Source of the DNA: a virus | Virus record (IMG/VR): IMGVR_UViG_3300021964_000012 | Location: 1 to 64,000 of that record | Strand: one strand, 5' to 3' | DNA: 64,000 nucleotides | Shown: one piece after another, positions 1 to 64,000 of the stretch | How positions within the stretch are numbered: position 1 is the stretch's first letter | Layout: each line of letters opens with the position of its first letter | Program-made: the position numbers and the translations under genes | Notes under the pieces: model-generated | Told to the model about the DNA's origin: nothing | What the model saw: only the letters and a program-made list of their open reading frames with translations | The model's database searches: none

Positions 1-53
1 GACTCACACTTGAAGCAGGATGTATAAAACTGAATAGTGGATCAGCTCCACCA

Positions 54-1079
54 GTGAGTAAAACTGTTGAGATACCTAAGTTAAGATTAGCAGATACAAA
101 ATTTTCTCCTCAACAAGGTTGGATACCAGAACCAAATGCAATTGAAACTATAGTTACAAGAGCTCCTACACATGAGCCTTATGCAGAAAGAGGCACTGGT
201 GTCAATACTAGTACCAGTTTACAATCACCTGCTGAGCAGGTTCCTTTGGATCCAAAAACCCAAGATGCAGTAACCAAAGCAGAATCAACAGAAATTGATA
301 GTGTTACAGAAGCAGATTATGAAAAACAATCTCAAGCAAAAACCAACGTTGGTAAAATACCACCAGAAAAAGTAACCAGTATGATAGCACAATCAAGCAA
401 ACTTGTGCCACAAGATTTCAATGAAATATCCAATTCCAACGGTGTTGGTAAATTTGGTTTTAGTGCAACTGAATTAGAAAAAGGAGGACTATTGAAACCA
501 GGCACTGCAGAGTTCTTTCTCAAGGATGCTACCTCTGATCTAAGTACAGTACTAGGAAGTGCAAGTGTTTGGACAGGTTCACAAGGTGTTAATGGACTTA
601 GTGATTTTTTAAACAACGAAACATTACAAGATGTAACCAAAACAGATTTATTCAACAAAGGATTAGGCGAGTTGCAGAATGCAGGAATAGTAACCGGCCT
701 AGAAGATGAATCTGCACTAGGCGGTTTGGTTAGTGGTGCAAGTAAATTTGGAGCAGACGCAGTTAAAAAATGGCAAGATGGTGCCGCAACACTAGGAGAA
801 ACATTTAGTGGAAGTAACAGTACAAAAATTACCAGTTCTGAAATGAATAAAGTTGTAAGAGGCGGTCAGTATTCAATACAATTAGCACAACAAAAATTGA
901 GTAACGAAGTACAAGGATTTTCAACTAGCAGTGGAGGCGTAGTGAGTACAACAGTAAGAAGTTCAATTGACACTGCGGTAGCAAGTGTAGTTACAAGTAA
1001 GAAAGTCAATGGAGTGGATGACGAAACTGCGGCATTTGAAGCTGAATTTGATGCACAAAATAATACCACAAATACGTAG
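54..1079 (+). CDS. virion/baseplate-associated structural protein, function unassigned; possibly 5'-partial
   Basis: 341-codon ORF starting at GTG 54. The same frame stays open back to base 3, so the true start may lie upstream of the window. A different frame stops at 25-27, which could be the end of the preceding gene. Located directly upstream of baseplate genes on the same strand. Confidence 0.5.
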   Translation: MSKTVEIPKLRLADTKFSPQQGWIPEPNAIETIVTRAPTHEPYAERGTGVNTSTSLQSPAEQVPLDPKTQDAVTKAESTEIDSVTEADYEKQSQAKTNVGKIPPEKVTSMIAQSSKLVPQDFNEISNSNGVGKFGFSATELEKGGLLKPGTAEFFLKDATSDLSTVLGSASVWTGSQGVNGLSDFLNNETLQDVTKTDLFNKGLGELQNAGIVTGLEDESALGGLVSGASKFGADAVKKWQDGAATLGETFSGSNSTKITSSEMNKVVRGGQYSIQLAQQKLSNEVQGFSTSSGGVVSTTVRSSIDTAVASVVTSKKVNGVDDETAAFEAEFDAQNNTTNT

Positions 1080-1090
1080 GTAAATACATC

Positions 1091-1471
1091 ATGCCAACAT
1101 TTATCGGATATAGTACCATTGGAAGGTACAAGAACTATACAGTCACAGATTTTGAATTAATCAAGCGTGATTTATTAAATGCTCTTACAATCAGACAAGG
1201 AGAAATGCCTGGCAGACCTAATGTTGGTACAACTATATGGAGTTTGTTGTTCGAACCTCAAGGAGCTCCAACTTCAAAAGCAATTAACAAAGAACTACAA
1301 CGCATAGTTGCACAAGATCCAAGAATCAGTATCTCAGATATCAATGTTTACCCACAAGAGAATGGAATACTTATTGAACTTGAGGTTGATACTGTGAGTG
1401 GCCAACAAGGTGAACTACTTAATATATTTTTCAACAGTGAGACTATGAGAGCCGCTTACGCAGACGTGTAG
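1091..1471 (+). CDS. baseplate wedge protein, GPW/gp25 family
   Basis: 126 aa. The segment LIKRDLLNALTIRQGEMPGRPNVGTTIWSLLFEP fits the gp25/GpW signature (T..GE..m.P.fG..l..llFe). Sits next to a Baseplate_J-like gene. Confidence 0.75.
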   Translation: MPTFIGYSTIGRYKNYTVTDFELIKRDLLNALTIRQGEMPGRPNVGTTIWSLLFEPQGAPTSKAINKELQRIVAQDPRISISDINVYPQENGILIELEVDTVSGQQGELLNIFFNSETMRAAYADV

Positions 1472-1495
1472 ATAAACTACGTAGTTTATTATTTT
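1472..1495 (+). terminator. putative intrinsic terminator or palindromic site
   Basis: Perfect 18-bp palindrome ATAAACTACGTAGTTTAT (1472-1489) immediately after the gp25-like stop codon, followed by TATTTT. Confidence 0.45.
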
Positions 1496-1496
1496 C

Positions 1497-1504
1497 ATAA
1501 ATAC
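1497..1504 (+). promoter_or_regulatory. T4-type late promoter candidate (ATAAATAC)
   Basis: CATAAATAC lies 17 nt upstream of the ATG at 1522, with AAGGAA as an SD in between. It resembles the T4-like late -10 element TATAAATA. The same 9-mer CATAAATAC recurs at 19088-19096. Confidence 0.4.
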
Positions 1505-1521
1505 CATGTAAGGAAACACAC

Positions 1522-4500
1522 ATGGCTAAAACTACAAGACAAACAAGTATATTTGGTGTAGAAGATTGGAAGAGAATCTATCAAACCTATCGTGAAGCGG
1601 ACTTTCAAAGTTATGATTTTGAAACACTCCGGAAAACTTTCATTGATTATATAAGACTGTATTACCCCGAAAGTTTCAATGATTACATAGAGTCTAGCGA
1701 ATTTATTGCTATACTTGATGTTATGGCTTTTATGGGTCAAGCAGGCAGTTTTCGAAATGATCTTAATACACGTGAAAACTTTATTGATACTGCTGAAAGA
1801 AGAGACAGTGTTACTAGACTTGCAGAACTAGTTAGTTATACACCAAAGCGTAATACTGCCGCACAAGGTTTTTTAAAAGTACAAAGCATAAGCACCACTG
1901 AAGGTGTAATTGACTTTACTGGTGTTAACTTGTCCAATATCACAATAAATTGGAACGATACTACTAACCCGAATTGGCTAGAACAATTTACAGTTGTTGT
2001 AAATGCTGCTCTTAGCGGAAGTCAGCGTTTTGGAAAACCAGGAAATAGTCAAACACTTTTGGGAGTTGACACAGAAGAATATACACTCAATCTAATAGCA
2101 GGATTTTTACCTGTTGTACCGTTCAGTCAGACTGTAAATGGCACTAACATGACATTTGAAGCAGTAAATGCAACGTCATTAAATGAAACATACCTGTATG
2201 AGCCGGCACCTGCACCAAGCGGGCCGTTAAACATACTGTATAGAAATGACAAACAAGGATATGCTAGTGCAAACACTGGTTACTTTTTTTATTTTAAACA
2301 AGGCTCTCTACAAGATCAACAATTTAATCTTGGAGAAAGAATCAGCAACAGAATTGTTAACGTCAACATAGAAGGTATAAACAACGAAGATGTTTGGTTA
2401 TACCAACTTAATGCACAGAACTCAATAATTGCAGAATGGGAAAAAGTTGAAAATATCTACACTGGTGCAGTTGAAGAACTTACACCTGAACAACGCAGGT
2501 ATTTTAGTATTACATCAAGAACAAATGATCAAATTGACTTGAATTTTGGAGATGGTGTGTTTAGTAGTATACCAGTAGGAACATTTAGAACCTATGTTAG
2601 AAGTTCAAATGGCCTAAACTATATTATCAATCCAGATGAAATGCAAAATGTAACTTTTAATATAGGTTACGTAAGCAAAACAGGACGAAACGAAACACTA
2701 ACCTTCACTTGTGCGTTAACTGTACCGGTGAGCAATGCAAGCAGTAGAGAAAATATAAACGATATCAAACAAAGAGCCCCAGCAAGATATTATACCCAAG
2801 ATAGAATGGTCAACGGAGAAGACTACAACAATTTTCCATATACACTTTATTCAACTATAATCAAGTCCAAGGCTGTTAACAGAAGCTCAATTGGTACTAG
2901 TAGGTATCTGGACTTAGTAGATATCACTGGAAAATATTCAAGCACAAATGTTTTTGCCTCAGATGGCATGATCTACGAAAATACACAAGTACCCAGCTTT
3001 ACATTCACTTTTGCCGATGCAAACGACATTACCAATGTAATTGTAAACCAAGTTGAACCTCTATTAGCAAGTAGAGGAATGCAAGAATTCTATTACGAGA
3101 ACTTCAATCGACCAAGTTTAACAACGTTAAATCTTGAATGGAATCAAAGCACCACTAGTAATAGCGAGACAACTGGATTTTTTAAATTTGTATCAAACGG
3201 AGCACCTGCACCAGTAGGTCCTCAAGCAAGCGACAATAAAAAATATATCGCACAAGGTGGACTGGTAAAATTTACTCCACCAGCTGGACAGTATTTTACT
3301 GCAACAAATAGACTGGCAGTTGGTTCACCAACACTACCCGGCGATAAGATGGTTTTATGGGCAACTGTAACTGCTTTAGAGCTTGATGGGACAAACTTTG
3401 GAGTTGGAAATAATGCAGACGGAACTGGCCCTGTAACTTTAAATACTTTTATTCCAACAGGTGCAGTACCCACACAGGTAATTATAAATTTTATTACTGA
3501 TTTGCCTACCTCTATTGAAACTACAATGAGGGAAAATATTGAACTCTATCGAGATTTTGGGCTGGGTTACGATAATCTTACGCAGACATGGTATATTATT
3601 ACATCAACAAACATCGATAGCAGTATTACTTTTAGTTTAGCATATGCTCAAGATACGTCAGGCACGGGTTTAGATAATAGCTGGCTTGTTGATTTTCAAA
3701 CTGATGGTGTAACTTATACAGTAAGCTCTAGAAGCTTGGATCGTTTTTGGGCAAGTATCTTAGAAACACGCTTTTTCTATGATGGTACACAAAAAGTTTA
3801 TGACCCCAAAACAGGCAAAGTTGTTAATGATTTTATCAATGTACTAAAAACAAACAACCTACCTGACTCAAGTTCAACACTTAATAGTGATGAGATACTG
3901 GACATAATCGGACAACCAGTTGAAGCAGATGGCTTTATTGATGACTTTAGAGTAAGAGTCAGCTATAGAGATTCAGACAATGATGGCATTCCAGATAATC
4001 CAGATTATTTTGAAACATTGGTTGCACCAGATACAAATCCTGTTACCAAAAGGGTATACCTTCAGCAAACAATTGATTTTGATAATCTTGAAAGATATAC
4101 ACCACTTGCAAGTGGTGTAGTCAACGGCACTTATGCAACAAAAGATGCAATTGAACTAGATAAAAGCGAATATGCTGATGGGCAGGTTTTTTATGCGTAC
4201 ACAGATGAAAAATTCTATAAACTTACTGTAGCCTATGACGGAGTTAGAACTATTAGTGAAGTTAGTGGTTATCAAACCTATGTTGGTAGACAAGATCTTT
4301 ATTTTCAGTATCGACACAATGCTCCACTTAGTCGACGTATTGATCCAGGTACAACTAATATTATTGATATCTATCTTTTAACACAGGCATATTATAATGC
4401 GTATCAAAATTATCTTCGAGACACTACTGGTTCTGTTAAGGAACCAGCAAAACCGACTATCGACGAACTAACTACGTCCTATAATACACTTGATCAATAT

Positions 4501-4929
4501 AAAATGATTTCAGATAATATTATCTTAAACAGTGTAACATTCAAACCATTGTTCGGAACCAAAGCTCCAGAAGAACTTAGAGCAACTATTAAGTGTGTGA
4601 AAAACGCTACAAGCACAGTGAGCATAAGTGAAATTAAAAGTCAGGTTGTAAATGCTATCAATCAATATTTTACAATTGAAAATTGGGACTTTGGCGATAC
4701 CTTTTTCTTTTCAGAGCTAAGTTCATATTTACACGATCAACTTGGTTCAATAATAAGCACGGTTGTACTTGTTCCGACAAATCCTTTGAAATCTTTTGGA
4801 GATTTATACGAAATAAGATCTCAAGCAAATGAAATTTTTGTGAATGCCGCAACAGTGAATGACGTTGAAATTATTGATGCATTGACTAGCAGTCAACTTA
4901 GAACTGCACCAAATAGTGGAGTAGTTTAA
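1522..4929 (+). CDS. baseplate wedge protein, Baseplate_J / T4 gp6-like
   Basis: 1135 aa. The N-terminus (DFQSYDFETLRKTFIDYIRLYYPESFNDYIESSEFIAILDVMAFMGQ...RENFIDTAERRDSV) matches the typical Baseplate_J/gp6 N-terminal pattern. It follows the gp25-like gene, as in T4-like marine phages. Confidence 0.6.
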   Translation: MAKTTRQTSIFGVEDWKRIYQTYREADFQSYDFETLRKTFIDYIRLYYPESFNDYIESSEFIAILDVMAFMGQAGSFRNDLNTRENFIDTAERRDSVTRLAELVSYTPKRNTAAQGFLKVQSISTTEGVIDFTGVNLSNITINWNDTTNPNWLEQFTVVVNAALSGSQRFGKPGNSQTLLGVDTEEYTLNLIAGFLPVVPFSQTVNGTNMTFEAVNATSLNETYLYEPAPAPSGPLNILYRNDKQGYASANTGYFFYFKQGSLQDQQFNLGERISNRIVNVNIEGINNEDVWLYQLNAQNSIIAEWEKVENIYTGAVEELTPEQRRYFSITSRTNDQIDLNFGDGVFSSIPVGTFRTYVRSSNGLNYIINPDEMQNVTFNIGYVSKTGRNETLTFTCALTVPVSNASSRENINDIKQRAPARYYTQDRMVNGEDYNNFPYTLYSTIIKSKAVNRSSIGTSRYLDLVDITGKYSSTNVFASDGMIYENTQVPSFTFTFADANDITNVIVNQVEPLLASRGMQEFYYENFNRPSLTTLNLEWNQSTTSNSETTGFFKFVSNGAPAPVGPQASDNKKYIAQGGLVKFTPPAGQYFTATNRLAVGSPTLPGDKMVLWATVTALELDGTNFGVGNNADGTGPVTLNTFIPTGAVPTQVIINFITDLPTSIETTMRENIELYRDFGLGYDNLTQTWYIITSTNIDSSITFSLAYAQDTSGTGLDNSWLVDFQTDGVTYTVSSRSLDRFWASILETRFFYDGTQKVYDPKTGKVVNDFINVLKTNNLPDSSSTLNSDEILDIIGQPVEADGFIDDFRVRVSYRDSDNDGIPDNPDYFETLVAPDTNPVTKRVYLQQTIDFDNLERYTPLASGVVNGTYATKDAIELDKSEYADGQVFYAYTDEKFYKLTVAYDGVRTISEVSGYQTYVGRQDLYFQYRHNAPLSRRIDPGTTNIIDIYLLTQAYYNAYQNYLRDTTGSVKEPAKPTIDELTTSYNTLDQYKMISDNIILNSVTFKPLFGTKAPEELRATIKCVKNATSTVSISEIKSQVVNAINQYFTIENWDFGDTFFFSELSSYLHDQLGSIISTVVLVPTNPLKSFGDLYEIRSQANEIFVNAATVNDVEIIDALTSSQLRTAPNSGVV

Positions 4930-4932
4930 AAT

Positions 4933-7900
4933 ATGGCTAAGCGTATTCGCTCAGAGGATTTCTTACCTGAAATCTTTCAAACACCAGCTAATAAGCAACT
5001 TCTAAGAAGTACTCTTGATCAGCTTACACAAAATCCTAAACTTAAACCAACAGAAGGTTACATAGGACGTAAAATTGGTCCAGGGGTAACTGCCAGTGAC
5101 AACTATATTCTTGAACCATCTGCAACCAGAACAGATTATCAATTGGAACCAGGGGTAGTTCAACTTCAACCTGATACAAGCACAGTTGATAATGCAATTA
5201 CCTATCCAGGTATAATTGATAGTTTGAAAATGCAAGGAGCAAATACAACAAGACACGATAGGTTATTCAATAGCGAGCATTATAGCTACGATCCAATGAT
5301 TGATTATGACAAATTTGTGAACTTTGGACAGTATTATTGGATACCAGCAGGTCCAAATAGTGTTGATGTATTTGCAAATACTATTCCAACTGCAGACAAC
5401 TTTGATGTAACCTACAGCGAAGTCGGGTACAAGTTTAGTGGTTATAGTGGCACACTGCCCACAATCACACTTGTAAGAGAAGGAAACTATACATTTGATG
5501 TAAACGCAAGTGGACGTAATTTTTGGATACAAAGTGTTCCTGGAACCAGTGGTGTATTACCACAACAAGCCAACCAAAGTTCTCGTGAAGTACTTGGAGT
5601 AACCAACAATGGTGATGATGTTGGAACAGTTTCTTTTAATGTTCCTGCAAAAACTGCACAGAATTTTTTCTTTAATCTTGCTGACATAGGTTCTACTGAC
5701 TTGGTCGAAGATACACTTCAGTTTAATCAAATAAACAATCGATATGTTGATGTTTTCTTAGAAGAACATGGCGGTATTGATGGCATAACTGATTTACAAA
5801 ACCGGACACTTATTTTCAATACAACCACAGACCAAGGTTGGGAAGATGAAGAACCATTTTCTAGTGAAGGGTTTGATACAACTGCATTTAGTGATTCAGG
5901 TGCAATTCCAACAGACGCCGATCGGTATGTCCAATGGCGTATAAATTACAACTACGACGATCCACTTCGTCCGTTTATGGAACTTACAAAAGTACAAAGC
6001 ATTGCAAATCTAAGCAAAACAAAGATAGAATATGGCACAGAATACTCTGGTAGCACTATGTACAAAACTGCTGAAGGTGTATTTGCACGTCAGCCACTGA
6101 TAACTGCTAATCTTGATATCTTGTACTATCAAGACGGTAGCGATGAACTAAATTTTGGTGTAATAAGAGTAGTAGACCAAATAAATTCCTCAGACTTAAA
6201 CATAGAAGATATCCTCGGTGAACCTAATTATACATCACCAAATGGTGTGGTTTTCACCAATGGCTTGAAAGTCAAATTTATTGGAAATGTGGTTCCTGCA
6301 AGTTATGCAAACGTAGAATACTATGTAGAAGGTGTTGGTACTGCGATTGAATTTGTAAAAGTTACCGACTTAATAACCCCTGAAACCTATACAAAGTCAG
6401 AAACAGTGCCTTTTGATAGTACTAGTTTCGACGAAGGTGGATTCGATGCAACTGCTGACGCTCCTATTGTACAAGATTATCTCTTAATTAACAGAGCAAG
6501 CATTAATCTAAATGCTTGGAGTAGAGGTAATAGATGGTTTCATATTGATGTGCTTACTGCAACTGCAAACTACAATAATACAGTATTAACCTTAGATAAT
6601 GATGCAAGAGCAAAACGACCAATTATTGAATTTGTTAAAAATCTAAAATTGTATAACTTTGGTACTCTTGCTACACAACCAGTTGATATTATTGATTTTG
6701 ACGAAACTGATGCGTTTAGTAATATAAATGGAACCTCTGGATATTCAGTAGATGGATATAGCCTAATTGAAGGTTCAAGAATTATATTCAATGCAGACGT
6801 TGATCCCGAAGTTGTAAATAAAATTTATACAGTACAATTTATTAATCTTGGAGCAGGTGATATAATTGACTTACAACCTGCAAGTTTGACCGAACCTGAC
6901 ATTGCAACTAATATAACTGTTGTTGTAAGATCTGGAGTAACTGAACAAGGAAAATCCTACTGGTTTAATGGCATCACTTGGACAGAAGCTCAACAAAAAA
7001 CAGATACAAACCAGGCACCATTATTTGATATCTACGATTCAAGTGGTTATAGTTTAAGCGATACTTTAGTTTACCCTTCTACTACTTTTGCAGGAACTAA
7101 AATTTTTAGCTATGCCGTTGGCACTGGAACTACAGATTCCATTATTGAACAACCTTTGAAATATTTAACCATCAATAATGTTGGTGACATTGTATTTGAT
7201 AATAATTTTTATTCAGATACGTTTACTTACGGCTCATCTAATAATGGTACTACAGCAAACATTTCTCTTGGTACAGTAAGACAGTACAACACAATTGATA
7301 CTTTTATAAAACTTCTTGGATGGCAAACAAGTTTTACAAATTATGTTCAACGACAAAGTTTTAGTTTTGAATTTGATGGGAACTCATTGATTCTTGATGT
7401 TGAAGTGTCAAATGATACAAGTATTGTACCAGTGAAAGTTTTTGTTGAAGGACAATTTATACTGTCTGATACCTATACCTATGCAACAAACAGTGCAGGG
7501 GTCACTGAAATTACATTCAATGCAAATGTGGTTGGACAACCAGCAACTGTTCCTCCAATAGGATCGGTAATAGAAGTGCAGGTCATAAGCAATAGTCCTA
7601 GTAGTGTTGCGTTCTATACTATTCCAGACAATCTAGAATCAAATGCTCTAAACGAAAATAGTTCTACTTTTACTCTAGGAACACTTAGGACACACTATGA
7701 AAGTATCTGTCAAAACCTTGAACACTTCTCAGGTAAGATACACGGAGCAAACAACATACGTGACCTTGGTAATATTATTCCATACGGTGATTTAATTCTA
7801 CAACAAAGTGCACCATTAACACTTACAACTCCTTTTATAAATGAAAGAAGCACTGATTACTTTAGATCATTGGAATTTAATGCTTCTGAGTATAATAAAA

Positions 7901-10900
7901 CCAAGAACAAAATACTTGATTATGTTGCAAACAACGATTGGGAAAACAAAACTGCGGCTGAGATTCTTGACCAAACTCTGCTTGCAATAAACGCTGGAAA
8001 AACTTCATCTTCATCATTTTACTGGACTGATGCGATTCCAACTGGAACAGTTTACGAACAAACAACATACACTGTGACTCCAATCACAACATATGTTTTT
8101 GATACACTCTACAATTATAACTTTACATCAGCAAACTATCAAGGTTTATTGGTTTATTATATTCCAGTTTCAACTGGAGTAGAGACACAACTAGTCGGCG
8201 ACGGGCATGAATATACAGTTGCTACTGATGGTCCAAGAATTACAATTAATTCTTCTGATATTACACTTTCAATTGGCGATAAGATTATTATACGAGAATA
8301 CAAAACAACATATGGAAGTTATGTGCCTGCAACTCCGAGCATGTTAGGCTTATACCAAGTATACATGCCAAGGGAGTTCCTTGACAATACCTATGTGGAA
8401 CCAACAAATGTAATACAAGGACATGATGGCAGCATCACAGTATCATTTCCAGATGGTGATTACAGAAATAGTGTGCTATTAGAGTTTGAAAAAAGATGTT
8501 ATAATAATATCAAACTTACAGCTGATGAAAAATACAATCCTATACTTCAAGCCGTTGATGTTATTCCAGGACAGTTTAGAACAACTGACTATACACTCAC
8601 TGAGATAAACGATATTCTTAATGTAAGTTTTCTTGCTTGGGTTGGTGCACAAAGAGTTCCGTACAAAATTCAAACCTACGATGCTGATAACGGTTTTACT
8701 TGGAATTACAGTCAGAGTGCAAATAGACTAGATGGAAAACCTTTACTTGGCTTCTGGCGTGGTATATATTTTAATCTCTACGACACAGATAGTCCTGATA
8801 CTCGTCCATGGGAAATGGTTGGTTTAAGTGAAAAACCAACCTGGTGGGAAACACGTTATGGTCCTGCTCCTTACACCAGTGGAAACACTGTACTATGGCA
8901 AGACATGGCAGATGGTAAAATTACCTATCCAACTGGTGATGTTATTAAACCAAGATTTGTTCGCCCAGAATTACTAGATTGTTTACCAACAGATTCACAG
9001 GGCAATCTAGTTGATCCAATGGTTTCGATTGTTGGAAGTTACGATATAAACAGTTTTAAAAAATCTTGGGTGGCTGGAGATTATGCTCCTACACAAACTG
9101 CTTGGAGAAGAAGTAGCTATTATCCGTTTGCTATTCAGAGATTGCTTGCTCTTACTATGCCTGCAAAGTATTTTGGTTTGTTTTCTGATGTAGACTTGTA
9201 CAAATACAACACAGATTTCAATCAATACCTTTACAATGATAGATATCGTGTTGATGCTTCAACCGTTGAAGTTTATGGTAATGGAACTGCAAAACACAGT
9301 TTCATAAATTTTGTAGTTGATTACAATAGATTAACAGGAGTTGATAGTACCGCTTTAGTAAAAACAAAACTAGAAAATCTTGACGTACGTTTATGCTATC
9401 GAATGGCAGGTTTCAGTGATAAGAGCTATTTAAAAATATTTTCTGAAAAATCATCTCCGAACAGTCTAAATAGCAGTTTGTTGTTGCCCGACGAAAGCTA
9501 TCAACTATTTTTATATAAAAATCCAAGTTTTTCTGAAGTCCAGTTTTCCAGTGTTATAGTTCAAAGAACAAACACAGGTTGGACAGTTGCTGGTTATTCT
9601 ACTACTAAACCGTATTTCAATATTTTAAAGAGCACTGCCGCAGGAACATTCAGTACCTTCACTGTAAATGGCAACACTTTTAGAGTACCTCAAACATTTA
9701 CGAATCAAGTGACACAAGTGCCTTACGGTTATGAATTTTCAAGCTCTAGTTCAGTAGTAGATTTTTTAGTGAGTTATGGTGAATTATTAAAGCAACAGGG
9801 CATGTCCTTTGACTCAACCGAGAATGAGGTTATTGTAAACTGGACACAAATGGCTCAAGAGTTTATCTACTGGGTTGGACAAAGTTGGACTGTAGGAAGT
9901 GTTATAAATTTAAATCCAGCGGCCAACATTCTAAAGCTAGAAAAAGACTTTAGTGTTGTTGAGAGCCTAGCAAGCGAAAATCTCAATGACGTAATATTGA
10001 ATCAAAATTTTAGACCTTTGTTGTCAGACGACTATGCAGTAGAAAGATTAGACAACGAACTGAAACTTATAGGATTGAATAATAATACTTTTAGTTTTCT
10101 ACAAGGAAGATTTACATCTTATGAACACATCATAGTCTTTGATAATATTAGTATTTTCAATGATCTGATCTATCAACCAGTAACTGGCGCAAGACAAAAT
10201 CGATTATTAGTTAATGGGTATACAGTGTATGACTGGAATGGTACATTAGATGCACAAGGCTTTATACTCAACCAAGATAATATAAAATCATGGGAGCCGA
10301 ATGTAGGCTACACCAAAGGGCAGATTGTAGAATATAAAAACTCTTATTGGAGTGCCACTACAATTTTATCACCAAGCCAAACTTTTGTTTTTGCAGACTG
10401 GATAAAAAGTGATTACGCTAGAATACAAACTGGTTTACTTCCTAACCTTGCAACTAAAGCAGATGAATTGCAAGATAATTATAACATTCACACTGCTAAT
10501 CTTGAAAGCGATTCAACATTACTAGGACTAGGACTAATTGGATTTAGACCAAGACAGTACATGCAAAATCTTAACCTCGACGACATTTCACAGGCTGGTT
10601 TGTACTCACAGTTCTTGGGCACAAAAGGCACTATTCGTGCCGCTGAACAATTTAAAAGTGCAAACCTTGGCAAAGAAGAAGCAGAATACGAAATCAGAGA
10701 AAATTGGGCAATCCAAAGAGCTATATATGGAGCAAATGCTAACCGAAGTTATTTTGAATTACAACTAGAAGAAAGCAAACTGCTTAGTAACCCAAGCACA
10801 ATAGCAGTAGTGGCGCCTGATACTATTTCAACTGCTGAACAAACAGTTTTAATTGATGATATTTACAAATCAAGTTATAAAATTAGCACCACTGATATTT

Positions 10901-13900
10901 TACCAACAATCAATGGTATTCCAGATAATGTTGGATTGCCAAGTGCTGGTTACGTAAATTATGATGATGTTGACATTAAAGTTTTTGATTTTGATGACCT
11001 AACAACTGTGATAAACAACCTTACTACTATTGTCGTTGGAACAAATATTTGGGTCGCAAAAGCAAACACTTTCGATTGGAATATTTACAGAGTTAATCTT
11101 GTAAATTCTACACTTTCAACAGTGATTGACAACCTAAACGGAACTTGCACATTCACTTTTACTAGTAACCATGGTTTAAGTGTTGGACAAAGATTAATTA
11201 TAAAATTTTTCAATAGTGCAGTTGACGGTGCTTATATTATTCAAACTGTACCTGGACTAAAAACATTAACAGTAAATCTCAGTCTGCCAGATGACGTAAC
11301 AACAATTACAAATGGAAATGGTAGAGCCTTTACACTAGAGAGTGTAAGAGTTGCTCAACCAAGTGATATTGCTGGACTTAGTTTTAGTACAAGTTTAGTT
11401 GCTACAAATCAAGTATGGGTCGATAATAACGGTAATGACAATTGGACAGTGTTACAAAAACAAAATCCATTCTCAACCACAGGCGAAATACAAGCCGAAA
11501 CACCAGTTATAAATGATCTACTCGGAACCTCGTTGGCACAAGGATTAAACAATGACGGATTGATTATTGGAGCAACAGGATACGCAAGTGGCATTGGTGG
11601 TGTTTATGCGTATAACAAGTTAGAGGATGGTTCAACAATTAATGGTTCAACCTATGCTCAGCAAACAATTCTTTCTCCTGATGCATCACTCCTGTTCACA
11701 GGTTTTGGATTTAGCACTGATGTAGGTGACACTGAATGGGCTATAGTTGGTGCACCTGATTCAGATTCTAATAAAGGTTATGCAAGTGCCATTGTTAGAA
11801 ATTCCTCAAACGCAACTTATAGTTTCTATCAGCACTTTAACACAGGAACAAATGACGCTGATAAATTTGGTTATAGCGTAGCCATTAGCGATGATGAACG
11901 CTGGATGTATATCAGTGCTCCAGCTGATAACAAAATTTATGCATATAACAAAGTAAATGTGCAAACACAGAGTTTAACATTCACTGGAGACGGAACAACA
12001 TTAAGTTTTGTAATAGAACCAACAATTCAAGTTGATGCCAGTGACGGAACCGCTCAAACACAAATCAAAGTCACAAGAAATACACTTGAACAAACTGCTG
12101 GTGTTGATTATACAGTCCTTACCTCAAATGATATACAATCAGTGATTTTTACCACTGCACCAAATCTTGATGATGTAATTGTTATTAGTAGACGTGAGAG
12201 CCAAAGTTTTAATCCAACTGTGTTAACAACAAACTTTAGTTTTACAACTTTGTTTACGGCCAGTGACATTTATTCAATGACTGTTGTGCAGGACTCAGTT
12301 TTATTGCGTCCATTTTTTGACTACACAGTTGTTGGATCTGACATTGTATTGACTTCAGGAATAAGTTCGGGAACTTTAACAATAAATGCAAAAACGCATT
12401 GGGATTTTGTTAATAGTTTTACTGCAAGTGGTCTTGGAGCCAGCGATCAATTTGGTTACAGTGTATCAACAACCACAGATGGCAGACAAATTTTAATTGG
12501 CACTCCAGATGCAACCATTGAAACAAATACTTTTGCTGGTGAAAGTTATATTGTTGATAGAAGTGTAGAAAGATTTCAAGTTACCAATGCCGCTACAGTT
12601 TCTTATACAACCAGCATTGTTCCTACTGTTCCAGTTACAGTCAAACTTAACGGAACATTCTTAATTCCAACTGGAAATGCAAACAATGCACAATTTAGTG
12701 TTGCTGGAAGTGTAATAACTATCGGAACAACACTTAATCCAGTAACTCTTTCAGTTGGTGATATAATCGAAATTGAAACTAATAGTTTTACTACACTACA
12801 AAATTTTAACAGTGCCTTAAACGGTGAAAACTATTATTTTGGTAGAGCCGTTGACATGTGTTCAACTAATTGTAGTGCATATATCAGTATGCCACACGAT
12901 AGTGCAGTGGCAGTTGAACAAGGTAGTGTAGAGCGTTGGATAAATCAAAGCCGACTTTTTGGAACTATTACCGGTACTGTGTCTAATCCTGTGCTTAGTG
13001 CCGCAGACAGTATCCGTATCAACAACTACTATGTAACACTCACAGGAACAACAGTTGAGAGTTTGGTTACTGATATTACAAATGCAAATATTCCAAATAT
13101 AGTTGGTGCTACAGTAAATGGCGCATTACAAATTACATTGGTTGATATAGAAGCTGGAGAACAGTTTATCAAACTAGAAGTAGCACCGGGTACAGGAACT
13201 GCATTTAGTGATTTAGGATTGAAACCTTGGGTATATGCTCAAACAATTGTTCCACCTGTTGCACAAGCATATGGACATTTTGGCACAAGTATTAACATTA
13301 GTGATGATGCACTTACATTAAGTGTTGGAGCTCCAGATGCAACTGCATTCTTATCTACTACTTTTGATAATTCAACAACAGATTTTGATTCTGGATCAAC
13401 AAACGTGGTAGATCCAATGCCTGAATCAGGCGTTGCATATACATACGATTTTTTAAATTCTGCATCTCCAAGTGCAACAAACTCTGGCAAGTTTGTATAC
13501 GGACAACAAATTTACGATATGAGTATTACCAGCCTTGACAAATTTGGAAGTAGTGTAAGTTATGTAGACGGAATCTTACTTGTTGGTGCACCAAATGATG
13601 ATCTTGGCGATAGCTCTGGTAACTTTGGTCGTGTAACACAGTTCACAAATGCTGATAATGAACCAAGTTGGAAAGCAAGATATACGGAAGCCCCAGTTGT
13701 AGATTCAGCATTGTTAAATAGTGTGTTTATATACAATAAAGTTTCTAATAGTATTACAAGATACTTAGATTTCATAGATCCACTGCAAGGTAGAATACTA
13801 GGAGCCGCAAACGCCAACATTGACTACACAGGCGGAATTGACCCTGCGTTGTATAACACAGGTACAGTGAACAACTTTGGAAGCATGTGGAGAGAAGAAC

Positions 13901-16900
13901 ACCTTGGAGAAATCTGGTGGGACTTATCAACGGTTAGATTTATAGATTATAATCAAGATGACATACAGTTTAGAGCAAGACGGTGGGGTCAGTTATTTGA
14001 TGGTTCTAGTGTAGATATCTATCAATGGACTGAGAACAGAGTACCGCCTGCAAATTATAGTGGACCTGGAACAGTGTATACAACTGATAGTTATACAACT
14101 ATAACGTATCTTGACAGTGCTGGCACCTTTGTAACAAAGTATTTTTATTGGATCAAAGGATTGACTGCTATCAGCCCAAACAAAACACTAAGTTCGAGCG
14201 GTATAGAACAGTACATTTCCAATCCACGTGCCAGTGGTATTAGTTATGCAGCCGCAATTGCAAAAAATGAAATTACACTTTTTAACTCAAGAAACCTTAT
14301 AAGTGCTGATGACTCAATATTGCATGTTGAATTTGATAAAATTGCCAATGATGACAATGTTCATAGTGAATATGATATCATAACCGACGCAGATAAGAAC
14401 AGTTTCTTAGGAACACAATTGTATAGAAAATATCTTGACAGTTTTTGCGGAGCTGATACATCAGGAAATGCAGTTCCAGATACAACACTTAGTCTTGCGA
14501 ATAGATATGGTGTTAGTTTTCGACCAAGACAAAGTATGTTTGTTGATAGATTTCTTGCACTTAAGAACTACATGACCAGAGCAAATGCTATTATGAAGTT
14601 GTATACTATTTCAGAAAGCAAGAGTTTTACATTATTAAACAGCGAAGAACCTGAACCAACTCTAGCAAGTGGATTATGGAACAAGCGAGTTTTAACCTAT
14701 GCTGAGCTTACCTATCAAGACTTAGCACAGGTAGCAATTGGATATCAATATCTAGTGGCAAGCGATGTTAACAACGAAGGGCTATGGTCAATCTATACTG
14801 TACAATCAGATCAAACACTTTTATTAACTCGTGTACAAAGCTATAAAACAAATCTTTATTGGAGTTATGTTGATTGGTTTGGAATTAATGCTGATGGGTC
14901 GTTTTACAATAGTGATAATACTTCTTCTTATGAGGTTGCAGTTTACAGTAATCTTTTAGCTCTCAACAATGTACAAAACGGCGAATGGGCAACTGTTACT
15001 GCAAACAGTAATGGAAAAACAGAAGTTTACCAATATAGCACAACATCAGGTGAATGGACAAGAGTTTATTTAGAAGATGGTACAATTGAAATAGACGCAA
15101 CTATCTGGGATTATACGATTGAAAATCCCATAGCTGGCGAAGAACCAATTACAGAAACAAGACAAATATTACAAGCTCTAAACACTGAAATATTTGTAGG
15201 AGATTTATTAGTAAGACGTAATGAATTATTAATATTGATGTTTGAATTTATAATGAGTACATTGGCCGCGCCAAACTGGTTGTTTAAAACTAGTTTAATT
15301 GATATAAATCATAAAATACGTGACTTAATTGAATATCCAATATTCAGAAGAGATAATCAAGACTTTGTTGAGGATTATATCAAAGAAGTTAAACCATATC
15401 ATGTTCAAATTAGAGAATTCAATTTAAGATACGAAGGTGAAGATACTTACAACGGAAGTGTAACTGATTTTGATTTACCAGCATATTACGATAATACTTT
15501 ACAACAGTTTGTATCGCCAATATTAGATGATAGTACAAATCCAGAATCAAAAAGTGCCGTGCCAAGTACATCATCATTATGGACGACGTTTCCATGGAGT
15601 CAATGGTATCAAAACTATCTATTGGTGGTTTCAACTGCTACAGTAGTTAATGGTGGGTCTGGGTATACAGTGGCACCACAAGTTATTGTTACAGGTGATG
15701 CTACAACACAGGCAACTATGACAGCAACTGTAAACACCGCTGGAGTAGTAACTGCTATCAATGTTATTACTCCTGGTAGTGGATATACCACCACACCGAT
15801 TATTACTATTTCAGGTGGTAACGGTAGTGGAGCAACTGCAATAGCAGTGCTAGGCACACAACAAGTACGTGATTTTACAACTACTATTGCTTATAACAGA
15901 ATTACATACTCAAGCACAGTAATAGATTGGACTGCAAATACTGCATACACTGCTGGACAATTAGTGCGTTATCCAGTGCCAATTGTAGGTGTAGTTAATG
16001 TTGCTGAACCTAAAATTTACAATGTAACTTCGAATTTTACGTCGACTTCTGAGTTTAATCCAGATAATTATACTGTTGTTGATCCTGACACACTAGATGC
16101 CGCTGACAGAACCATTGGATTGTATAATCCAGGTCCAAACGAACCTGGACGCGAGTTAGCACAGGTAATGACTGGTATTGACTATCCTGGTGTGCAGGTC
16201 GATGCTCCGGACTTTAATCAAAATACTGGTTTTGATATTGGAAATTATGATATAAATCCATTTGATAATATCAGTTTTGGCCCAGAAGGGTTACCCACAT
16301 ACGACGATTCTATACTAGATGTGATATATGAAAGCAGTTTTACTGATACCTATTTAGGAACAAGAGCAACAGATATTAACGTAGAGGGCGGCGGATTTAT
16401 CGACACATATAGTTCACATGCTCCTGAAGAACTTGTGCCTGGAAGCGAATTTGACACACTAGATATAAAAGTTTTTACTAGACCCGGCAGTGACTGGAGT
16501 AATAATGGACACGGGTTTGAAATTAAAAGCACTAATAGTTTCTTTGAAGCAACTGGAGTAACAATTAGTTTTCTAAACCTTGTTCAACATCCTGTTAATG
16601 TAAATGTTATAAACATATCAACTGGGCAGGTTCTACCACCATCTGTAATTGCAATCAATTGGGTAACAAAAACTGTGGTTGTGAGTGCTAGTGCAAATGC
16701 AAGTGTTGATGATGTGATTAGAGTTGAAGTATATGGAGTAGGTGGAGGTTCGCAACTTTATAAAGAAAGTTTTGTTGGAAGTTCTATAACAAACCGTACA
16801 CAAATAATACCTGTGGCATTTTCAGAAATCAATGAAATGCTTATTTTCTTAGATGGCAGTGAAACAACTGATTATACTTTTGCAGCCAGCGGTAGTTTTG

Positions 16901-18405
16901 CGACAGAAATCACTTTTGGCAGTCAGCCTACCAGCACACAATGGCTTACAATTATTGCTCTTGGAGAAACTACACCAATACAATATAGTTGGAGCACAGA
17001 GGTAAAAGATTACTTTAACTATGATGGATCTAGCACACAATATCCATTAAGTGCAAGTCTACAAGGAACAAACGTTGCAAACATGATTGTTGATAAAGAT
17101 GGTTTAAGATTGCGTCCACCAGAAGGAATAGAATATACTGGTGATGGATCAAGTCTTGGGCCTTATTATCTAAGTACCACTGCAAAAACAAACCAAGCAT
17201 TAATTAGTTCTGCTGATTTACTGGTGTATGTCGATAATGTGAGACAGAATGTTTCTGTAAACTGGACTCTAAGTCCATGGGATGGCAGTAGTGATAGATA
17301 TATTGAATTTAATACGCAGTCTTTGCCAGCAGCTGGATCAAGAATAGAAATTTATACTACCACTGAAGCTGACTATACAATTGTTAATACCAGTGATATC
17401 AATCTAAGAGTCAGTGCTGCTTTTGATACACTATTTGATGTTACTACATATAACGATACATCTCAACAAAAAATCTTAACCAAGGTGTTTGTTGGACCTA
17501 CAACCGAAGGTGCAATTGAAACAAACAACTTTGCACTAGGAAGACTGGTAACAGATACACAAAGAGTTATTGTTACTTTAAATGGACAATATTTACAACC
17601 AACCGTCGATTTTACAATATCAACAGATGGTACCCAACTTAGTACCTTGGTACTAGATCTAAGTCTTCTGAATGCTTCAGACGTTTTAGCAGTAACAATT
17701 TTTACGAATAGTGTTGTACCAAACAGTCTTAACTTCCGTATCTTCCAAGACATGATTGGTAATCAAAAACTGCTTAGATTTAATAAAACAAACACTACTG
17801 AACTAGCACAGACAGTGGCAATCTCAGATGATACTATTTTTGTTAATGATGTTAGCAAGCTAGGTGAACCTAATCTTACACAAGGTATTTTTGGACAACT
17901 GATTGTAGGTGGCGAAAGAATTACTTATAGATCAAGAAATACAGGAAACAATAGTGTTAGTGGCTTGAGAAGGGGAACTGCTGGTACTGGAATATATCAA
18001 CATGAAGTTGGTGAAACTGTTAGTGATGTTGGTGCAGGACAACAACTGCCTGCCCGTTATCAAGAAAAAACCACCACTGACAAAACAAATGTAGGTGACG
18101 GATCAACTAGAGTTTTTGAAACATCTATTGTGATTCCAACACTTATCGACAGTACAGAAATCACAGATGCAATTAGCGTAATAGTTGGAGGAACAGTATT
18201 GGTACCTGAAACAGATTATTCTGTTACTGAAGTAAATGTAACAACAACTGAAGTAACATTGGTAACTGCACCAGCTGATGGAGTGGAAGTGTACTTTAGC
18301 CAAGTTACTGCAAATGTAATGTATGCTCAGGGTGCAAGTACTGCAAGTAACGGAGTTGCACTACAAGATCAAACCACACCAGCTGCTCTGTTTTTGAAAG
18401 ACTAG
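4933..18405 (+). CDS. giant virion structural protein (4490 aa) with FG-GAP-like propeller repeats, at the T4 gp7 position
   Basis: Uninterrupted 13.5-kb ORF that starts 4 nt after the gp6-like stop. At least 6 FG-GAP-like units (FGYSVAISDDERWMYISAP, FGYSVSTTTDGRQILIGTPDA, FGTSINISDDALTLSVGAPDA, FGSSVSYVDGILLVGAPNDD and others). Tandem GSGYT..P modules near 15.6-15.9 kb. Confidence 0.85.
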   Translation: MAKRIRSEDFLPEIFQTPANKQLLRSTLDQLTQNPKLKPTEGYIGRKIGPGVTASDNYILEPSATRTDYQLEPGVVQLQPDTSTVDNAITYPGIIDSLKMQGANTTRHDRLFNSEHYSYDPMIDYDKFVNFGQYYWIPAGPNSVDVFANTIPTADNFDVTYSEVGYKFSGYSGTLPTITLVREGNYTFDVNASGRNFWIQSVPGTSGVLPQQANQSSREVLGVTNNGDDVGTVSFNVPAKTAQNFFFNLADIGSTDLVEDTLQFNQINNRYVDVFLEEHGGIDGITDLQNRTLIFNTTTDQGWEDEEPFSSEGFDTTAFSDSGAIPTDADRYVQWRINYNYDDPLRPFMELTKVQSIANLSKTKIEYGTEYSGSTMYKTAEGVFARQPLITANLDILYYQDGSDELNFGVIRVVDQINSSDLNIEDILGEPNYTSPNGVVFTNGLKVKFIGNVVPASYANVEYYVEGVGTAIEFVKVTDLITPETYTKSETVPFDSTSFDEGGFDATADAPIVQDYLLINRASINLNAWSRGNRWFHIDVLTATANYNNTVLTLDNDARAKRPIIEFVKNLKLYNFGTLATQPVDIIDFDETDAFSNINGTSGYSVDGYSLIEGSRIIFNADVDPEVVNKIYTVQFINLGAGDIIDLQPASLTEPDIATNITVVVRSGVTEQGKSYWFNGITWTEAQQKTDTNQAPLFDIYDSSGYSLSDTLVYPSTTFAGTKIFSYAVGTGTTDSIIEQPLKYLTINNVGDIVFDNNFYSDTFTYGSSNNGTTANISLGTVRQYNTIDTFIKLLGWQTSFTNYVQRQSFSFEFDGNSLILDVEVSNDTSIVPVKVFVEGQFILSDTYTYATNSAGVTEITFNANVVGQPATVPPIGSVIEVQVISNSPSSVAFYTIPDNLESNALNENSSTFTLGTLRTHYESICQNLEHFSGKIHGANNIRDLGNIIPYGDLILQQSAPLTLTTPFINERSTDYFRSLEFNASEYNKTKNKILDYVANNDWENKTAAEILDQTLLAINAGKTSSSSFYWTDAIPTGTVYEQTTYTVTPITTYVFDTLYNYNFTSANYQGLLVYYIPVSTGVETQLVGDGHEYTVATDGPRITINSSDITLSIGDKIIIREYKTTYGSYVPATPSMLGLYQVYMPREFLDNTYVEPTNVIQGHDGSITVSFPDGDYRNSVLLEFEKRCYNNIKLTADEKYNPILQAVDVIPGQFRTTDYTLTEINDILNVSFLAWVGAQRVPYKIQTYDADNGFTWNYSQSANRLDGKPLLGFWRGIYFNLYDTDSPDTRPWEMVGLSEKPTWWETRYGPAPYTSGNTVLWQDMADGKITYPTGDVIKPRFVRPELLDCLPTDSQGNLVDPMVSIVGSYDINSFKKSWVAGDYAPTQTAWRRSSYYPFAIQRLLALTMPAKYFGLFSDVDLYKYNTDFNQYLYNDRYRVDASTVEVYGNGTAKHSFINFVVDYNRLTGVDSTALVKTKLENLDVRLCYRMAGFSDKSYLKIFSEKSSPNSLNSSLLLPDESYQLFLYKNPSFSEVQFSSVIVQRTNTGWTVAGYSTTKPYFNILKSTAAGTFSTFTVNGNTFRVPQTFTNQVTQVPYGYEFSSSSSVVDFLVSYGELLKQQGMSFDSTENEVIVNWTQMAQEFIYWVGQSWTVGSVINLNPAANILKLEKDFSVVESLASENLNDVILNQNFRPLLSDDYAVERLDNELKLIGLNNNTFSFLQGRFTSYEHIIVFDNISIFNDLIYQPVTGARQNRLLVNGYTVYDWNGTLDAQGFILNQDNIKSWEPNVGYTKGQIVEYKNSYWSATTILSPSQTFVFADWIKSDYARIQTGLLPNLATKADELQDNYNIHTANLESDSTLLGLGLIGFRPRQYMQNLNLDDISQAGLYSQFLGTKGTIRAAEQFKSANLGKEEAEYEIRENWAIQRAIYGANANRSYFELQLEESKLLSNPSTIAVVAPDTISTAEQTVLIDDIYKSSYKISTTDILPTINGIPDNVGLPSAGYVNYDDVDIKVFDFDDLTTVINNLTTIVVGTNIWVAKANTFDWNIYRVNLVNSTLSTVIDNLNGTCTFTFTSNHGLSVGQRLIIKFFNSAVDGAYIIQTVPGLKTLTVNLSLPDDVTTITNGNGRAFTLESVRVAQPSDIAGLSFSTSLVATNQVWVDNNGNDNWTVLQKQNPFSTTGEIQAETPVINDLLGTSLAQGLNNDGLIIGATGYASGIGGVYAYNKLEDGSTINGSTYAQQTILSPDASLLFTGFGFSTDVGDTEWAIVGAPDSDSNKGYASAIVRNSSNATYSFYQHFNTGTNDADKFGYSVAISDDERWMYISAPADNKIYAYNKVNVQTQSLTFTGDGTTLSFVIEPTIQVDASDGTAQTQIKVTRNTLEQTAGVDYTVLTSNDIQSVIFTTAPNLDDVIVISRRESQSFNPTVLTTNFSFTTLFTASDIYSMTVVQDSVLLRPFFDYTVVGSDIVLTSGISSGTLTINAKTHWDFVNSFTASGLGASDQFGYSVSTTTDGRQILIGTPDATIETNTFAGESYIVDRSVERFQVTNAATVSYTTSIVPTVPVTVKLNGTFLIPTGNANNAQFSVAGSVITIGTTLNPVTLSVGDIIEIETNSFTTLQNFNSALNGENYYFGRAVDMCSTNCSAYISMPHDSAVAVEQGSVERWINQSRLFGTITGTVSNPVLSAADSIRINNYYVTLTGTTVESLVTDITNANIPNIVGATVNGALQITLVDIEAGEQFIKLEVAPGTGTAFSDLGLKPWVYAQTIVPPVAQAYGHFGTSINISDDALTLSVGAPDATAFLSTTFDNSTTDFDSGSTNVVDPMPESGVAYTYDFLNSASPSATNSGKFVYGQQIYDMSITSLDKFGSSVSYVDGILLVGAPNDDLGDSSGNFGRVTQFTNADNEPSWKARYTEAPVVDSALLNSVFIYNKVSNSITRYLDFIDPLQGRILGAANANIDYTGGIDPALYNTGTVNNFGSMWREEHLGEIWWDLSTVRFIDYNQDDIQFRARRWGQLFDGSSVDIYQWTENRVPPANYSGPGTVYTTDSYTTITYLDSAGTFVTKYFYWIKGLTAISPNKTLSSSGIEQYISNPRASGISYAAAIAKNEITLFNSRNLISADDSILHVEFDKIANDDNVHSEYDIITDADKNSFLGTQLYRKYLDSFCGADTSGNAVPDTTLSLANRYGVSFRPRQSMFVDRFLALKNYMTRANAIMKLYTISESKSFTLLNSEEPEPTLASGLWNKRVLTYAELTYQDLAQVAIGYQYLVASDVNNEGLWSIYTVQSDQTLLLTRVQSYKTNLYWSYVDWFGINADGSFYNSDNTSSYEVAVYSNLLALNNVQNGEWATVTANSNGKTEVYQYSTTSGEWTRVYLEDGTIEIDATIWDYTIENPIAGEEPITETRQILQALNTEIFVGDLLVRRNELLILMFEFIMSTLAAPNWLFKTSLIDINHKIRDLIEYPIFRRDNQDFVEDYIKEVKPYHVQIREFNLRYEGEDTYNGSVTDFDLPAYYDNTLQQFVSPILDDSTNPESKSAVPSTSSLWTTFPWSQWYQNYLLVVSTATVVNGGSGYTVAPQVIVTGDATTQATMTATVNTAGVVTAINVITPGSGYTTTPIITISGGNGSGATAIAVLGTQQVRDFTTTIAYNRITYSSTVIDWTANTAYTAGQLVRYPVPIVGVVNVAEPKIYNVTSNFTSTSEFNPDNYTVVDPDTLDAADRTIGLYNPGPNEPGRELAQVMTGIDYPGVQVDAPDFNQNTGFDIGNYDINPFDNISFGPEGLPTYDDSILDVIYESSFTDTYLGTRATDINVEGGGFIDTYSSHAPEELVPGSEFDTLDIKVFTRPGSDWSNNGHGFEIKSTNSFFEATGVTISFLNLVQHPVNVNVINISTGQVLPPSVIAINWVTKTVVVSASANASVDDVIRVEVYGVGGGSQLYKESFVGSSITNRTQIIPVAFSEINEMLIFLDGSETTDYTFAASGSFATEITFGSQPTSTQWLTIIALGETTPIQYSWSTEVKDYFNYDGSSTQYPLSASLQGTNVANMIVDKDGLRLRPPEGIEYTGDGSSLGPYYLSTTAKTNQALISSADLLVYVDNVRQNVSVNWTLSPWDGSSDRYIEFNTQSLPAAGSRIEIYTTTEADYTIVNTSDINLRVSAAFDTLFDVTTYNDTSQQKILTKVFVGPTTEGAIETNNFALGRLVTDTQRVIVTLNGQYLQPTVDFTISTDGTQLSTLVLDLSLLNASDVLAVTIFTNSVVPNSLNFRIFQDMIGNQKLLRFNKTNTTELAQTVAISDDTIFVNDVSKLGEPNLTQGIFGQLIVGGERITYRSRNTGNNSVSGLRRGTAGTGIYQHEVGETVSDVGAGQQLPARYQEKTTTDKTNVGDGSTRVFETSIVIPTLIDSTEITDAISVIVGGTVLVPETDYSVTEVNVTTTEVTLVTAPADGVEVYFSQVTANVMYAQGASTASNGVALQDQTTPAALFLKD

Positions 18406-18429
18406 GTAATTTATTAAGGTAAATACAGC

Positions 18430-19092
18430 ATGGAACAAGAAAATGCAAATGAGGAATCAGTGACAGAATCAGTTGACGAAGTTCGTCCAAATGAAAATGG
18501 TCAAATTGCTATTAGTGGACACATAAAAATATTTGATCCTAATAGCGGTGAAGTCATTGTTGATAAACGCAATGCCATACATTATGAAAATATTAGTGAA
18601 GCATTAGCAAATAGTCTTGCAAATAAAGCAGTTGGACAAATTTACAGTATGGCATTTGGAAATGGAGGTAGTAGTGTTGATACCACTGGTGTTATCACAT
18701 ATTTGCCACCAAATACAACTGGACAAAATGCCAACCTCTACAACCCAACATATTCAAAAGTTGTAGATGATAATAGTGCAAGTAATACTGATACTACAAG
18801 AAATAAACTAACAGTTACACATACAACTGGAAAAGTATACACAGATATACTAGTAAGTTGTTTATTAGATTATGGCGAGCCTTCAGGTCAACAGGCTTTT
18901 GATAATTCAACAGATTTCAATGGTGATTATGTTTTTGATGAGTTAGGTTTAAAAACTTGGAATGGCAGTGCAACCGACTTAAGATTAATAACACATGTGA
19001 TTTTTCATCCAGTGCAAAAAAGTTTAAACAGACAGATACAGATTGATTATACTGTGCGTATACAGACATTAACCAATCTTAGTTCAACATAA
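18430..19092 (+). CDS. virion structural protein, function unassigned
   Basis: 220 aa, ATG start preceded by AAGGTAAATACAGC. Lies between the giant structural gene and the tail-fibre-like gene on the same strand. Confidence 0.6.
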   Translation: MEQENANEESVTESVDEVRPNENGQIAISGHIKIFDPNSGEVIVDKRNAIHYENISEALANSLANKAVGQIYSMAFGNGGSSVDTTGVITYLPPNTTGQNANLYNPTYSKVVDDNSASNTDTTRNKLTVTHTTGKVYTDILVSCLLDYGEPSGQQAFDNSTDFNGDYVFDELGLKTWNGSATDLRLITHVIFHPVQKSLNRQIQIDYTVRIQTLTNLSST

Positions 19093-19096
19093 ATAC
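19089..19096 (+). promoter_or_regulatory. T4-type late promoter candidate (ATAAATAC)
   Basis: CATAAATAC overlaps the stop codon of the preceding gene, 52 nt upstream of the tail-fibre-like ATG at 19149. Confidence 0.35.
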
Positions 19097-19148
19097 AGGT
19101 ATATTATAAAAATAATAAGTACACTTGTAGTAAACGGAGTAAAACAAA

Positions 19149-20705
19149 ATGGCATATACCATTAACCTGACAGATGGTACAATATTTGCAGTAGTTGCAG
19201 ATGGTACTATCAATACAGATTCAAGCCAAACACTAGTTGGAAAAAACTATGCTGGATATGGAGAGTTCTTAGATGAGAACTTTATTAAACTACTTGAAAA
19301 TGCAGCCAACACTAGTGCACCAGGAGCACCATTAACAGGTCAGCTTTGGTATGATAAAACTAACAACATAATAAAAGTTTACAATGGTACAATATTTAAG
19401 TCATTATCAGGTGCCATAGCATCTACAAGTCAGCCAAGTTCAAATGTAGAAGGTGACTTGTGGTTTGATTCAACAAACGACCAGTTAAAAGTTTATAATG
19501 GATCAAGTTTTATCACTATTGGTCCTGCAAGCACAAGTGGACAAGGAACATCAGGTGCAATAGTAGCAACAATTACCGACAATCTTGCAGCAGATCATGT
19601 AATTGTACAAATGTATGTAAACAATGTTATCGTTTCAATATTCTCAAAAGACGCTACTTTTACTCCAGCAGTGGCTATTTCAGGATTTGCAACTATAGGC
19701 CCAGGTCTAAACATGAGTACCACAGTATCTAACGCAGTGTTCAACGGAACCGCAACAAACGCTGATACACTTGATACATTAAACTCAACTTCGTTTATGA
19801 GATCAGATGCTGCCACGAGCAACGACACAAGCATAAGTGTTCTGTCAGATACTGGTTTGTACATTGGTGCAGACAGTGACGGTCATATAAGTGTAAGCGG
19901 AACAGATGTAAGATTTGACAACGACACACAAGACGGTGATTTAATTTTCCGTGTCAATGATGGTGGTGTGGTAACCACTGCAATGACCATTGATGGTGCA
20001 ACATCAGTTGTAAACATTAACACAAGTGCAGTAGCAACTGGGAATATCACTGCCAATAATTTTGACACTGTTGGCCTTGTATCAGCTGGTAATATAACCG
20101 CAACAGGAGACGTGTTTGGAGCCACAGTGACCGCGAGTGGTAATGTAACTGGTGGCGCCTTAACTACAACTGGAAATGTAACTGCGTCGAATATGACAGT
20201 GGCTACTGGTGATGTAGCAGTTGGTAGTATTACAAACAACAATGCATCAGGAGTCGGAAACATTGGAAGTGCAAGTGTTGCATTTAACACAGTCCATGCT
20301 CTTGCAACATCAGCACAATATGCTGATATGGCAGAACGTTTCCATGCAGACGCAGAGTATTCACCAGGCACAGTGGTTGAAATAGGTGGGGTAAATGAAG
20401 TTACAATATGTGACACAGAATTAAGCGATAAAGTATTTGGAGTAGTATCTGAACAACCAGCATATTTAATGAATGGTGGTGCAGGAACAAATGCTACACA
20501 TCCACCAATTGCAATGAGTGGACGAGTACCAGTCAATGTTATAGGTTTTGTCACAAAAGGTGACAGATTAGTCAGTGCAGGTAACGGATTAGCCAGAGCT
20601 GGAAACTTGGACGAGCTTTCAAGTTTCAATGTAATTGGACGTGCATTAGAGAACAAAACAAAAGGAGAAATTGGCACTGTAGAGGCTATTGTAAAGATAG
20701 TGTAA
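19149..20705 (+). CDS. tail fibre-like protein
   Basis: 518 aa. N-terminus (INLTDGT...LVGKNYAGYGEFLDENFIKLLENAANTSAPGAPLTGQLWYD) is typical of phage fibre or short-fibre N-termini. Central GN(I/V)TA-type short repeats. C-terminal segment ADMAERFHAD..PGTVVEI...VFGVVSEQPAYLMN...IAMSGRVPVNVIG..KGDRLV resembles fibre C-terminal chaperone-like domains. Confidence 0.65.
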   Translation: MAYTINLTDGTIFAVVADGTINTDSSQTLVGKNYAGYGEFLDENFIKLLENAANTSAPGAPLTGQLWYDKTNNIIKVYNGTIFKSLSGAIASTSQPSSNVEGDLWFDSTNDQLKVYNGSSFITIGPASTSGQGTSGAIVATITDNLAADHVIVQMYVNNVIVSIFSKDATFTPAVAISGFATIGPGLNMSTTVSNAVFNGTATNADTLDTLNSTSFMRSDAATSNDTSISVLSDTGLYIGADSDGHISVSGTDVRFDNDTQDGDLIFRVNDGGVVTTAMTIDGATSVVNINTSAVATGNITANNFDTVGLVSAGNITATGDVFGATVTASGNVTGGALTTTGNVTASNMTVATGDVAVGSITNNNASGVGNIGSASVAFNTVHALATSAQYADMAERFHADAEYSPGTVVEIGGVNEVTICDTELSDKVFGVVSEQPAYLMNGGAGTNATHPPIAMSGRVPVNVIGFVTKGDRLVSAGNGLARAGNLDELSSFNVIGRALENKTKGEIGTVEAIVKIV

Positions 20706-20854
20706 AAATAATAAATATATTGATATCCAGCTATAGCAAAAAAAAATTTATGACGTGGATGAAAATCTAAACTAATAAAACTGCAAAGATATATAACGCA
20801 GGACGCCATAAGCAATAGCGTATAATAAAATACTAATACAAAGGAAAAAACAAA

Positions 20855-21766
20855 ATGACATATAGCTCAGGAAATACCATCTTAGATGATGACTATAATG
20901 GATTCAAAGATGATATAAACACAATCTGGAGCACCGGATCAGGCGATTCTGGATATGGTCAAAGTGCAGTATCAGCAGTAAGTGCAGGATCAACTATAAC
21001 TGCAACACAATGGGGCAGTTTGTTAACACCAATGACAAGTGCTGGTGCACATCAAAACACAAGTTTATCACCCATAGGAAATCCAAGTGCGGGAGATACA
21101 ATACAGGCTTACACAACACTAGCAAGTAATATTACGGCTATTACAAATGGTCGTTTGGATGCCAACGCTAGTGGCACAGACGCCAGTGCAACTACTACAA
21201 CAACCAGTGCATGGAGTGCTTCTGCAACTACATCAAAAACCATAACATTTGCCAGTGCAAACCAACTGCGTTATTTTTTCAACGCTGGTGGTATGATAAG
21301 AATGAGTTTTTCACGCTCAGGTGGTTCTAGTAACACACAAAACACCAGTTGGACAAACCTACTTACTGCAACAGGTACTATTGTTGCAACAGGATCAGCT
21401 GCTAGTAGAAATGTTGCTGGAGTAATCTACACAGGCACTACAAAAATTGGCGGATCAGGCACAGAGGACACTCTAAATACTGCTTACGGTGCAGTAACAA
21501 ACTATACCGGAACAGCAACAACAATTTTGAAAAAATTTACAACTACCTATCTATACACCAGTAACTTTATTGAAATAAAGGCAAGTGTATCAGGATCTGT
21601 CATCACATTTGCAGTTACCTTAGATGATAACGATAGCACAATTGGAACTGATCAGGTAGACGGTACACTAACAATGACAACAGTTGTACGTCCACCATCA
21701 ACAGCCAATCTAAGTGACAGTTGGGGAACAGTAAGTCAGAACAGTGCAACGTGGTCATTAACATAA
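20855..21766 (+). CDS. tail fibre / receptor-binding-like structural protein (S/T-rich)
   Basis: 303 aa, S/T/G/A-rich (ASGTDASATTTTTSAWSASATTSKT). Lies directly downstream of the fibre-like gene. No enzymatic motifs seen. Confidence 0.5.
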   Translation: MTYSSGNTILDDDYNGFKDDINTIWSTGSGDSGYGQSAVSAVSAGSTITATQWGSLLTPMTSAGAHQNTSLSPIGNPSAGDTIQAYTTLASNITAITNGRLDANASGTDASATTTTTSAWSASATTSKTITFASANQLRYFFNAGGMIRMSFSRSGGSSNTQNTSWTNLLTATGTIVATGSAASRNVAGVIYTGTTKIGGSGTEDTLNTAYGAVTNYTGTATTILKKFTTTYLYTSNFIEIKASVSGSVITFAVTLDDNDSTIGTDQVDGTLTMTTVVRPPSTANLSDSWGTVSQNSATWSLT

Positions 21767-21812
21767 AATTTAAAAATTAAACCATACAATAGTTTGCATA
21801 CTAATTAACAGT

Positions 21813-22115
21813 ATGCAAACAGATCAACTTTCCCAAAATATTAAAACAAGATTTAACCATCAACAAGCAAGGACTATTTTGCGTGAAACCTATCAGGCCA
21901 AGATGGTTTTTGCACACAATGGCGGCATGTGGCGTGCATCACCTGAACTGATTGTGTTGTGCAATTCGTGCGAAGGCACTGTTGTGCTAGAAGACATATA
22001 CAATACTCCAGTTAGTGTCGATAGCAATGAATTATGTGACTTAGCAAAACAACGCTGGCAAGAACAAATGAATGCTTGGCAAGCAGAATACAAAGAAATC
22101 TCAAAAAATCGATGA
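21813..22115 (+). CDS. hypothetical protein
   Basis: 100 aa, ATG start. Its stop overlaps the next start (ATGA at 22112-22115). Confidence 0.55.
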   Translation: MQTDQLSQNIKTRFNHQQARTILRETYQAKMVFAHNGGMWRASPELIVLCNSCEGTVVLEDIYNTPVSVDSNELCDLAKQRWQEQMNAWQAEYKEISKNR

Positions 22116-22906
22116 CAGTTGGTGCTTTGATTTTTGCTTTTGATAGCGAGATATCTTACACTAGATTGGCAATGGAATGTGCAAGTCGTGTAATCAAATA
22201 TCTTGATATTCCTGTCACGCTTGTAACGGACAAACACATTGACACAGACGTGTTTGAAAAACAAATCATTGTTGACAGAGGTGCTGATACCAATCGTCGA
22301 TTTTTTGTTGATAGACAATCATCTACAACTTGGTATAATTTTGGAAGATATCGTGCTTTAGAATTGTCGCCATACACCAGAACACTGCTCATTGACAGTG
22401 ACTATATGATCAACAATGATGCACTGCTACCATTTTTTACAAGCTCACAACCTTTTTTGTGTCATAGATCAGTACAGAGTATACATCATGCTAAATCAAG
22501 AATAGAAAAGTTTGGTACCAAAAACACAAACATGTGGTGGGCCACTGTGGTTATATTTGAAAAAAGCAATAGTTTCACAGAAGATGTGTTTACAGTTTGG
22601 AAAATGGTCCAAGAAAATTATAAACACTATGCTGAACTTTTTGGTTTTAGTACAAAACAGTTTAGAAATGACTATGCACTAAGCATTGCTCTTTTATTGT
22701 GCAACGGAAATCTACATCCAACACAGTGTGAAATTCCGTGGCCTTTGTTAAATGTTGATACTGATGTAAAAGTAAGTTATATGGACAACACCTGGTGGAT
22801 CGAGTACCAAGAAAAAAATAACAATAAAAAAATATGTGTGAAAAACAATGATTTACACGTGATGTGTAAAACTTATCTAGAAGAATTATATGCAATACCA
22901 AGCTGA
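22112..22906 (+). CDS. putative glycosyltransferase, GT8-like (GT-A fold)
   Basis: Start moved to ATG 22112 (ATGA overlap with the upstream stop); the track start 22076 would overlap by 40 nt. ALIFAFDSEISYTRLAMECASRVIKYLDIPVTLVTD plus a DxD-like LLIDSDYMI. Paralogous to the next gene. Confidence 0.5.
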   Translation: MTVGALIFAFDSEISYTRLAMECASRVIKYLDIPVTLVTDKHIDTDVFEKQIIVDRGADTNRRFFVDRQSSTTWYNFGRYRALELSPYTRTLLIDSDYMINNDALLPFFTSSQPFLCHRSVQSIHHAKSRIEKFGTKNTNMWWATVVIFEKSNSFTEDVFTVWKMVQENYKHYAELFGFSTKQFRNDYALSIALLLCNGNLHPTQCEIPWPLLNVDTDVKVSYMDNTWWIEYQEKNNNKKICVKNNDLHVMCKTYLEELYAIPS

Positions 22907-22916
22907 AAAAGGATAC

Positions 22917-23669
22917 ATGATAGTTGCTGGTCTCGACGAGCAAGTAGACTATTTGACATGTGCTATCACTCTGGCACGAAGTATAAAATACTGGCACAAA
23001 GATGCAAAGGTATGTTTACTTACAGATGTTGAAAACTATCAAAACAGTGTATTTGACTATGTGGTAAATTTTCCTTATGGAAATACTGGCGGCTGGACCA
23101 CAGATTGGCAAGTGTTTGATGCAAGCCCTTTCCATGAAACTGTCAAACTAGAGGCAGATATGCTGGTAAGTGGTCCAATTGATCACTGGTGGACACTGTT
23201 CAGGAACAAACCTGTCTGGATTTCCTCAGGCTGCAGAGACTTTCATGGTCAAACTGCAAAAAATCGACACTATCGCAAAATCTTTGATCAGAATAACCTT
23301 CCAGATGTTTATAATGCCATAACATATTGGAGAGTGAGCAGAGAAGCACAAAACTTTTTTTATCAGACAAGGCAAATCTTTGAACAATGGGATTCAGTAA
23401 AAACTATGATACAGGGTGCTCAAGACGAAATAGCCAGCACAGATCTAGTTTATGCTTTGGGTGCAGATGAATTTGTTACACCTGGTGTAGGTCCGCAGAT
23501 TGTTCATATGAAGTCGCACATAATTGGAACCAGTGCAGAAGATTGGAGTAAAGAACTAGTTTGGGAAGTGATTGATGGAGTGTTACGTATCAACGGACAT
23601 AATCAAACTGGAATCGTACACTATAATCAAAAACACCTAGCCAAAAATTTTGGAGACTATTATGGATGA
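22917..23669 (+). CDS. putative glycosyltransferase-like protein, paralogue of 22112-22906
   Basis: Start moved to ATG 22917 (AAAGGA SD, no overlap). MIVAGLDEQVDYLTCAITLARSIKYWHKDAKVCLLTD aligns with the N-terminus of the upstream gene. The DxD position reads EADMLV. Confidence 0.45.
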   Translation: MIVAGLDEQVDYLTCAITLARSIKYWHKDAKVCLLTDVENYQNSVFDYVVNFPYGNTGGWTTDWQVFDASPFHETVKLEADMLVSGPIDHWWTLFRNKPVWISSGCRDFHGQTAKNRHYRKIFDQNNLPDVYNAITYWRVSREAQNFFYQTRQIFEQWDSVKTMIQGAQDEIASTDLVYALGADEFVTPGVGPQIVHMKSHIIGTSAEDWSKELVWEVIDGVLRINGHNQTGIVHYNQKHLAKNFGDYYG

Positions 23670-24009
23670 AGATGTATTTGCAATTTTTAATCGTTTGATA
23701 GCCGATATAGAAAAAAATAAGGTTGACTATGAGTACAGATTATACTATAATAAAGAAACATGTGAGCCTCTTTTTTATACCATGGATGATAAATCTCAAG
23801 GTGATTATATTGTAGTCTCGAAAGAACAATATACCGAAGGACGTTATGATGTCAGGATACGTAACGGCATTATTGAAAAATTAGTGGATGCCGAAGTTTG
23901 GACCAAACTTGTACCAAGCAATGAAGGAACAACTACTAGAGCAGACAACGTGATGATTATAGATCAAAATGGTTCATTTAAATGGAAAATTAAAAGCTAC
24001 TATCAATAA
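23662..24009 (+). CDS. hypothetical protein
   Basis: The track start 23650 is TTG. ATG 23662 gives an 8-nt overlap with the upstream stop (ATGGATGA). 115 aa. Confidence 0.5.
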   Translation: MDEDVFAIFNRLIADIEKNKVDYEYRLYYNKETCEPLFYTMDDKSQGDYIVVSKEQYTEGRYDVRIRNGIIEKLVDAEVWTKLVPSNEGTTTRADNVMIIDQNGSFKWKIKSYYQ

Positions 24010-24036
24010 TTAAGGTGCAGGGGAAAAGTAAAAACA

Positions 24037-24966
24037 ATGAACAAAACTGTTGACGTGGCTGATATAGATTGTGTATATTTAAGCTACGATGAACCCAAGA
24101 AAGAAGAATTTTGGGTAAAAATCCGCAACATAGTGCCATGGGCAAAACGTGTTGATGGAGTAAAAGGTTCAGACGCCGCACACAAAGCTGCCGCTGAAGC
24201 CAGTGATACAGAACGTTTTATATTGATTGATGGTGACAATCTACCTGAAGAAAATTTTTTCAACGAAACCTTAGAATACAAAACTGAACAATATGAACAT
24301 GCCGTATATAGATGGCGTGCCCGTAACGATATCAATGGATTGATGTACGGCAATGGTGGTATAAGCTCGTGGACAAAAACATTTGTACGTAACATGCGTA
24401 CACACGAAGCCTCAGAAGGTGCAGATGACACTGACGTTGAGTTTTGCTTTGATGATCTATATTGGCCAATGTACAACTGTTACTCAACTACATACCCCGG
24501 AGAAAGTGCAAAGCATGCTTTTCGTGCGGGCTTTAGAGAAGGCGTAAAAATGTGCCTTGATAGAGGTACAAAGCCTAGTGCAAGTGAATTCAAAGAACGT
24601 GTACACAACAGGAACTTGGACCATTTAACCATCTGGCACAATGTAGGCGCAGATACTGAACATGGATTGTGGGCAATTGCAGGATCAAGGTTAGGCACAT
24701 GGAAAACCATGCTCAGTGATTGGGATTACAAACAGGTGCAAGACTTTGCTTTACTTGAAGATATGTGGAATGATGTTAAACATATACCTCCTGGAGAACT
24801 TGTTACTATAAAGGCAGAAGATCTAGCAAGACAATTAGCACTTCCTATGAACATATATACTCCGATACAAAGTAAGTTTTTTAAACACCATTATAGAAGT
24901 AATTGGCACAACAAAACAATTATGACTCGCGAAATAGACATAATTAAACAACAAGAGGGTTGGTAA
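24037..24966 (+). CDS. putative GT-A-like glycosyltransferase (DGD motif)
   Basis: 309 aa. DCVYLSYDEPKKEEFW...RVDGVKGSDAAHKAAAEASDTERFILIDGDNLP aligns with the C-terminal half of the 662-aa protein at 44248-46236 (LDIVFISNDESNAEKNW...RVDGVKGRAEAYRASLEASNTDW). Confidence 0.4.
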   Translation: MNKTVDVADIDCVYLSYDEPKKEEFWVKIRNIVPWAKRVDGVKGSDAAHKAAAEASDTERFILIDGDNLPEENFFNETLEYKTEQYEHAVYRWRARNDINGLMYGNGGISSWTKTFVRNMRTHEASEGADDTDVEFCFDDLYWPMYNCYSTTYPGESAKHAFRAGFREGVKMCLDRGTKPSASEFKERVHNRNLDHLTIWHNVGADTEHGLWAIAGSRLGTWKTMLSDWDYKQVQDFALLEDMWNDVKHIPPGELVTIKAEDLARQLALPMNIYTPIQSKFFKHHYRSNWHNKTIMTREIDIIKQQEGW

Positions 24967-25503
24967 ATGCTAGAAGCAGTTAAATTAAATTATGATATAG
25001 ACATATTCACACGTGCAGATTATCAAGTACATAGTGGTAGCTGTATTAGTCATCAGGTACATGAATTGAAAGATATACACGAAAAATTTGGAGGCTTTCC
25101 AGATAGTTATGATATGGGTAATACTCTTATTAGACAACTATGGTGGACTAGAGAACAAGTAGACTTTGAAGAAATAGGAAAGCAATTGGGAATAGAGGTT
25201 GTAACGATAAGCAGTATTTTACAACCCCCAGGCAACATTATACCAGTACACCGAGATACATTCTTTCAAATTAAAAAAGCACATCCTGATGATACTAGAT
25301 TAAAAATAAGAGCAAATATATACTTGCAAGACTGGTCCATTGGTGAGTTTCTGCAATACGAAAAAGATAACGAATGGCATAATTCAACACATTGGAAAGC
25401 AGGCGAAGGTTGGATTTGGGATAGCGACCATTTACATCTAAGTGCTAATGCCGGAATGAGAGACAAATATACACTACAGGTAAGCGGTTTTTATATCAGA
25501 TGA
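24967..25503 (+). CDS. cupin / 2OG-Fe(II) oxygenase-like protein (AspH/LpxO-like)
   Basis: 178 aa. HxD (IIPVHRDT) and a distal His (WDSDHLHLSANAG) are spaced as in cupin-type hydroxylases. TAAATG junction upstream and ATGA junction downstream. Confidence 0.35.
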   Translation: MLEAVKLNYDIDIFTRADYQVHSGSCISHQVHELKDIHEKFGGFPDSYDMGNTLIRQLWWTREQVDFEEIGKQLGIEVVTISSILQPPGNIIPVHRDTFFQIKKAHPDDTRLKIRANIYLQDWSIGEFLQYEKDNEWHNSTHWKAGEGWIWDSDHLHLSANAGMRDKYTLQVSGFYIR

Positions 25504-26510
25504 ATATTATTGTAAAAAGCAGTAATAACCATATCTGGAATCTTAATGAAATATATTCTAATATTGATACTGCTATGCTTCATAATCAAGATATTACTCT
25601 CGACTTAAACTACGAAGGTCCTGATATTTCGAATACTGAGCTCGAAAATTATATTATGCACTGTGCAAATTTACACAATTATAATCCATCAAGGATATCG
25701 GTACAAACTTCAAATCAAGTACAGAAACATGACGTTTTTAAAATTGATATACACTCGCCAATTTATATAAAAGAAATTGCAAAAGAATACGAACACACTT
25801 ATGACAAAGATATTATTAAACATTTTGGTATGTTTATAGGAAGAAGTAATGCACCAAGACTTGACTTAGCAAGTTACTTATATTATGCTGGATTTCGTGA
25901 TCAAAGTTATCTTACATACCATTATAATGTGCAAAGCCAATATCATAGAGAAAATATAGGTATTGAAGAATTGTTAATTGACTTTAACCACACAGATTTA
26001 GATATTCCGGCACTTTTTTTAAACAAATGTCCAATTGCAAGTGCTATAGTTGAGCCACAAACAAACATAGATTTATGTCATTGTCAACAGTTATTACAAA
26101 ACGATAATAAAAATTTCTTACAAAATTATCATAACTTTTTTGTTGAAATTGTTTGCGAAACCTGTTATACTGGTAATACGTTTTTCCCAACAGAAAAAAC
26201 TTGGCGACCAATATTACTTAAAACTCCTTTTATTATACAAGGACCACAATGGTACTTGCACAGATTAAAAGATATGGGTTTTAAAACATTCAGTGATTGG
26301 TGGGACGAAGGTTACAGCGAAGATCCTGCTTCTTGGCAACCTACAGAAATTAAAAAAGTTATAAGTTCTATTAGTGAACTAGGGATTACTAACTTACAAG
26401 AAATGTATAGAGAAATGCAGCCAGTACTTGAACATAATAAAAAAAGGTTTTTAGAACTTACGAGCAACGATTTTGACATATTTAAAAATGACAAATATCA
26501 AACAAAATAA
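25500..26510 (+). CDS. putative glycosyltransferase, TEK-motif family (fucosyltransferase-like C-terminal motif)
   Basis: 336 aa. C-terminal block VEIVCET...PTEKTWRPILLKTPFIIQGPQWYLHRLKDMGFKTFSDWWDEGYSED is shared with three other ORFs in the window and is reminiscent of the GT10-type ..E(N)S...(Y)xTEK motif. Confidence 0.45.
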   Translation: MNIIVKSSNNHIWNLNEIYSNIDTAMLHNQDITLDLNYEGPDISNTELENYIMHCANLHNYNPSRISVQTSNQVQKHDVFKIDIHSPIYIKEIAKEYEHTYDKDIIKHFGMFIGRSNAPRLDLASYLYYAGFRDQSYLTYHYNVQSQYHRENIGIEELLIDFNHTDLDIPALFLNKCPIASAIVEPQTNIDLCHCQQLLQNDNKNFLQNYHNFFVEIVCETCYTGNTFFPTEKTWRPILLKTPFIIQGPQWYLHRLKDMGFKTFSDWWDEGYSEDPASWQPTEIKKVISSISELGITNLQEMYREMQPVLEHNKKRFLELTSNDFDIFKNDKYQTK

Positions 26511-27927
26511 AGGTGATGGTGTTGATGAGAACTTCAAAAGTGATTTCTTATCAGATGCAGAACGTGCTGAACAAAAGTTAAATACTGTATCACCAAGTTT
26601 TTGTTTAGCTAAATGGAAGCAACTTAGTTTGCATTTAACAACTGGTATGAATAATAGTTGTTATCATCCTCCATTGCATAGGGCAGATGCAAACGCAATC
26701 AGAGACAATCCTAGTGCATTGCATAACACAGAACACAAAAAACAACAACGTAAATTGATGTTGGAAGGTACGCGACCCACTGAGTGTAGTTACTGCTGGG
26801 CTATGGAAGACAATGGTAAACTCAGTGACAGACACTATCGTTCAGGTGAGCCTTGGGCAATTAAAGACTTTGAAACTATAAAAAATTCTTCATGGGATCA
26901 AGATATTACTCCTAGTTATGTTGAAGTAGATTTTAATAGTGCATGTAATCTCAGTTGCAGTTATTGTTCTCCCCAGTATAGTTCAACATGGATGAAAGAA
27001 ACACAACGTGAAGGTGCATGGCCAACATCAACACCACACAATGATCCTAGTCACTTTGTAGGAGAACGCAGGCCCATACCTGCAAGAGAACACAATCCAT
27101 ATGTAGAAGCATTTTGGGAGTGGTGGCCTACACTTTATCCAGAACTTGAACATTTTAGAATGACCGGTGGCGAACCAATGATGGATAAAAACACATATCG
27201 TGTTTTTGATTACGTGCTACAAAATCCTTCGCAAAAGTTACATTTAAGTACAACTTCAAATTTCAGTGTAGAAGAAAAACTTTGGCAACGTTACAAAGCA
27301 TATGTCACTATGCTTTGCGAAAGTCCAGGTACAGTTGAACATTTTATGCAATATGTGAGTCTGGACGGTATGTTTAAGCCAGCAGAATACATGCGTCATG
27401 GTTTAGATTTTAATTTGCTCTGGGATCGAGTAAATCAATTTTTGAACGACATACCAGAACGCAGTAGTATCACTTTTATAATTACTATGAATAATCTTAG
27501 TGTAACCACACTGAAGAATCTGTTTGCTGGTATACTTGGACTTAGGCAAATATACAGTAACACCTATCAACGTGTATGGTTTGATACACCTGTACTACGT
27601 ACACCTACCTGGCAGAGTTTGCAGTTATTGCCAGAAAGTTATGTATATGAACTTGAGCTTTGCAAGACGTGGATGAATGATCAATTAGAAAAACCTGAAA
27701 CACGTTTTAAAGGATTTAAAGATTACGAAGTTAACAGGCTAGACAGAGACATTGCTTGGATGCGTAACGGACAACATCTCGATCCTGTCTATATTAACAA
27801 AAACAAAGCAGACTTCTACAGGTTTTTTAACGAACACGATAGACGTAGAGGCACAGACTTTTTAAAAACTTTTCCTGAAATGTCATCTTGGTGGGAAGAG
27901 TGCAAATATTTGGCTAGTAAACAATAA
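26488..27927 (+). CDS. radical SAM enzyme with N-terminal SPASM/twitch-like Cys motif (long subtype)
   Basis: The track start 26473 is TTG; ATG 26488 chosen. CNLSCSYCSP (CxxxCxxC), GGEPMM. N-terminal FCLAKW..(14)..SCYHP ... CSYCWAMEDNG. Paralogous to 29812-31170 along the whole length. Confidence 0.8.
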   Translation: MTNIKQNKGDGVDENFKSDFLSDAERAEQKLNTVSPSFCLAKWKQLSLHLTTGMNNSCYHPPLHRADANAIRDNPSALHNTEHKKQQRKLMLEGTRPTECSYCWAMEDNGKLSDRHYRSGEPWAIKDFETIKNSSWDQDITPSYVEVDFNSACNLSCSYCSPQYSSTWMKETQREGAWPTSTPHNDPSHFVGERRPIPAREHNPYVEAFWEWWPTLYPELEHFRMTGGEPMMDKNTYRVFDYVLQNPSQKLHLSTTSNFSVEEKLWQRYKAYVTMLCESPGTVEHFMQYVSLDGMFKPAEYMRHGLDFNLLWDRVNQFLNDIPERSSITFIITMNNLSVTTLKNLFAGILGLRQIYSNTYQRVWFDTPVLRTPTWQSLQLLPESYVYELELCKTWMNDQLEKPETRFKGFKDYEVNRLDRDIAWMRNGQHLDPVYINKNKADFYRFFNEHDRRRGTDFLKTFPEMSSWWEECKYLASKQ

Positions 27928-27942
27928 GCGATAACTACATTT

Positions 27943-28776
27943 ATGAAAGTTATAGTTACAGGATCCGGTGGTTTCTTAGGAAGCCACACAGTAAAATATT
28001 TCCGCAATAAAGGTCACGAAGTCACTGCATTTACACAAGATGTACGTCGTAACCTGCCTTACGAAAACTTTGATTGTTTGTGTCATTTTGCTGCCTATGT
28101 TGGTGGACGTAAAGGTATTGATAATAATAAATGGCTTATTACTGAAAATATAGAAATTGATAGAATTACATTTAGATGGGCTGAAGAATGGTGTAAGAAA
28201 ATAATCTATCCTAGCAGTTGTGCGGCCTATCCTCTGCACCTACAAGAAATGCCTGACACACCGATGCAAGAAGAACAGTTTGGAAGTAGTAAAACTTTTG
28301 ACATATACGGGCTTGCTAAAGTTGTTGCAGAAAGTATGCTTAAAACATTACACATTCCTGTACACGTCATGCGACCTTTTAGCATATACGGCCCTGGACA
28401 AGACTTGGATTATCCGATACCTGCAATAATACAAAGAGCAAAGAAAGGTGAGTGTAGTGTGTGGGGAAGTGGTACACAAACAAGAGACTGGGTTTACATA
28501 GATGATGCACTGAAAATATTTGAATACCTACTACACAAACAAGAATCTACTACAGTAAATATTGCAACAGGCAAAGCAATAACATTCAAAGAAATAGCAG
28601 AAACAGTATATAAGTTAATGCATGGTGTAAAAATTCCTGTGAAGACACAAACAGACCAACCCGAAGGTGCTGGACATAGGGTTGGTAGCACTGAGCGTAT
28701 GAGCAGTCTTGGGCTGAGATGTGATATACCAATTGAATACGGAATTAGAAAGATGATCGAATGGTCACAAGAATAG
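27943..28776 (+). CDS. NAD-dependent sugar epimerase/dehydratase (extended SDR)
   Basis: 277 aa. Rossmann motif VTGSGGFLGSH, catalytic SS...YGLAK (YxxxK). Confidence 0.8.
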   Translation: MKVIVTGSGGFLGSHTVKYFRNKGHEVTAFTQDVRRNLPYENFDCLCHFAAYVGGRKGIDNNKWLITENIEIDRITFRWAEEWCKKIIYPSSCAAYPLHLQEMPDTPMQEEQFGSSKTFDIYGLAKVVAESMLKTLHIPVHVMRPFSIYGPGQDLDYPIPAIIQRAKKGECSVWGSGTQTRDWVYIDDALKIFEYLLHKQESTTVNIATGKAITFKEIAETVYKLMHGVKIPVKTQTDQPEGAGHRVGSTERMSSLGLRCDIPIEYGIRKMIEWSQE

Positions 28777-29819
28777 GCACACACTTTCCTTTAGATTGGG
28801 CTTATGGAAAAGATGAATTATATATCTTTGATAAAACGCACAGTCAAATTGATAAAAAGTTTCCAAATCAGCGTAACTTGTTAATTAATACCACATGGTT
28901 TGGCAGTCAATTTGGTGATAATAACGACTGCTGGACAGAAGCGATGAATTTAGAAGGTAAATTTACTAATCTATTTTTATTATGTATTATTGATCCAATA
29001 TATCTTTTTGAAGAAGATCTAGAAAAAATAATAAACAAGTACAATATTAAAAACATATATCGAATCGGAATGTTCGAAGGTGAAGCAATGGAATGGAACT
29101 TTCATGCACTTATTGCCAACGACCGCATGCCTGAATATAAGGAAGAAGAGGTATTAATGCAAAGTGCAGACTTTGCGTATATGCTATATCAAAGAAAACC
29201 AAGACTGCATCGAGTTGAAATTACCAATATTTTAAGAGAACAACCGCATCTGTTAGAACGTGGTATTGTTACATTAGGTGGAGTAGCAAAAGATGGAACA
29301 GATTGGCACCAAGGTCTTGAAGTTATTCCAATGACAATAGATGATCTACCGTCGGCATACAAGCAGACAGACGGAGATGATGACGATCATGCTGGAGTTC
29401 CAAATGATCTTGTAACAATTGGACGCCTTGATTTGTGGCAAAACCATTTTTTAAATGTGGTAAGCGAAACAGAATTTGACGAATGGAAACCTGTGTTTAT
29501 GACAGAAAAAATTTGGAAGCCAATGATAGGACTACGTCCGTTTCATGTGCATGGTAATCCAAGATCTTATCAATGGTTAAGAGACAGAGGATTTCGAACA
29601 TTTAATCATTATTGGAAACATTTGCCGGTTGAGACAATTACAGAAGAATACGGTCAACATAATGCACTAATGGATGTAATAAATTATCTAGTGGATATGC
29701 CAAGATTAGAAATAGAACAAATGTACCTTGACATGTTACCAGATTTGCGTTATAATAAAGCTCGCCTTAAAGAATTTAGTAAAGAACAAAAATATAAAAT
29801 GGAGAACTTGTTTGCCTAA
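28761..29819 (+). CDS. putative glycosyltransferase, TEK-motif family
   Basis: 352 aa. VVSETEFDEWKPVFMTEKIWKPMIGLRPFHVHGNPRSYQWLRDRGFRTFNHYW is paralogous to 25500-26510, 42313-43200 and 43191-44249. Confidence 0.45.
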   Translation: MVTRIGTHFPLDWAYGKDELYIFDKTHSQIDKKFPNQRNLLINTTWFGSQFGDNNDCWTEAMNLEGKFTNLFLLCIIDPIYLFEEDLEKIINKYNIKNIYRIGMFEGEAMEWNFHALIANDRMPEYKEEEVLMQSADFAYMLYQRKPRLHRVEITNILREQPHLLERGIVTLGGVAKDGTDWHQGLEVIPMTIDDLPSAYKQTDGDDDDHAGVPNDLVTIGRLDLWQNHFLNVVSETEFDEWKPVFMTEKIWKPMIGLRPFHVHGNPRSYQWLRDRGFRTFNHYWKHLPVETITEEYGQHNALMDVINYLVDMPRLEIEQMYLDMLPDLRYNKARLKEFSKEQKYKMENLFA

Positions 29820-31170
29820 GCAACCAAACGAGACTGATCTAGCATATAAAGAACGTGTACTTAATCCACTTAGTGATAGCATGTGTGGAGCCAAATGGTA
29901 TAATGCAACTATATGGTTAGGCTCAGGCATGACAACTAGTTGCCATCATCCACTTCCACATCATGTAAGTGTAGAGAATGTTATTGCTAATCCTAAGGCA
30001 CTACACAACACGCCACATAAAAAACATGAGCGTTTGCAGATGCAATATGGCGAGCGTCCAAAGGGTTGCGAGTATTGTTGGAAAGTAGAAGACATAGGCA
30101 GAGACAACATCAGTGATAGGGTTTACAAGAGTGTAATCTACGATGATGAAGCACTCAAACATGCCCATGAAACCGACCACAATGAGGACATAGACTTAAA
30201 AACACTAGAAATAGCATTTGATCGTACTTGTAACCTAGCATGCAGTTATTGTAATCCTGCTTTTAGCACCACATGGGTAAAAGATATAAAGAAGAACGGT
30301 GCATATCAAGGCCTCGTAAGCGATGGCCGCAATCATTTTACACATCCACATGATAGCTCGCAGTTGTATAGGTTCAACGAAACTAATCCTTACATCGAAG
30401 CGTTCTTTAAATGGTGGGAATCAGATCTGCACAGAACTTTACAAGAATTACGCATAACAGGTGGAGAACCAATGATGAGCGGACACCTGTGGAAACTATT
30501 AGACTGGTTCAAAGAAAACAAAGGCGCAAGTAAAACACGCATTGCTATCAACAGTAATCTACAGTGTAGCACAGATGATATAGAAAAACTACTTGATCGG
30601 GCTGATAGTGCTCCGCTGGACATTTATACAAGTAACGAAAGCATAGTAGATCAAGCAGAATACATACGTGATGGACTTGACTGGAACACATGGCAGACAA
30701 ACTTTGAAATGTTGGCCTCAAGCAATAAGTTACGTGGTTTGCACAACATGTGTACAATTAATGCATTGTGTTTGGAGTCATTGCCAGAATTTTTAGATTA
30801 TTTACTGAATATAAAAGCAAAATATGGCAGAGACTTTCCTAGTTTTACACTTAATATACTTCGATTTCCTAGTTTTCAAAGTGCATTAGCATTACCTGAC
30901 CAAATACGCTCGGCATACAAAGATCGATTACAACATTGGTTTGATCTCAATGTAGACAACAAACTATTTCATGAACATGAACTTAATCAAACACAACGTT
31001 TATTAGATTACTTAGATGTAGTTAAAACTCCGCACAGTGAAGCATTTGAGACACCAAAACTACACAACGACTTTGTAAAATTTTATACACAGTATGATAT
31101 CAGACGTAATAAAAATTTTAATAAAGTATTTCCAAGTATGAAAGAATGGTTTAATGAGTTACAACTATAA
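29812..31170 (+). CDS. radical SAM enzyme with N-terminal SPASM/twitch-like Cys motif (long subtype)
   Basis: CNLACSYCNP, GGEPMM. N-terminal MCGAKW..(14)..SCHHP ... CEYCWKVEDIG. Start uncertain: the track start 29728 is TTG and overlaps the upstream gene by 92 nt. I prefer TTG 29812 (GGAG 7 nt upstream). ATG 29881 is the alternative. Confidence 0.75.
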   Translation: MPKQPNETDLAYKERVLNPLSDSMCGAKWYNATIWLGSGMTTSCHHPLPHHVSVENVIANPKALHNTPHKKHERLQMQYGERPKGCEYCWKVEDIGRDNISDRVYKSVIYDDEALKHAHETDHNEDIDLKTLEIAFDRTCNLACSYCNPAFSTTWVKDIKKNGAYQGLVSDGRNHFTHPHDSSQLYRFNETNPYIEAFFKWWESDLHRTLQELRITGGEPMMSGHLWKLLDWFKENKGASKTRIAINSNLQCSTDDIEKLLDRADSAPLDIYTSNESIVDQAEYIRDGLDWNTWQTNFEMLASSNKLRGLHNMCTINALCLESLPEFLDYLLNIKAKYGRDFPSFTLNILRFPSFQSALALPDQIRSAYKDRLQHWFDLNVDNKLFHEHELNQTQRLLDYLDVVKTPHSEAFETPKLHNDFVKFYTQYDIRRNKNFNKVFPSMKEWFNELQL

Positions 31171-32437
31171 CAGTAGCGATCCAATAAAAATAAAACTAAG
31201 TGACTTAGAAGAACGTGAACGTTTCTTATTAAGTGAAAGCAAGACTTTTTGCATGTATCCATGGATACACTTACATGCATATCCAACTGGTGAAGCATAT
31301 CCTTGTTGTCATGCTGAAATGGGTGTAGGACAGGTAGGCAACTGCAAAACAAATACAATGTTAGAAATTTGGAATAGCCCTGAACAAAAGAAACTACGTC
31401 AAGATATGTTAACTGAAACCAAAAATGACGCATGCGGAAGATGCTATGAACAAGAAGCATCAGGATTCTTTTCAGGTAGACAAAGTGCAAACAAGCATCA
31501 TGGACACCACATACACAGAACACAAGACACAACTGTCGAGGGTGAGTATAAAGATTTTGAAATGACCTATTGGGATATACGTTTTTCAAACTTGTGTAAT
31601 CTAAGTTGTCGGAGTTGTGGACATATATTTTCTAGTAGTTGGCATAAAGACCAGACTGCTCTTGCTGGCCCCGAATGGGCAAAAAATAACAAGGTGTTAA
31701 ACTATGCAGGACGGTTTAAAACTGATATGATGGAACAGTTAATGGAGCATCTTGACTATGTAGAACAAATATACTTTGCTGGTGGTGAACCACTGATGAT
31801 GGATGAACACTATGTGATACTTGAAGAGCTTGAACGTAGAGGCCGTTTTGATGTGCGACTCATTTACAATACAAATTTTACGCATGTTCAACTTAAAGAA
31901 AGATTGGTTTTTGATTATTGGAAAAAGTTTGACAGTGTAGCAGTTGGTGCAAGTTTGGATGCAATGGGTCCTCGTGCTGAGTACATACGTAAAGGCGCCA
32001 AATGGGACATAGTTGAACAAAACAGACATAAAATGATGGAAATATGTCCAAAGGTTGACTTTTATATTTCACCAACACTTAGTATCATGAATGCCTTGCA
32101 CATACCAGACTTTCACAGAGACTGGGTAAACAAAGGATTGCTTCAAGCACAGGATCTAAACATCAATATATTACAAGATCCTAATTACTATAGAATTGAC
32201 ATTGCACCACAAGCGTACAAAGATCAAATCGTTGATGCGTATGAGAAACATCTTGTTTGGTTACGCCCACAAGATAAACTAAACAGAGCAACTGTTGGTT
32301 TTGAAAGTGCATTACAGTATTTAAAAACAGACAACACGCACTTGTTGGAAAAATTTTGGCAAAAGACTCAACAACTTGATGGCATTCGCAATGAAAATAT
32401 TCTTGACATTATACCAGAATTGGATGCATTAAAGTGA
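31154..32437 (+). CDS. radical SAM enzyme with N-terminal SPASM/twitch-like Cys motif (short subtype)
   Basis: 427 aa. FCMYPWIHLHAYPTGEAYPCCH...LEIWNSPEQKKLRQDM...CGRCYEQE, then CNLSCRSCGH and GGEPLMM. Confidence 0.8.
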   Translation: MSYNYNSSDPIKIKLSDLEERERFLLSESKTFCMYPWIHLHAYPTGEAYPCCHAEMGVGQVGNCKTNTMLEIWNSPEQKKLRQDMLTETKNDACGRCYEQEASGFFSGRQSANKHHGHHIHRTQDTTVEGEYKDFEMTYWDIRFSNLCNLSCRSCGHIFSSSWHKDQTALAGPEWAKNNKVLNYAGRFKTDMMEQLMEHLDYVEQIYFAGGEPLMMDEHYVILEELERRGRFDVRLIYNTNFTHVQLKERLVFDYWKKFDSVAVGASLDAMGPRAEYIRKGAKWDIVEQNRHKMMEICPKVDFYISPTLSIMNALHIPDFHRDWVNKGLLQAQDLNINILQDPNYYRIDIAPQAYKDQIVDAYEKHLVWLRPQDKLNRATVGFESALQYLKTDNTHLLEKFWQKTQQLDGIRNENILDIIPELDALK

Positions 32438-33639
32438 AGTTACCACATGAAAAGTTTTGTGTGTTGCCATGGGTAAGTTTAGAAACATCACCAATTGGAA
32501 CAGTCCGACCTTGTTGTCTAGCAGAAGATGAAATAACAGACAATAACGGCAAAAAATATAGTTTGCTTAATACCGACCTAAATAAAATACACAATAGTGA
32601 TTATATGCAAACATTGCGTAAAGAGTTTTTAGATGGCATTCAACCTGAAACTTGTCGTAAATGTTGGAACGAAGAACGCTCAGGTCGTACCTCAAAACGG
32701 ATGCACACACTTAACAGATTAGAACATATTGTTACAGACACCGAATGGACTGTTGATGCAAAACCCTTGGTGTTTATAGATTTTAAACTTGGCAACATAT
32801 GTAATTTAAAATGTAGAATATGTGGATCGTGGAGCTCGAGTACGTTTGCTGCTGAAGAAGTTAAATTTGAGGGTAAAGACAGCTTTCATTATCAAATGCT
32901 TAAAGATGGAGCATGGCCAAGACGCAATCAAAAGTTTTGGACAGAGATTGATAAACTAATGGAGCAAGTACAATACTTGGAGTTTACTGGTGGCGAACCA
33001 TTTATGATACAAGAACATTTTGATTTACTACAAAGAATGGTTGATCAAGGCATTGCATCAAATGTAGAAATACATTACAATACAAACGGAACACACTTTC
33101 CAGACCATGCAGAATCAATTTGGAAAAATTTTAAATTGGTTGAGATTGCTTTTAGCATAGACGATGTTGGTCCACGTTTTGAATATCAACGTGCAAATGC
33201 CGTATGGGATGAAGTAAATGCAAACATGGATAGATTTGAGGCTCTGCGTGATCGCAACACAAACATACAATTGCAAGTGTGTTCAACTGTGAATATTTTT
33301 AACGTTATGTACTTGGAAGGCTTGGCAAATTGGATTGACCAACGTAATTTTGATTTTATATACTGGAACATGCTACACGAAGCACGGCATCACAGTGTTG
33401 GTACTCTGCCTGACCGTGCAAAAGAGCTTGTATCTAATAAATTAATGTCTGCTAAGGTATCTAATTTTCATATGAAAGAGTTTGTCAAGATAGTAGATTT
33501 TATAGAAGCAGGTATCAGTTTAGATGGCACAGAACTACGTAGAAGTGTGCAACAGGTAGACCGTCGAAGATCACAGGATTTGCGTATACACCATCCAGAA
33601 CTCGCAGATGCAATAGATTACGAAGGACCAAACACATGA
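32434..33639 (+). CDS. radical SAM enzyme with N-terminal SPASM/twitch-like Cys motif (short subtype)
   Basis: 401 aa, GTG start in a GTGA overlap. FCVLPWVSLETSPIGTVRPCC...CRKCWNEE, then CNLKCRICGS and GGEPFM. Confidence 0.8.
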   Translation: MKLPHEKFCVLPWVSLETSPIGTVRPCCLAEDEITDNNGKKYSLLNTDLNKIHNSDYMQTLRKEFLDGIQPETCRKCWNEERSGRTSKRMHTLNRLEHIVTDTEWTVDAKPLVFIDFKLGNICNLKCRICGSWSSSTFAAEEVKFEGKDSFHYQMLKDGAWPRRNQKFWTEIDKLMEQVQYLEFTGGEPFMIQEHFDLLQRMVDQGIASNVEIHYNTNGTHFPDHAESIWKNFKLVEIAFSIDDVGPRFEYQRANAVWDEVNANMDRFEALRDRNTNIQLQVCSTVNIFNVMYLEGLANWIDQRNFDFIYWNMLHEARHHSVGTLPDRAKELVSNKLMSAKVSNFHMKEFVKIVDFIEAGISLDGTELRRSVQQVDRRRSQDLRIHHPELADAIDYEGPNT

Positions 33640-34202
33640 TATTAGTTGTCATAGCACTAGAAGAAGAATTACCAGGATCGTTACCAAGCGGATATAAAAA
33701 ATTAATCACAGGCGTAGGGAAAGTAAATGCAAGTATCGCACTTACTGCTGAGTTATGCCATAACAATCATTATACAAAAATTATAAACTACGGTTCAGCA
33801 GGCGGCAGTAAAGAAATTAAAGGCGAACTTGTAGGAGTAAGTGCAGTTATTGAACGTGATATGGATTGCACTCCTCTTGGCTTGCCATTGTATGTTTCAC
33901 CTGGCGATGAAGAACAAATGATAGTGTGTCAGACCAAACACGACAGTCTGTTTGTGTGCGGAACAGGAGACAGTTTTAGCGTGCCGCACATTAACTATCA
34001 AATATGCGAAATGGAAGCATACGCACTCGCAAAAGTTTGTCATAAATTCAATATTCCTTTTGACTGTTACAAGTACATTTCAGACAGTGACGCAGACGGT
34101 GAAGATCAAGGCCGTGAATGGGAAGCAAATGTTCACAAGGGTGCAGAACTGTTTAGAAGAACAATACTCACTGAACAAGAACAGATAGCATTTGAATGGT
34201 AG
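33636..34202 (+). CDS. mtnN: 5'-methylthioadenosine/S-adenosylhomocysteine (5'-deoxyadenosine) nucleosidase, PNP_UDP_1 family
   Basis: 188 aa. TGVGKVNASIALT, IINYGSAGG, GTGDSF and EMEAYALAKVCHKFNIPFDCYKYISD align with E. coli MtnN/Pfs blocks (GIGKVAAA, IINTGSAGG, SGDAF, VEMEATAIAHVCHNFNVPF..ISD). Shorter than the E. coli enzyme. Confidence 0.8.
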   Translation: MILVVIALEEELPGSLPSGYKKLITGVGKVNASIALTAELCHNNHYTKIINYGSAGGSKEIKGELVGVSAVIERDMDCTPLGLPLYVSPGDEEQMIVCQTKHDSLFVCGTGDSFSVPHINYQICEMEAYALAKVCHKFNIPFDCYKYISDSDADGEDQGREWEANVHKGAELFRRTILTEQEQIAFEW

Positions 34203-35506
34203 ACAGGCCTGAACAAAAGCCTGAAACCTTATGCATGGCTCCGTGGACACACACCTATCTATCTCCGCAGACCGAACGCAGAATGTGTTGTGCTAGTCGT
34301 GAATCAGCACAGAGCTTTAAACAGTATATTGATACTGGATCGGGCACAGGAACATACAATCCGCAAACACTAGAAGAACATTGGAACGGCGATCATATGC
34401 GTAGTGTAAGAAGGCGTATGATGGCTGGTGAAAAACTAAGCGAGTGCGAAGTTTGTACAGATAAACTTCTTAATACTGATGTGTATAGAACTTACTTTTG
34501 GCACTTGTTTCAACACCGTTATGATGAGCTATGGACCAGTACCGACGACACTGGTTGGACCTCAATGAAGCCAATCAGTTGGGACTATAGATTTTCAAAC
34601 TTGTGTAACTTTAAATGTCGTACCTGTGGTGATATGCTTAGTTCAAGTTGGGAAACAGAACAACGTAAACACAACATGGTTAATTTAGACAACCCAAAAA
34701 ACAACTGGATGCGGCCAGAGGTTCGTAAAGAAATAAGCAAATTTCAGGATACACAAATTGAAAAAGAGTTTTCAGATGCAGTTGAAGAACATAGAATTGA
34801 AGAAATCTATTGGGTAGGTGGCGAACCACTGATGTATGAACAACACTGGCGATACATGAAACGCATAGTCGAACTTGGCGATGGGCCTGGATTGTATGCA
34901 CGTTATAATAGCAATCTTAGTAGAGTGAATTATAAAGGTCAAAATCTCTATAAAGATATACTTGCTAATATACGTGATTGGCAGATATGTGCCAGTATTG
35001 ATGGCACAGGTGCTATTGGTGAATATATAAGAACTGGACTAAACTATGATCAATTTGTAGATAATTTTAAACAAGGTTGTGATATCGCAACGCACAGACG
35101 GCAAATGCGTTTAGACTTTACTCTTACACTACCTGGATTGTTTGAAGTTGTACACATGCAACAATTAGCCGATAGATTAGGTGTTGACATCCTTGCTAAA
35201 GTTATTTTTACATTTACGCCAGATATTATTATGTCACCACTTGCATTGCCTCGTAAATTATTAGATCGCATGGTCAACCAACTAATTAACAATAATGTAT
35301 TAGGAACTGCATTGCAAGACGTGCTTGTCCAACTTAAAAATAGACCAACGATGGAAGAACAGTTTCCTGATTACATACAAGGTATGCAAGAAGGAAAAAG
35401 GCGTGTACTCAAATTAGAAGAGATTAGAAATGATAAGTTTACTATGAAAGATATACTCAGCAAAGATCAAGAAGTGTTAGATTGGTGGAATAGCATTGAT
35501 GCTTGA
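34196..35506 (+). CDS. radical SAM enzyme with N-terminal SPASM/twitch-like Cys motif (short subtype)
   Basis: 436 aa. LCMAPWTHTYLSPQTERRMCC...CEVCTDK, then CNFKCRTCGD and GGEPLM. Confidence 0.8.
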   Translation: MVDRPEQKPETLCMAPWTHTYLSPQTERRMCCASRESAQSFKQYIDTGSGTGTYNPQTLEEHWNGDHMRSVRRRMMAGEKLSECEVCTDKLLNTDVYRTYFWHLFQHRYDELWTSTDDTGWTSMKPISWDYRFSNLCNFKCRTCGDMLSSSWETEQRKHNMVNLDNPKNNWMRPEVRKEISKFQDTQIEKEFSDAVEEHRIEEIYWVGGEPLMYEQHWRYMKRIVELGDGPGLYARYNSNLSRVNYKGQNLYKDILANIRDWQICASIDGTGAIGEYIRTGLNYDQFVDNFKQGCDIATHRRQMRLDFTLTLPGLFEVVHMQQLADRLGVDILAKVIFTFTPDIIMSPLALPRKLLDRMVNQLINNNVLGTALQDVLVQLKNRPTMEEQFPDYIQGMQEGKRRVLKLEEIRNDKFTMKDILSKDQEVLDWWNSIDA

Positions 35507-36554
35507 TCGGGTTGAAATGCAATTGCGTGGGCCAAATGGTTTGTTGCCTGTATTCTTTGATGTGTATGATAATAGTTTAAGTCGTAAATGGTTAACTGCA
35601 TTTAATAATTTACTGGATAATAAATTACATCTTGAAAAAAACTATTGCTTTTTTGGATTTCCTGACAATGAACGTAACTTAGACTTTTTAGCCAGTGAAA
35701 TCAATAGAACTATTGCAGGGATAAATGGCAGCAACATTGACTATGTTATAAAAGATTATTTTTCTGCTGAAAATATGGTTGAAAAAAATTGGAGTGAACT
35801 TAACCAAGCAGTGAAAATTGATATAAATCATACAAAATTCAACCAGTTGCATTTATACTTTGAGGAAACACAAGGTGTGAGTGGTGCAATGAGCGAACAT
35901 TATACTAATGCTGATGCAGAAACACGTTGGTATATCAGGCAACTTAATTTATTATGTCATGAAGCAGAATGTCTTATAATAAGTTTAGGAAGAAAAGATG
36001 CGGCTCCGGAATGGATACGTCCTAGTAATGTTATGTGTTGGTTGCATGCTCCAAGATTTGTACTAGATGCTGAAGATTATAATCAATTTGGAGTTGACAC
36101 AATAGCAAGAGATCACGGTGGTGTATACGTTGGTGTTAACAAAGCAGTAGGAAAACATCATTATGAGGTTTTTAGCGACGAAGGCAGAGACAGTAGAATT
36201 GACGAGCTTACAACCACCACACTTAAACCACAAACAGAAGCTGCAGGTGATTTTGACATAGAATGGGGTAAAGCAACTTCTGACCAAAGTTTTATGCAAA
36301 CAAAACTAAATGATTTTAGAACATGGCTCAAGGCAAACAATTTTGATCCAGATGACCCTAGTTTGACAATAGGTCATCCAAAAATTGGACAGGTTGATTT
36401 AAAACACAGTTTTGGCACAGAGGATTTTTTGCAAGTGTTAGCAAAATTATCACAATATCTTGATGTATACAGTATCAAAACCAGTAAAAGTTATTGCGAA
36501 TACGATTACACATGGCATCAAAGTAAAGAACTACAAATACCTTTAATTGATTGA
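35499..36554 (+). CDS. hypothetical protein (island member)
   Basis: The track start 35496 is TTG. ATG 35499 gives an 8-nt overlap with the upstream stop. 351 aa, no motif recognised. Confidence 0.6.
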   Translation: MLDRVEMQLRGPNGLLPVFFDVYDNSLSRKWLTAFNNLLDNKLHLEKNYCFFGFPDNERNLDFLASEINRTIAGINGSNIDYVIKDYFSAENMVEKNWSELNQAVKIDINHTKFNQLHLYFEETQGVSGAMSEHYTNADAETRWYIRQLNLLCHEAECLIISLGRKDAAPEWIRPSNVMCWLHAPRFVLDAEDYNQFGVDTIARDHGGVYVGVNKAVGKHHYEVFSDEGRDSRIDELTTTTLKPQTEAAGDFDIEWGKATSDQSFMQTKLNDFRTWLKANNFDPDDPSLTIGHPKIGQVDLKHSFGTEDFLQVLAKLSQYLDVYSIKTSKSYCEYDYTWHQSKELQIPLID

Positions 36555-36579
36555 CAACTACACTAAAGGAGTGTATAAT
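36551..36579 (+). promoter_or_regulatory. sigma70-consensus promoter candidate upstream of metK
   Basis: TTGACA (36551-36556), 17 nt spacer, TATAAT (36574-36579). The -10 box overlaps the ATG of the small ORF at 36578. Confidence 0.4.
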
Positions 36580-36682
36580 GATAAAATGGTTCAAGAATCT
36601 TATCAGCAAAATAAAACTAGAAATAAGATATCGTAAAAAATTAAAAGAACTGAGGAAAAGGGATCCTTTTATATACAAATGA
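36578..36682 (+). CDS. small basic ORF (34 aa), hypothetical
   Basis: MIKWFKNLISKIKLEIRYRKKLKELRKRDPFIYK. AAGGAG lies 7 nt upstream, and the stop overlaps the metK start (ATGA). Below the ORF-track size cutoff. It conflicts with use of the overlapping promoter candidate. Confidence 0.3.
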   Translation: MIKWFKNLISKIKLEIRYRKKLKELRKRDPFIYK

Positions 36683-37779
36683 GTTATATTTTCACATCAG
36701 AGTCAGTGAGCAAAGGCCATCCTGACAAAATAGCAGACCAAATATCAGATGCATTAGTCGATGCTGGTTTGCAAGCCGGTGACGAAACAACACGTGTTGC
36801 AGTTGAAACAATGGTAACAACAAATTATGTTGTACTAGCAGGAGAAGTAAAAAACTTCAACGTCACTGATGAACAAGTTGAGCAGATTATTAGAGACAAA
36901 GTTAAAGAGATCGGCTATGAGCAAGAAGGCTTTCATTGGGATAAACTTAAAGTTGATAACAAAACAATCAACAACCAGTTGCACTCTCAAAGTTCAGACA
37001 TTGCTCTAGGTACAGATGATTTTGGTGCAGGTGATCAAGGTATTATGTTTGGATATGCTTGCAATGACAATGAAGCAATGATGCCAGCACCTATCTATTA
37101 TTCACACGAACTACTAAAAGAACTAAATGACATGCGAGCAGATGGTTATCATTTTTTGCTACCAGATGCAAAGAGTCAAGTTAGTGTTGAATATGAAGGC
37201 GGAAAAGTAAAACGTATTGATCAAGTTGTTATAAGTCATCAACACAAAGAAGGTTTTCAACATAGTGTTATAGCACCTTTCAAAACCGCAGTAGAAAAAG
37301 TACTAGGCAATTTAATAGATGACAATACAGTATTTCATTTTAATCCTACTGGCAAATTTGTTATTGGTGGACCCGATGGTGACACTGGACTTACTGGTCG
37401 TAAAATTATTGTTGATACCTATGGTGGTTTTGCTCCTCACGGTGGTGGGGCATTTAGTGGAAAAGATCCTACTAAGGTAGACCGTAGTGCGGCCTATATG
37501 GCTCGTTGGTTGGCAAAGAATGTAGTTGCAGACGATATGGCTGACTGGTGTCAAATACAATTAAGTTATGCTATTGGCGTAAAAGAACCTACCAGCATCT
37601 ATGTAGATTCAAATGGACACAACAGAAGTATACAAAAGTTTATCAGAGACAATATTGATCTTACGCCAAAAGGTATAATTGATAGATTTGATCTTTTTAA
37701 ATTTTATGAATACAGTGCAAATTGCACATACGGACACTTTGGCAACAAAGATGTTCCTTGGGAAAAGGTAGGCTGGTAA
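36679..37779 (+). CDS. metK: S-adenosylmethionine synthetase
   Basis: 366 aa. FTSESVSKGHPDKIADQISDALVDA, GAGDQGIMFGYA and GGGAFSGKDPTKVDRSAAYMARW are canonical MetK motifs. Confidence 0.95.
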   Translation: MSYIFTSESVSKGHPDKIADQISDALVDAGLQAGDETTRVAVETMVTTNYVVLAGEVKNFNVTDEQVEQIIRDKVKEIGYEQEGFHWDKLKVDNKTINNQLHSQSSDIALGTDDFGAGDQGIMFGYACNDNEAMMPAPIYYSHELLKELNDMRADGYHFLLPDAKSQVSVEYEGGKVKRIDQVVISHQHKEGFQHSVIAPFKTAVEKVLGNLIDDNTVFHFNPTGKFVIGGPDGDTGLTGRKIIVDTYGGFAPHGGGAFSGKDPTKVDRSAAYMARWLAKNVVADDMADWCQIQLSYAIGVKEPTSIYVDSNGHNRSIQKFIRDNIDLTPKGIIDRFDLFKFYEYSANCTYGHFGNKDVPWEKVGW

Positions 37780-37889
37780 TGTTTCCACTTAATGATTATG
37801 ATCCAAATTTTTGGGTTAAATGGGCAGCAAATATTATAATTATATTACTTGTATTTTTTGTTGGCATGTCATTATTAGGATTTTTCTAA
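37779..37889 (+). CDS. small hydrophobic peptide (36 aa), hypothetical
   Basis: MFPLNDYDPNFWVKWAANIIIILLVFFVGMSLLGFF. It exactly fills the metK-carbamoyltransferase gap, with TAATG and TAAATG junctions. Confidence 0.4.
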   Translation: MFPLNDYDPNFWVKWAANIIIILLVFFVGMSLLGFF

Positions 37890-39395
37890 ATGAGAATACT
37901 AGGAGTTAGTGCAGGATTCCACGATGCCGCTCTTACTGTGGTACACAATCACAGAATACTGTTTGCAGGTCATGCTGAACGATATAGCAAAAAGAAAAAC
38001 GATCCTACTATTCCTCAAAGTCTTCAAGAACACGTTCTTAAATATGGACCTTTTGACATGATAGTCTACTATGAAAAGCCATATCTAAGACAACTGCGTA
38101 AAATTAAAAGTGGCGAAAATTGGGGAGGTGCTTGGCGTACACGTACCGAACTCGTACGTACAATTCCTTATATAATGGAAAACACCAAAGCAGAAATAAG
38201 CAGTGTTGGACATCATCTATCGCATGCGGCCGCAGGCTTTCAAACATCACCATTCGATGATGCAACAGTAGTTGTTATTGATGCAATAGGTGAGTCGGAT
38301 ACTATAAGCATATACCACGCCTACTACAATGGTGCATGTTTAGCAGGTGAACATGCTAAGGCAAATTACAAACTATTATACAAACAAACCTATCCACACA
38401 GTATTGGTATGTTCTACAGTGCAGTTACACAACGTTGTGGACTGAAGCCAATGGACGAAGAGTACATCACAATGGGCATGGCCGCATATGGGGATGCCGA
38501 CAAGGCATACAAAACATTAAAACGTGCAACTGTACAATTCGCAGATATTCCACTGTTTAAAGAAAACCTACACATAGGTATTGATGATGTTGAGTTTGCA
38601 CCTGATGTTACTGCTGAAGACATAGCTGCCGCAGGACAACAGTTATGCGAAGAAATGGTTATGGCTGTAATGCGTAGGGCAAAGGCCATTGGCACTAGTA
38701 AAAATCTAGTGTACATGGGAGGAGTTGCACTTAACTGTGTGATCAATCGTCGATTGGGTGAACTGTTTAACAAAATATGGATAATGCCCAACCCAGGAGA
38801 TGCAGGAAGCAGTTTGGGAGCCGCGGCCTACACATATGGTAGAGACATAAACTTTACAACACCATACTTGGGCTCAAATATAGCAGGTGAATATCCAGTG
38901 GATGAACTGTTAAAAGAATTAGAAACAAATCAAATTGTTGGAGTCGCAAATGGACGTGCAGAATTTGGTCCAAGAGCGTTAGGTAACAGAAGTTTACTAG
39001 CCGATCCGCGTGGACGAAATATCAAGGATCGAGTGAATGAGATAAAACGTAGACAAAAGTTTAGACCGTTTGCTCCTGTGATACTTGAAGAACATGTGCA
39101 TGACTATTTTGTAATGCCTCTTTATCAACCCACAAGTCGCTACATGCAGGTAGTAGCACGTTGCACAAAGCCAGATAAGTTTCCTGCTATTATACACGTA
39201 GATGGCACATCAAGAGTACAAACAGTTCCTGACAATGATAGTGGTATAAGACGGTTGTTGAGTGCGTGGTATAAAAAAACCGGTTGTCCTATGTTGTTGA
39301 ATACCAGTTTAAACATAAGAGGCGAGCCAATGGTTGATGATAGATTTGATGCTAATCGCTTTCAAAAAGAGTATGGAGTAACTGTATGCAGTTAG
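37890..39395 (+). CDS. carbamoyltransferase, NodU/CmcH/TobZ family
   Basis: 501 aa. MRILGVSAGFHDAALTVVHNHRILFAGHAERYSKKKND matches the family N-terminus (ILG.s...HD.aa.lv..g.i..a..EER.sR.K.D). Confidence 0.85.
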   Translation: MRILGVSAGFHDAALTVVHNHRILFAGHAERYSKKKNDPTIPQSLQEHVLKYGPFDMIVYYEKPYLRQLRKIKSGENWGGAWRTRTELVRTIPYIMENTKAEISSVGHHLSHAAAGFQTSPFDDATVVVIDAIGESDTISIYHAYYNGACLAGEHAKANYKLLYKQTYPHSIGMFYSAVTQRCGLKPMDEEYITMGMAAYGDADKAYKTLKRATVQFADIPLFKENLHIGIDDVEFAPDVTAEDIAAAGQQLCEEMVMAVMRRAKAIGTSKNLVYMGGVALNCVINRRLGELFNKIWIMPNPGDAGSSLGAAAYTYGRDINFTTPYLGSNIAGEYPVDELLKELETNQIVGVANGRAEFGPRALGNRSLLADPRGRNIKDRVNEIKRRQKFRPFAPVILEEHVHDYFVMPLYQPTSRYMQVVARCTKPDKFPAIIHVDGTSRVQTVPDNDSGIRRLLSAWYKKTGCPMLLNTSLNIRGEPMVDDRFDANRFQKEYGVTVCS

Positions 39396-40228
39396 AACAC
39401 ACACGAACAAGATATCATCGAAACTTTGCCTATTGGAAAAATGACGAAGTTATTGGAAAAAATCTTAGAGAGTATGGCGAATATCAGCAAAAAGAAATTG
39501 ATCTATTAGTTGGTTTATTAAACAGTGTAAATAGCAAACAAAAAGTGGTTTGGGACATTGGTGCCAACATAGGAGTTCATACTATGGCATTTTCTAAACA
39601 TAGTACTTTTGTTTGCAGTTGGGAAGCAAATCCACAAAACTTCAAACTACTACAAATGAATACACAAGGAAAACTTGCTCCAAATGTAAAAGTACACAAT
39701 GTTGCTATTAGCAATGGTAAAAAAGACACAATACAAATACAAGACTTTGATCAGTCTAAGTCTAGTAACAAAGGTGAATTATCAATTGTAGAAAAAGGTG
39801 GAGTAGAAATTTCAGCAAGAAGCATCGACAGTTATATGATGAATTATCCTCTTCCTAGTTTGATAAAAATTGATGTAGAAGGTCATGAACTTGAAGTACT
39901 GCAAGGTGCACTTGTAATGCTAAAAACAGTAAAACCAATATTGTATTTTGAAACTGCTGATAAAGTGAGTTATGCAGAACATATAACATTTCTTAAAGAT
40001 CTTGAATATCGCATGTGGTGGTTTGCATGTCCTAATTTTAATAAAAATAATTATAATAAAAATGACAATAATACCTGGGGTAGAAGTGTTATCTGTAGTA
40101 TACTCGCAATACACAAGGATGTGGTTGGATTAAATACTATAGAATTGCAAGAAGTAATTGATGCCGACGATCATTGGTTAAAGATGGATTGGGATTACGA
40201 TACAGGACTTACAAGAGCAATAGAATGA
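39386..40228 (+). CDS. FkbM-family SAM-dependent methyltransferase
   Basis: 280 aa. VVWDIGANIGVHTMAFS and LIKIDVEGHELEVLQGA are FkbM hallmarks. Confidence 0.75.
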   Translation: MQLEHTRTRYHRNFAYWKNDEVIGKNLREYGEYQQKEIDLLVGLLNSVNSKQKVVWDIGANIGVHTMAFSKHSTFVCSWEANPQNFKLLQMNTQGKLAPNVKVHNVAISNGKKDTIQIQDFDQSKSSNKGELSIVEKGGVEISARSIDSYMMNYPLPSLIKIDVEGHELEVLQGALVMLKTVKPILYFETADKVSYAEHITFLKDLEYRMWWFACPNFNKNNYNKNDNNTWGRSVICSILAIHKDVVGLNTIELQEVIDADDHWLKMDWDYDTGLTRAIE

Positions 40229-40539
40229 CCAAAGAAAACGATTTAAGACAACGTGTAATAGAATCACTTCAAACAGTATTTGATCCTGAGATGCCCAGTA
40301 TAAGTGTTTACGATTTAGGTTTAATCTATAAGATAGAGATCAAAGGTGACTGGGTTGGCATAGAACATACACTAACTAGTATGGCATGTCCTTTTGCAGA
40401 TCAAATTTGTGCCGATATAGAACATGCAGTTATTAGTACACCTGGCGTGCGTGCTATTGATAGACAATTGGTATTTGAACCTATTTTTACAATAGAAATG
40501 GTTCCTGAAGAAACCAAACTAATAATGGGCTGGTACTAA
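40225..40539 (+). CDS. DUF59 / SufT-PaaD-like Fe-S cluster assembly protein
   Basis: Start moved to ATG 40225 (ATGA overlap). LRQRVIESLQTVFDPEMPSISVYDLGLIYKIEI...TLTSMACPFAD fits the DUF59 pattern, including the conserved Cys. Confidence 0.7.
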   Translation: MTKENDLRQRVIESLQTVFDPEMPSISVYDLGLIYKIEIKGDWVGIEHTLTSMACPFADQICADIEHAVISTPGVRAIDRQLVFEPIFTIEMVPEETKLIMGWY

Positions 40540-40607
40540 TGGATACAAGAATGATTTTTGCCTTACTTGCATTGCCGTTATTATCATACATTGGTTACTA
40601 TGTTGGT

Positions 40608-41297
40608 TTAGAACTTTGGTGCTATGTTTACGGGATTATCTATCCAATTGTATAATTCTTCCGCTATCTTTTCATGACCAAGTTCACTTGGATGACCATC
40701 ACCTGAAATAAAGTTGTCATTTGTATAGCTTATTTGTGTAAGGTTTCCAATGGTACCGGGGACTAATTCTCCTGATTTTCCATTGGCAGCAAGTAGCTCC
40801 ATTGCATTTTCTTTAGCATTTTTGTAAAAACGCGATTTGTCAATTTCTGGCACCAGTGTCGGATGCTGCCAACCAAGCAGATAGGTGTCTCGAATATGGT
40901 ATTTGGTGCAAAGATTTTGTAAAATATACAAGGTGTTGTTAAGGTGCCATTCACCTAGTTTATTTGTGTATACCAATCTATAATAGAGTTTATCTCTATC
41001 GTTTTGTGGATGCATTTCGATTGCCTTACCACTTTCATCAAGTGCTATTTGTCTTTCTAAAGCAGTGATAAAAAATATTGCACTATAGGTATGGTCTTTT
41101 TGATAGTCATTCTCAAGGAATTTTCTTAATTGAAATAGCATATGATGTACACTGCTTGAACCTTGACTAAGATCAATTAATTCGCAATTGAGTCTTCTTG
41201 CTAGTATACCTGCATATATTTTTTCTGGCGGATATAGTCCTCCAATTGCCTGACCAGTGGCCCAACTGTCGCCAAAGTTTAGTAGATAGTGTGTCAA
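40608..41297 (-). CDS. SGNH/GDSL hydrolase (esterase / O-acyl hydrolase)
   Basis: 229 aa, TTG start in a TTGA overlap. Block I NFGDSWATG lies near the N-terminus and block V GDGHPSELGH near the C-terminus. Confidence 0.7.
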   Translation of the reverse strand: MTHYLLNFGDSWATGQAIGGLYPPEKIYAGILARRLNCELIDLSQGSSSVHHMLFQLRKFLENDYQKDHTYSAIFFITALERQIALDESGKAIEMHPQNDRDKLYYRLVYTNKLGEWHLNNTLYILQNLCTKYHIRDTYLLGWQHPTLVPEIDKSRFYKNAKENAMELLAANGKSGELVPGTIGNLTQISYTNDNFISGDGHPSELGHEKIAEELYNWIDNPVNIAPKF

Positions 41298-42325
41298 AGA
41301 TAGGTTTCCAATTCACCTTTACGTCTAATGTCTTGTGTACAACAACTAACGCCACCGTCCCAAAAGTAGCTGTGTCTAAGTTCTGAAATAATTGGGTTTA
41401 TACGATGCTTTTCACAGAAATCAAATACCTGTTTATTGTAGGCACTGAATATAACATTCTCTTCGTCTAGTACTAAGCAGTTTACATCAAATACAGTATC
41501 GCTTACATACCCAACCCATTCTTTGAGATAGGTATCAACAAATTTTGTAAACTCAGGTGTAGGAGTTTGTCCTTGTACATACCAAGCACCATTGAAGTTT
41601 TCTTCTTTGAATTTACCTACTGCCATTGCATGCCATATTGTGCTAGATTCAAGTTTACTAACTTCCCAACCTGGAAAGTCTGAGTCTAGGTCCAATTGGT
41701 CGTCCCATTTACTACTCAATATCACACCAGGCTTTAGAATTGCAAATACTGCATCGCCATGTCCATCTGTGATTGCTTCATGAAAACGATATCGACTGTC
41801 TAAACAATTTTCTTGTATCCAACGACTTTGATCTGGTTTAAGATAATCACTATTATCAAAGAATATATCGGTCCCACAACGTACTATACAACTTGCACTT
41901 GCACCGGCTACAACACAATCTGGATCATGTGCTAAAAACTCGCCATGAGGATTAATCACTGCATCACCATATTCAGCACAAATATCATCTAATTCAAGTA
42001 CTCTGAGAACACGTAACAGTTTGTCACCTAAGGTGATTTGCCAATCTCTTGGCGTTAAAGGCGGCAACGGTGCACCATTGTCTTTTATATTGAAATATTG
42101 AAAATCTTCTTTGCTAATCAGACCAGGACGTTTAACAAGTGCACCATATTGCTCGCAGGTCTTTTGTAAATTATCTAAGTCTTCATTTGTTTCATCTAAT
42201 ATCTGCCCTAATTGATCTCGTACTGTAGAGTTGTTAATAAAATCAAAATAATCTGGAGTGTATGCTCTACCTACTATAACTTCTTCTAGAGGTTGCCAAC
42301 TGGTGTAACTATTTACTTTGGACAT
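41294..42325 (-). CDS. amidinotransferase, StrB1 / glycine amidinotransferase (AGAT) family
   Basis: 343 aa. N-terminal VNSYTSWQPLEEVIVG (StrB1: VHNEWDPLEEVIVG) and C-terminal FWDGGVSCCTQDIRRKGELETYL (StrB1: LGGGFHCATLDVRRTGALETYQF), including the catalytic Cys position. Confidence 0.85.
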   Translation of the reverse strand: MSKVNSYTSWQPLEEVIVGRAYTPDYFDFINNSTVRDQLGQILDETNEDLDNLQKTCEQYGALVKRPGLISKEDFQYFNIKDNGAPLPPLTPRDWQITLGDKLLRVLRVLELDDICAEYGDAVINPHGEFLAHDPDCVVAGASASCIVRCGTDIFFDNSDYLKPDQSRWIQENCLDSRYRFHEAITDGHGDAVFAILKPGVILSSKWDDQLDLDSDFPGWEVSKLESSTIWHAMAVGKFKEENFNGAWYVQGQTPTPEFTKFVDTYLKEWVGYVSDTVFDVNCLVLDEENVIFSAYNKQVFDFCEKHRINPIISELRHSYFWDGGVSCCTQDIRRKGELETYL

Positions 42326-43200
42326 ATTAATATATCATTGCTTTCTTTGTTTAAGAACAATTGTTGATTATGTATGAGATCATCTTTGCAATCCACATAC
42401 ATACTGTGCGTCTTTTTTGATTTTGCAATTCTACACATTTCTGTACATACTGCCTTCCAACGTTCAGTTGCATCTTCAATCTCATCATATGAATGATCAA
42501 CTACATGATCAAATGTTTTATATCCCATTTCACGTAATTGAGTTACTGACCCCATTGCCCCTGCTAAGACAAATGGTTGACAGTTTTTAATTGCTCTAAA
42601 AACTTTTTCAGTTAATCTGACAGGACCGTTGAGATCACTTTCTATAACAAAATTAAAGTAAGCATCACTGTGATGCAGTCCTACTGTGTATTTCATGTCT
42701 GCATGTTCGTCTGGTGTCAATAAGTCACAATGAAAAGGAGCCATTTTTAAAAAAAATTCTGTATGATGTTTTAGACTTCCTAAGTTGCTAGTATCAATTG
42801 GGTTTATATCATCTTCCACAGTGATTCGATTGTTATATCCAAAGTATCCTTTCTTGTGTAAACCTTTACTCCATAATCTTGCCATTGTGTATGCACGCCA
42901 TTGTCTGTGTGTGCGGACAAGTGCAGTAAAATTCTTGCTCCGTTCTTGAGTATGAAATACAGTAGGCATACTTCTATTACGATGGCGGTAAAGCAGTTCA
43001 TCGCTACACGTATAGGTAATACCTGCGAGATCACGACTTTTAGTGGATTTTTCGATAAAATGTAAATTTTCTGCCTTAAAACCTGCTCGTACAGCATCAG
43101 CACTAACATTTTTTACTAATAAATTTTCTGGTAATAAAAAATAAAGATTTGTAATGTTTTTAAACATAATAGTTTCAGCTAGATCTGTTATCAAATCCAT
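42313..43200 (-). CDS. putative glycosyltransferase, TEK-motif family
   Basis: 295 aa. FVIESDLNGPVRLTEKVFRAIKNCQPFVLAGAMGSVTQLREMGYKTFDHVVDHSYDEIED. Confidence 0.45.
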   Translation of the reverse strand: MDLITDLAETIMFKNITNLYFLLPENLLVKNVSADAVRAGFKAENLHFIEKSTKSRDLAGITYTCSDELLYRHRNRSMPTVFHTQERSKNFTALVRTHRQWRAYTMARLWSKGLHKKGYFGYNNRITVEDDINPIDTSNLGSLKHHTEFFLKMAPFHCDLLTPDEHADMKYTVGLHHSDAYFNFVIESDLNGPVRLTEKVFRAIKNCQPFVLAGAMGSVTQLREMGYKTFDHVVDHSYDEIEDATERWKAVCTEMCRIAKSKKTHSMYVDCKDDLIHNQQLFLNKESNDILICPK

Positions 43201-44249
43201 TTTGCCATCATTCCTTGTAGTTCATTCCATAAGAGTTTTTCAAAATCTGCACTGTAAAACCAATTGTAGTTGTGCTCTACAATGCTATTTACTGCGGTTT
43301 GCAAGGTGGTCTTTTCTTTTTGACTCATATTATTAATGTCTTGTAACAGTTTGCCTATCTCATATGTGCGAACTGAATCATCTGCTTCATCGTATGATTC
43401 GTCCCAAAATTCACTAAATGTTTTAAAACCATATCTACGCAAATACTCTAAGCTACCTTTGCAACTCTGTATTATAAAAGGTTGTTGCATTACAATTGGT
43501 TTGAAAGATTTTTCTGTTAGATGATTTTTACGTCCTCGATATACTGTTTCAGTAACTATGTGTATCAGACTATTGTTTGCTTGTTCCCATAAATCAATTT
43601 GATGGCTCTTTGCCGCATAACCTGACCCGTTATCTATCATTAAGGGTAGTCGAACCTGAGGACAATCTAAATCATACTTTACACATAATAATTGTAAACT
43701 TTGTCCTTCGTATGGACATACGTCTGGAAATGATATTAAATTTTTATCAAGTAAATCTCGCCCAACAAACTGTTGAAGCATTTCAATACGATGTTTACGT
43801 TCTCCACCAATTATGTTGTTAGGACAAAGAAAAGTATTATAAGGCTTGCGTTCTGAAAATTTTTGTGCTATACTAGTTCTATTATAACCTCGATACCAAT
43901 CAAGTGCAGCCCAGCCATGAAAGAAATAGTAGTCCATTTCAAGACCATAAGTATCTTTGGCCCAAGAAGCATCTTCGCTGTTGTATTCGCTCGTAACAAG
44001 TCTACATTTGTTTGTATGCAAATAAAGTGGTTTGAACTGGTCAATAAATGGTATAAATCTATTACGATAAATTGGTTCTTGATCCCACATTATAATTCTA
44101 TTATTAGGAACGCCATGTACTGCCGGCTTGTTACAAATATCCTTAAAATCTGTACTACCAAATGGGTCAAACCAATGGAGTCCTGTACTGGGTATGTTTT
44201 TAACAACTGGTACAAAAACACCATCGTAAATTTCATCAATTCTAATCAT
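43191..44249 (-). CDS. putative glycosyltransferase, TEK-motif family
   Basis: 352 aa. IVTETVYRGRKNHLTEKSFKPIVMQQPFIIQSCKGSLEYLRRYGFKTFSEFWDESYDEADD. Its ATG (44249-44247) overlaps the ATG of the divergent gene (44248-44250). Confidence 0.45.
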   Translation of the reverse strand: MIRIDEIYDGVFVPVVKNIPSTGLHWFDPFGSTDFKDICNKPAVHGVPNNRIIMWDQEPIYRNRFIPFIDQFKPLYLHTNKCRLVTSEYNSEDASWAKDTYGLEMDYYFFHGWAALDWYRGYNRTSIAQKFSERKPYNTFLCPNNIIGGERKHRIEMLQQFVGRDLLDKNLISFPDVCPYEGQSLQLLCVKYDLDCPQVRLPLMIDNGSGYAAKSHQIDLWEQANNSLIHIVTETVYRGRKNHLTEKSFKPIVMQQPFIIQSCKGSLEYLRRYGFKTFSEFWDESYDEADDSVRTYEIGKLLQDINNMSQKEKTTLQTAVNSIVEHNYNWFYSADFEKLLWNELQGMMAKWI

Positions 44250-46236
44250 GTTTGATAAATGTTACTCATACAATAAAGATTCTCTTGCACAGTGCAAGAC
44301 TAGGTACTTATGGGTACTAAATAAGCACTGTGATTATTCTAATTTTGACTTTGCCTGGGAGCCGGCTCCCTGGGAAAAAGATTTTAGACATGCTTTTGGA
44401 TCACAGTGGCAAAAGGATTCTGGTACATATCTTGTTCCAAAACATGGGTATACCGAAACAAAATACAATCAAGAACAAACAGTGACACGATTACCTACAC
44501 AGGATAATTGGGATAGCACAGAATTTGAATTTGACTATTCATGGCACCCTGATCCAACAGAGCCAGATTTTATCTATCAATTTGGCACACAATGGCAAAA
44601 AACAGGCGGCCCAAGGTACGTGATTCCTGGTGCTACAAACATAAAATATGTAGATAGTCCTCGCATTAATAAAACATCAGTTGATTTACATTGGGTTGTA
44701 CCTGAAGCAAATATCGAAAACTTTGATTATACATGGCATCCTGACAACACTGAGAAACCTTTCATTTATCAATTTGGCACACAACATCAAAAAACAGGTG
44801 GGCCACGATATGAGGTACCAGGAGCAATCGAAGTCAAGTATGTAGGAGATATTACCACAAAAGTAAAAGCTGTTGCTTCAGGCGTAGTGCTTATTAAACA
44901 TCTTAACAAAGACTTTGTTTATCAAGGTACAATTCCTATTTTAAGTACTACTAGATTTATATCAAACTATCTTGACACACTAATACGTGTTTTGAAAAAG
45001 CTAAATGGTCATGAGTATGTTTGGATAATAAGCGACCTATGCGATTATGAAAACTTTGACTTTAGTTGGCATCCTGAACTATGGCAACACAGCATGTTAC
45101 ATGTATTTCCTAGTAACGAACAAGAGTTTGGTGATACGTTTTTTATTAATGTAGAAAGTTTTTTGGAAAATGCAAAAAACATCAAATTGTTGGAATGGTA
45201 CAATCCTTTAAATTTTGTTCCTTATACAGTAAAACGTAAGGATTGTCCTCAGATAAAGTATGATTCAGACAGTGTAGTTGATGCAGTCTGGAGTCATAAT
45301 TTTCAAGAGCCAGTGGTACAATTTTACAGGTATAAACCAGAGAAACAAGTTACCATTAGTTTATGGCAAGAAAGACTCAGAACAGTTGTTCCTTTAGCAA
45401 AAGGAAGTGAGTGTGTGTTAGTACCTAAAGATGCAAAAAATTATATTAATACACAAGTATATGATTATAAATGGATAGATAAAAAACACAAACCTAAACA
45501 AGCTAGACCACTTGATATTGTTTTTATTAGCAATGATGAAAGCAATGCCGAAAAAAATTGGGAACATCTAATTAAAGTACATAAAGGTCAAAATCGTATT
45601 GTCAGAGTAGATGGAGTAAAAGGCAGAGCAGAAGCATATCGTGCTAGTTTAGAAGCAAGTAACACCGACTGGGCATTTTGTGTGTTCGCTAAACTTGAAG
45701 TGAACGCAGATTTTGATTGGACGTGGCAACCAGATAGGTTACAACAAGCAAAGCACTATATATTTCATGCTAAAAATCCTGTAAATGGATTGGTATATGG
45801 ACACATGGCAATGATTGCATATAATAAAAAACTTGTTGCAGTGAACCAATCTCAAGGGTTAGACTTTACACTTGATCAAGAACATGAAGTTGTGCCACTT
45901 CTCAGTGGTATTGCTCGTTATGCTGATGACCCATGGATTGCCTGGCGTAGTGCGTTTCGTGAATGTTTAAAGCTCAAAAATAGTTTGCCCAACATAGAAT
46001 CCAACTACCGTCTTAAACAGTGGTTAAAAGCAGATACAACGTCTGCTGTAGCTGGTTGGAGTGCAATTGGTGCACAAGATGCAGTTGATTACTATGACGC
46101 AGTTGAAGGCAATTTTGCAAAACTGCGTCTAACATACGAATGGGATTGGCTGGCAGAATACCTATTCAAGCAACACAATCTAACACCTGATCAATTATGT
46201 ACTCAACTTCAAGATCAGTCAATTCAGGGTATATAG
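44248..46236 (+). CDS. multi-repeat protein (five FD[FY]xW.P modules) with C-terminal GT-A-like domain
   Basis: 662 aa. Modules: NFDFAWEPAPWEKDFRHAFGSQWQK, FEFDYSWHPDPTEPDFIYQFGTQWQKTGGPRY, NFDYTWHPDNTEKPFIYQFGTQHQKTGGPRY, NFDFSWHPELWQHSMLHVF and DFDWTWQPDRLQQAKHYIF. The C-terminal half aligns with 24037-24966. Confidence 0.6.
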   Translation: MFDKCYSYNKDSLAQCKTRYLWVLNKHCDYSNFDFAWEPAPWEKDFRHAFGSQWQKDSGTYLVPKHGYTETKYNQEQTVTRLPTQDNWDSTEFEFDYSWHPDPTEPDFIYQFGTQWQKTGGPRYVIPGATNIKYVDSPRINKTSVDLHWVVPEANIENFDYTWHPDNTEKPFIYQFGTQHQKTGGPRYEVPGAIEVKYVGDITTKVKAVASGVVLIKHLNKDFVYQGTIPILSTTRFISNYLDTLIRVLKKLNGHEYVWIISDLCDYENFDFSWHPELWQHSMLHVFPSNEQEFGDTFFINVESFLENAKNIKLLEWYNPLNFVPYTVKRKDCPQIKYDSDSVVDAVWSHNFQEPVVQFYRYKPEKQVTISLWQERLRTVVPLAKGSECVLVPKDAKNYINTQVYDYKWIDKKHKPKQARPLDIVFISNDESNAEKNWEHLIKVHKGQNRIVRVDGVKGRAEAYRASLEASNTDWAFCVFAKLEVNADFDWTWQPDRLQQAKHYIFHAKNPVNGLVYGHMAMIAYNKKLVAVNQSQGLDFTLDQEHEVVPLLSGIARYADDPWIAWRSAFRECLKLKNSLPNIESNYRLKQWLKADTTSAVAGWSAIGAQDAVDYYDAVEGNFAKLRLTYEWDWLAEYLFKQHNLTPDQLCTQLQDQSIQGI

Positions 46237-47260
46237 GTAAACTAAGCACACGTCGTGAAAGGCTTGTACTGCTGGCAAGCAATGGTTTTACACCATGAAA
46301 TGATCCTATTTCGTTAATACCATATTCATAGTGTACTTTGGAATCTATACCTGCTTGTTGTAAATACTCTTTTATTTTATTTCTATCTGTATTGCAATCA
46401 ATGACAAATTTATGAAAACAATGTTCCTGTAAATTAGAACTATCAATTAAGCATCTAATATCTGACTTTTCGTTTAATCTTTCTATCCAATAAAGACCAA
46501 TTGTTTGTCTGCGTTCTTGCCATTCGTCTATGTATTTGGTTTTAACAAGCATTGTTGCACAGTCTATTTCACTCATACGACTGTTTGTTCCACCAGTAAC
46601 ATGGGCCGACCCATTGGCTCTGTACCATCTTACAAATCTATCTATACTTACAGTGTTGGTAAGCACGGCTCCGCCGTTGGCATAGTTTGCAAGATTCTTT
46701 GTAGGATCAAAACTTATTGCACTGGTGGAGATTCTTTTACAATCCCAACTGAGCCAATGCTGAGCCGCATCTTCTACCAAGATCCAATCGTGTTCTGCAA
46801 CCAAATCTCTAAAACGTTGTGTTTGATAATTCTTTAGACTGTTGCCATACAATCCTACCAAACACACTGCCATTGTGTTGTAGTGATGTGGTTGTATACT
46901 GTCAATATCCAGCATGCCATATGAGTCAGTATCAGCTACCACAACTTCCCATCCTGCTGAAATCCATGAGTTTGCAGTTGCACGATAGGTTAAGTTCGGA
47001 ACGATAACCTGTGGCTTATTGAGATTAAGTTGTTTGTAATGATAACGTGCTATTGCTTCAAGTGCAACTGTACCTGAACCAATTGTAATGGCATGATCAA
47101 CGTTGTTTCGTTTTGCTAACCATGATTCAAATTCTTGTGTGTAGTTGCCATTCATCAGTTGGCCACTACGCAATACTATATCAATGGTATCGAGAACTTC
47201 TGATCTAAGGTTATTATACTGTTTTTTTAGTCCAGTAAACGGAATTTCTAAGCCACTCAT
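46166..47260 (-). CDS. DegT/DnrJ/EryC1/StrS-family PLP-dependent sugar aminotransferase
   Basis: 364 aa. IPFTGLKKQYNNLRSEVLDTIDIVLRSGQLMNGNYTQEFESWLA, GSGTVALEA, SFDPTKNL (PLP Lys), and SLPIYPELTDLEVEYIIDQV at the C-terminus. Confidence 0.85.
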   Translation of the reverse strand: MSGLEIPFTGLKKQYNNLRSEVLDTIDIVLRSGQLMNGNYTQEFESWLAKRNNVDHAITIGSGTVALEAIARYHYKQLNLNKPQVIVPNLTYRATANSWISAGWEVVVADTDSYGMLDIDSIQPHHYNTMAVCLVGLYGNSLKNYQTQRFRDLVAEHDWILVEDAAQHWLSWDCKRISTSAISFDPTKNLANYANGGAVLTNTVSIDRFVRWYRANGSAHVTGGTNSRMSEIDCATMLVKTKYIDEWQERRQTIGLYWIERLNEKSDIRCLIDSSNLQEHCFHKFVIDCNTDRNKIKEYLQQAGIDSKVHYEYGINEIGSFHGVKPLLASSTSLSRRVLSLPIYPELTDLEVEYIIDQVLDCVA

Positions 47261-48257
47261 GGTATAGTTTGATGCCTTCTTCTAAGTTGATTTTTGGATC
47301 AAAGTTCAAATCCGTTTTTGCTTTATCAATGTTTAATGTGCCTCTACTAGGCATATTTGCATCTCGATCATTGATCTCAACTGTGCCTTTGCCTACAATT
47401 TTAACAACTGCGTCTGCGGCTTCTTTTATTGTTTTAGCATCACCTTTAGTTAGATGATAGATGCCAGTTTTACCCTTCAGCAATGCTAAAATCATTCCTT
47501 CGGCTAGATCATCAACATAGGTAAAATCCAATCTCTCATCTTCACCATTTACTGATAGTGTTCTATCTGCTTTAGCATTTAGAATAAATTTTCCTATAAC
47601 TCTATCACAGTTATCCAATGGGCCATAAACTGCACTTGGTCGAACTGTTACATAATCAAGGTTGTGTTGTTTATTAAAGTTTTCTACCAATTTTTCACCA
47701 GCATGTTTCCATATAGCATAACTGCCTTTTGGATCTGGAGTGTGTGTTTCATCAGCAGGAAACGAAAAGTCGCCAAGTACCATGCTTGAACTTACATACA
47801 ATAACCTTTTGATGTTGTGTCTTGCACTGTTTTCCAATATGTTAGCAAGTCCCTGACACATTGTATGTGCAGCTTCTACTGGGTTTTCACTTGCCAACTT
47901 TTCATTTGGAAAACTAGCAAGATGTACAACATAGTCTGGTTTCAATTTTAAGAAAATATCATTTACCAATTCAATTTCAGCAACATCAATTTTGTGAATC
48001 ATTGTGTCATCATCAAATTTTGCCAGTCTTTCATTGTATAGATATTCTAATTCACTTTTGTCTAATAGTCCGTAAGTGGTTAGTGCATCAATTACTTCGA
48101 CTCGATGATTTTGTTTTTGCAACTGTTCAACAACCTTGTGCCCAATGAAGCCAAGACCTCCTGTCACAAGTATTCTTTTTTGTTCAACCTTTACTGCGGT
48201 TTGTTTAGGTTGTCTTGTGATTGATTTTTTCTTTTTTCTATTCTTTGCCATGAGCAT
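47214..48257 (-). CDS. NAD-dependent sugar epimerase/dehydratase (extended SDR) with basic N-terminal extension
   Basis: ILVTGGLGFIGHKV Rossmann motif, SSS...YAIWK (YxxxK). N-terminal MLMAKNRKKKKSITRQPKQTAVKVEQKR precedes the fold. ATG 48251 is an equally possible start. Confidence 0.8.
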   Translation of the reverse strand: MLMAKNRKKKKSITRQPKQTAVKVEQKRILVTGGLGFIGHKVVEQLQKQNHRVEVIDALTTYGLLDKSELEYLYNERLAKFDDDTMIHKIDVAEIELVNDIFLKLKPDYVVHLASFPNEKLASENPVEAAHTMCQGLANILENSARHNIKRLLYVSSSMVLGDFSFPADETHTPDPKGSYAIWKHAGEKLVENFNKQHNLDYVTVRPSAVYGPLDNCDRVIGKFILNAKADRTLSVNGEDERLDFTYVDDLAEGMILALLKGKTGIYHLTKGDAKTIKEAADAVVKIVGKGTVEINDRDANMPSRGTLNIDKAKTDLNFDPKINLEEGIKLYHEWLRNSVYWTKKTV

Positions 48258-48921
48258 ACGCCTTTATGTTAGGAAATATTTTTGCTATTGCATCAGCACA
48301 GGCATGAGCAATTTGCATATGCTCTAGTTGTGTGCCGTTAGCACCACGCAGATCAATATAGTGTATCCAACTACGTATTGTACCATTCATGTAAAGTCTT
48401 GTTTTTGTTAATCCTTCAGGAAGAATCTTTCTAGCTTGTTCTTTTGCTATGTTGTTTTCAATTGCCCATTCGTATGCTTCTTTGCATGCTTCTATTACTT
48501 TGTCCTGCATTTCAGTCCACTCTTGGTGCAACATAACATTTTCAGTTTGAATACTGTTCTGTCTGTTTTTTGTATCCTGCAATCTGCATTCAGCATACTC
48601 AAACATGTCTCCCATTTCTTGTGGATTCGCATAACGTTGTGAAAATTCTTGAAAACTAAAACTACGATGACGTACTATTTGATGTGCAATATCACGTGTT
48701 GTATCTACTTCTAAGCAGGCACTGGCCATTTCAAATGGTGACCAATGTTTGTGTTTTACCAAATAGTTTAGTAGACGTTCGTGTGTTTCTGTGTTGATTT
48801 GATGATTTGGATTTGAAACTTTTGCACAATAGGCAATTAAATCCTGTATATCTAATAACCCGCCTTCTTCGTAGGTTTCGAATTCACTTGCTTTACTATA
48901 TGATACTAATCTTACGTTCAT
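48238..48921 (-). CDS. thyX: flavin-dependent thymidylate synthase
   Basis: 227 aa. ThyX signature RHRSFSFQEFSQRY (RHRxxSxxxxSxR). Confidence 0.9.
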   Translation of the reverse strand: MNVRLVSYSKASEFETYEEGGLLDIQDLIAYCAKVSNPNHQINTETHERLLNYLVKHKHWSPFEMASACLEVDTTRDIAHQIVRHRSFSFQEFSQRYANPQEMGDMFEYAECRLQDTKNRQNSIQTENVMLHQEWTEMQDKVIEACKEAYEWAIENNIAKEQARKILPEGLTKTRLYMNGTIRSWIHYIDLRGANGTQLEHMQIAHACADAIAKIFPNIKAYAHGKE

Positions 48922-49220
48922 AGTTTCTCTAAATACCTTTCAGTGAGTGGTTTAATTTTTTTTGCAATGCTTTCAACATCTAGTACAAAATGCAAACGAT
49001 TTACCTGGTTAGAAAATGATGTAAGATGACGATTTACAACTACTTCGATATCTTCAATGTGCAATCCTTGTTTTTTTAACTTTTCTAAATTGATGGTTTT
49101 TTGTTTGCCATCTTGTAATTTGAAAACGACCTTTTTAATATGATCCACCGGAACCATTTCTTGATCAATTTCATTTAGAACCAATCGAAATTTTTCAACA
49201 TCATCTACTGCTATTTGCAT
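48918..49220 (-). CDS. hypothetical protein
   Basis: The track start 49280 overlaps the upstream gene by 59 nt. ATG 49220 lies 1 nt after the upstream stop (TAAAATG). 100 aa. The stop overlaps the thyX start (ATGA). Confidence 0.5.
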   Translation of the reverse strand: MQIAVDDVEKFRLVLNEIDQEMVPVDHIKKVVFKLQDGKQKTINLEKLKKQGLHIEDIEVVVNRHLTSFSNQVNRLHFVLDVESIAKKIKPLTERYLEKL

Positions 49221-49221
49221 T

Positions 49222-49965
49222 TTATACTTTTGCTTTAGCAGGTCTTCCACGTTTCTTTTTAGCAGGTGCTTCTTGTACACCCATCATGGCATTGGCTTCT
49301 GCTTGCATACGTTGTGATTCTGCTAACAAACTCTGTGCTTCAGCAGCCATTCTTTCTGCTTGAGTTTTCATATTAGATGCTATTGCTTCATCACTGAGTG
49401 CTCCTGTAGTAGGTGCCTGTATTGGTGCGGCAGACTGAGCTCTTTGTGTATTTGCCGCAGCCAATGCAGCCTTGTTACTCTGTTCCATTAGACTTCCTGG
49501 AGCAGGAACATTCACACCTGGACCACCAACATCACGTCCGTAGTCATCTCTGCGTCTGGCTTTACCAGTATAACCCGCGTCAGCATCAAGTTCTGCTAAA
49601 CGTTGTACTGCTTCTTCACCTTTTGCCATCTCATTAACAATACGGTTCATCTCATTGAGGTAAACACTTGAAGTTGGAGTAGGTGTAACAATTATTTGTT
49701 CAGTTTGAACTTTTTTCATCATGCCTTCGACATGTATTCTTTCTAGTATCGAGGTACCATCATTGAATCTTTTGCTCATAAGAGCATTACCTAAGTCAGT
49801 GGCGGCTTGTCCTTCTGTGCTTTCGATAGCCTGCATTAGACTGTCATGCATGCTCTGTTGCATTGTTTCTGGGTATACTACCAAGCACATATGCTCTTCA
49901 CCGGGAACTTCTCTAAATATTATAGCAACCTTTCGATCGCCGTGTTTACCAACATGTTTAATCAT
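49222..49965 (-). CDS. hypothetical protein (A/Q-rich, predicted coiled C-terminal half)
   Basis: 247 aa, ATG start. Ends in the basic tail KKKRGRPAKAKV. No motif recognised. Confidence 0.6.
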   Translation of the reverse strand: MIKHVGKHGDRKVAIIFREVPGEEHMCLVVYPETMQQSMHDSLMQAIESTEGQAATDLGNALMSKRFNDGTSILERIHVEGMMKKVQTEQIIVTPTPTSSVYLNEMNRIVNEMAKGEEAVQRLAELDADAGYTGKARRRDDYGRDVGGPGVNVPAPGSLMEQSNKAALAAANTQRAQSAAPIQAPTTGALSDEAIASNMKTQAERMAAEAQSLLAESQRMQAEANAMMGVQEAPAKKKRGRPAKAKV

Positions 49966-50215
49966 TTTTTGTTTCTCCTTGCTCTTCGGACGTCTCCTCA
50001 GATGCTGTTTCTACCTTAGGTTCCTGTTGTTGTAACCATACGGTAATCTTATTATAGACAAAACCAACTGTGGCTAGCTCATCTGCTTTCCAAGCATTTC
50101 TGTCTGTAGCAGTTTCAATAATGGTTTTACAGAACTTGATATCTGTCAGTGTTAATTGTACTGGTTCCTCACTTGAACCTGATTCCAATTTAATTTCTTT
50201 GTTTTCTTCTGACAT
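49958..50215 (-). CDS. hypothetical acidic protein
   Basis: 85 aa, ATG preceded by AAGGAG. E/S-rich termini. Confidence 0.55.
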   Translation of the reverse strand: MSEENKEIKLESGSSEEPVQLTLTDIKFCKTIIETATDRNAWKADELATVGFVYNKITVWLQQQEPKVETASEETSEEQGETKND

Positions 50216-50279
50216 TATATTAGTTATCTCCTTTATCGTTAACTACGTAGTTTATTTAATAGTTTAATACATCCAGGTA

Positions 50280-50453
50280 TTATTTTTCCATAAAGCAGGC
50301 AGTTTCTGGATCATTCCATTCTAATTCATACTTGCTACGTATAAACCAATCTCTTGGACATGCCCATTCTGGTGCATCACTATAGTCATGATTGGTTACT
50401 TCTTCTAAACAAGTGATTTCTTCGAGATCTAAATGGTCAGGATCATGAATCAT
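50280..50453 (-). CDS. small hypothetical protein (57 aa)
   Basis: Only the part of track ORF 50280-50675 downstream of the VWA gene is non-overlapping. Internal ATG 50453 overlaps the VWA stop by 11 nt. Confidence 0.3.
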   Translation of the reverse strand: MIHDPDHLDLEEITCLEEVTNHDYSDAPEWACPRDWFIRSKYELEWNDPETACFMEK

Positions 50454-51705
50454 CTTCGTATAGTGCCCATGTACCAAAGGGCGGATTAGGATTCTTATCG
50501 CCATGTATAATAAAAACTGTATCACAGTAGTTAGGATCGCCCCATGAATCAAATGGATAACCATCTGTAAACATAACCAATCTTTTAGGATCAATACCTT
50601 CTTCTTTAAGGTAGTCAAACACACAATCAAAGTCAGTACCACCACCACCTTTGATCTCGTACTCGTCGATAGCATCTATGTTATCGTCAGTAAATGTTTG
50701 TACATTATAAACACTAGTATCAAAACAACATATAGTAACACGGAACTGCCCATACTCTTCCATAATTCCTTTGACTTCACTCATAAAGTCTCTACCTTGC
50801 TCTGCGCCAATTGAACCACTCATGTCTAATGCACAAAAGATATCAACATATTCGTCGTTGTCCATACCTGGAAGTATAGCATCCATGTGCCAGCCCTTAC
50901 GATGCATACGTTTAAATGTGTAGTCAGACTTGATAGTTGACTGCATCTGCATACGTAACAGTTCTCTCCAGTTTAATTTAGGCTCGGTGAGTTGTGCAAC
51001 AATACGTTTTACCCCTGCTGGTACGTTGCCAGGATCTGATGCCTGTGCGGCACTCAGCATGGCTTCTTTTATTTCTTCTTTAATCTTTTCACGTTCTTCT
51101 TTTGAATATTTTGTAGGTCCTTTACCTTCTTCGTCATTGTCGCCATCACCTTCTTTACCATCCAAGTGCTGATCAATCAACTGTTTTACAAGCTCATCCA
51201 TATCGATCTTATCAGCATTCTCATAAAGGTCGTCATATACTTCTTCTGAACTCCAACCTTCATACTTAACATCATACAAACATGGAACAGTCTTAATAAA
51301 CTCGCCTACTCTGTGTTTTTGTAGATCAGCATTTACACAATAGTCAGCAGCTATGTTGTGCAACTGAGGATCTCTGTCACCACGTCTACCAAAATGATCA
51401 TATACACAATGCAATACTTCATGTCCAAAAAGAAATTCAACTTCTTTAGGACGTAGCATTTTAATAAACTTTGAATTGTAGTAGAAGTTTCTACCATCAG
51501 TTGCGGCAGTTGCACACCATTCATCAGCATTGACTAGTTTCAATCTAGTAGCAAGGTTACCAAAAAAACTAGCACGTAACAACATACCAACACGGGCAGT
51601 AATTAATATTTCACGTACTTCTCTATCACGTGCAGGATCCATTGGACCTAGTATATCTTTAAATTTGTCTGCTAAGTCTTTGTTTACTGTTGTATCTTGC
51701 GACAT
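50443..51705 (-). CDS. VWA-domain protein with N-terminal HExxH metallopeptidase-like domain (DUF2201 / CobT-like)
   Basis: 420 aa. HEVLHCVYDHF (HExxH) in the N-terminal half, MIDAS-type DMSGSIG in the C-terminal half. Confidence 0.75.
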   Translation of the reverse strand: MSQDTTVNKDLADKFKDILGPMDPARDREVREILITARVGMLLRASFFGNLATRLKLVNADEWCATAATDGRNFYYNSKFIKMLRPKEVEFLFGHEVLHCVYDHFGRRGDRDPQLHNIAADYCVNADLQKHRVGEFIKTVPCLYDVKYEGWSSEEVYDDLYENADKIDMDELVKQLIDQHLDGKEGDGDNDEEGKGPTKYSKEEREKIKEEIKEAMLSAAQASDPGNVPAGVKRIVAQLTEPKLNWRELLRMQMQSTIKSDYTFKRMHRKGWHMDAILPGMDNDEYVDIFCALDMSGSIGAEQGRDFMSEVKGIMEEYGQFRVTICCFDTSVYNVQTFTDDNIDAIDEYEIKGGGGTDFDCVFDYLKEEGIDPKRLVMFTDGYPFDSWGDPNYCDTVFIIHGDKNPNPPFGTWALYEDDS

Positions 51706-51735
51706 GTGCTACTCCTAATTTCTAACTGTATATAC

Positions 51736-51763
51736 ATTGTAACACATATTGTGAAAGTGTCAA
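51736..51763 (-). promoter_or_regulatory. sigma70-type early promoter
   Basis: Minus strand reads GGTTGACA, N16, TACAAT, then the conserved GTATATACAGTTAGAAA and AGGAG before the ATG at 51705. Confidence 0.6.
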
Positions 51764-51948
51764 CCTAATTTGCCATTTAGAGGCACGATTGTTATTAATA
51801 TATTCCAATTATCAGGATCACTAAATTCAAGACTTTCTTCACCGCCGGCATCTGCAAGTTCTTTGTTTTCATACACACCAACTAACTGTCTATAGTCTGA
51901 ATGTCTTTTCTGTTTTTCAACAACATACATACTAGTTCCAGTATTCAT
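51760..51948 (-). CDS. hypothetical protein
   Basis: 62 aa. ATGA overlap with the upstream Smr gene. Confidence 0.5.
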   Translation of the reverse strand: MNTGTSMYVVEKQKRHSDYRQLVGVYENKELADAGGEESLEFSDPDNWNILITIVPLNGKLG

Positions 51949-52169
51949 CTAAGTCTCACTTTCCAACTGCCACGATTATATGGTTCAGTTTCCCATTTAC
52001 GGACATGGTTAGAGGCCTCGCACCAGCTGGGGAATTCTTTTTGTATGGCGCCGTGACCGGTGATAACTCGTATTTCTTTTTCTTTGTCTAGCCATTTTTC
52101 ATATGCAAATGCTATGAATAACTTCCATGCATCATGTACGGTTCTACCATGTAGATCAATTGTTTTCAT
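51945..52169 (-). CDS. Smr (small MutS-related) domain protein
   Basis: 74 aa. IDLHGRTVHDAW...IRVITGHG matches the Smr pattern (iDLHG....A......vItGkG). Confidence 0.6.
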   Translation of the reverse strand: MKTIDLHGRTVHDAWKLFIAFAYEKWLDKEKEIRVITGHGAIQKEFPSWCEASNHVRKWETEPYNRGSWKVRLR

Positions 52170-52500
52170 CTTTCGCCCATTTAAGTTTAAAGAAGCTAAC
52201 TTCTTTTTCGCTTTTCATGTATAAACGTAAATTTTCACTTCCGTTTGTCCAACTCCACTGCTGATTAACAAAATGTGGTGCATCACTGTTAGGAACATTA
52301 AACTGTTGGCGTTTTAGCAACATTCCTCTAATGTACATGAAGTCACGTACTTCAGCACTATACCCATAGGTTTCTATCATCCAGCCCATACAAGTATGAA
52401 AATCAAATGGTCCAAATGTGCTGCGTTGAAACTCTATACAATATTCAAAGTAATTATTATATGCATAACGTCCGTCAAGTTTTTTAACAGTGTATTTCAT
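52156..52500 (-). CDS. hypothetical protein
   Basis: The track start 52518 is TTG. ATG 52500 lies 1 nt after the upstream stop. 114 aa. Confidence 0.5.
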   Translation of the reverse strand: MKYTVKKLDGRYAYNNYFEYCIEFQRSTFGPFDFHTCMGWMIETYGYSAEVRDFMYIRGMLLKRQQFNVPNSDAPHFVNQQWSWTNGSENLRLYMKSEKEVSFFKLKWAKDENN

Positions 52501-52501
52501 G

Positions 52502-52813
52502 CTAGTATTTAAGTCCAAACATCACTGCGTCTGATTCTTTTTTAAAGTAGAATATCACATGCCATTCGTTCACTGCCACACCACGCCATTCTGGATCTTC
52601 CATCATTTTACGTTGCCATTCATGATCTAGCATCCAAGCCCAACGTTCACTAGGACGTCCAAAATCTTGATGTACCTGTTTAAGTAGGTTGGTCCATTCT
52701 CGAGGATCATAAGGTGTATAACGACGAGGCACTTGAACATAATCTTTCAAGTGCCTCTGAAGTATAGTGTCTATGTCATCCATAGCACCTGTAATTTGGT
52801 TGAGGGCCTGCAT
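52502..52813 (-). CDS. hypothetical protein
   Basis: 103 aa, ATG start, W-rich. Confidence 0.5.
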   Translation of the reverse strand: MQALNQITGAMDDIDTILQRHLKDYVQVPRRYTPYDPREWTNLLKQVHQDFGRPSERWAWMLDHEWQRKMMEDPEWRGVAVNEWHVIFYFKKESDAVMFGLKY

Positions 52814-52862
52814 AGTTATGCCTTAGGTGTTACAGTTAGAAAATGGCCCTCAACCAATTCTG

Positions 52863-53957
52863 TTATCCTTGACTAGCAAGTATGTACTTGCCATAACGTT
52901 GATGAAACTCATCAAAGTTTTTAAGTTTAGTAGGTTGAAACGGAATAGCATATGTTGTCAATGCAATCCTTGCACCCATAACAACCAACTCAGTTTCAAA
53001 GTTATCCATCATAAACCTAAAGAAGTTATCACTCATCTTGTGAAACTCAGCATCTTTAACAGTTGCTAATGCTTCTTTAAGCTCATAACACATACTAATA
53101 GTAAGTGAATACATTGCACTAACTTCTTGCACATCCAGTTTGCTAACCTTACCAGCAAGCACATCTGTTGGATTAGGAAGTTTACCAGCAATCTTTCTGT
53201 GTGCTTGAAACTTAACTGCAAGACCTTCACCAATGGTACCAGCAATCAGATCAGTTGCAGTGGTTTCCGTCATGTCCTCTTCAATAAGTTCGCTTACAAA
53301 ACTCCATGATCTTGGAGTAGCAAAAGCTCTACTTGCACTCTTTGCATCAAAATCATACAAGTCCTGTTTAGCAAAACTCAAGTAACCTACTACATCAGGA
53401 TGTATACCATTTTCAACGGCCCAATCAAACCATGCTTCATAGTCTGCACGTATCTCTACGTGTACAAATCTATTTGCAAGTGGAGTAGGCATTCTAAAGG
53501 TAACACCTTTGTCTGACTCTCTGTTACCAGCGGCAATAATAACCACATTGTCCGGCAATACATACTTGCCTAATCTTCTGTTAAGCACCAACTGGTAAGC
53601 GGCGGCTTGTACACTAGCAGGTGCACTATTCATTTCATCCAAGAATACTGTGATCATTGGATAGTCTTTGGCAAATTCTGGTGATGGAAGATCAATAGGC
53701 GGAGCCCAATCCATTACGCCTAGTTCTTTGTTGAAGTAGGGCATACCTCTAAGGTCTGTTGGATCCATTTGACCTAAACGTAAATCAAACATATAACCTC
53801 CAGCATCATTGGTAATCTGCTGAACTATATCTGACTTACCAACACCTGGAGGTCCCCATAAAAATATTGGTCTTTGTTTTTTGAATGCTACTTTAATTGC
53901 ACTTTTTGCACCAGCAGTAGTAACTGTTCTGTATTCAATTTGACTTGAACTTGACAT
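52863..53957 (-). CDS. cobS: CobS-like / MoxR-like AAA+ ATPase
   Basis: 364 aa. Walker A GPPGVGKS, Walker B VFLDEMN. The size and layout match the cobS annotated in marine myoviruses. Confidence 0.75.
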   Translation of the reverse strand: MSSSSQIEYRTVTTAGAKSAIKVAFKKQRPIFLWGPPGVGKSDIVQQITNDAGGYMFDLRLGQMDPTDLRGMPYFNKELGVMDWAPPIDLPSPEFAKDYPMITVFLDEMNSAPASVQAAAYQLVLNRRLGKYVLPDNVVIIAAGNRESDKGVTFRMPTPLANRFVHVEIRADYEAWFDWAVENGIHPDVVGYLSFAKQDLYDFDAKSASRAFATPRSWSFVSELIEEDMTETTATDLIAGTIGEGLAVKFQAHRKIAGKLPNPTDVLAGKVSKLDVQEVSAMYSLTISMCYELKEALATVKDAEFHKMSDNFFRFMMDNFETELVVMGARIALTTYAIPFQPTKLKNFDEFHQRYGKYILASQG

Positions 53958-53988
53958 AAGCTATCTCCTTGTTTCTAACTGTATATAC

Positions 53989-54016
53989 ATAGTAACACAG
54001 GATTATATTATGTCAA
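53989..54016 (-). promoter_or_regulatory. sigma70-type early promoter
   Basis: Minus strand reads GGTTGACA, N16, TACTAT, then the identical 17-mer GTATATACAGTTAGAAA and AAGGAG before the ATG at 53957. Confidence 0.6.
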
Positions 54017-54024
54017 CCAGTTTT

Positions 54025-55110
54025 TTACGGAAGATAGTTATTTTTATATACAGAAATACTTTCTAAATTTTTTGGATTGAGCTTTTTAATTACAGCCTTG
54101 CTTAATCCACCATGCATTACTTGATCAAGGACAACATCTGGTTCGGCATACAAACATTCAATTGCAATATCAAGATTTCTCAAAGGTGTAAAAGTAATAG
54201 CATTATCAAGATGCCACATTTGAAAATCGTTTAAGGCAACATTGGCAGTATGATTAAATCCTTCATCTTGGTCGTAAAATATTTCATTACGTTTTAATAT
54301 CTTATTTCGATACTTTTCATTGAAGAATCCCTTCATATAACAGCTATCAATGTTGTCAAATTCTTGGCATAAATCAATTCCGTGACAATCTAGAAGCCAT
54401 TGAACAAACATGGGATTTCTTAAAAGTAATTCATCGCCAGAAAACCCTGTAAGTTGCATATGTGGAGTGTCGATAACGTGCATTTGATCGTAACCCCAAC
54501 CTAAATTAGATAAGTCTTGTTTGGTCGAAGATTGGTTACCAGTAGAATATTCTATGTTACAATAATCAAATGCACTTTTAACCATAGCAACATCAACACC
54601 TGGGCTATCTGCCGCTATTAGCGGAATGGTAGTTTCAAGTTGTTGTGTTACTGTAATCAAATAATTGCACACTACATCAACTAGTTCAGTCTTATTGTAA
54701 ATTTTGTGATCAGAATCAAAACTAATTGAATATTTTTCATCAGCCTGTTTCCATCTCCATTCATCATTCACGTTGATTGCAGTGCCATTGAAATAAATTG
54801 TTTCTAATAGGTTATCATTGATATTTGTTAATATATCTTTGTTTAAAAATAATGGAAAGCCTCGAGAATCGTCGTAGTAGATAGCAGGTGTGTGAGAAAA
54901 ATCCAAAATTACATAGTTGCCTCTGGTAGTACTAAAGTTATAAGATTGTACTTTGCTTTCTAAATTTTCACCAATGGTATAGCCTTTATAAAAGATATTA
55001 TTGAATCTTTGCCAGCCTTTGTCTAGTTGTATATAATAGTCTTTTACTTTGTATGTCGTGCTTAGGGGTTTTTTGTACTCTGATTCAGTACGAGAAATAT
55101 AGAAAAACAT
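54025..55110 (-). CDS. hypothetical protein (weak asparagine-synthetase-like PP-loop remnant)
   Basis: 361 aa. LIAADSPGVDVAMV faintly resembles the SGGxDS PP-loop of AsnB-type enzymes. Function not supported beyond that. Confidence 0.55.
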   Translation of the reverse strand: MFFYISRTESEYKKPLSTTYKVKDYYIQLDKGWQRFNNIFYKGYTIGENLESKVQSYNFSTTRGNYVILDFSHTPAIYYDDSRGFPLFLNKDILTNINDNLLETIYFNGTAINVNDEWRWKQADEKYSISFDSDHKIYNKTELVDVVCNYLITVTQQLETTIPLIAADSPGVDVAMVKSAFDYCNIEYSTGNQSSTKQDLSNLGWGYDQMHVIDTPHMQLTGFSGDELLLRNPMFVQWLLDCHGIDLCQEFDNIDSCYMKGFFNEKYRNKILKRNEIFYDQDEGFNHTANVALNDFQMWHLDNAITFTPLRNLDIAIECLYAEPDVVLDQVMHGGLSKAVIKKLNPKNLESISVYKNNYLP

Positions 55111-55125
55111 AAAGACCTTTTTAGT

Positions 55126-55383
55126 TTATTTTCTTTTTTCTTTTCCGCCACCTGTCCAAACATCACGTGCATTTACACGTATGTAACGTTTGTTGGTTTC
55201 GTTGGTGTTTGGGTTAGGGATAGTAATCATAACACGTCTACCTCTTTTAAATGCCGCAAGTTGATTGTTTAATCTTTCAACACTCTGCATATATTCTTTT
55301 CTCAGTGCTTTTGATGCATGCTTGTATGAATTGCCTACCATGCCTTTTGAGGTTTGACTGGTTCTTGATTTCTTTTTACCCAT
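55126..55383 (-). CDS. small basic protein, hypothetical
   Basis: The track start 55407 is TTG; ATG 55383 (ATGGGTAA overlap) is preferred. 85 aa, K/R-rich at both ends. Confidence 0.5.
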   Translation of the reverse strand: MGKKKSRTSQTSKGMVGNSYKHASKALRKEYMQSVERLNNQLAAFKRGRRVMITIPNPNTNETNKRYIRVNARDVWTGGGKEKRK

Positions 55384-55567
55384 TTGCTTTTTCCCATTCT
55401 TTTTCAAATCTATCTAGTGTACAAGGCAGTCTTTCGCAGTTGCCCCATAGCCTTTTGATGTATGCTCGTTCCATACGTTCAATGTCTGACACATTCCATG
55501 AATCTGGAATTAATTGTCCTTTTACTGCAAACATTAATTCATTTTGAAACCGATTACCGTTTGGCAT
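55376..55567 (-). CDS. hypothetical protein
   Basis: The track start 55627 is TTG and overlaps the upstream gene by 74 nt. ATG 55567 gives 63 aa. Confidence 0.45.
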   Translation of the reverse strand: MPNGNRFQNELMFAVKGQLIPDSWNVSDIERMERAYIKRLWGNCERLPCTLDRFEKEWEKANG

Positions 55568-55766
55568 ATAAATTCTCCCAATATTTAAGTCTATCTGCCC
55601 AAGGTGTGCGATTTTTATCGTGTTCAATTAACTTTTTCATGTAGTGTGCATGGCCACCGTCCCATGGTGTTTTAGTACCAAATCCACATTTCAGCTGATA
55701 TATCTGCAAGCCGTCATCATCATATTCCCACAATCGAAGATCAGGATCTAGTTCAATTTCATTCAT
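55554..55766 (-). CDS. hypothetical protein
   Basis: 70 aa, ATG start, W-rich. Confidence 0.5.
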   Translation of the reverse strand: MNEIELDPDLRLWEYDDDGLQIYQLKCGFGTKTPWDGGHAHYMKKLIEHDKNRTPWADRLKYWENLYAKR

Positions 55767-55870
55767 AGTTGATCCTTAAAAATAACAAACACTCCAATGA
55801 TTTGTAGCATTAGAAACACAAACGTGAAAAGCAGTTGTCCTAGTAATTCACGAAGTTCATCTCTTTTCAT
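55763..55870 (-). CDS. small single-TM peptide (35 aa), hypothetical
   Basis: MKRDELRELLGQLLFTFVFLMLQIIGVFVIFKDQL. Its stop overlaps the next start (ATGA). No clear SD. Below the ORF-track cutoff. Confidence 0.3.
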   Translation of the reverse strand: MKRDELRELLGQLLFTFVFLMLQIIGVFVIFKDQL

Positions 55871-55878
55871 TGTGATAT

Positions 55879-56478
55879 TTATTTCTTCTGTTGTGACCGT
55901 TCAAACATTTGACTAACCAATGGCAAACTTACTGGATGTTCACTACAACGTTGTGTACCTTCAATGGTGCTTTCAATCAAGAATGCAGTCTCTGGTGGTT
56001 CTTGCCCCATTGGGCAACTACATACAGCCAATCCGTTTTTGTCTATTTTGCAGTTCCAACTGAAGCAATTACTTGCTCGATGTCCTTGTTTGAGGCTGGC
56101 TGGACATTCAACAATGTTTCCTCTCATTTTTTCTGTGTTATGAGAAAAATCATTTTGTTGTCTTGGATAATCAGCTCTTGGCCAAAACGTACTCCATACT
56201 GAATTTTCGCCTGTTGGTTCACAACTTGTCATGTTTCCTGCACTTAGATCAGCTATGTTATCACCAAATAATATAGGACAAGTACATTTCACTTCTGGAA
56301 ATGATTCTCCAGATTGATTGGTAATTGTTCCACCTGTTGGTTTGCATGCACTAGCGGCACACAATGCAAATTGTCCATGACATATGGTAATACCTTTATC
56401 TGCAAATGCAGAAGCACTCCAAAGAAGTGCAAGCAGTGTAACTAAGAATATTCTAATGTTAAATTTATGTATTTTCAT
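55879..56478 (-). CDS. secreted cysteine-rich protein
   Basis: 199 aa. Signal-peptide-like N-terminus MKIHKFNIRIFLVTLLALLWSASAFA. Many Cys in the mature part. Confidence 0.6.
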   Translation of the reverse strand: MKIHKFNIRIFLVTLLALLWSASAFADKGITICHGQFALCAASACKPTGGTITNQSGESFPEVKCTCPILFGDNIADLSAGNMTSCEPTGENSVWSTFWPRADYPRQQNDFSHNTEKMRGNIVECPASLKQGHRASNCFSWNCKIDKNGLAVCSCPMGQEPPETAFLIESTIEGTQRCSEHPVSLPLVSQMFERSQQKK

Positions 56479-56972
56479 TCATGTTCTCCCCCGGGATCAT
56501 TTTTATCTAACTTGATTTTTTCACCGTTCACCCACATATAGCCTCTACTTCTGCTTGGTGTGTGATATCCATTGTTTAAAAAGAAACTGGGCTTACGTTT
56601 TGCAGTCTCAAATATCACAACTGTTGCAACAATACCTGCAATTAACAATGTGTGTGCTACTGCGGTATAGGCAAATACTGTTAAACTGCCCAAGCCCATG
56701 CTAAAAATAATACACCACATCCATGCTAATACCTGCATGACCATGTGTCTTACATTTGTGTCTGGAATAGCACTAAGAGGATTTCGTCGATCATCCATTA
56801 TACTATTCCAACAACTAACAATCCATTCTTTCATCGGATAAACTCCTTTTTCAAATGTCACTTTTATTGGATAATTTGCATCGACAACATCTTTGAAATC
56901 AATTGCATCATATCTTGAATTAAAATATTGCACAATTTTTGTTTCACGCCAATAGCCTGTGACTCTATACAT
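56475..56972 (-). CDS. membrane protein, hypothetical
   Basis: 165 aa. Two hydrophobic helices (VLAWMWCIIFSMGLGSLTVFAY, LLIAGIVATVVIF). ATGA overlap downstream. Confidence 0.55.
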   Translation of the reverse strand: MYRVTGYWRETKIVQYFNSRYDAIDFKDVVDANYPIKVTFEKGVYPMKEWIVSCWNSIMDDRRNPLSAIPDTNVRHMVMQVLAWMWCIIFSMGLGSLTVFAYTAVAHTLLIAGIVATVVIFETAKRKPSFFLNNGYHTPSRSRGYMWVNGEKIKLDKNDPGGEHE

Positions 56973-57230
56973 TTAGTTATCAAGGATGGGGTCTGTTTCT
57001 TTAGGAAAATGCTGTCGATATTTGTTTACCATCAACTCTCTATTTTCTTCAATTGATATCAGCCCTGCTTCAATTTCCCTAAGAGCAGTCATTCCTCTTT
57101 TGTTAAAATGCGGAGTCAATGGCTGATTGTCAGCACTGTAACTTCTTGCTCTTGTGGATGCAGCCATAATTAAATCATATCTACTTCCGCCTACGTTTTT
57201 TGTGCCTTTGGTATTACTGATTCTTGCCAT
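56973..57230 (-). CDS. rpoZ: RNA polymerase omega subunit-like protein
   Basis: 85 aa. MARISNTKGTKNVGGSRYDLIMAASTRARSY...PLTPHFNKRGMTALREIEAGLISIEE aligns with E. coli RpoZ [30 protein letters not shown]...[26 protein letters not shown]. Confidence 0.6.
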   Translation of the reverse strand: MARISNTKGTKNVGGSRYDLIMAASTRARSYSADNQPLTPHFNKRGMTALREIEAGLISIEENRELMVNKYRQHFPKETDPILDN

Positions 57231-57420
57231 TGATATTGTACCTTTTTATTGTTTCAGTTGTCATAATTCCACTGCGGAAGTTTTCCACTGCGTCTTCAAC
57301 ATAATGCATACTATGGTCACTGTAATCAATTAAACCTAGTAATCTGTTGTCTTCATAAAACTCGACATAGTGCTTGTTGCCGACTTTTTTAAACTTTGTA
57401 TCTCGATTTTCTAAATACAT
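57214..57420 (-). CDS. hypothetical protein
   Basis: Start moved to ATG 57420 (GGAGG 5 nt upstream). The upstream part of track ORF 57214-57471 lies in the structured leader. 68 aa. Confidence 0.5.
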   Translation of the reverse strand: MYLENRDTKFKKVGNKHYVEFYEDNRLLGLIDYSDHSMHYVEDAVENFRSGIMTTETIKRYNINGKNQ

Positions 57421-57625
57421 ATTACCTCCAATACAATGCAGAGTGTTGCACATGTTTAAGGACCCTCTCATGATCTAAACGGGAGGTGCTGTGTGTCACC
57501 TCCGACCAGGTCCGCCTGATATTCTAACAAGAGATCTAGGCTCCCGTACCTCTTTGCAACTAGGGGGCTGGGGACATAAGTTTTACCTTCTTGCCCACCT
57601 CTTTCCAAACCCTGCACTGTAAACC
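57421..57625 (-). promoter_or_regulatory. candidate cobalamin (B12) riboswitch-like leader
   Basis: GC-rich island in AT-rich DNA. Minus-strand RNA contains GGUGGGCAAGAAGGUAAAACUUAUGUCCCCAGCCCCCUAGUUG (compare the cobalamin core GGGAA..GGUGaaAAuCC..GCAGCCCCCGCuACUGU) and AUCAGGCGGACCUGGUC (compare the B12 box AGUCAGGAGACCUGCC). These are followed by the hairpin GGAGGUG-ACACAG-CACCUCC, whose 3' arm could alternatively pair with the downstream SD GGAGGUA. Confidence 0.45.
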
Positions 57626-57850
57626 TTAGTCTTTTCTAATGTTTTTTAACTTGTTTAGTTCGTAACTTTCACTGAGCCACCAAACCAACATTCCAAAACA
57701 TGCCGCAATGCCAAAACCTGTTACAACCTGTTGTGCTTCAAACCCATATGTATTCGCTATGTATATTAAACCACGTACGGCGGCTAAAACTACAGCAGTT
57801 GCAATTGCAATTATGGCTAGTCTTGACACAATATATTTTGTTTTTTCCAT
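57626..57850 (-). CDS. small membrane protein (2 predicted TM helices)
   Basis: 74 aa. IVSRLAIIAIATAVVLAAV and GFGIAACFGMLVWWL. Has its own promoter and an AAGGAA SD. Confidence 0.55.
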   Translation of the reverse strand: MEKTKYIVSRLAIIAIATAVVLAAVRGLIYIANTYGFEAQQVVTGFGIAACFGMLVWWLSESYELNKLKNIRKD

Positions 57851-57886
57851 TTTAAGTTCCTTTTCTGTTTTCTAACTTTATAATGT

Positions 57887-57915
57887 ATATTAACACTATA
57901 TATTGTGTCTGTCAA
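57887..57915 (-). promoter_or_regulatory. sigma70-type early promoter
   Basis: Minus strand reads GGTTGACA, N17, TAATAT, then ..AAAGTTAGAAAAC.. and AAGGAA before the ATG at 57850. Confidence 0.55.
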
Positions 57916-57929
57916 CCACTATTTGCATA

Positions 57930-58367
57930 TTATTTGCGAAATTTTAATGTGTGTTGCTTTCCATTTCCATCAGTAAAAGTAATTGTACTGTGTGAATAAA
58001 TATCATTCTGCTGAACTTCGTTGTATCTGGTTTGATAACTACACTGTCTTTGTACACCACCTCTAGCATCACTGTTCATGTTGCCCAATAACCCACCTAG
58101 TATAGCACCAGCAGTGCCACCATCAGGCATGTTTTTGGTTACATTGTTACCAATGATACCACCAATGATTGCACCTCTTAGTGTGTCGTGTGTTCTATCA
58201 CCACCAATTGAAACATCTTGACATACTTCAACCTGATATGGTTGTTGTTTGATTATGCTTTTGTAATGGTCTCTAATTACACCATTTGTATTAGAATCAA
58301 ATGCTTGTACTGGTAATGCGACTAGTGCTAAAGCAGTACTTGCAATGGCAATGTTTAATAGTTTCAT
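57930..58367 (-). CDS. secreted glycine-zipper protein (17-kDa surface antigen / OmpA-associated glycine zipper-like)
   Basis: 145 aa. Signal peptide MKLLNIAIASTALALVALPVQA. Glycine zippers GAIIGGIIGNN and GAILGGLLGN. Confidence 0.6.
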   Translation of the reverse strand: MKLLNIAIASTALALVALPVQAFDSNTNGVIRDHYKSIIKQQPYQVEVCQDVSIGGDRTHDTLRGAIIGGIIGNNVTKNMPDGGTAGAILGGLLGNMNSDARGGVQRQCSYQTRYNEVQQNDIYSHSTITFTDGNGKQHTLKFRK

Positions 58368-58397
58368 GTAAATAACTCCTTATCAATTAATATACTT

Positions 58398-58425
58398 ATA
58401 ATAGCATCTATTTACAGTATGTCAA
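58398..58425 (-). promoter_or_regulatory. sigma70-type early promoter
   Basis: Minus strand reads GGTTGACA, N16, TATTAT, with AAGGAG before the ATG at 58367. Confidence 0.55.
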
Positions 58426-58440
58426 CCTTTTTTTATAAAA

Positions 58441-58591
58441 TGGTAGCCGCCACCTAACCTCGCCAACTACCTTGTGCAACACAGAACGTTACACCCCGAC
58501 TCTCAGTATACCTCTCCTGAGACTTGTCAAGGCGAAAGACATAGTCGGTTCACAGCGAGGGTAACGCAATAATTGAATATACTATGTCTTT
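58441..58591 (-). ncRNA. unassigned GC-rich structured RNA element (3' UTR of the OMP-like gene or an independent ncRNA)
   Basis: Nested inverted repeats on the minus strand: CGUUAC/GUAACG, CCGACU/AGUCGG, UCUCAG/CUGAGA. An alternative 11-bp pairing is AAAGACAUAGU/ACUAUGUCUUU (58581-58591 with 58535-58545). No class recognised. Confidence 0.3.
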
Positions 58592-58604
58592 ACAAATTTA
58601 CTTA

Positions 58605-60473
58605 TCACCAGGTAATCTGGACACCTGCAGAAATGACATTAGTATTACCTAAGTCTGTCATTGATCTGTTTGCTTCGACTCTAAAAGTTATATTTTCATT
58701 AACTTTCTCAAGTCCGACTGCAATATCATTTACACCATCTGTGTGATGCAATACTGTGAAATCAACTGGACCTAGATCTCCTTTTAGACCTACAGTTGCA
58801 TAGCCATAGTTATCAGTATCATTTGCTACTGTTCTAAGACTTTGTACTGAACCTGTTTCTGTGTATCCACTTACTTTTTTCTTACCTTTTGTTAATCCAA
58901 CAATAGGACGAAACTTTTCATTTGTTGGGCTAAAACTTACACTGATTGAAGTATCTGTTCCATTAGTATCCGCAGTGTTTGAGAAATCACCAATAATACG
59001 TGACACATCATAGTCTGTCATTGCGTGTTTCAGGCCTATTGTAACATCACCCTGTGTGACTTTTTTGCCTACATTTACACCCAGTACATTTGTTTTAGCA
59101 GTAACAGTATCATCATTGCCTTTTAGACTAGTGCTAAATTTTGCAGCACCTAATGCTATAGCATAACCTGTGTCATTGTTTATTTTACTAGCACCCAATA
59201 CTGCACCTTTTGTAGTACCAGTTAGTCCACCACTCATTTTACTATCCATAGCAATTGCTTTTGGACCATCAAAAGTTAGGTTGCGTATTGCAGTACTTGT
59301 AACATCTTGTGCTGATGCAACCTGATCTATACGTCCTGTAAAAGGAGTAAGAGTTTCTACTGTTGTACCTGTTAGTGTGTTTGTACCATCATCATAAACA
59401 TCAAATGTACTGGTAGTTTTTTCTCTAGCAATAGTTTGTATCTTAGCAGTTTCTGATGCAGTGTGACTTGTAACACTTGATGTTGCAGTTCCTATTTTAG
59501 TTGGGCCACTTGCAGCATCTGTTGCTGATCCTTCATCATTGACATCACCCCAGTCACTAGGTGTTTCGCCTGCAGTTCCACCACCTGCACCGCCTTCGAT
59601 AGCAGTATCAGCGGCACCAAAAGCACTAGGACCAAAAATGTAAGCATATTCGGCAGTTAAAATATCACCTGCACTTACGCCTGTCCAATGCCAAGTTAAA
59701 CCAATAGTATGATCACCATTGCCATAATTTACACTATTACCATCACTATCTGTGTAAGGTGATCCTGTGTAACCGTCTGCTTCTGTTGTCCAACCATTGC
59801 TAATACCAGCATCAACATTAGAGTTTGTTGAATATAAACCTAATGCATAACGACTTGTTGTTGCCTCACTAAATGCAACGTTGCTATCAGGGATACCTGA
59901 ATAACCTAGCACGTTATCTGTAGCACTTGTATCACCTGCTTCTGGCATAGCATCTGGATCTATGAATCGTCCAAAATAAACGTCATCTGCTGCACCACCT
60001 GCAGTAATATTTGTTGTGATATCAACATATTCACTTGTAGTACCTAAACTATAGATGTTTTCTATTTCCCAACCTGTGTGTGCAGTGTTTGTACCGTTCC
60101 AAGTAAATGTATTAGTACCGTCTGTAAGTCCATCACTGTCTGTCCATGCGTTGGAACCCGAATTGTTGTTTGTGCTATTTGTTCCGTCAATTTTTAAAGC
60201 AAAGCCATCAAACGGTGATCCTGGTGTTAAGTAGTCGCCCTGCTCACTGTCTCCAGGAAATGTTCCTGAACCTGTTGAATCATACTGTAGTCCTGGTCTT
60301 GTGCCACCGCCAGAACCAAATGTACCACTAGTACCATTTACGCCTGCACGTACATAATCATTTTCAAGTATACCCATGCCTGTTACACTGGTATTCATAC
60401 TTGATGTATCCGACAACGCCGTTGTTGTCATCAATGCAGTCAAGACTGCACCGACTAATAAAGTTCTTTTCAT
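58605..60473 (-). CDS. outer-membrane / autotransporter-like protein
   Basis: 622 aa. Signal peptide MKRTLLVGAVLTALMTTTALS. T/G/S/D-rich passenger-like region. The C-terminal ~250 aa have alternating beta-strand-like segments and end ...VISAGVQITW (terminal aromatic residue typical of OM beta-barrels). Confidence 0.6.
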   Translation of the reverse strand: MKRTLLVGAVLTALMTTTALSDTSSMNTSVTGMGILENDYVRAGVNGTSGTFGSGGGTRPGLQYDSTGSGTFPGDSEQGDYLTPGSPFDGFALKIDGTNSTNNNSGSNAWTDSDGLTDGTNTFTWNGTNTAHTGWEIENIYSLGTTSEYVDITTNITAGGAADDVYFGRFIDPDAMPEAGDTSATDNVLGYSGIPDSNVAFSEATTSRYALGLYSTNSNVDAGISNGWTTEADGYTGSPYTDSDGNSVNYGNGDHTIGLTWHWTGVSAGDILTAEYAYIFGPSAFGAADTAIEGGAGGGTAGETPSDWGDVNDEGSATDAASGPTKIGTATSSVTSHTASETAKIQTIAREKTTSTFDVYDDGTNTLTGTTVETLTPFTGRIDQVASAQDVTSTAIRNLTFDGPKAIAMDSKMSGGLTGTTKGAVLGASKINNDTGYAIALGAAKFSTSLKGNDDTVTAKTNVLGVNVGKKVTQGDVTIGLKHAMTDYDVSRIIGDFSNTADTNGTDTSISVSFSPTNEKFRPIVGLTKGKKKVSGYTETGSVQSLRTVANDTDNYGYATVGLKGDLGPVDFTVLHHTDGVNDIAVGLEKVNENITFRVEANRSMTDLGNTNVISAGVQITW

Positions 60474-60561
60474 TATTTGTTACCCTCTCTGCGAACACGA
60501 ATGCTCACATATATTTAACAGGTTAACAATTTTTTAATATTGTAATAAAATAAATATTTTT

Positions 60562-60906
60562 ATGCTAGAAAAGATAAAAAAACGTTGGCGTGAATGGCGT
60601 GATAAGTGGACTGTTGATCATACCATTGATGTAATAGTTGACATTACACTATTGCTTATAGATGTAATAATGTCACCTGTATTAATAATTGTTAGACTTG
60701 TTAGATATGTAATCGGAGATTGGATTGCAGATAAACTTAAATGGATTATTAAGGCTATAGTGCATTGGTATCAAAAACAACACCCTTTAGTGAAAAGACT
60801 AATAGTTGTATTTTTCCTTTTAGCACTTCCGTTTTTATTAATTATACTGTGGAGTTTCAGTAGTATATGGACCATGTATTGGGAAATTATTTGGGGAGAC
60901 AAATAA
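60562..60906 (+). CDS. membrane protein, hypothetical
   Basis: 114 aa. Hydrophobic helices (ITLLLIDVIMSPVLIIV, LIVVFFLLALPFLLIILW). Lone plus-strand gene. GGTTAACA-N17-TAAAAT lies just upstream. Confidence 0.5.
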   Translation: MLEKIKKRWREWRDKWTVDHTIDVIVDITLLLIDVIMSPVLIIVRLVRYVIGDWIADKLKWIIKAIVHWYQKQHPLVKRLIVVFFLLALPFLLIILWSFSSIWTMYWEIIWGDK

Positions 60907-60927
60907 GCAATCTCAAAGTGTATTTCT

Positions 60928-61884
60928 TTAATCAGGAAAGCTACTAATAGAATCTTTTTTCTTATTTGTTGCACTGATTTTTTCATTTGTATTATCTGTC
61001 GTGTGTGCTGGACAAAACTTACACTGTGGAATCACATCATCAATACCATCAATGAACTCTTTTCCTCTTTGTGCAAATTCGTGTACACTAAGTGGATGAT
61101 AGTTGTGCAGTAACTGTCTGTCTTCTTCGGTTATATCAAAATTATGTTGTAAATCAAATTCTGGAAACAACCCAACCGGACCGCATTTGTAGAGTTTTGC
61201 TCTAATAAAATGATGACATTGAAACTGTACAAAGCCACATGCATTATGTGCTTGCTGAGGATCACTTTGGAATAGTGTGAATTTTCCGTTTTCGTTTTTT
61301 TGTACGGCACTTGTATAAAACTCATCCTGTAACCAATAATGAATTTTTACATGATTGTTATCTGTTAGTGCATAGTGACTTTCGTTTGTGATTTCTCCAT
61401 TGGAGAGTTGTCTTACTCCTGAACCTTGAAGAAACTTTTTGCCTTCTTCTAAGTGTCGGTCTAGATCATTCTCGTTATGAACACTTACGCCAATCCAGTT
61501 CTTTTCCTCGTTATGGGTACCAGTGTAATTATTCAGCACATCATACAAGCCTGAAACATGATTTATTCTCACACCATTGGTGAGTATCTGTACTGGTTTA
61601 TTCCACAACCTGTTAATGCCATTTACCCAATCACATATAGTTGGATTAAGCAATGGTTCACCTCCAAGAATAGTCACTTTTTGTAGGCGTATCTTTCCTG
61701 CCCATGCGGTGTACTCTGCTTCATAGTCAGTCCATTTTTGATAACCACTAAAAGCATGATTGTTGAATCGGTTACAGTTTGAGCACGTTAAATTGCACAC
61801 ATTGGTAATATAAAATTCAATGTTAGGTACATATGTGCGAGGATCATCAGGATGTTCATCTGGAAAGTGTTTTGGGTATCTCAT
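60928..61884 (-). CDS. radical SAM enzyme (compact; different architecture from the island paralogues)
   Basis: The track start 61917 lies inside tRNA-Thr, so ATG 61884 is used (318 aa). YITNVCNLTCSNCNRF near the N-terminus, GGEPLL, and C-terminal CKFCPAH. Confidence 0.7.
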   Translation of the reverse strand: MRYPKHFPDEHPDDPRTYVPNIEFYITNVCNLTCSNCNRFNNHAFSGYQKWTDYEAEYTAWAGKIRLQKVTILGGEPLLNPTICDWVNGINRLWNKPVQILTNGVRINHVSGLYDVLNNYTGTHNEEKNWIGVSVHNENDLDRHLEEGKKFLQGSGVRQLSNGEITNESHYALTDNNHVKIHYWLQDEFYTSAVQKNENGKFTLFQSDPQQAHNACGFVQFQCHHFIRAKLYKCGPVGLFPEFDLQHNFDITEEDRQLLHNYHPLSVHEFAQRGKEFIDGIDDVIPQCKFCPAHTTDNTNEKISATNKKKDSISSFPD

Positions 61885-61902
61885 AGTGTACTTAGTAAAA
61901 AA

Positions 61903-61978
<76 letters not shown>

Positions 61979-61998
61979 ACGATTCACCTTTTTACTTA

Positions 61999-63066
61999 TT
62001 AATCGTTATTTGGATAAACTCTTTCTAAGAGTTTTGAATAAGCATTTGCAATAGTTTTTTCATTTATAGCAGGTCCTATTGTTTTATTATCAATTATACA
62101 TGTCCATACGTATGCTAGATAATTCAGTACAATTGAAGGATTTTGTCCGTACCCAATATCATATGGTAAAGCATTATGTGTGCCAACAGGATTATAAACA
62201 TTTGCCTCACATAAACGATCAACTTCTTTACCACTGAAAGTTGTAATATCATAATCTTTAAGTTGGAAGTTTGCCAGTTCTTCTACAATTGCAATCCAGC
62301 GATCAGAACAATCCATGGCCTTTCCTGCTAACATTGCTATACCAGAGCATACCTGCACATGAAAGTGTCCGCGTCCAGGTGCATCTAGTTTATCCATATA
62401 AGATAATTCATCTGCAACCATTGCAACTTGATCAAATATATCATGGACTCCTGGTGTCTGAAAGTAACTTTTGCCTCCATAAGGAGCAGAAACATTAAGT
62501 GCACCACCTATTTGTCCTTTTTTAACTTTGAAGTTAGTAAAACGATTTAACAGGTTATTGGCACGAAATGCACTTGTGATCTTATCTGCTTTGGTTTCAA
62601 CTGCATCCATACTATCAATAATACCATATAATTTACATGCTTCGTATGCATCATCTACTTCGTATACTCTAACTGATACTTGTTCTGGTATAGGAAGTGT
62701 TTTGACATTGTTATTAACCACTTGATTTTCAATGTAGTGTTTCTTCCATGCATATTGTCTAGTATTACCGTCTAGTACATATGTTGTATCTTTTCTAAAA
62801 AATGCTGGCTTACTTGTGGTTTCACCGGTATAATGAAGTAGGTCAACTTCAGCATGTTTATACATTGGAGTTACAAAACGTGTGGCGGCCCTTTTGGCAC
62901 GACGTTCAACGTCTCGGTTAGCTGGAAATGTTGGAATTTTTAAAAAATCATCAAGTTTCATAATACTAGCAAGGTCTTTAGACATTGGAAACTTTTTTAT
63001 TTCATAAGTTTTTTCTTCGTTAACGTCAAATAGGTCGTTAGTGACCAGCTCTAGATTTTTGTTCAT
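61999..63066 (-). CDS. hypothetical protein, possible ParB/DGQHR-like domain
   Basis: The track start 63090 is TTG. ATG 63066 has AAGGAA 6 nt upstream (355 aa). FPANRDVERRAKRAA...YVLDGNTRQYAW loosely resembles ParB/DndB-type motifs. Confidence 0.55.
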   Translation of the reverse strand: MNKNLELVTNDLFDVNEEKTYEIKKFPMSKDLASIMKLDDFLKIPTFPANRDVERRAKRAATRFVTPMYKHAEVDLLHYTGETTSKPAFFRKDTTYVLDGNTRQYAWKKHYIENQVVNNNVKTLPIPEQVSVRVYEVDDAYEACKLYGIIDSMDAVETKADKITSAFRANNLLNRFTNFKVKKGQIGGALNVSAPYGGKSYFQTPGVHDIFDQVAMVADELSYMDKLDAPGRGHFHVQVCSGIAMLAGKAMDCSDRWIAIVEELANFQLKDYDITTFSGKEVDRLCEANVYNPVGTHNALPYDIGYGQNPSIVLNYLAYVWTCIIDNKTIGPAINEKTIANAYSKLLERVYPNND

Positions 63067-63154
63067 AGTTTTTTCCTTGTTCTCAAACAATGTTAATGTA
63101 TCGTTAACCGCAGTTAACTTACACTTTAGTTATTCAACCAAGATTGTCTTGGTT

Positions 63155-63179
63155 AAAATTCTATACACAACGTATAGAA
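63155..63179 (-). terminator. intrinsic terminator downstream of the tRNA pair
   Basis: Minus strand reads UUCUAUAC-GUUGU-GUAUAGAA (8-bp stem) followed by UUUU. A second hairpin AACCAAG-ACAAU-CUUGGUU follows (63136-63154). Confidence 0.6.
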
Positions 63180-63183
63180 TACT

Positions 63184-63257
63184 TGGCAGAGGACCAAGGA
63201 GTCGAACCCTGGCTTAGTGGGTTGGAGCCACTCGTGCTACCGTAACACTTGTCCTCT
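63184..63257 (-). tRNA. trnW: tRNA-Trp (anticodon CCA), CCA end encoded
   Basis: Hand-folded. Acceptor AGAGGAC/GUCCUCU, D arm GUGU-UACGGUA-GCAC, anticodon arm AGUGG-CUCCAAC-CCACU, T arm CAGGG-UUCGACU-CCUUG, then G plus CCA. Confidence 0.8.
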
Positions 63258-63263
63258 ATAATT

Positions 63264-63340
<77 letters not shown>

Positions 63341-63348
63341 GTAATTCT

Positions 63349-63432
63349 TTATACGTTTATCGCAACGTACACTAATAATGCAAAAATTCCAATGTTAATT
63401 AACATATTCACATAATGTGGATTTGGTGCCAT
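63349..63432 (-). CDS. small hydrophobic peptide (27 aa) between promoter and tRNAs, hypothetical
   Basis: MAPNPHYVNMLINIGIFALLVYVAINV. AGGAG lies 6 nt upstream. Below the ORF-track cutoff. Confidence 0.3.
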   Translation of the reverse strand: MAPNPHYVNMLINIGIFALLVYVAINV

Positions 63433-63454
63433 TGTATTCTCCTAATAAAAATAC

Positions 63455-63482
63455 ATTATAGCATCTTTAGAATAAAAGTCAA
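63455..63482 (-). promoter_or_regulatory. sigma70-type promoter for the small ORF / tRNA-Arg / tRNA-Trp unit
   Basis: Minus strand reads GGTTGACT, N16, TATAAT, with AGGAG before the ATG at 63432. Confidence 0.55.
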
Positions 63483-63571
63483 CCAAAATATATATTATAA
63501 AGTATGCCTATTGTGACTGCACATATCACACAGTTCAACAGATGAAGTGCAATGTAATCTTGTGGCTTCAT
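63479..63571 (-). CDS. small hydrophobic peptide (30 aa), hypothetical
   Basis: MKPQDYIALHLLNCVICAVTIGILYNIYFG. ATGA overlap with the upstream stop. Its own stop lies inside the GGTTGAC -35 box. Confidence 0.3.
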   Translation of the reverse strand: MKPQDYIALHLLNCVICAVTIGILYNIYFG

Positions 63572-63756
63572 AAACGTTCTCCAAGATTAGGAGTATCTTC
63601 AATACAAACATAGCCAACACCAGGCTTGGCTTTTATCTCTGCTTGAAGTGCATCCGCATAACACTCCTCCAAAGTGATATAATAATTAAGTGTTTTTCCT
63701 TCAACATTTCCTTGCAAAGAAATATACACCATTGTCAAAATGTATCCTAGTATCAT
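63568..63756 (-). CDS. hypothetical protein
   Basis: 62 aa, ATG start, ATGA-coupled on both sides. Confidence 0.5.
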   Translation of the reverse strand: MILGYILTMVYISLQGNVEGKTLNYYITLEECYADALQAEIKAKPGVGYVCIEDTPNLGERL

Positions 63757-63890
63757 TTTCTATATGTCCCATCTCTGTTGAAAAATAATGCATTGAATGC
63801 ACAATAGTATATGCTGGCAAAACGTCCATACACAGGTGCTTGTTGTTTGTACCACCAAATAAAATCTTCACAAAATGTTTTATAATGCAT
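63753..63890 (-). CDS. small hypothetical protein (45 aa)
   Basis: MHYKTFCEDFIWWYKQQAPVYGRFASIYYCAFNALFFNRDGTYRK. TAATG junction upstream and ATGA downstream. Below the ORF-track cutoff. Confidence 0.35.
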   Translation of the reverse strand: MHYKTFCEDFIWWYKQQAPVYGRFASIYYCAFNALFFNRDGTYRK

Positions 63891-64000
63891 TAGCCAAGTA
63901 TTGTTTTTTGTTCTTTAAGATTTTTTTGCAACTTTTCTTTAAAAAGTTGATTTCTAAAATTTGGTGTGATTGTAAGCAGAGCTTGTTTTAAATTAGGTTC
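63890..64000 (-). CDS. 3' end of a hypothetical gene (5' part outside the window)
   Basis: Open frame from the window edge, ...EPNLKQALLTITPNFRNQLFKEKLQKNLKEQKTILG, ending at TAA 63890-63892, which overlaps the next ATG. Confidence 0.35.
   Translation of the reverse strand, partial: EPNLKQALLTITPNFRNQLFKEKLQKNLKEQKTILG

Follow-up and report, generated by a model that had tools for sequence, protein, structure and literature searches.

Parts of the locus reported here have precedents in described phages. The host-recognition clusters of pelagimyophages adjoin the tail fibres and combine GT8 and lipopolysaccharide (LPS) genes with cassettes of radical SAM (rSAM) enzymes (PMC7029224), and cyanophage S-SCSM2R carries a trio of DegT-like, rSAM and amidinotransferase genes that its authors named 'antibiotic synthesis genes' (PMC12801897).

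The 64,000-nucleotide stretch of viral DNA that we analysed (the window) contains, at positions 22112-48257, a block of 26 ORFs. The original prediction had counted about 27 genes; the tight packing it described was confirmed, as were its mostly overlapping junctions. From u3 to g19, 14 of the 21 junctions between neighbouring plus-strand genes are overlaps of 4-23 nucleotides (ATGA, GTGA, ATGGATGA and the like), and at one more the stop and start codons abut directly (TAAATG). The minus-strand genes g20-g23 overlap at all three of their junctions. The upstream boundary is u5 (21813-22115, plus strand), a conserved 100-aa ORF that had no match in a Pfam search. Its stop codon overlaps the start of g01 (ATGA), and in 57 related loci, the most divergent among them, it lies directly 5' of g01. 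The block is always preceded by a giant structural ORF, u2, the fibre-like u3, u4 and u5; in the window it also adjoins thyX, confirmed by its Pfam profile. Membrane-like segments are absent from all 26 proteins (no hydrophobic 19-residue window reaches 1.6, Kyte-Doolittle), which fits a cytoplasmic acceptor.

Only two perfect matches to a sigma-70-type promoter (TTGACA-N17-TATAAT) occur in the 64 kb, for an expectation of 0.15. One, at 29728-29756 (plus strand), lies ahead of the g10-g15 run; the other, at 36551-36579 (plus strand), lies ahead of metK (g16). Some relatives have a perfect match at the equivalent place, immediately ahead of the g10 orthologue, and in L002-L005, L010 and L011 a perfect match directly precedes the MetK orthologue. 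These predicted promoters suggest that some genes of the block are transcribed separately from the late structural genes, a split that counts against a role in fibre decoration.

The block had been read as an island. On the evidence of gene order and orthology it is not an accessory one: it is a vertically inherited core module in a clade of Rak2-like jumbo myoviruses that is abundant and uncultured, with a fixed position just 3' of the tail-fibre genes throughout the clade. About 80 contigs, the longest of 344 kb, share the overall gene order, and of the 53 related viral contigs spanning the block, 52 carry the five rSAM genes as 1:1 orthologues in identical order. The conservation of these genes is roughly on a par with that of the baseplate wedge: identities of g11 and of the wedge in the same contigs are 91/97, 83/95, 89/85, 81/82, 74/64, 69/63 and 62/61%. 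Relatives of g11 were found in 97 viral contigs at 57-93% identity. The rSAM enzymes are better described as the invariant centre of the block than as tailoring extras.

The proposal of a single system held up: its genes are inherited together, and many of them encode enzymes of sugar-nucleotide metabolism, glycosyl transfer and group transfer. The invariant half is made up of two GT8-like proteins, the GT-A-like g04, the five N-terminal-twitch rSAM enzymes, g15 and g24, and the variable half of SDR and DegT proteins, of GT-B (GT10-like) paralogues numbering from zero to five, and of the amidino-, carbamoyl- and methyltransferases. A minimal lineage (for example L065) has, without gaps, the two GT8-like genes, g04, five rSAM genes, g15, g24, DegT and SDR. 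The GT-A, GT8-like and DegT/SDR genes are strictly syntenic with the rSAM genes in every lineage, and the rSAM run of the window's close relatives is interrupted by GT-B or SDR genes.

All five rSAM enzymes that had been predicted belong to the NCBIfam family NF033640, above its cut-off of 170 bits. These core genes, all on the plus strand, are g07 (26488-27927, 299 bits, with orthologues in all spanning loci), g10 (29881-31170, 293 bits), g11 (31154-32437, 405 bits), g12 (32434-33639, 342 bits) and g14 (34196-35506, 283 bits). We found no characterised member of NF033640 in the literature. The CX3CX2C and GGEP motifs and four N-terminal cysteines are invariant across the five, and the N-terminal domain aligns with the twitch domain of BtrN. 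In the PDB, the rSAM core has its best sequence match in TvgB, a peptide-modifying RiPP cyclopropyl synthase (E = 2e-7), with viperin, BlsE, MoaA and BtrN, which have nucleotide or sugar substrates, scoring just slightly below it. Many bacteria, and Vibrio phage K566 as well, have arrays of N-twitch rSAM paralogues that stand alone, without sugar genes. In one Elusimicrobia MAG, N-twitch rSAM enzymes form the C-terminal end of 540-1115-aa proteins encoded in tandem arrays; the N-terminal repeats of these proteins, judged by eye, resemble TPRs, and such fusions would hint at protein substrates. Lone arrays, the TvgB match and the Elusimicrobia fusions all count against a glycoconjugate as the product of the block.

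About eight glycosyltransferase-like proteins in three families (GT8, GT-A and TEK-motif) had been proposed. The paralogy stands; the identity as glycosyltransferases depends on weak fold or profile matches (E from 1e-3 to 5e-2), with no match to Pfam or PHROGs for any of the eight, and these are our weaker calls, to be taken as putative glycosyltransferases. The GT8-like core proteins g01 (22112-22906, plus strand) and g02 (22890-23669, plus strand) are paralogues (hhalign, 99.5%). Invariant residues are D95 and D97 in g01, within an LDADY-type motif, and E88 and D90 in g02. The g02 profile matched glycogenin-1/2 (E = 0.05) over the DxD region, and glycogenin (GT8) was the sole match of the combined g01/g02 profile (E = 0.06). 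The putative GT-A-fold enzyme g04 (24037-24966, plus strand) is the most conserved non-rSAM gene (median identity 67% across loci), with at least 8000 clusters at 90% identity in metagenomes. D65, G66 and D67 are invariant in its alignment (A7), and its AF2 model (pLDDT 74) matched PBCV-1 A64R, a virus capsid glycosyltransferase, at the top, along with other GT-A folds (E = 3e-3, probability 0.99). Residues 419-584 of g24 (44248-46236, plus strand), a two-part core protein present in all lineages and longer in divergent ones, are g04-like (hhalign, 97.8%) and do not retain the DGD motif; no family could be assigned to its N-terminal 418 residues. By blastp and family alignment, the variable genes g06 (25500-26510, plus strand) and g09 (28761-29819, plus strand) form a single putative GT-B-fold, TEK-motif family with g22 (42313-43200, minus strand) and g23 (43191-44249, minus strand), of which g06 and g23 are GT10-like. 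The AF2 model of g23 (pLDDT 88.7) matched GT-B glycosyltransferases in the PDB (E from 1e-3 to 1e-2), the top ones being SenB, SdgB, the T4 alpha-glucosyltransferase (E = 6e-3), TarM and FucT; in a viral structure library it matched GT10/fucosyltransferase-like proteins and RfaG.

Pfam supports both predicted SDRs and the DegT protein. The accessory g08 (27943-28776, plus strand) is a short extended SDR of the epimerase/reductase type (Epimerase, 2e-31), whose orthologue (79-84% identity) occurs in the window's close relatives only, with weak SDR matches elsewhere. The extended SDR g26 (47214-48257, minus strand; Epimerase, 4e-45) has GxxGxxG and YxxxK and putatively a nucleotide-sugar substrate. 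Its best NCBIfam match, dTDP-glucose 4,6-dehydratase, is far under the cut-off, and it lacks the TDE motif, the signature of 4,6-dehydratases. DegT/DnrJ/EryC1-family sugar aminotransferase g25 (46166-47260, minus strand; 1e-53) carries an SFDPTK lysine motif. The StrB1/AGAT call for g21 (41294-42325, minus strand) is upheld by an orthologue profile that matches AGAT, SxtG and StrB1 (E from 8e-27 to 8e-19) and by invariant D153, H189 and C328, aligned with the catalytic Asp, His and Cys. Pfam likewise agrees with a NodU/CmcH-family carbamoyltransferase, g17 (37890-39395, plus strand; Carbam_trans_N and Carbam_trans_C), present in most lineages and missing from the most divergent group save L073, and with an accessory FkbM-family methyltransferase, g18 (39386-40228, plus strand; Methyltransf_21, 4e-17), found in three loci. 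The SGNH and cupin calls find their motifs and no profile. Accessory g20 (40608-41297, minus strand) is a putative SGNH hydrolase by its N-terminal FGDSW (GDS) motif alone and had no match in Pfam, PHROG or NCBIfam; accessory g05 (24967-25503, plus strand), restricted to four loci, has an HxD...H motif, as in a putative cupin or 2OG-oxygenase, and matched neither Pfam nor PHROG. No family could be assigned to the small conserved g03 (23662-24009, plus strand), which is absent from the most divergent lineage. The conserved core protein g15 (35499-36554, plus strand) follows g14 in every case except L073, matches neither Pfam nor PDB, and has 337 representatives among 1.84 billion proteins. No sugar-activating nucleotidyltransferase is evident in the block, which counts against a glycoconjugate pathway.

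The predicted MetK, MTA/SAH nucleosidase and DUF59 factor all have profile matches, the second as a nucleosidase-like protein. MetK, an S-adenosylmethionine synthetase, is g16 (36679-37779, plus strand; three Pfam domains, E from 1e-31 to 1e-58; 11 loci), and the DUF59/FeS_assembly_P protein is g19 (40225-40539, plus strand; Pfam, 6.5e-16; five loci); both genes lie a short way 3' of the rSAM run. Inserted between rSAM genes 4 and 5, g13 (33636-34202, plus strand; 16 loci) encodes a compact MTA/SAH/5'-deoxyadenosine-nucleosidase-like protein (PNP_UDP_1, 2e-13), matched below cut-off by NCBIfam nucleosidase models. Its EEE, GSAGG, EMEA and ISD motifs, which we take to be those of MTA/SAH nucleosidases, presumably align with E. 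coli Pfs. The suggested coupling of rSAM enzymes to SAM support is thus seen as interleaved genes in this lineage and disappears beyond it: all three genes are lineage-specific, and since they are found in the window's close relatives only, they count as late additions rather than ancestral components.

We favour, with moderate confidence, the explanation that the block encodes a pathway of soluble, cytoplasmic proteins that assembles and tailors a phage glycoconjugate, probably decorating the virion fibres, the target to which the gene position points. SDR and DegT enzymes would make an NDP-aminosugar from an NDP-hexose of the host. A glycan would be begun by the GT-A and GT8-like enzymes on a soluble cytoplasmic acceptor, most probably fibre or other virion proteins encoded directly upstream on the same strand, and the GT-B paralogues would lengthen it. 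The amine would be amidinated to a guanidino group, and hydroxyls carbamoylated or methylated. Each rSAM enzyme, with its predicted SAM cluster and four-Cys BtrN-like auxiliary cluster, may act by hydrogen abstraction, for oxidation, epimerisation or C-C coupling, on the conserved part of the product, either the core sugar or the acceptor. In the marine sub-lineage of the window, heavy SAM turnover would be backed by MetK with its own promoter, while the nucleosidase would clear inhibitory 5'-deoxyadenosine, MTA and SAH, and DUF59 would act as Fe-S factor.

Could the five rSAM enzymes rather be maturases that introduce cross-links, epimerisations or similar changes into a virion or other phage protein, with the glycosyltransferases as a functionally separate neighbour or as decorators of the same protein? 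The TvgB match, the lone arrays and the Elusimicrobia fusions are consistent with this, twitch and SPASM rSAM enzymes are frequently peptide maturases (PMC8326336), and the rSAM genes greatly exceed the sugar-tailoring genes in conservation, which would be expected for a conserved-protein substrate. However, the compact minimal module has neither a small precursor ORF nor a recognisable peptide-recognition domain, viperin, BlsE, MoaA and BtrN score nearly as high as TvgB, and both the strict synteny with sugar genes and the GT-B or SDR genes lying between rSAM genes speak against it; we consider such a role doubtful. Alteration of LPS, O-antigen or capsule during infection, for instance against superinfection, is the usual explanation of LPS-type genes in marine myoviruses; here it seems unlikely. 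GT8-like, DegT, SDR and carbamoyltransferase genes are typical of O-antigen or capsule loci, the pelagimyophage genes next to the tail fibres are read in this way (PMC7029224), and in bacteria some relatives of g11 have GT1, ABC ATPase and SDR genes in the same locus. Yet the 26 proteins include no initiating polyprenyl-phosphate transferase, flippase, polymerase or ligase, besides their lack of membrane-like segments; the block is a strictly conserved core, like the baseplate, whereas host-conversion genes are usually patchy; and the bacterial rSAM loci contain none of its non-rSAM core genes.

It is very unlikely, in our view, that the glycosyltransferases and tailoring enzymes build a decorated glycan on a modified phage base, allowing the DNA to evade restriction. 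DNA hypermodification with a variety of glycans is a known activity of phage glycosyltransferases (Pyle et al. 2024, cited in PMC12619734), and the T4 enzyme among the top matches of g23 is a DNA-bound structure; the other top matches, however, have proteins, a small-molecule selenium acceptor or teichoic acid as their substrates. Thymidylate-synthesis genes adjoin the block in both lineages examined (thyX here; thyA and a DHFR-like gene in L065, called from N-terminal sequences only), but ThyX points to ordinary dTMP supply, and the scanned window ORFs included no recognisable hydroxymethylase or base-exchange enzyme. We know of no DNA-modification pathway with such a gene set. Least probable is a diffusible aminoglycoside- or nucleoside-like metabolite made in infection, for example against competitors. 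Aminoglycoside pathways combine a BtrN-like twitch rSAM enzyme, DegT, a StrB1-type amidinotransferase, a TobZ/NodU-type carbamoyltransferase, a methyltransferase and glycosyltransferases, a logic that the block matches, and the name given to the smaller, similar trio of S-SCSM2R goes in the same direction (PMC12801897). Against this, the block has no cyclitol synthase, exporter or self-resistance gene, and eight glycosyltransferase-like genes exceed the expected need of a small aminoglycoside. Moreover, most members of the most divergent lineage lack the amidino- and carbamoyltransferases, which for that reason would not belong to the ancestral pathway.

The original prediction knew of no described phage cluster of this kind; for its parts, precedents exist in pelagimyophages, in S-SCSM2R and in a single-cell marine virus contig. 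On the last, which is unrelated to the window, amidinotransferase, CmcH and N-twitch rSAM genes adjoin one another. Bacterial neighbourhoods speak for a glycoconjugate pathway: relatives of g11 lie near SDR genes in four Bacteroidota loci, in some cases also near DegT- or CmcH-like genes, and a Pfam scan of two of the four revealed additional GT1 and methyltransferase genes. The grouping of amidinotransferase, CmcH and N-twitch rSAM genes recurs independently, and this supports assembly of a glycoconjugate by the block.

The 26-kb block at 22112-48257, read in the original prediction as an island for glycan tailoring, proved real, and this reading is the best supported of those we weighed, with about an even chance of being correct. 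What is new is the make-up of the block: five radical SAM enzymes and three orphan proteins form an invariant scaffold, evolving as slowly as the baseplate, to which the sugar-tailoring genes are attached as a variable complement.

To judge from its baseplate wedge protein (1522-4929), which shares 33-35% identity with the counterparts in Atu_ph07, Phosso, SCTP-2, GAP32 and CBB, the phage is, like these five, a Rak2-like jumbo myovirus. Directly 3' of the wedge gene lies an ORF of 4490 aa for a giant virion structural protein (4933-18405, plus strand; phrog_10938), with FG-GAP repeats and a weak CBM5/12 match in Pfam; it may be a giant fibre or adhesin and could serve as acceptor for the enzymes encoded downstream. 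Proteins of the window are found exactly on a metagenomic contig of 328,292 bp, and a close homologue of its MetK bears the name of a Tara Oceans surface sample. The clade is abundant and very common: the baseplate wedge protein has at least 595 matches in IMG/VR, and the glycosyltransferase-like protein g04 matches at least 8000 metagenome protein clusters (at 90% identity). When the block was compared by megablast with 50,697 phage records, no isolate with the module emerged. By tblastn, the radical SAM proteins had only remote relatives, in Vibrio phages K566 and K567, Ralstonia phage RsoM2USA and a single-cell virus contig; K566 encodes four radical SAM proteins with an N-terminal twitch domain ('N-twitch') and none of the other genes of the block.

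In IMG/VR, 97 contigs, the longest of 344 kb, encode relatives of g11, the third radical SAM enzyme, at 57-93% identity. We mapped every block protein onto 80 of these 97 loci, and this synteny search, suggested with the original prediction, found the module recurring in order across them. The common order is g01-g02-(g03)-g04 ... g07 ... g10-g11-g12-g14-g15-(g17), followed by g21/g22/g23 on the opposite strand, g24 and a DegT/SDR pair; the relatives also keep the upstream series giant ORF-u2-u3 (fibre-like)-u4-u5-g01. All five radical SAM orthologues (at least 40% identity) appear in the same order in 52 of the 53 loci that span the radical SAM run, the remaining locus having an extra copy. 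The most divergent lineage has a gapless version of 12 genes, for instance in locus L065: two GT8-like genes, g04, the five radical SAM genes, g15, g24, DegT and SDR. In contigs yielding both genes, g11 and the baseplate wedge are conserved to the same degree, with identities for g11 and wedge, respectively, of 91/97, 83/95, 89/85, 81/82, 74/64, 69/63 and 62/61 percent.

Around this core, gene content varies. GT-B paralogues number from 0 to 5 per locus and are inserted at differing places among the radical SAM genes; the carbamoyltransferase (g17, CmcH) and amidinotransferase (g21) genes are absent in most members of the most divergent group; and the FkbM methyltransferase (g18), one SDR (g08), g05 and g20 vary between lineages. 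The DegT/SDR pair keeps its position with an identity of just 24-49%, so that the sugar probably differs between lineages. Several relatives have an additional amidinotransferase gene, a paralogue whose product shares about 30% identity with g21 (L078 3982-5028, L039 4678-5697, L048 4757-5779, L010 4380-5438 and L017 19408-20493), located between g04 and the first radical SAM gene in four of these five loci.

The block contains 26 ORFs, of which g01 to g19 lie on the plus strand, g20 to g23 on the minus strand, g24 on the plus strand and g25-g26 on the minus strand, running into thyX. It is a same-strand continuation of the baseplate and fibre gene run, and the stop codon of u5 overlaps the start of g01. 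From u3 to g19 there are 21 same-strand junctions, of which 14 overlap by 4-23 nt and one abuts directly; in the minus-strand run g20-g23, all three junctions overlap. The GC content is flat (35-39%) across the block and its flanks, hence there is no compositional sign of a recent import. A hydrophobic ORF of 38 aa located 3' of g19 was rejected, as it is unconserved in relatives.

Two perfect TTGACA-N17-TATAAT promoters are present inside the block on the plus strand, one ahead of g10 (29728-29756) and one ahead of metK (36551-36579). They are the only perfect matches in the 64-kb window, for 0.15 expected, and several relatives have perfect matches at the corresponding place, directly before their g10 or MetK orthologue. 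This suggests that g10-g15 and metK would be transcribed by host sigma-70, and it argues against a simple late co-transcription of the block with the structural genes. Rfam found no element over the block, such as a SAM riboswitch ahead of metK. The promoters also have a bearing on the host. Two contigs binned in the Haliscomenobacter sp. MAG EUL_031 (L081, 183 kb, and L082, 148 kb) contain the whole module at about 70% identity, with differing gene sets. The two are probably jumbo-phage genomes that ended up in a bacterial bin, or else an indication that Saprospiraceae serve as hosts. The consensus of Bacteroidota promoters differs from the canonical sigma-70 type, and the canonical promoters of the block argue against a Bacteroidota host. 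They may indicate a host whose own promoters are canonical. We also considered the name 'Moraphages' for the clade and found no link: the paper that uses it (PMC12619734) contains neither 'radical' nor 'Rak2'.

Some neighbouring genes deserve mention. The thyX gene (48238-48921) was found in no related locus; where the window has thyX, L065 has thyA-like (with a PPCH motif) and DHFR-like ORFs (18304-19678, minus strand; N-terminal sequences only), as if thymidylate synthesis had been kept as a neighbour function while the genes were swapped. Further downstream on the minus strand are genes for a DUF2201 metallopeptidase/VWA-like protein, 46% identical to inconsistently annotated proteins of PA5oct-type jumbo phages, and nearby for an ATPase (phrog_1297), at 50443-51705 and 52863-53957, followed by three tRNA genes, Thr(tgt), Trp(cca) and Arg(acg), at 61903-63340 (minus strand).

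The five paralogous radical SAM enzymes announced in the original prediction are all confirmed. They belong to NCBIfam NF033640 (twitch domain-containing radical SAM protein, N_Twi_rSAM), with scores of 299 (g07), 293 (g10), 405 (g11), 342 (g12) and 283 bits (g14) for a cut-off of 170 bits. Both the CX3CX2C motif of the SAM cluster (C148, C152, C155) and the SAM-binding motif G210-G211-E212-P213 are invariant in the five paralogues and in g11 orthologues. Four N-terminal cysteines (C33, C51, C94, C97) are also invariant in all five proteins; their spacing of 18/43/3 residues is close to that of the four auxiliary-cluster cysteines of BtrN. Profile positions 8-102 align with residues 164-262 of BtrN, that is, its C-terminal twitch domain, and Pfam places a SPASM domain at residues 9-98, before the Radical_SAM match, in g11, g12 and g14. 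The Pfam domains found in the five proteins are limited to SPASM, Radical_SAM and Fer4_12. A PDB sequence search with g11 gave no match at E 0.01; sequence profiles place TvgB (a peptide cyclopropyl synthase), viperin, BlsE, MoaA and BtrN nearest among the solved structures. As these include both a peptide enzyme and enzymes of nucleotides or sugars, the substrates may be of either class. We found no paper on NF033640 or any N-terminal twitch family, either by name or by accession, and the family is defined by sequence alone, with no characterised member found in the papers searched.

A genome scan with g11 orthologues as query retrieved 59 loci. Bacterial relatives (27-47% identity) fall into three groups by gene context: arrays of 4-9 paralogues standing alone, in Oligoflexia, Verrucomicrobiales and one unclassified MAG; long fusion proteins in tandem in one Elusimicrobia MAG; and pairs in Saprospiraceae and Crocinitomicaceae loci. 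These loci gave no match to HMMs of g04, g15, the GT8-like pair, the GT-B family or the amidinotransferase. The arrays of adjacent N-twitch paralogues (L135 2964-12560, L139 607-11484, L084 3182-8765) adjoin no gene recognisable as a sugar or peptide gene, and that of L135 lies next to an apparent ATP synthase operon, judged from N-terminal sequences. In the Elusimicrobia MAG (MJ-2014_bin-0981), L086, L094 and about 14 further contigs have tandem arrays of up to seven proteins of 540-1115 aa, each combining N-terminal repeats that are TPR-like by eye with an N-twitch radical SAM domain about 40% identical to g11, a large expansion of these paralogues. The pairs (L085 and L101) are found near UbiA prenyltransferase-GT1(-GDSL) fusions, together with a WelO5-like halogenase homologue, methyltransferases, an ABC ATPase, an SDR, a CmcH-like gene and one confirmed PhyH dioxygenase with several look-alike paralogues; this looks like a glycolipid or natural-product locus.

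Profile and structure searches of the ORFs confirmed most of the families named in the original prediction; the glycosyltransferase calls came out weaker. About eight glycosyltransferases had been counted. The fold of the g23 model supports the GT-B members of this count, and Pfam and PHROG profiles claim none of the eight; over all glycosyltransferase-like and orphan ORFs, Pfam, PHROGs and NCBIfam found nothing. The g23 model has a pLDDT of 88.7, and eight of its best nine PDB fold matches are GT-B enzymes (E 1e-3 to 1e-2, TM 0.22-0.46), the matches including SenB, SdgB, T4 alpha-glucosyltransferase, TarM, GtfC and FucT; in a viral structure library, it matched fucosyltransferase/GT10 and RfaG-type proteins. 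The family of g23 would thus have a two-Rossmann-domain GT-B fold, as modelled for g23 itself. Its four members (g06, g09, g22 and g23) have no Pfam family (Glyco_transf_10 included), no PHROG family and no PDB match by sequence profile, and the conserved motif in their alignment is limited to ET...TEK...P.

The g04 model is fair (pLDDT 74). Its matches are weak (E 3e-3 to 1e-2) and point to a putative GT-A fold, with the capsid glycosyltransferase A64R of PBCV-1 first, then RmlA-type nucleotidyltransferases and hyaluronan synthase; g04 has no Pfam match, and its DGD motif (D65-G-D67) is invariant. Residues 419-584 of g24 are g04-like with the DGD motif lost, the aligned position not being DxD. 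The paralogues g01 and g02 matched nearly a sole PDB family by profile, glycogenin (GT8), weakly (E 0.05-0.06) and across the DxD region; Pfam, PF01501 included, matched none of 42 g01/g02 orthologues scanned member by member. PDB profile searches with g04, g15, g01 and the GT-B family returned nothing beyond this. An exhaustive search with g15 yielded 337 relatives; a member-by-member Pfam scan of its orthologues found no domain, and ten relatives, including three fusion proteins, have neither a Pfam domain nor similarity to other block proteins. By hhalign, the g24 N-terminus matched neither the g04 nor the g02 family, and g15 did not match the GT-B family. The orphans are g03, g15 and the g24 N-terminus.

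The sugar and group-transfer enzymes stand on firmer ground, the amidinotransferase, NodU/CmcH, DegT, FkbM, MetK and DUF59 assignments all having profile matches. The profile of g21 orthologues aligns over its full length with AGAT, SxtG, HsvA and StrB1 (E 8e-27 to 8e-19), the AGAT match (E 8e-27) consisting of three segments that span the protein; D153, H189 and C328, a Cys-His-Asp triad, are invariant within the aligned catalytic motifs. In g17, both Pfam domains exceed the gathering score (Carbam_trans_N 122 bits, Carbam_trans_C 172 bits), and g25 matches DegT/DnrJ/EryC1 at 183 bits, with the PLP-binding lysine in an SFDPTK motif. MetK, the FkbM methyltransferase and DUF59 (FeS_assembly_P) reach the Pfam gathering score; thyX and two SDRs are also confirmed by Pfam. 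These SDRs had been called epimerase/dehydratases, which holds for g26 only at the level of the SDR family. NDP-hexose 4,6-dehydratases have a catalytic TDE signature; g26 keeps YAIWK (YxxxK), while the segment expected to hold TDE reads SSSMV, without Glu, and its score against the NCBIfam dTDP-glucose 4,6-dehydratase is 135 bits for a cut-off of 365. As the signature is absent, we file g26 as an extended SDR only. The SGNH esterase (g20) and cupin-like protein (g05) are putative: neither has a Pfam, PHROG or NCBIfam match, and the calls come from the motifs FGDSW and HxD...H, respectively.

Is there a dedicated SAM supply with by-product removal, as originally proposed? The gene for g13, placed between the fourth and fifth radical SAM genes, matches Pfam PNP_UDP_1 and is below the cut-off of the NCBIfam nucleosidase models (81 vs 129 and 59 vs 169 bits); its motifs EEE, GSAGG, EMEA and ISD align with E. 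coli Pfs. With MetK, a putative 5'-deoxyadenosine-type nucleosidase and an Fe-S factor in or beside the radical SAM run, the virus would ease the constraints that cofactor supply and by-products place on its own enzymes. MetK occurs in 11 loci, the putative nucleosidase in 16 and DUF59 in 5, all confined to close relatives of the window; this supports the proposed idea, as a recent, lineage-specific refinement.

What do these enzymes act on? None of the 26 block proteins has a membrane-like hydrophobic segment; therefore the block alone cannot make or export an envelope polysaccharide, and the acceptor should be cytoplasmic. We favour virion proteins as the probable target, on position and solubility alone. 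The alternatives are taken here in falling order of probability. That the radical SAM proteins are protein maturases would agree with TvgB being among the nearest structures; we think it unlikely, as Pfam finds no peptide-recognition domain in them, and no ORF of at least 80 aa that could be a RiPP precursor gene separates the core genes of the compact L065 module, where genes abut or overlap. Remodelling of the host envelope appears doubtful: besides the solubility of the proteins, the block has no Pfam families for the membrane steps of bacterial O-antigen or capsule synthesis (polyprenyl-P transferase, flippase/ABC exporter, polymerase/ligase). Glycosylation of DNA might be evoked by the T4 alpha-glucosyltransferase among the g23 fold matches; we give DNA little credence. 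The slimmest chance goes to a diffusible metabolite, suggested by enzymes in common with aminoglycoside clusters; a cyclitol-forming enzyme, an exporter or a resistance gene is absent from the Pfam and NCBIfam results for the block.

Within the favoured glycan-tailoring reading, we tentatively propose a more specific role, itself doubtful: the five N-twitch radical SAM enzymes with g04, g15 and g24 might perform a new radical carbohydrate or glycoprotein chemistry that leads to an essential virion-surface glycoconjugate in a globally abundant uncultured clade of jumbo phages. If true, radical SAM chemistry would be a core part of virion assembly, and the large NF033640-type family, with paralogue arrays in several bacterial lineages, would receive its first function. 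The module provides five co-working NF033640 orthologous groups whose partners narrow the substrate search and, for tailed phages, a tangible example of virion glycosylation or else of radical modification.

Aminoglycoside clusters (butirosin BtrN, streptomycin StrB1, tobramycin TobZ) have in common with the block a twitch-domain radical SAM enzyme, a sugar aminotransferase, glycosyltransferases, a StrB1/AGAT amidinotransferase with its Cys-His-Asp triad and a NodU/CmcH carbamoyltransferase. However, here the twitch domain is N-terminal to the barrel, not C-terminal, the radical SAM enzyme exists as five paralogues, and the setting is a phage structural region. The enzyme types of the block also recur together in marine viruses. 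The cyanophage S-SCSM2R has a trio of DegT-like, radical SAM and amidinotransferase genes, called 'antibiotic synthesis genes' by its authors, and its virion preparation contained a second amidinotransferase (PMC12801897). In MH319727 (Marine virus AG-345-D19, single-cell), an amidinotransferase (32% identity), a CmcH (47%) and an N-twitch radical SAM protein (27%) are encoded side by side. Both S-SCSM2R, a T4-like cyanophage, and MH319727 differ from the block in having three-gene sets of low identity without the five-gene radical SAM run, and BLAST detected neither g04 nor g15 in these systems.

Virus-encoded glycosylation of virion proteins would be another likeness. In chlorovirus PBCV-1 (A64R), Mimivirus and mycobacteriophages, soluble virus-encoded glycosyltransferases act in the cytoplasm, independently of host membranes; A64R is the top structural match of g04. 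Mimivirus has fibril glycosylation clusters, with a DegT and SDR route to aminosugars that the block would share. We know of no such system with a radical SAM enzyme, an amidinotransferase or a carbamoyltransferase, whereas the block has all three. In mycobacteriophages, glycosylation affects capsid and tail (Freeman et al. 2023, as cited in PMC12619734).

Tail-fibre-adjacent glycan clusters are known in marine phages and, to our knowledge, their function was never tested. The host-recognition clusters of pelagimyophages and cyanomyophages adjoin tail fibres and contain GT8 genes, LPS genes and radical SAM cassettes, in a region described as hypervariable where these cassettes are gained and lost between close relatives (PMC7029224). 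The block resembles these marine T4-like clusters as a large tail-fibre-adjacent assembly mixing GT8-type, LPS-type sugar and radical SAM genes. In contrast, its five radical SAM genes are fixed 1:1 orthologues throughout a clade of Rak2-like jumbo phages, and it is this five-enzyme scaffold, with the lineage-specific SAM-cycle support genes, that sets it apart from the tail-fibre glycan clusters of marine phages.

Follow-up and report, generated by a model that had tools for sequence, protein, structure and literature searches.

A permuted arrangement, in which a SPASM or twitch domain lies N-terminal to the radical SAM barrel, has been noted in general terms for some members of Megacluster-1-1 (PMC9477430), and cassettes combining radical SAM and glycosyltransferase genes have been described in the host-recognition regions of marine myophages (PMC7029224). 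The permuted layout is also what defines a curated NCBIfam family, NF033640, the 'twitch domain-containing radical SAM protein' (short name N_Twi_rSAM), a large one, with 5,742 clusters (50% identity) reaching E<=1e-30. The initial annotation of the DNA considered here had allowed that such an arrangement might turn out to be that of a family already well characterised and with its reaction assigned, but a search of literature and structures for NF033640 found no paper, solved structure, characterised member or assigned reaction, and its chemistry can consequently be argued only by analogy.

Domain order of the five radical SAM proteins

The window, a stretch of 64,000 nucleotides (positions 1 to 64,000 of IMG/VR record IMGVR_UViG_3300021964_000012), comes from an uncultured aquatic jumbo myovirus that is Rak2/GAP32/Atu_ph07-like. 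It carries an array of five radical SAM ORFs, listed with their NF033640 scores:

26488..27927, plus strand, rSAM-1 (ORF1), 479 aa, subtype A, 299 bits, full length
29812..31170, plus strand, rSAM-2 (ORF2), 452 aa, subtype A, 297 bits
31154..32437, plus strand, rSAM-3 (ORF3), 427 aa, subtype B, 405 bits
32434..33639, plus strand, rSAM-4 (ORF4), 401 aa, subtype B, 342 bits
34196..35506, plus strand, rSAM-5 (ORF5), 436 aa, subtype B, 283 bits

The earlier description of five paralogues with a common order of elements proved correct, each ORF having CX12-13GX4C ... CX2C followed by CX3CX2C and then GGEP, and all of the motifs quoted in it were found (FCMYPWIHLHAYPTGEAYPCCH, FCVLPWVSLETSPIGTVRPCC, CGRCYEQE, CRKCWNEE, CSYCWAME, CNLSCRSCG and, in ORF3, the LEIWNS...LR spacer). 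Pairwise identity across the set is 21-32%, and the two proposed subtypes are real: identity is 31.6% between ORF1 and ORF2 (E 1e-69), 23-28% among ORF3, ORF4 and ORF5, and 21-25% for pairs drawn from different subtypes. A chance origin of the resemblance is excluded because every ORF matches a single model, NF033640, from end to end with 283-405 bits (cutoff 170 bits).

A MAFFT alignment of the five ORFs showed that the invariant residues, in ORF1 numbering, are C39, W43, C58, C100 and C103 in the N-terminal block (the four cysteines being the twitch cysteines of rSAM-1), C153, C157 and C160 of CX3CX2C, and G227-G228-E229-P230 of GGEP. The first cysteine pair conforms exactly to the SPASM signature CX9-15GX4C, as CX12GX4C in ORF3 and CX13GX4C in ORF1; ORF5 has Thr instead of the Gly. 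Only one cysteine of the 'CC' pair is invariant family-wide, the second position being H, C or Y. The four twitch cysteines, the Gly of CX12-13GX4C, CX3CX2C and GGEP are conserved almost without exception in a set of about 104 NF033640 representatives with a single domain copy, and natural fusions with two or three domain copies exist. As the conserved N-terminal cysteines number four, not seven or eight, the domain is of the twitch type, predicted to carry one auxiliary cluster, rather than a full SPASM domain with two.

In Pfam searches three ORFs exceeded the gathering score of SPASM (PF13186), which matches them at residues of about 9-98 (44.3 bits in ORF3, 24.7 in ORF4 and 23.0 in ORF5), and in all three Radical_SAM and Fer4_12 come afterwards, starting at around residue 120-145. 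The SPASM and Radical_SAM matches cover residues 33-98 (2e-11) and 143-290 in rSAM-3, 9-78 and 119-277 in rSAM-4, and 13-88 and 132-273 in rSAM-5; the twitch domain of rSAM-3 occupies residues 33-97 (nt 31250-31444) and its CX3CX2C residues 148-155 (nt 31595-31618). The AF2 model of ORF3 (pLDDT 83, pTM 0.83) likewise puts the twitch elements ahead of the barrel, with residues 39-49 forming a beta-hairpin and residues 69-102 containing helices. The permuted layout that had been proposed is thus present, seen with PF13186 in three of the ORFs and with NF033640 in all five, but it is not a novel architecture since it is the one by which NF033640 is already defined.

The nearest solved folds found by Foldseek are SPASM/twitch radical SAM enzymes, namely BlsE, GDGT-MAS, CteB, SkfB and anSME. 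With the rSAM-3 model as query only the core was aligned with PDB entries, BlsE being the top match and GDGT-MAS the second, whilst full-length matches in BFVD were phage radical SAM proteins. The rank of GDGT-MAS, together with weak matches to the Tes model, bears on a different reading of the array, in which the N-terminal cysteines hold structural zinc in a ribbon or knuckle, or the substrates are lipid or acyl compounds of the Tes/GDGT-MAS type, and nearby sugar genes are coincidental neighbours. Zinc binding by four cysteines spaced as CX17-18C ... CX2C is conceivable, and genes for ACP, ketosynthase, acyltransferase or phosphate butyryltransferase neighbour some bacterial homologues. This reading is nevertheless improbable: there is a full-length match between the block and the Pfam SPASM Fe-S model, with three paralogues passing the gathering score, and the CX9-15GX4C signature is reproduced; lipid and ACP genes are absent from the phage island; and the Tes model, whose cutoff is 450, gives 13-20 bits.

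Orthogroups among related loci

Among 80 related IMG/VR loci, every complete contig has these five orthogroups, always in one order. Median identity within orthogroups over the 80 loci is 60-70%, versus 21-32% between paralogues; the rSAM-1 orthogroup is found in all the related loci (median identity 69%), and the median for rSAM-2 is 64%. Each orthogroup differs in its additional conserved cysteines, for example C277 and C472 in rSAM-1, C320 in rSAM-2, C283 in rSAM-4 and C265 in rSAM-5. The five-fold paralogy is ancient, and the enzymes are best read as old, diverged and non-redundant members of NF033640. Bacterial homologues of the family are found in mixed contexts (ACP/ketosynthase/SDR; PIG-L with ACP and acyltransferase; phosphate butyryltransferases; PhyH dioxygenases; GT2), so that NF033640 is not uniformly linked to sugars.

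Gene context and candidate substrates

The array lies among nucleotide-sugar and tailoring genes, in an island directly after baseplate and fibre genes. The genes upstream of and within it are as follows, with counts referring to the 80 loci:

19149-20705, fibre-like ORF preceding the next, weak Peptidase_G2 IMC match
20855..21766, plus strand, Ser/Thr/Gly/Ala-rich fibre-like protein by sequence composition, immediately upstream of the island, 56/80
21813-22115 and 23650-24009, small conserved ORFs near the array
22076..22906, plus strand, conserved neighbour, 64/80
22890..23669, plus strand, putative GT8 (glycogenin-type)-like conserved neighbour, 66/80
24037..24966, plus strand, best conserved of the array's neighbours, 72/80, median 67% identity
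27943..28776, plus strand, SDR, NAD-dependent sugar epimerase/dehydratase/reductase (Pfam Epimerase 2e-31, GDP_Man_Dehyd 1e-16)
28761..29819, plus strand, variable-slot protein with a paralogue of its C-terminal 120 aa at 25500-26510 (BLASTP 30% over 121 aa, E 4e-13)
33636..34202, plus strand, MTA/SAH-type nucleosidase (Pfam PNP_UDP_1 2e-13; sub-cutoff NCBIfam matches to nucleosidase PRK05634, 9e-23, and to MTA/SAH nucleosidase models)

The SDR gene at 27943..28776, which sits inside the array and has sub-cutoff NCBIfam matches to GDP-fucose synthase, LegB and RmlB-like models, fills a variable slot between rSAM-1 and rSAM-2 and is present in 13 of the 80 loci; relatives carry GDP-mannose 4,6-dehydratase (6e-71), a GHMP kinase and SDR epimerases there. 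No match to 28761..29819 came from Pfam, NCBIfam, PHROG or PDB profile searches. The product of 22890..23669 weakly resembles GT8 glycosyltransferases, its invariant E88-A-D90 aligning on the glycogenin DAD in a weak profile match to the PDB (E 0.1). That of 24037..24966 has a DGD motif that closes a beta-strand and at least 8,000 metagenome relatives, every one labelled 'hypothetical'; its AF2 pLDDT is only 62, and its resemblance to a nucleotide-diphospho-sugar-transferase fold is very faint, the top Foldseek matches (HddC, IspD and SunS) not being significant (all E>0.1). Family and PDB searches gave no match for 22076..22906 and no assignment for 22890, 24037 or 35496, these four being the neighbours with the strongest conservation, and no confident glycosyltransferase was identified among the neighbours.

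Peptide substrates, not sugars, are typical of most characterised SPASM/twitch radical SAM enzymes, which counts against a sugar reading, and the five proteins might instead be RiPP-type maturases introducing thioether, C-C, epimer or formylglycine-type modifications into a phage-encoded peptide or the adjacent fibre proteins. Foldseek neighbours include CteB, SkfB, SuiB, anSME and EpeE, there are weak NCBIfam matches to peptide maturases (among them WgkB, StsB and YhhB), RiPP pathways typically have multi-radical-SAM arrays and fusions, and the array adjoins fibre genes and the small conserved ORFs. Against this, an RRE/PqqD-like domain was found in none of the five ORFs, a short Cys/Gly-rich precursor-like ORF was not seen, every peptide-maturase model is far under its cutoff, and the genes that lie between members of the array, both here and in relatives, encode nucleotide-sugar enzymes rather than proteases, transporters or leader-binding proteins, making peptide maturation an unlikely role.

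Downstream of the array lie:

35496..36554, plus strand, conserved protein overlapping the end of rSAM-5, 62/80, unmatched in Pfam, NCBIfam, PHROGs, PDB profile and INPHARED searches
36679..37779, plus strand, S-adenosylmethionine synthetase MetK (all three Pfam S-AdoMet_synt domains, 6e-58, 5e-36 and 4e-31)
37890..39395, plus strand, NodU/CmcH-type O-carbamoyltransferase (Pfam Carbam_trans_C 1e-50, Carbam_trans_N 4e-35; NCBIfam NodU 4e-43, sub-cutoff), 44/80
39386..40228, plus strand, FkbM-family methyltransferase (Pfam Methyltransf_21 4e-17; TIGR01444 88 bits, cutoff 37.7)
40174..40539, plus strand, SUF-associated SufT/PaaD-like Fe-S cluster assembly protein (Pfam FeS_assembly_P 1e-15; NCBIfam SUF_assoc 2e-25, sub-cutoff)
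41294..42325, minus strand, amidinotransferase of the AGAT/SxtG/StrB1 family (profile against PDB: L-arginine:glycine amidinotransferase 3.6e-26, SxtG 7e-21, inosamine-phosphate amidinotransferase 7e-18)
46166..47260, minus strand, DegT/DnrJ/EryC1-type sugar aminotransferase (Pfam 1e-53; PseC and WecE-like NCBIfam matches sub-cutoff)
47214..48257, minus strand, NDP-sugar 4,6-dehydratase/epimerase, SDR (Pfam Epimerase 4e-45, GDP_Man_Dehyd 2e-38; NCBIfam dTDP-glucose 4,6-dehydratase 2e-39, sub-cutoff)
48238-48921, ThyX
60928-61917, sixth radical SAM gene, of plain type, with weak MoaA/QueE-like matches

DNA hypermodification is frequent in jumbo phages, and the last two genes, weak matches of the array to prokaryotic viperin (<=37 bits), MoaA and QueE models and the presence of viperins among the Foldseek neighbours speak for enzymes that act on nucleotides or phage DNA bases, by hypermodification or viperin-like or QueE-like chemistry, with the carbamoyl-, amidino- and methyl-transferases decorating the base. 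It is very doubtful that the array has such a role, as the scores are far under the family cutoffs (180 for viperin), genes for DpdA, base exchange, hmdU kinase or DNA glycosyltransferase were not recognised among the neighbours, and the conserved partners of the array are fibre-adjacent genes and NDP-sugar enzymes.

On balance, then, it is probable that the array encodes non-redundant, two-cluster NF033640 enzymes acting in the tailoring of a sugar or glycan. Of two [4Fe-4S] clusters per enzyme, the radical SAM cluster would be bound by CX3CX2C and the other, an auxiliary cluster, would lie in the N-terminal twitch domain, liganded by all four cysteines of CX12-13GX4C ... CX2C. Splitting of SAM at the former would give a 5'-deoxyadenosyl radical that attacks an unactivated C-H bond and removes its hydrogen atom, and the auxiliary cluster would carry the electron needed to complete the reaction. 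By analogy, the outcome may be oxidation to a ketone (as with BtrN and anSME), dehydration or decarboxylation (AprD4, BlsE) or epimerisation, for which the orthogroup-specific conserved cysteine could be the hydrogen donor (NeoN, EpeE). The likeliest substrates would be sugar-nucleotide or glycan intermediates from the surrounding island, with its SDR dehydratases/epimerases, aminotransferase, carbamoyl-, methyl- and amidino-transferases and putative glycosyltransferases, and the product may well be a sugar or glycan with many such modifications, displayed on virion fibres or the infected cell surface. The fibre-adjacent position of the island agrees with the host-recognition cassettes of marine myophages (PMC7029224). 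In the lineage of the window, MetK would supply SAM, the SufT-like protein may aid cluster loading and the nucleosidase presumably removes 5'-deoxyadenosine, a by-product of radical SAM turnover. Within 10 kb of the array in the 80 relatives MetK occurs in only 11, the nucleosidase in 16 and the Fe-S protein in five, and these three are lineage-specific additions, not core parts.

Architecture and family of the five radical SAM enzymes

The initial annotation described five paralogous radical SAM ORFs that share the same order of elements, and both the ORF listing and a MAFFT alignment agree with this description, each of the motifs that it quoted being found in the ORFs.

The five paralogous radical SAM ORFs (ORF listing)
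26488-27927, plus strand, rSAM-1 (ORF1), 479 aa
29812-31170, plus strand, rSAM-2 (ORF2), 452 aa
31154-32437, plus strand, rSAM-3 (ORF3), 427 aa
32434-33639, plus strand, rSAM-4 (ORF4), 401 aa
34196-35506, plus strand, rSAM-5 (ORF5), 436 aa

Invariant in all five, in the ORF1 numbering of the MAFFT alignment, are four N-terminal cysteines (C39, C58, C100 and C103), a tryptophan (W43), the radical SAM triad CX3CX2C (C153, C157 and C160) and the GGEP motif (G227-G228-E229-P230). In ORF3 numbering the four twitch cysteines are C33, C51, C94 and C97. The first cysteine pair fits the SPASM half-signature CX9-15GX4C, reading CX12GX4C in ORF3 and CX13GX4C in ORF1. The proposed division into two subtypes is supported by pairwise BLASTP, which gave 31.6% identity between ORF1 and ORF2 (subtype A) and 23-28% among ORF3, ORF4 and ORF5 (subtype B), compared with 21-25% between the subtypes.

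Judged by profile matches, the five ORFs are members of NF033640 (N_Twi_rSAM), named 'twitch domain-containing radical SAM protein' in NCBIfam, and this match is decisive: against a curated cutoff of 170 bits ORF1 to ORF5 scored 299, 297, 405, 342 and 283 bits, with coverage running from positions 1-2 to positions 388-398 of the 398 in the model. The four twitch cysteines, the motif glycine, CX3CX2C and GGEP are nearly invariant among about 104 single-domain representatives of NF033640, the twitch and radical SAM cysteine columns being kept in about 100% of the 104, and there is no family-level difference between NF033640 and the five ORFs, which share its four N-terminal cysteines, CX3CX2C and GGEP. 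In Pfam, SPASM (PF13186) exceeds its gathering score at residues ~9-98 of ORF3, ORF4 and ORF5 and is followed in each by Radical_SAM and Fer4_12; Radical_SAM (PF04055) exceeds its own gathering score of 29.5 bits only in ORF4 (42 bits), the other four ORFs scoring 19-28 bits. The HMM searches thus bear out, in ORF3-5, the claim that an auxiliary-cluster motif lies N-terminal to the radical SAM core, and NF033640 extends this permuted layout to all five. The layout is not in itself new, as NCBIfam has a curated family built on it; the observation was confirmed, its interpretation is supported, and the architecture is one already catalogued as NF033640.

C-terminal SPASM/twitch maturases such as anSME, CteB and SkfB (SFLD subgroup 17, Megacluster-1-1) share the auxiliary-cluster signature (PF13186, CX9-15GX4C) and have a similar core fold, but SPASM domains carry seven or eight cysteines and two auxiliary clusters C-terminal to the barrel, whereas the five ORFs have four conserved cysteines, predicted to hold one cluster, at the N-terminus. 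The full SPASM pattern was therefore not found, and TIGR04085 (SPASM) gave only 17.5 bits with ORF3 against a cutoff of 27. Pfam SPASM nevertheless matches these four-cysteine proteins because its model spans the shared first half-motif. Four conserved cysteines instead of seven or eight would indicate a twitch domain, holding a single auxiliary cluster, and not a full SPASM domain. Every other radical SAM model in NCBIfam, those for MoaA, viperin, anSME, BlsE, Tes and the peptide maturases among them, fell far under its cutoff: BlsE (TIGR04466) gave 21 bits, with ORF4 only, against 400, anSME (TIGR03942 and NF010321) 14.5 and 11.3 bits against 349 and 441, and viperin (NF038283 and TIGR04278) 18-37 bits against 180; membership of the BtrN, BlsE or DesII families was not found.

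An AF2 model of ORF3, built from a 26-sequence alignment (pLDDT 83, pTM 0.83), places a hairpin at residues 39-49 (E39-42/E47-49) and helices at 69-102 before a barrel in which strands and helices alternate from residue 139 onwards, with a helical C-terminal region (353-426) after it; the pTM suggests that the predicted body is compact. A twitch domain has been defined as a truncated SPASM motif, a beta-hairpin plus helix with one auxiliary cluster, packed on the barrel (Grell, Goldman, Drennan 2015, as cited in PMC5332604 and PMC9477430). The four cysteines, hairpin and helices of the ORF3 model are consistent with this definition, with the position of the domain relative to the barrel reversed from that in BtrN, MoaA and SkfB. 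When the model was compared with the PDB by Foldseek the core alone aligned, over about 234-260 columns and with a TMq of about 0.38, most closely to BlsE, GDGT-MAS, CteB, viperin, SkfB and anSME, with E values of 2e-5 for BlsE (7vob, the best solved-structure match) and 3e-3 for DesII. A phmmer search of PDB sequences with ORF3 gave no match, so that no solved structure with the N-terminal-twitch domain order was found. Among predicted viral structures, full-length matches (TMq 0.65-0.88) were obtained to many radical SAM proteins that uncultured tailed phages encode, and the 'MoaA/nifB/pqqE family' proteins of KVP40 and phi-pp2 match nearly full length (TMq 0.54-0.60).

Distribution of the family and conservation of the array

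The window is phage DNA from the lineage of Rak2/GAP32/Atu_ph07-like jumbo myoviruses, its baseplate wedge protein (1522-4929) sharing 33-35% identity with the counterparts in Atu_ph07, GAP32, CBB and other Rak2-like phages. A megablast search of INPHARED with a 10-kb region found no match and hence no near-identical cultured phage; the phage is uncultured. Three long or fibre-like ORFs follow the wedge gene, and the first presumably encodes a giant protein of the baseplate or the fibres in this Rak2-like phage.

ORFs following the baseplate wedge gene
4933-18405, plus strand, giant ORF of 4,490 aa, directly after the wedge gene
18430-19092, fibre-like ORF
19149-20705, fibre-like ORF

Relatives of ORF3 were found at 97 loci in IMG/VR (57-93% identity, contigs up to 344 kb), and an HMM search of 80 such loci with the five ORFs showed that the five orthogroups recur, their order unchanged, at every locus whose contig is complete, with six or seven radical SAM copies at some loci. 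rSAM-2, rSAM-3 and rSAM-4 are contiguous at nearly all of the 80, while the rSAM-1/rSAM-2 and rSAM-4/rSAM-5 gaps are variable slots of 0-5.6 kb. Identity within orthogroups is 60-70% (median), against 21-32% between paralogues; the five-fold paralogy is thus an ancient one that the phages have kept, and this speaks for a separate role for each of the five. In addition, every orthogroup has an extra conserved cysteine of its own, among them C320 in ORF2, C298 in ORF3, C283 in ORF4 and C265 in ORF5. Both recent tandem duplication and import of the array as an island from a host were considered and rejected, given the 21-32% identity between paralogues and the order of orthologues that the clade conserves.

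Among clusters at 50% identity, 5,742 matched a profile of the five ORFs with E<=1e-30, and the number rose to 11,952 at E<=1e-10. Many proteins of the family, 800-1,466 aa long, are natural fusions that contain two or three complete N_Twi_rSAM units (P0249-P0301, P0129 and others), which suggests that paralogues work together. Literature searches on N-terminal SPASM/twitch, on NF033640 and on jumbo-phage radical SAM with MetK found no paper on the family, and neither an assigned reaction nor a solved structure was found for any member in the literature or the PDB. RadicalSAM.org does recognise some members of Megacluster-1-1, without structures, that have conserved cysteines N-terminal to the barrel (PMC9477430).

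Among phages, the sole tblastn matches to ORF3 came from Vibrio phages K566/K567 and from Ralstonia phage RsoM2USA, at ~21% identity, and the neighbours of these homologues are all uninformatively annotated as 'hypothetical'. The two Vibrio phages carry an independent four-copy array of the family (K566 locus 149584-174747), and a Bacteriovoracaceae UBA6144 MAG contig carries an independent array of eight. A single-protein search of bacterial genome contigs found no relative; an alignment-based search did. In bacteria, Bacteroidota, Bacteriovoracaceae, Alphaproteobacteria, Paenibacillus and Eubacterium have homologues at 31-43% identity, mostly as single copies, unlike the phage array with its five diverged orthogroups. 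Their contexts are mixed (ACP/ketosynthase/SDR/GT2; PIG-L with ACP and acyltransferase; PTA_PTB; PhyH with an ABC transporter; GT2), so that NF033640 overall is not linked to any single class of substrate. GTDB MAG contigs (L082-L089: Haliscomenobacter sp. EUL_031 ctg1/ctg3, TMED41, TMED56, MED606, SP228 and others) carry the same five-gene array, several of them with phage-specific neighbours such as homologues of the ORFs starting at 24037, 22076 and 22890. A cellular origin, as the 50-70% identity of these 'bacterial' matches might imply, was rejected because of the shared array and phage neighbours, and the contigs look like jumbo-phage DNA mis-binned into MAGs.

Gene neighbourhood, chemistry and substrates

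Genes for an SDR sugar enzyme and a nucleosidase lie inside the array, and downstream of it are MetK, a NodU-type carbamoyltransferase, an FkbM methyltransferase and a SufT/PaaD-like Fe-S assembly protein, followed on the other strand by an amidinotransferase, a DegT aminotransferase and an NDP-sugar 4,6-dehydratase.

Genes within and downstream of the array
27943-28776, inside the array, SDR sugar epimerase/dehydratase
33636-34202, inside the array, MTA/SAH-type nucleosidase
41294-42325, minus strand, amidinotransferase of the AGAT/SxtG/StrB1 family (phage-orthologue profile against PDB, AGAT 3.6e-26)

The amidinotransferase had no functional match in Pfam, NCBIfam or PHROGs at the thresholds used and was found by the PDB profile only. 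Such enzymes are unusual in phages. One has been described in a cyanomyovirus (PMC12801897). In relatives the rSAM-1/rSAM-2 slot holds a GDP-mannose 4,6-dehydratase (6e-71), a GHMP kinase and SDR epimerases, and other slots hold additional radical SAM genes. MetK, the nucleosidase and the Fe-S protein adjoin the array in only a minority of the 80 loci and are lineage-specific support genes; the best-conserved partners are the ORFs starting at 24037 (72/80 loci), 22890 (66/80), 22076 (64/80) and 35496 (62/80). The 22890 product is weakly GT8-like (glycogenin at E 0.1, EAD aligned on DAD). For 22076, 24037, 25500, 28761 and 35496 no match was found in Pfam, NCBIfam or PHROGs, nor with orthologue profiles in the PDB. 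The 24037 product was not called a glycosyltransferase, its AF2 model being poor (pLDDT only 62) and giving no significant Foldseek match. The ORFs at 25500-26510 and 28761-29819, both on the plus strand, have in common a conserved C-terminal module of ~120 aa (30% identity, E 4e-13; TEKxWxP...PF...G...L...GFxTF) and occupy variable positions beside radical SAM genes.

By analogy with known radical SAM enzymes, each of the five would cleave SAM at the CX3CX2C cluster and take a hydrogen atom from a C-H bond, and the N-terminal twitch cluster, held by all four cysteines, may relay the electron on which its completion depends. Oxidation, dehydration, decarboxylation and epimerisation are all conceivable results, with BtrN, AprD4, BlsE and NeoN as precedents. 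Close parallels are BtrN (2-deoxy-scyllo-inosamine dehydrogenase) and BlsE (cytosylglucuronate decarboxylase), twitch radical SAM enzymes with sugar or cyclitol substrates that have in common with the five ORFs a partial TIM-barrel core and, as predicted here, a twitch of hairpin and helix that houses one auxiliary [4Fe-4S] cluster, and the context is likewise one of sugar or aminocyclitol tailoring (aminotransferase, amidinotransferase, carbamoyltransferase). However, the twitch follows the barrel in BtrN and BlsE and precedes it in the five ORFs, which do not belong to either family; the core of ORF3 aligns with that of BlsE at 15% identity.

Because nucleotide-sugar genes interleave with the array, sugar or glycan intermediates are the most likely substrates, a reading that we somewhat favour. 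A peptide or fibre protein, to which the likeness to SPASM maturases and the nearby fibre genes could be taken to point, is an unlikely substrate, and a peptide-recognition domain was not found in the five ORFs. Viperin is among the core-fold matches, at profile scores far under cutoff, and action on a nucleotide or DNA base is improbable beside the sugar reading. Equally little weight is given to a lipid substrate, which the ACP and acyltransferase genes beside some bacterial homologues might recall, or to an N-terminal block that binds zinc and not the cluster expected of the twitch family.

Marine T4-like phages have been reported to carry radical SAM genes in regions that serve host recognition or are hypervariable (Nishimura 2017, PMC5332604; Zaragoza-Solas 2020, PMC7029224), including 12 together with paaD in one phage genome, a further parallel to the present array (PMC5332604), but both papers list them only as auxiliary metabolic genes, without architecture or function. 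As here, these cassettes are multi-copy, lie near fibre and glycosyltransferase genes and are accompanied by paaD-like Fe-S genes, and the site of the array after the fibre genes parallels the glycosyltransferase/radical SAM cassettes of marine myophage host-recognition regions (PMC7029224), whilst the lineage differs, being here that of Rak2/GAP32/Atu_ph07-like jumbo myoviruses. A clade of abundant aquatic jumbo phages retains an oxygen-sensitive five-enzyme set, which in some lineages comes with a SAM synthetase, a 5'-deoxyadenosine nucleosidase and an Fe-S assembly factor of the phage's own, and this implies that the product matters for infection; most plausibly it is a tailored glycan linked to host recognition. 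It is conceivable, though rather doubtful, that the five orthogroups act in sequence on one scaffold to give an undescribed sugar or aminocyclitol-like compound, C-H-functionalised and bearing carbamoyl, amidino/guanidino, amino and methyl groups, that is displayed on fibres or the host surface and sets host range or blocks rival phages. If such a multi-step tailoring line were real and solved, it would provide the first reactions for a family of >5,700 sequence clusters. The main interest lies in this combination of a family without known chemistry and a five-enzyme array amid sugar-tailoring genes, kept across a jumbo-phage clade; five diverged members with a shared, readable gene context offer a practical entry to new radical SAM reactions, and in the permuted order of domains nature provides an experiment on how auxiliary-cluster position relates to barrel topology.

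Other features of the window

A sixth radical SAM gene (60928-61917, minus strand, 329 aa) lacks the N-terminal twitch block and gave weak MoaA, viperin and QueE-like matches, with 20 bits for NF033640. Its listed TTG start overlaps a tRNA-Thr gene by 15 nt, and the true start is therefore probably further downstream.

tRNA genes
61903-61978, minus strand, tRNA-Thr-TGT
63184-63257 and 63264-63340, minus strand, tRNA-Trp-CCA and tRNA-Arg-ACG, as listed in that order

ThyX, a flavin-dependent thymidylate synthase (48238-48921, minus strand; Pfam Thy1 6e-41), lies at the edge of the sugar island. Promoter and terminator scans gave counts not above shuffle expectation; two perfect 12/12 sigma-70 consensus promoters (TTGACA-17-TATAAT) are found on the plus strand at 29728-29756, just upstream of rSAM-2, and at 36551-36579, just upstream of MetK. 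Gene orientation and GC/AT skew both flip sign at ~40.5 kb (about 40500-41300), which marks the border between the rightward fibre/radical SAM block and the leftward amidinotransferase/aminotransferase/dehydratase block.

Follow-up and report, generated by a model that had tools for sequence, protein, structure and literature searches.

We found that an uncultivated marine jumbo myophage (~328 kb) encodes three accessory proteins, a short MtnN/Pfs-type nucleosidase, the S-adenosylmethionine (SAM) synthetase MetK and a stand-alone DUF59 protein, in one block with five radical SAM (rSAM) genes and a carbamoyltransferase gene. Judged by their sequences, all three look functional: they appear intact, catalytically competent and under purifying selection. 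We give a probability of about one half to the reading that these genes were captured into the five-rSAM and carbamoyltransferase pathway and act there as a cofactor-economy module. The reading builds on the identity of the genes, their intact active sites and the purifying selection on them, together with their physical and translational coupling and a shared promoter type.

Layout and coupling of the cluster

A Pfam/NCBIfam profile search of the window (the whole 64-kb stretch of DNA analysed) identified five genes for "N-terminal twitch" rSAM enzymes (NF033640), together with tailoring genes and the three helpers (Table 1). The nucleosidase gene lies between rSAM4 and rSAM5, where the first-pass annotation had placed it. 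Reading the sequence directly, we observed that the ATGA at 33636-33639 is common to the rSAM4 stop and the nucleosidase start, and that the nucleosidase stop and the rSAM5 ATG overlap by 7 nt (34196-34202). The same reading revealed ATGA or overlap junctions between the micro-ORF and metK and between fkbM and the DUF59 gene. The distance from the nucleosidase end to the metK start, previously put at about 2.5 kb, is 2,477 nt. The DUF59 gene had been described as closing the plus-strand block, and it is indeed the last sizeable plus-strand gene because convergent minus-strand genes begin at 40608; its start, however, had to be corrected to the ATG at 40225, whose ATGA includes the fkbM stop. 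Independent gene calls agree with this ATG, and a TTG at 40174 was rejected as the start. All three helpers have the same orientation as the rSAM and tailoring genes and are translationally coupled with them, and the arrangement is syntenic across 16 IMG/VR loci (77-90% identity).

Table 1. Features of the rSAM block in the window
Feature	Coordinates	Strand	Evidence or remark
rSAM1	26488..27927	+	NF033640, 299 bits vs cut-off 170; start from independent gene calls
Perfect sigma-70-type promoter consensus	29728..29756	+	ahead of rSAM2-rSAM3-rSAM4-nucleosidase-rSAM5-unk35496
rSAM2	29812..31170	+	NF033640, 296.5 bits
rSAM3	31154..32437	+	NF033640, 405 bits
rSAM4	32434..33639	+	NF033640, 342 bits; stop overlaps nucleosidase start
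Short MTA/SAH/5'-deoxyadenosine-type nucleosidase, MtnN/Pfs family, 188 aa	33636..34202	+	PF01048 (PNP_UDP_1), 50.8 bits vs cut-off 25.1
rSAM5	34196..35506	+	NF033640, 283 bits; start overlaps nucleosidase stop
unk35496, conserved unknown protein, invariably after rSAM5	35499..36554	+	in 55/80 related loci
Perfect sigma-70-type promoter consensus (TTGACA-17-TATAAT)	36551..36579	+	ahead of metK
Conserved 34-aa micro-ORF, MIKWFKNLISKIKLEIRYRKKLKELRKRDPFIYK	36578..36682	+	stop overlaps metK ATG
MetK, S-adenosylmethionine synthetase, 366 aa	36679..37779	+	TIGR01034 (equivalog), 433.9 bits vs cut-off 309.4
carbT, NodU/CmcH-type carbamoyltransferase, core cluster gene	37890..39395	+	Pfam Carbam_trans_N + Carbam_trans_C; in 55/80 related loci
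FkbM-family SAM-dependent methyltransferase	39386..40228	+	PF05050 + TIGR01444
Stand-alone DUF59 (SufT/PaaD-like) protein, 104 aa	40225..40539	+	PF01883, 58.2 bits vs cut-off 23.5

The 64 kb contain only two perfect TTGACA-N17-TATAAT sites, at 29728 and 36551, with 0.15 expected by chance, and these head two units, rSAM2 to unk35496 and metK to DUF59. The earlier view of a single radical SAM operon holds in that the genes are co-oriented and coupled, but the two promoters speak against it: rather than forming one simple operon, the block comprises two putative units with the same class of consensus promoter. The site at 29728 is conserved in L008, L009, L011 and L012; with a promoter there, the rSAM2 start is the TTG at 29812, preceded by GGAG. 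In L001-L004 and L006-L007 the metK promoter hexamers are conserved at a distance of 128 nt on the upstream side of metK, while the spacers vary; in L005 the same site lies farther off, 1,397 nt upstream of the gene.

The AF2 model of unk35496 (pLDDT 82) had no match among PDB folds, and its matches in BFVD were uncharacterised phage proteins only. The micro-ORF is almost invariant and translationally coupled to metK. Of 47 related clusters, 46 have it between unk35496 and carbT. Its 72 DNA versions show free synonymous change and keep the last 21 aa of the C-terminus near-invariant, and its matches include 89 representative clusters of stand-alone proteins of 33-76 aa. It may be a precursor-peptide candidate.

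Integrity of the three helper proteins

All three Pfam domains of MetK were found, and its substrate motifs were intact in comparison with solved MetK structures. For the nucleosidase, the AF2 model (pLDDT 88) gave MTANs as all of its top 50 PDB fold matches. The catalytic residues of E. coli Pfs/MtnN (EC 3.2.2.9), the subject of a check proposed earlier, were all retained in the alignment: Glu12, Ser76, Phe151, Met173/Glu174 and Asp197 correspond to E11, S54, F114, M126/E127 and D150. Among 37 aligned homologues, E11, M126/E127 and D150 were invariant (37/37), the S54 position was Ser or Thr, and F114 was retained in at least 90%.

The phage enzyme, at 188 aa against 232 aa in E. coli, had been called truncated, which proved wrong, as it belongs to a subfamily that is naturally short (176-200 aa). 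Relative to E. coli MtnN, it is missing residues ~13-33 (a helix and a hairpin), about ten residues in 152-165 and some of the 104-112 loop. Loops that help to form the 5'-substituent pocket of the E. coli MTAN are absent. Its best matches were the Brucella enzyme 4pr3 and the short NF004168 family (a 185-aa "nucleosidase" and the top NCBIfam match), and it reached none of the NCBIfam equivalog cut-offs. The nearest homologues in cells (51-57%) are housekeeping genes that stand alone in marine gammaproteobacteria. The substrate range of this predicted enzyme would include 5'-deoxyadenosine and SAH.

The DUF59 protein aligned over its full length with TTHB138 (2cu6), its residues 8-96 matched most of TM0487 (1uwd), and the Cys motif T-x-x-x-C-P was retained. 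It resembles SufT of S. aureus and M. tuberculosis (PMC4982691, PMC9045647), a single-domain DUF59 protein of ~100 aa with a conserved Cys motif. It differs in scoring below the TIGR02945 and TIGR03406 cut-offs, with PaaD models matching about equally well, and no suf genes were found near it. The dN/dS values were 0.054 for the nucleosidase, 0.10 for MetK and 0.05 for DUF59; this range of 0.05-0.10 (5-15 homologues) is shared by the rSAM genes.

Distribution of the helpers

The five-rSAM module is conserved across hundreds of uncultivated phage contigs. We surveyed the 80 loci with the best rSAM3 matches (40-89% identity), counting only those in which the position could be judged. The nucleosidase gene was present in cis in 2 of 68 loci, metK in 1 of 47 and the DUF59 gene in 1 of 48; nearly all related clusters thus had none of the three in cis, and the rSAM pathway normally runs without them there. 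The linkage of nucleosidase and rSAM genes was confined to one shallow sub-lineage (rSAM3 at least 80% identical) and therefore represents effectively a single evolutionary event. Independent associations also occurred: in related rSAM clusters, DUF59 had entered at two different positions, after carbT in L060 and L183 and before rSAM1 in L083, and in a second, divergent multi-rSAM cluster (L140/L142) metK directly follows carbT. Relatives also carry further inserted DNA between cluster genes.

Each helper is widespread in other marine phages without rSAM neighbours. We counted 485 viral stretches with metK homologues of 77-82% identity; most of these genes lay in replication modules, with DNA polymerase B, MoxR or other genes outside the rSAM family nearby, and they often had their own promoter (11-12 of 12 consensus positions in 27 of 79 cases). 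Nucleosidase homologues were found in 573 viral stretches, widely in replication and nucleotide modules, and only 3 of 70 homologues outside this lineage had an N-twitch rSAM gene within 10 kb. DUF59 adjoins thyX in other phage contigs. In a second phage lineage (L318, L327 and L202), metK adjoins a DUF5522-nucleosidase, along with phosphoribosyltransferase and sulfotransferase genes and no rSAM gene, and L108/L294 and L109/L293 carry metK and the nucleosidase on the same contigs, 40-50 kb apart.

Proposed cofactor economy and competing readings

Viral metK and mtnN auxiliary genes have already been published, as has the proposal that phage Fe-S helpers (paaD/DUF59) serve the rSAM enzymes of the phage. 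Kieft et al. 2021 (bioRxiv 10.1101/2021.01.05.425418) described phage MetK and MtnN whose motifs are conserved and whose dN/dS is <1, the viral MetK standing apart from bacterial homologues and being common to dissimilar phages. They read these genes as methionine degradation and sulfide-related metabolism and never named radical SAM, whereas here metK and the nucleosidase gene share a block with five rSAM genes. Nishimura et al. 2017 (PMC5332604) reported marine T4-like environmental viral genomes rich in rSAM genes, one of 183 kb having 12 of them. Genes for paaD (DUF59 family), A-type carriers and glutaredoxin are found there too, and the authors took such Fe-S genes to serve virus-encoded Fe-S proteins. 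That co-occurrence is at the genome level, not an embedding in an operon, and metK and the nucleosidase are unmentioned; neither an A-type carrier nor IscU was found in our window.

In the proposed cofactor economy, each rSAM turnover would split SAM into methionine and 5'-deoxyadenosine. MetK would re-adenylate the released methionine with ATP, and the nucleosidase would cleave 5'-deoxyadenosine to adenine and 5-deoxyribose and likewise hydrolyse SAH from the FkbM methyltransferase, removing competitive inhibitors of SAM enzymes and returning adenine. The role proposed here, clearing inhibitory SAM by-products, is that of E. coli Pfs/MtnN: it hydrolyses SAH, MTA and 5'-deoxyadenosine, and on its loss SAM enzymes are inhibited by them (PMC10986504); rSAM enzymes are inhibited by 5'-deoxyadenosine (PMC8102628). 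The DUF59 protein would help to supply the five twitch-domain enzymes with their roughly ten [4Fe-4S] clusters at high demand, the situation in which DUF59-only SufT is required (PMC4982691). We infer this role, and also that the helpers chiefly benefit the rSAM pathway and not SAM use in general.

The latter point is where the chief competing explanation parts company: MetK and the nucleosidase may raise SAM supply and clear SAH, MTA and 5'-deoxyadenosine to the benefit of every SAM-dependent reaction of infection, such as DNA or glycan methylation and polyamine synthesis, with DUF59 serving Fe-S proteins generally and the rSAM block a convenient insertion site. We consider this possible but doubtful. 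The many metK and nucleosidase homologues in non-rSAM contexts, the known organosulfur genes of Kieft et al. and the FkbM methyltransferase in the unit of metK and DUF59 all favour it, and the metK-nucleosidase adjacency without rSAM genes fits general SAM use or purine salvage at least as well. Yet the nucleosidase gene is fitted precisely between two rSAM genes, its start and stop codons overlapping theirs, an arrangement kept in 16 loci, and rSAM clusters have repeatedly acquired DUF59 and metK. A methylation cycle, moreover, needs LuxS and methionine synthase (MetH) to deal with homocysteine, and neither was found in the window; rSAM turnover gives methionine back, so they are unneeded, and MetK and the nucleosidase are the exact pair that closes the rSAM cofactor cycle.

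Purine salvage, in which adenine from adenosine-type nucleosides would yield AMP for replication of a large genome, seems unlikely as the task of the nucleosidase, although it and by-product removal are not mutually exclusive. Pfs is described for both (PMC10986504), and homologues lie directly beside a phosphoribosyltransferase gene in L202, with metK between the two in L318, and directly after a clamp-loader gene in nucleotide/replication modules (contigs P0060 and P0053), with a PRPP synthetase gene nearby in P0060. The window, however, held no phosphoribosyltransferase or other salvage gene, and the nucleosidase is coupled to rSAM, not replication, genes. That coupled position invites another reading, that the enzyme cuts adenine from an adenosylated pathway intermediate. 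In the MqnE/MqnB (or MTAN) and HpnH/HpnG pairs, likewise MTAN-family nucleosidases encoded beside rSAM genes, the rSAM enzyme adds the 5'-deoxyadenosyl radical to its substrate and a PNP_UDP_1 nucleosidase then removes adenine. Structural matches included H. pylori MTAN, with some entries named "futalosine hydrolase" (4bmz, 4bmy, 4bn0). We rate this as marginally less probable: TIGR03664 (futalosine hydrolase) matched weakly, over residues 22-75 only and with 38 bits where the cut-off is 125; HpnG models (NCBIfam) gave no match at E <= 0.01, and the nucleosidase had no family-level match to MqnB or HpnG; its nearest relatives are housekeeping or replication-module genes; and in 66 of 68 related clusters no nucleosidase gene separates rSAM4 from rSAM5, which makes the step non-obligatory unless a host MTAN substitutes. 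Least probable is that the helpers are functionless, hitch-hiking or decaying insertions. Their absence from most related clusters, and the other DNA inserted there, would agree with this, but frames and active sites are intact, dN/dS is low, and synteny and the metK promoter are conserved.

The initial proposal of a cofactor module, rather than stand-alone auxiliary genes, thus keeps its footing in intact, coupled genes under a shared promoter class, and is weakened by the helpers' wide occurrence elsewhere, including metK-nucleosidase pairs without rSAM genes. The trio is no general companion of this rSAM pathway; its members, widespread accessory genes of marine phages, joined it in a single shallow sub-lineage only. 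The helper module would be an optional, lineage-specific booster of a pathway that does not require it.

Layout of the radical SAM block

The window, with a GC content of about 36-37%, is part of the genome of an uncultivated jumbo myophage. ORF 1522-4929 encodes a baseplate wedge protein (phrog_10646, E = 1e-283) that is 33-35% identical to its counterparts in Atu_ph07, Rak2-like and related jumbo phages. A single 4,490-aa ORF (4933-18405, plus strand) lies directly after the wedge gene, and its homologues adjoin baseplate genes in two related contigs (L320 and L341). One cluster protein was 100% identical to a metagenomic protein from a 328,292-bp contig. A DNA search of 50,697 deposited phage records returned no DNA-level relative, and a search for cultured relatives with the rSAM3 protein matched Vibrio phages K566/K567 alone (22% identity), which leaves no cultured relative for comparison.

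Annotation with Pfam and NCBIfam defined a plus-strand block spanning about 20.8-40.5 kb. All five radical SAM proteins fall in NF033640, whose cut-off of 170 they exceed with 283-405 bits; in this 'twitch domain-containing radical SAM protein' family the auxiliary-cluster domain is N-terminal. The five are old paralogues with 21-30% identity to one another, and the CxxxCxxC motif is invariant in all of them, as are four N-terminal cysteines. The ATGA and overlapping junctions that the first-pass annotation had described around the nucleosidase gene were borne out, with ATGA at rSAM4/nucleosidase and a 7-nt overlap at nucleosidase/rSAM5; the fkbM/DUF59 junction is likewise an ATGA overlap. Gene calls made independently for near-identical contigs from metagenomes used the same start for the DUF59 gene (104 aa) and the equivalent of 29812 for rSAM2.

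Features of the plus-strand block and adjoining genes
Feature	Coordinates	Strand	Model	Remark
Seven ORFs, no assignment	20855-26510	+		
rSAM1	26488-27927	+	NF033640	
SDR epimerase/reductase	27943-28776	+		
ORF, no assigned function	28761-29819	+		
Predicted promoter before rSAM2	29728-29756	+		56 nt upstream of rSAM2 start; start with GGAG
rSAM2	29812-31170	+	NF033640	
rSAM3	31154-32437	+	NF033640	
rSAM4	32434-33639	+	NF033640	
PNP_UDP_1 nucleosidase	33636-34202	+	PF01048	
rSAM5	34196-35506	+	NF033640	
unk35496, no assigned function	35499-36554	+		
Predicted promoter before metK	36551-36579	+		Overlaps unk35496 stop; ~100 nt upstream of metK start
34-aa micro-ORF MIKWFKNLISKIKLEIRYRKKLKELRKRDPFIYK	36578-36682	+		Stop overlaps metK ATG; start inside -10 box
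metK	36679-37779	+	TIGR01034	
NodU/CmcH-type carbamoyltransferase (carbT)	37890-39395	+		
FkbM methyltransferase	39386-40228	+		
DUF59 gene	40225-40539	+	PF01883	
Post-cluster genes: DegT, 4,6-dehydratase, ThyX; MoxR/DUF2201	46166-48921, 50443-53957	-		

Relatives of rSAM3 occur in >590 viral IMG/VR stretches and among >7,500 metagenomic proteins, on contigs of up to 347 kb. In the best 80 of the >590 loci (40-89% identity), the core of this wider clade consists of four upstream ORFs (g20855, g22076, g22890 and g24037), rSAM1-5, unk35496 and carbT. The 351-aa unk35496 product is conserved and its gene always directly follows rSAM5. It had no match in Pfam, NCBIfam or PHROGs, and its confident AlphaFold2 model (pLDDT 82) had no fold neighbour in the PDB; its BFVD matches were uncharacterised phage proteins, including one from Atu_ph07. 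The nearby DegT aminotransferase, 4,6-dehydratase, SDR, carbamoyltransferase and FkbM genes suggest tailoring of the sugar type. Genes for the DegT aminotransferase, the NDP-sugar 4,6-dehydratase and ThyX lie just downstream of the cluster, as does a MoxR AAA and DUF2201 (VWA/metallopeptidase) pair, which in many other marine phages is found 5-6 kb from metK.

Five unassigned ORFs (25500-26510 and 28761-29819 on the plus strand; 41294-42325, 42313-43200 and 43191-44249 on the minus strand) match each other weakly, and their homologues vary in position and copy number within related clusters; they look like an interchangeable accessory cassette family. The C terminus of ORF 41294-42325, GGVSCCTQD, presumably recalls amidinotransferase-type active sites. 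Insertions of 1-2 kb separate cluster genes in relatives L005-L007, L009-L012 and L015, at nucleosidase/rSAM5 and rSAM3/rSAM4, and the window is free of them. The insert between nucleosidase and rSAM5 in loci L104/L187 resembles window ORF 54025-55110, which suggests a mobile gene. A 36-aa hydrophobic ORF (MFPLNDYDPNFWVKWAANIIIILLVFFVGMSLLGFF; 37779-37889, plus strand) occupies the metK-carbT gap; in the near-identical contig L203, carbT directly follows metK, and gap and ORF are both missing. A sixth radical SAM gene of another type (329 aa; 60928-61917, minus strand) lies 20 kb downstream and adjoins three minus-strand tRNA genes (61906-61978, 63187-63257 and 63267-63340).

The perfect sequence TTGACA-N17-TATAAT occurs at only two sites in the 64 kb (0.15 expected; two or more sites in 2 of 100 shuffles), and both of these sigma-70 consensus promoters lie on the plus strand at gene boundaries inside the radical SAM block. 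Both hexamers of the metK site are kept, with a variable spacer, in related loci L001-L007, and L001-L004 have an additional 640 nt between this site and unk35496. Four related loci (L008, L009, L011 and L012) retain the rSAM2 site. We found no convincing plus-strand terminator between the rSAM2 and metK units, and their shared promoter class argues, if weakly, for rather than against co-expression. A SAM riboswitch ahead of metK was rejected because the upstream region had no Rfam family match and the leader formed no stable structure, with less folding than in shuffled sequence (z = +1.27).

MetK, the DUF59 protein and the nucleosidase

The N, M and C domains of MetK each scored above their Pfam cut-offs, and the whole protein reached 433.9 against TIGR01034 (equivalog cut-off 309.4). 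Alignment to the solved MetK 5t8s showed that the motifs GHPDK, GAGDQG, TGRK, GGGAFSGKD and KVDRS, taken from a published list of substrate-binding motifs (bioRxiv 10.1101/2021.01.05.425418), are all intact. The DUF59 protein scored 58.2 against PF01883 (cut-off 23.5) and matches the stand-alone protein TTHB138 over its full length and most of TM0487. Its T-x-x-x-C-P motif is kept, TSMACP aligning with TTPGCP in TTHB138 and TTPMCP in TM0487. It differs from SUF-associated SufT in falling below the equivalog cut-offs (TIGR02945, 89 versus 143; TIGR03406, 72.6 versus 203), and PaaD models score it about as well as SufT models do. The window yielded no suf or isc genes.

For the nucleosidase, the score against PF01048 (50.8 bits; cut-off 25.1) indicated a PNP_UDP_1 fold. 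The top 50 Foldseek PDB matches to its AlphaFold2 model (pLDDT 88.4) were all MTANs, with TM scores of 0.66-0.79, and the nearest solved structure was the Brucella enzyme 4pr3. In E. coli MtnN, Glu12 activates water, Glu174 together with Met173 binds the ribose, and Asp197 protonates N7. Alignment to that enzyme, with a reference sequence confirmed as identical to PDB 3o4v/1jys, showed these residues to be kept as E11, M126/E127 and D150, and two further substrate or catalytic residues, Ser76 and Phe151, to have equivalents in S54 and F114. In a 37-member alignment of the family (41-87% identity), E11, M126/E127 and D150 never change, at least 90% of members have F114, and the S54 position is occupied by Ser or Thr. 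The putative substrates are 5'-deoxyadenosine, MTA and SAH. The nucleosidase fell below every curated equivalog cut-off tested (NF004168, 81 versus 129; NF004079, 58.8 versus 169; TIGR01705, 45.9 versus 152; TIGR01704, 43.3 versus 73.8).

The first-pass annotation had called this enzyme a truncated MtnN. It is instead typical of a short subfamily, because its 44-residue difference from E. coli MtnN reflects family-wide deletions (E. coli positions ~13-33, parts of 104-130 and about ten residues in the 152-165 region), its best NCBIfam model, NF004168, is itself a 185-aa 'nucleosidase' (scored below cut-off), and the short family is common. It is frequent in marine bacteria, among them Oceanospirillaceae (52%), Porticoccaceae, SAR86, SAR116 and Chryseobacterium; the closest cellular copies (51-57%) share one conserved housekeeping neighbourhood. 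The pocket loops matching E. coli positions ~104-112 and ~152-165 are shortened. The best apparent phage match to the nucleosidase, in 'Acinetobacter phage MD-2021a' (L018, CAKLQH020000009.1), was discarded as a bacterial chromosome contig: it carries 5S rRNA, ileS, lspA, ribF and an ssu operon, and its pfs_2 is a host gene. We also rejected a defence or counter-defence role, since PADLOC gave only a partial 13.6-bit match for the nucleosidase and none for MetK or the DUF59 protein.

Comparison with homologues in related loci (5-15 loci per gene) gave dN/dS values of 0.10 for metK, 0.05 for the DUF59 gene, 0.054 for the nucleosidase gene and 0.04-0.11 for the radical SAM genes, which, because dS was high, are upper-level indications rather than precise values.

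Linkage of the helper genes to radical SAM clusters

We scored co-occurrence in cis, within 10 kb on either side of each match. The sub-lineage of the window comprises 16 IMG/VR loci whose nucleosidases are 77-90% identical to that of the window. The order rSAM1-4, nucleosidase, rSAM5, unk35496, metK, carbT, DUF59 was constant wherever the locus was long enough, except in L015, which has the nucleosidase and DUF59 genes and lacks metK at that place. For the wider clade we counted only loci with the relevant neighbours present, within the best 80 rSAM3-related loci. The nucleosidase gene was present in 2 of the 68 related clusters having both rSAM4 and rSAM5 and missing from the other 66, metK was present in 1 out of 47 clusters judged and the DUF59 gene in 1 out of 48. 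Other DUF59 genes follow carbT in L060 and L183 and precede rSAM1 in L083; DUF59 occupies two different positions in four lineages. In a divergent cluster with several radical SAM genes (L140/L142), metK directly follows carbT and has its own perfect promoter. Linkage of metK to radical SAM clusters was seen in two lineages, and that of the nucleosidase gene in one sub-lineage only.

All three genes also occur elsewhere. We found metK at 77-82% identity in 485 viral stretches, mostly in T4-like contexts where its usual neighbours are DNA polymerase B, a 5'-3' exonuclease and the MoxR/DUF2201 pair. A promoter with 11-12/12 consensus positions preceded it in 27 of 79 cases, and about 14 of about 75 such loci had one N-twitch-like radical SAM gene within 10 kb. 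Nucleosidase homologues occurred in 573 viral stretches, following a clamp-loader gene in several T4-like contigs and lying beside baseplate genes in five related jumbo-phage loci. Among 70 nucleosidase loci outside the window lineage, 3 had a radical SAM gene within 10 kb (by a profile that sees N-twitch-type proteins only), 2 had metK and 2 had DUF59. Two contigs carried metK and the nucleosidase gene 40-50 kb apart, and in small phage contigs DUF59 had thyX as a neighbour.

A second marine-phage cassette, [metK]-(DUF5522-)nucleosidase-sulfotransferase, was present in L318 (7928-11381), L327 (438-3587) and L202 (5501-7476). Its metK was identified in L318 and L327 and not in L202; L318 and L202 have a phosphoribosyltransferase gene upstream and a carbamoyltransferase gene a few kb away. 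No radical SAM gene was found around this cassette in the three loci. An apparent metK-radical SAM-nucleosidase cassette in L327 proved to be an artefact, the CxxxCxxC motif being part of the nucleosidase's own N-terminal DUF5522 extension. Taken together, these comparisons show that one shallow sub-lineage gathered three mobile marine-phage accessory genes into its radical SAM operon.

The micro-ORF beside metK and the possible role of the helper genes

The micro-ORF is translationally coupled to metK, and since the -10 box overlaps its start codon, RNA started at the metK promoter would skip it. Of 47 related clusters, 46 have it in the interval from unk35496 to carbT. Over 72 DNA versions the C-terminal 21 residues (LEIRYRKKLKELRKRDPFIYK) hardly vary, with synonymous change free; invariance at residues -9 to -2 is partly imposed by the search motif, which did not include -21 to -10. 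Within the cluster, conservation is highest for the micro-ORF, which also has matches among stand-alone proteins of 33-76 aa (89 representative clusters), tandem copies occurring in some. A literature search on its motif found nothing relevant. Like RiPP and peptide-derived-cofactor systems, the phage cluster places a short conserved ORF beside SPASM/twitch radical SAM enzymes; unlike RiPP systems, it has no detected RRE, leader peptidase or exporter, as searches of Pfam, NCBIfam and PHROGs found no PqqD/RRE, peptidase or transporter family in any cluster protein, several of these proteins being without an assigned family. Because these partners were not found, we propose only as a hypothesis that the radical SAM enzymes use the micro-ORF product as a precursor or scaffold.

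The first-pass annotation had tentatively read the three helpers as a cofactor supply and clean-up module for the phage's own radical SAM chemistry. Such a functional tie is favoured by the tight embedding, by purifying selection and by the way DUF59 and metK have repeatedly entered radical SAM clusters, and we give little weight to helpers that simply hitch-hike. Pfs acts on SAH, MTA and 5'-deoxyadenosine and so averts inhibition of SAM enzymes (PMC10986504), radical SAM enzymes are inhibited by 5'-deoxyadenosine (PMC8102628), and SufT, a DUF59-only protein, matters when Fe-S demand is high (PMC4982691). From established chemistry, radical SAM turnover would return methionine, so MetK and an MtnN-type nucleosidase would suffice for a closed cofactor cycle with the net reaction ATP -> adenine + 5-deoxyribose + PPi + Pi. 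A methylation cycle would need LuxS and methionine synthase besides, neither of which was seen within the window. Against specificity, the helpers are missing in cis from nearly all related clusters, the nucleosidase linkage is a single event, and the metK-nucleosidase pair recurs without radical SAM genes. Because these points must be weighed against the supports for a tie, we put the probability that the trio serves the radical SAM pathway at about 0.5 and consider it less probable, though a serious alternative, that the genes are general SAM-economy auxiliaries with no dedicated tie. Viral metK and mtnN have already been published as auxiliary genes without a radical SAM link (bioRxiv 10.1101/2021.01.05.425418), and if the three are general auxiliaries, the operon would be one more unremarkable case of viral metK, mtnN and DUF59 genes of known kinds.

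The peptide hypothesis gives the trio another meaning, which we think rather unlikely: the helpers would mark heavy stoichiometric SAM use by a peptide-based pathway in a self-sufficient sub-lineage, with the micro-protein as substrate or scaffold. The 34-aa protein would be a RiPP- or PqqA/MftA-like precursor for the five N-terminal-twitch enzymes, to be carbamoylated, methylated or glycosylated afterwards; the cycle would run methionine -> SAM -> methionine + 5'-deoxyadenosine -> adenine, and the sub-lineage would also have added its own Fe-S loading factor. The nucleosidase might alternatively remove adenine on the pathway itself, like MqnB (futalosine hydrolase) and HpnG, a minor reading: TIGR03664 gave 38 bits against 124.7, over residues 22-75 only, no HpnG model matched at E <= 0.01, and absence from 66 of 68 clusters with rSAM4 and rSAM5 means that the enzyme is not an obligatory radical SAM partner. 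Purine salvage by the nucleosidase is likewise minor.

Fe-S helpers have a precedent: Nishimura et al. (2017; PMC5332604) described genomes of marine T4-like viruses that combine as many as 12 radical SAM genes with paaD (DUF59 family), A-type carriers and glutaredoxin, and proposed that the helpers work for viral Fe-S enzymes. Our literature search found nothing relevant linking phage metK, nucleosidase and radical SAM genes. The novelty lies in bringing SAM regeneration, by-product removal and Fe-S help together, at operon level, around a radical SAM pathway. The five-radical-SAM pathway of these uncultivated jumbo phages is very abundant and entirely uncharacterised, and no cultured phage carries the module. 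If the trio does serve this pathway, radical SAM turnover with and without the helpers would offer a simple experimental handle on it, and SAM or 5'-deoxyadenosine handling may be limiting in the marine host. Phages would then go beyond importing enzymes and tune the cofactor economy for their own, through SAM regeneration, inhibitor removal and Fe-S loading, by collecting mobile accessory cassettes in one operon.
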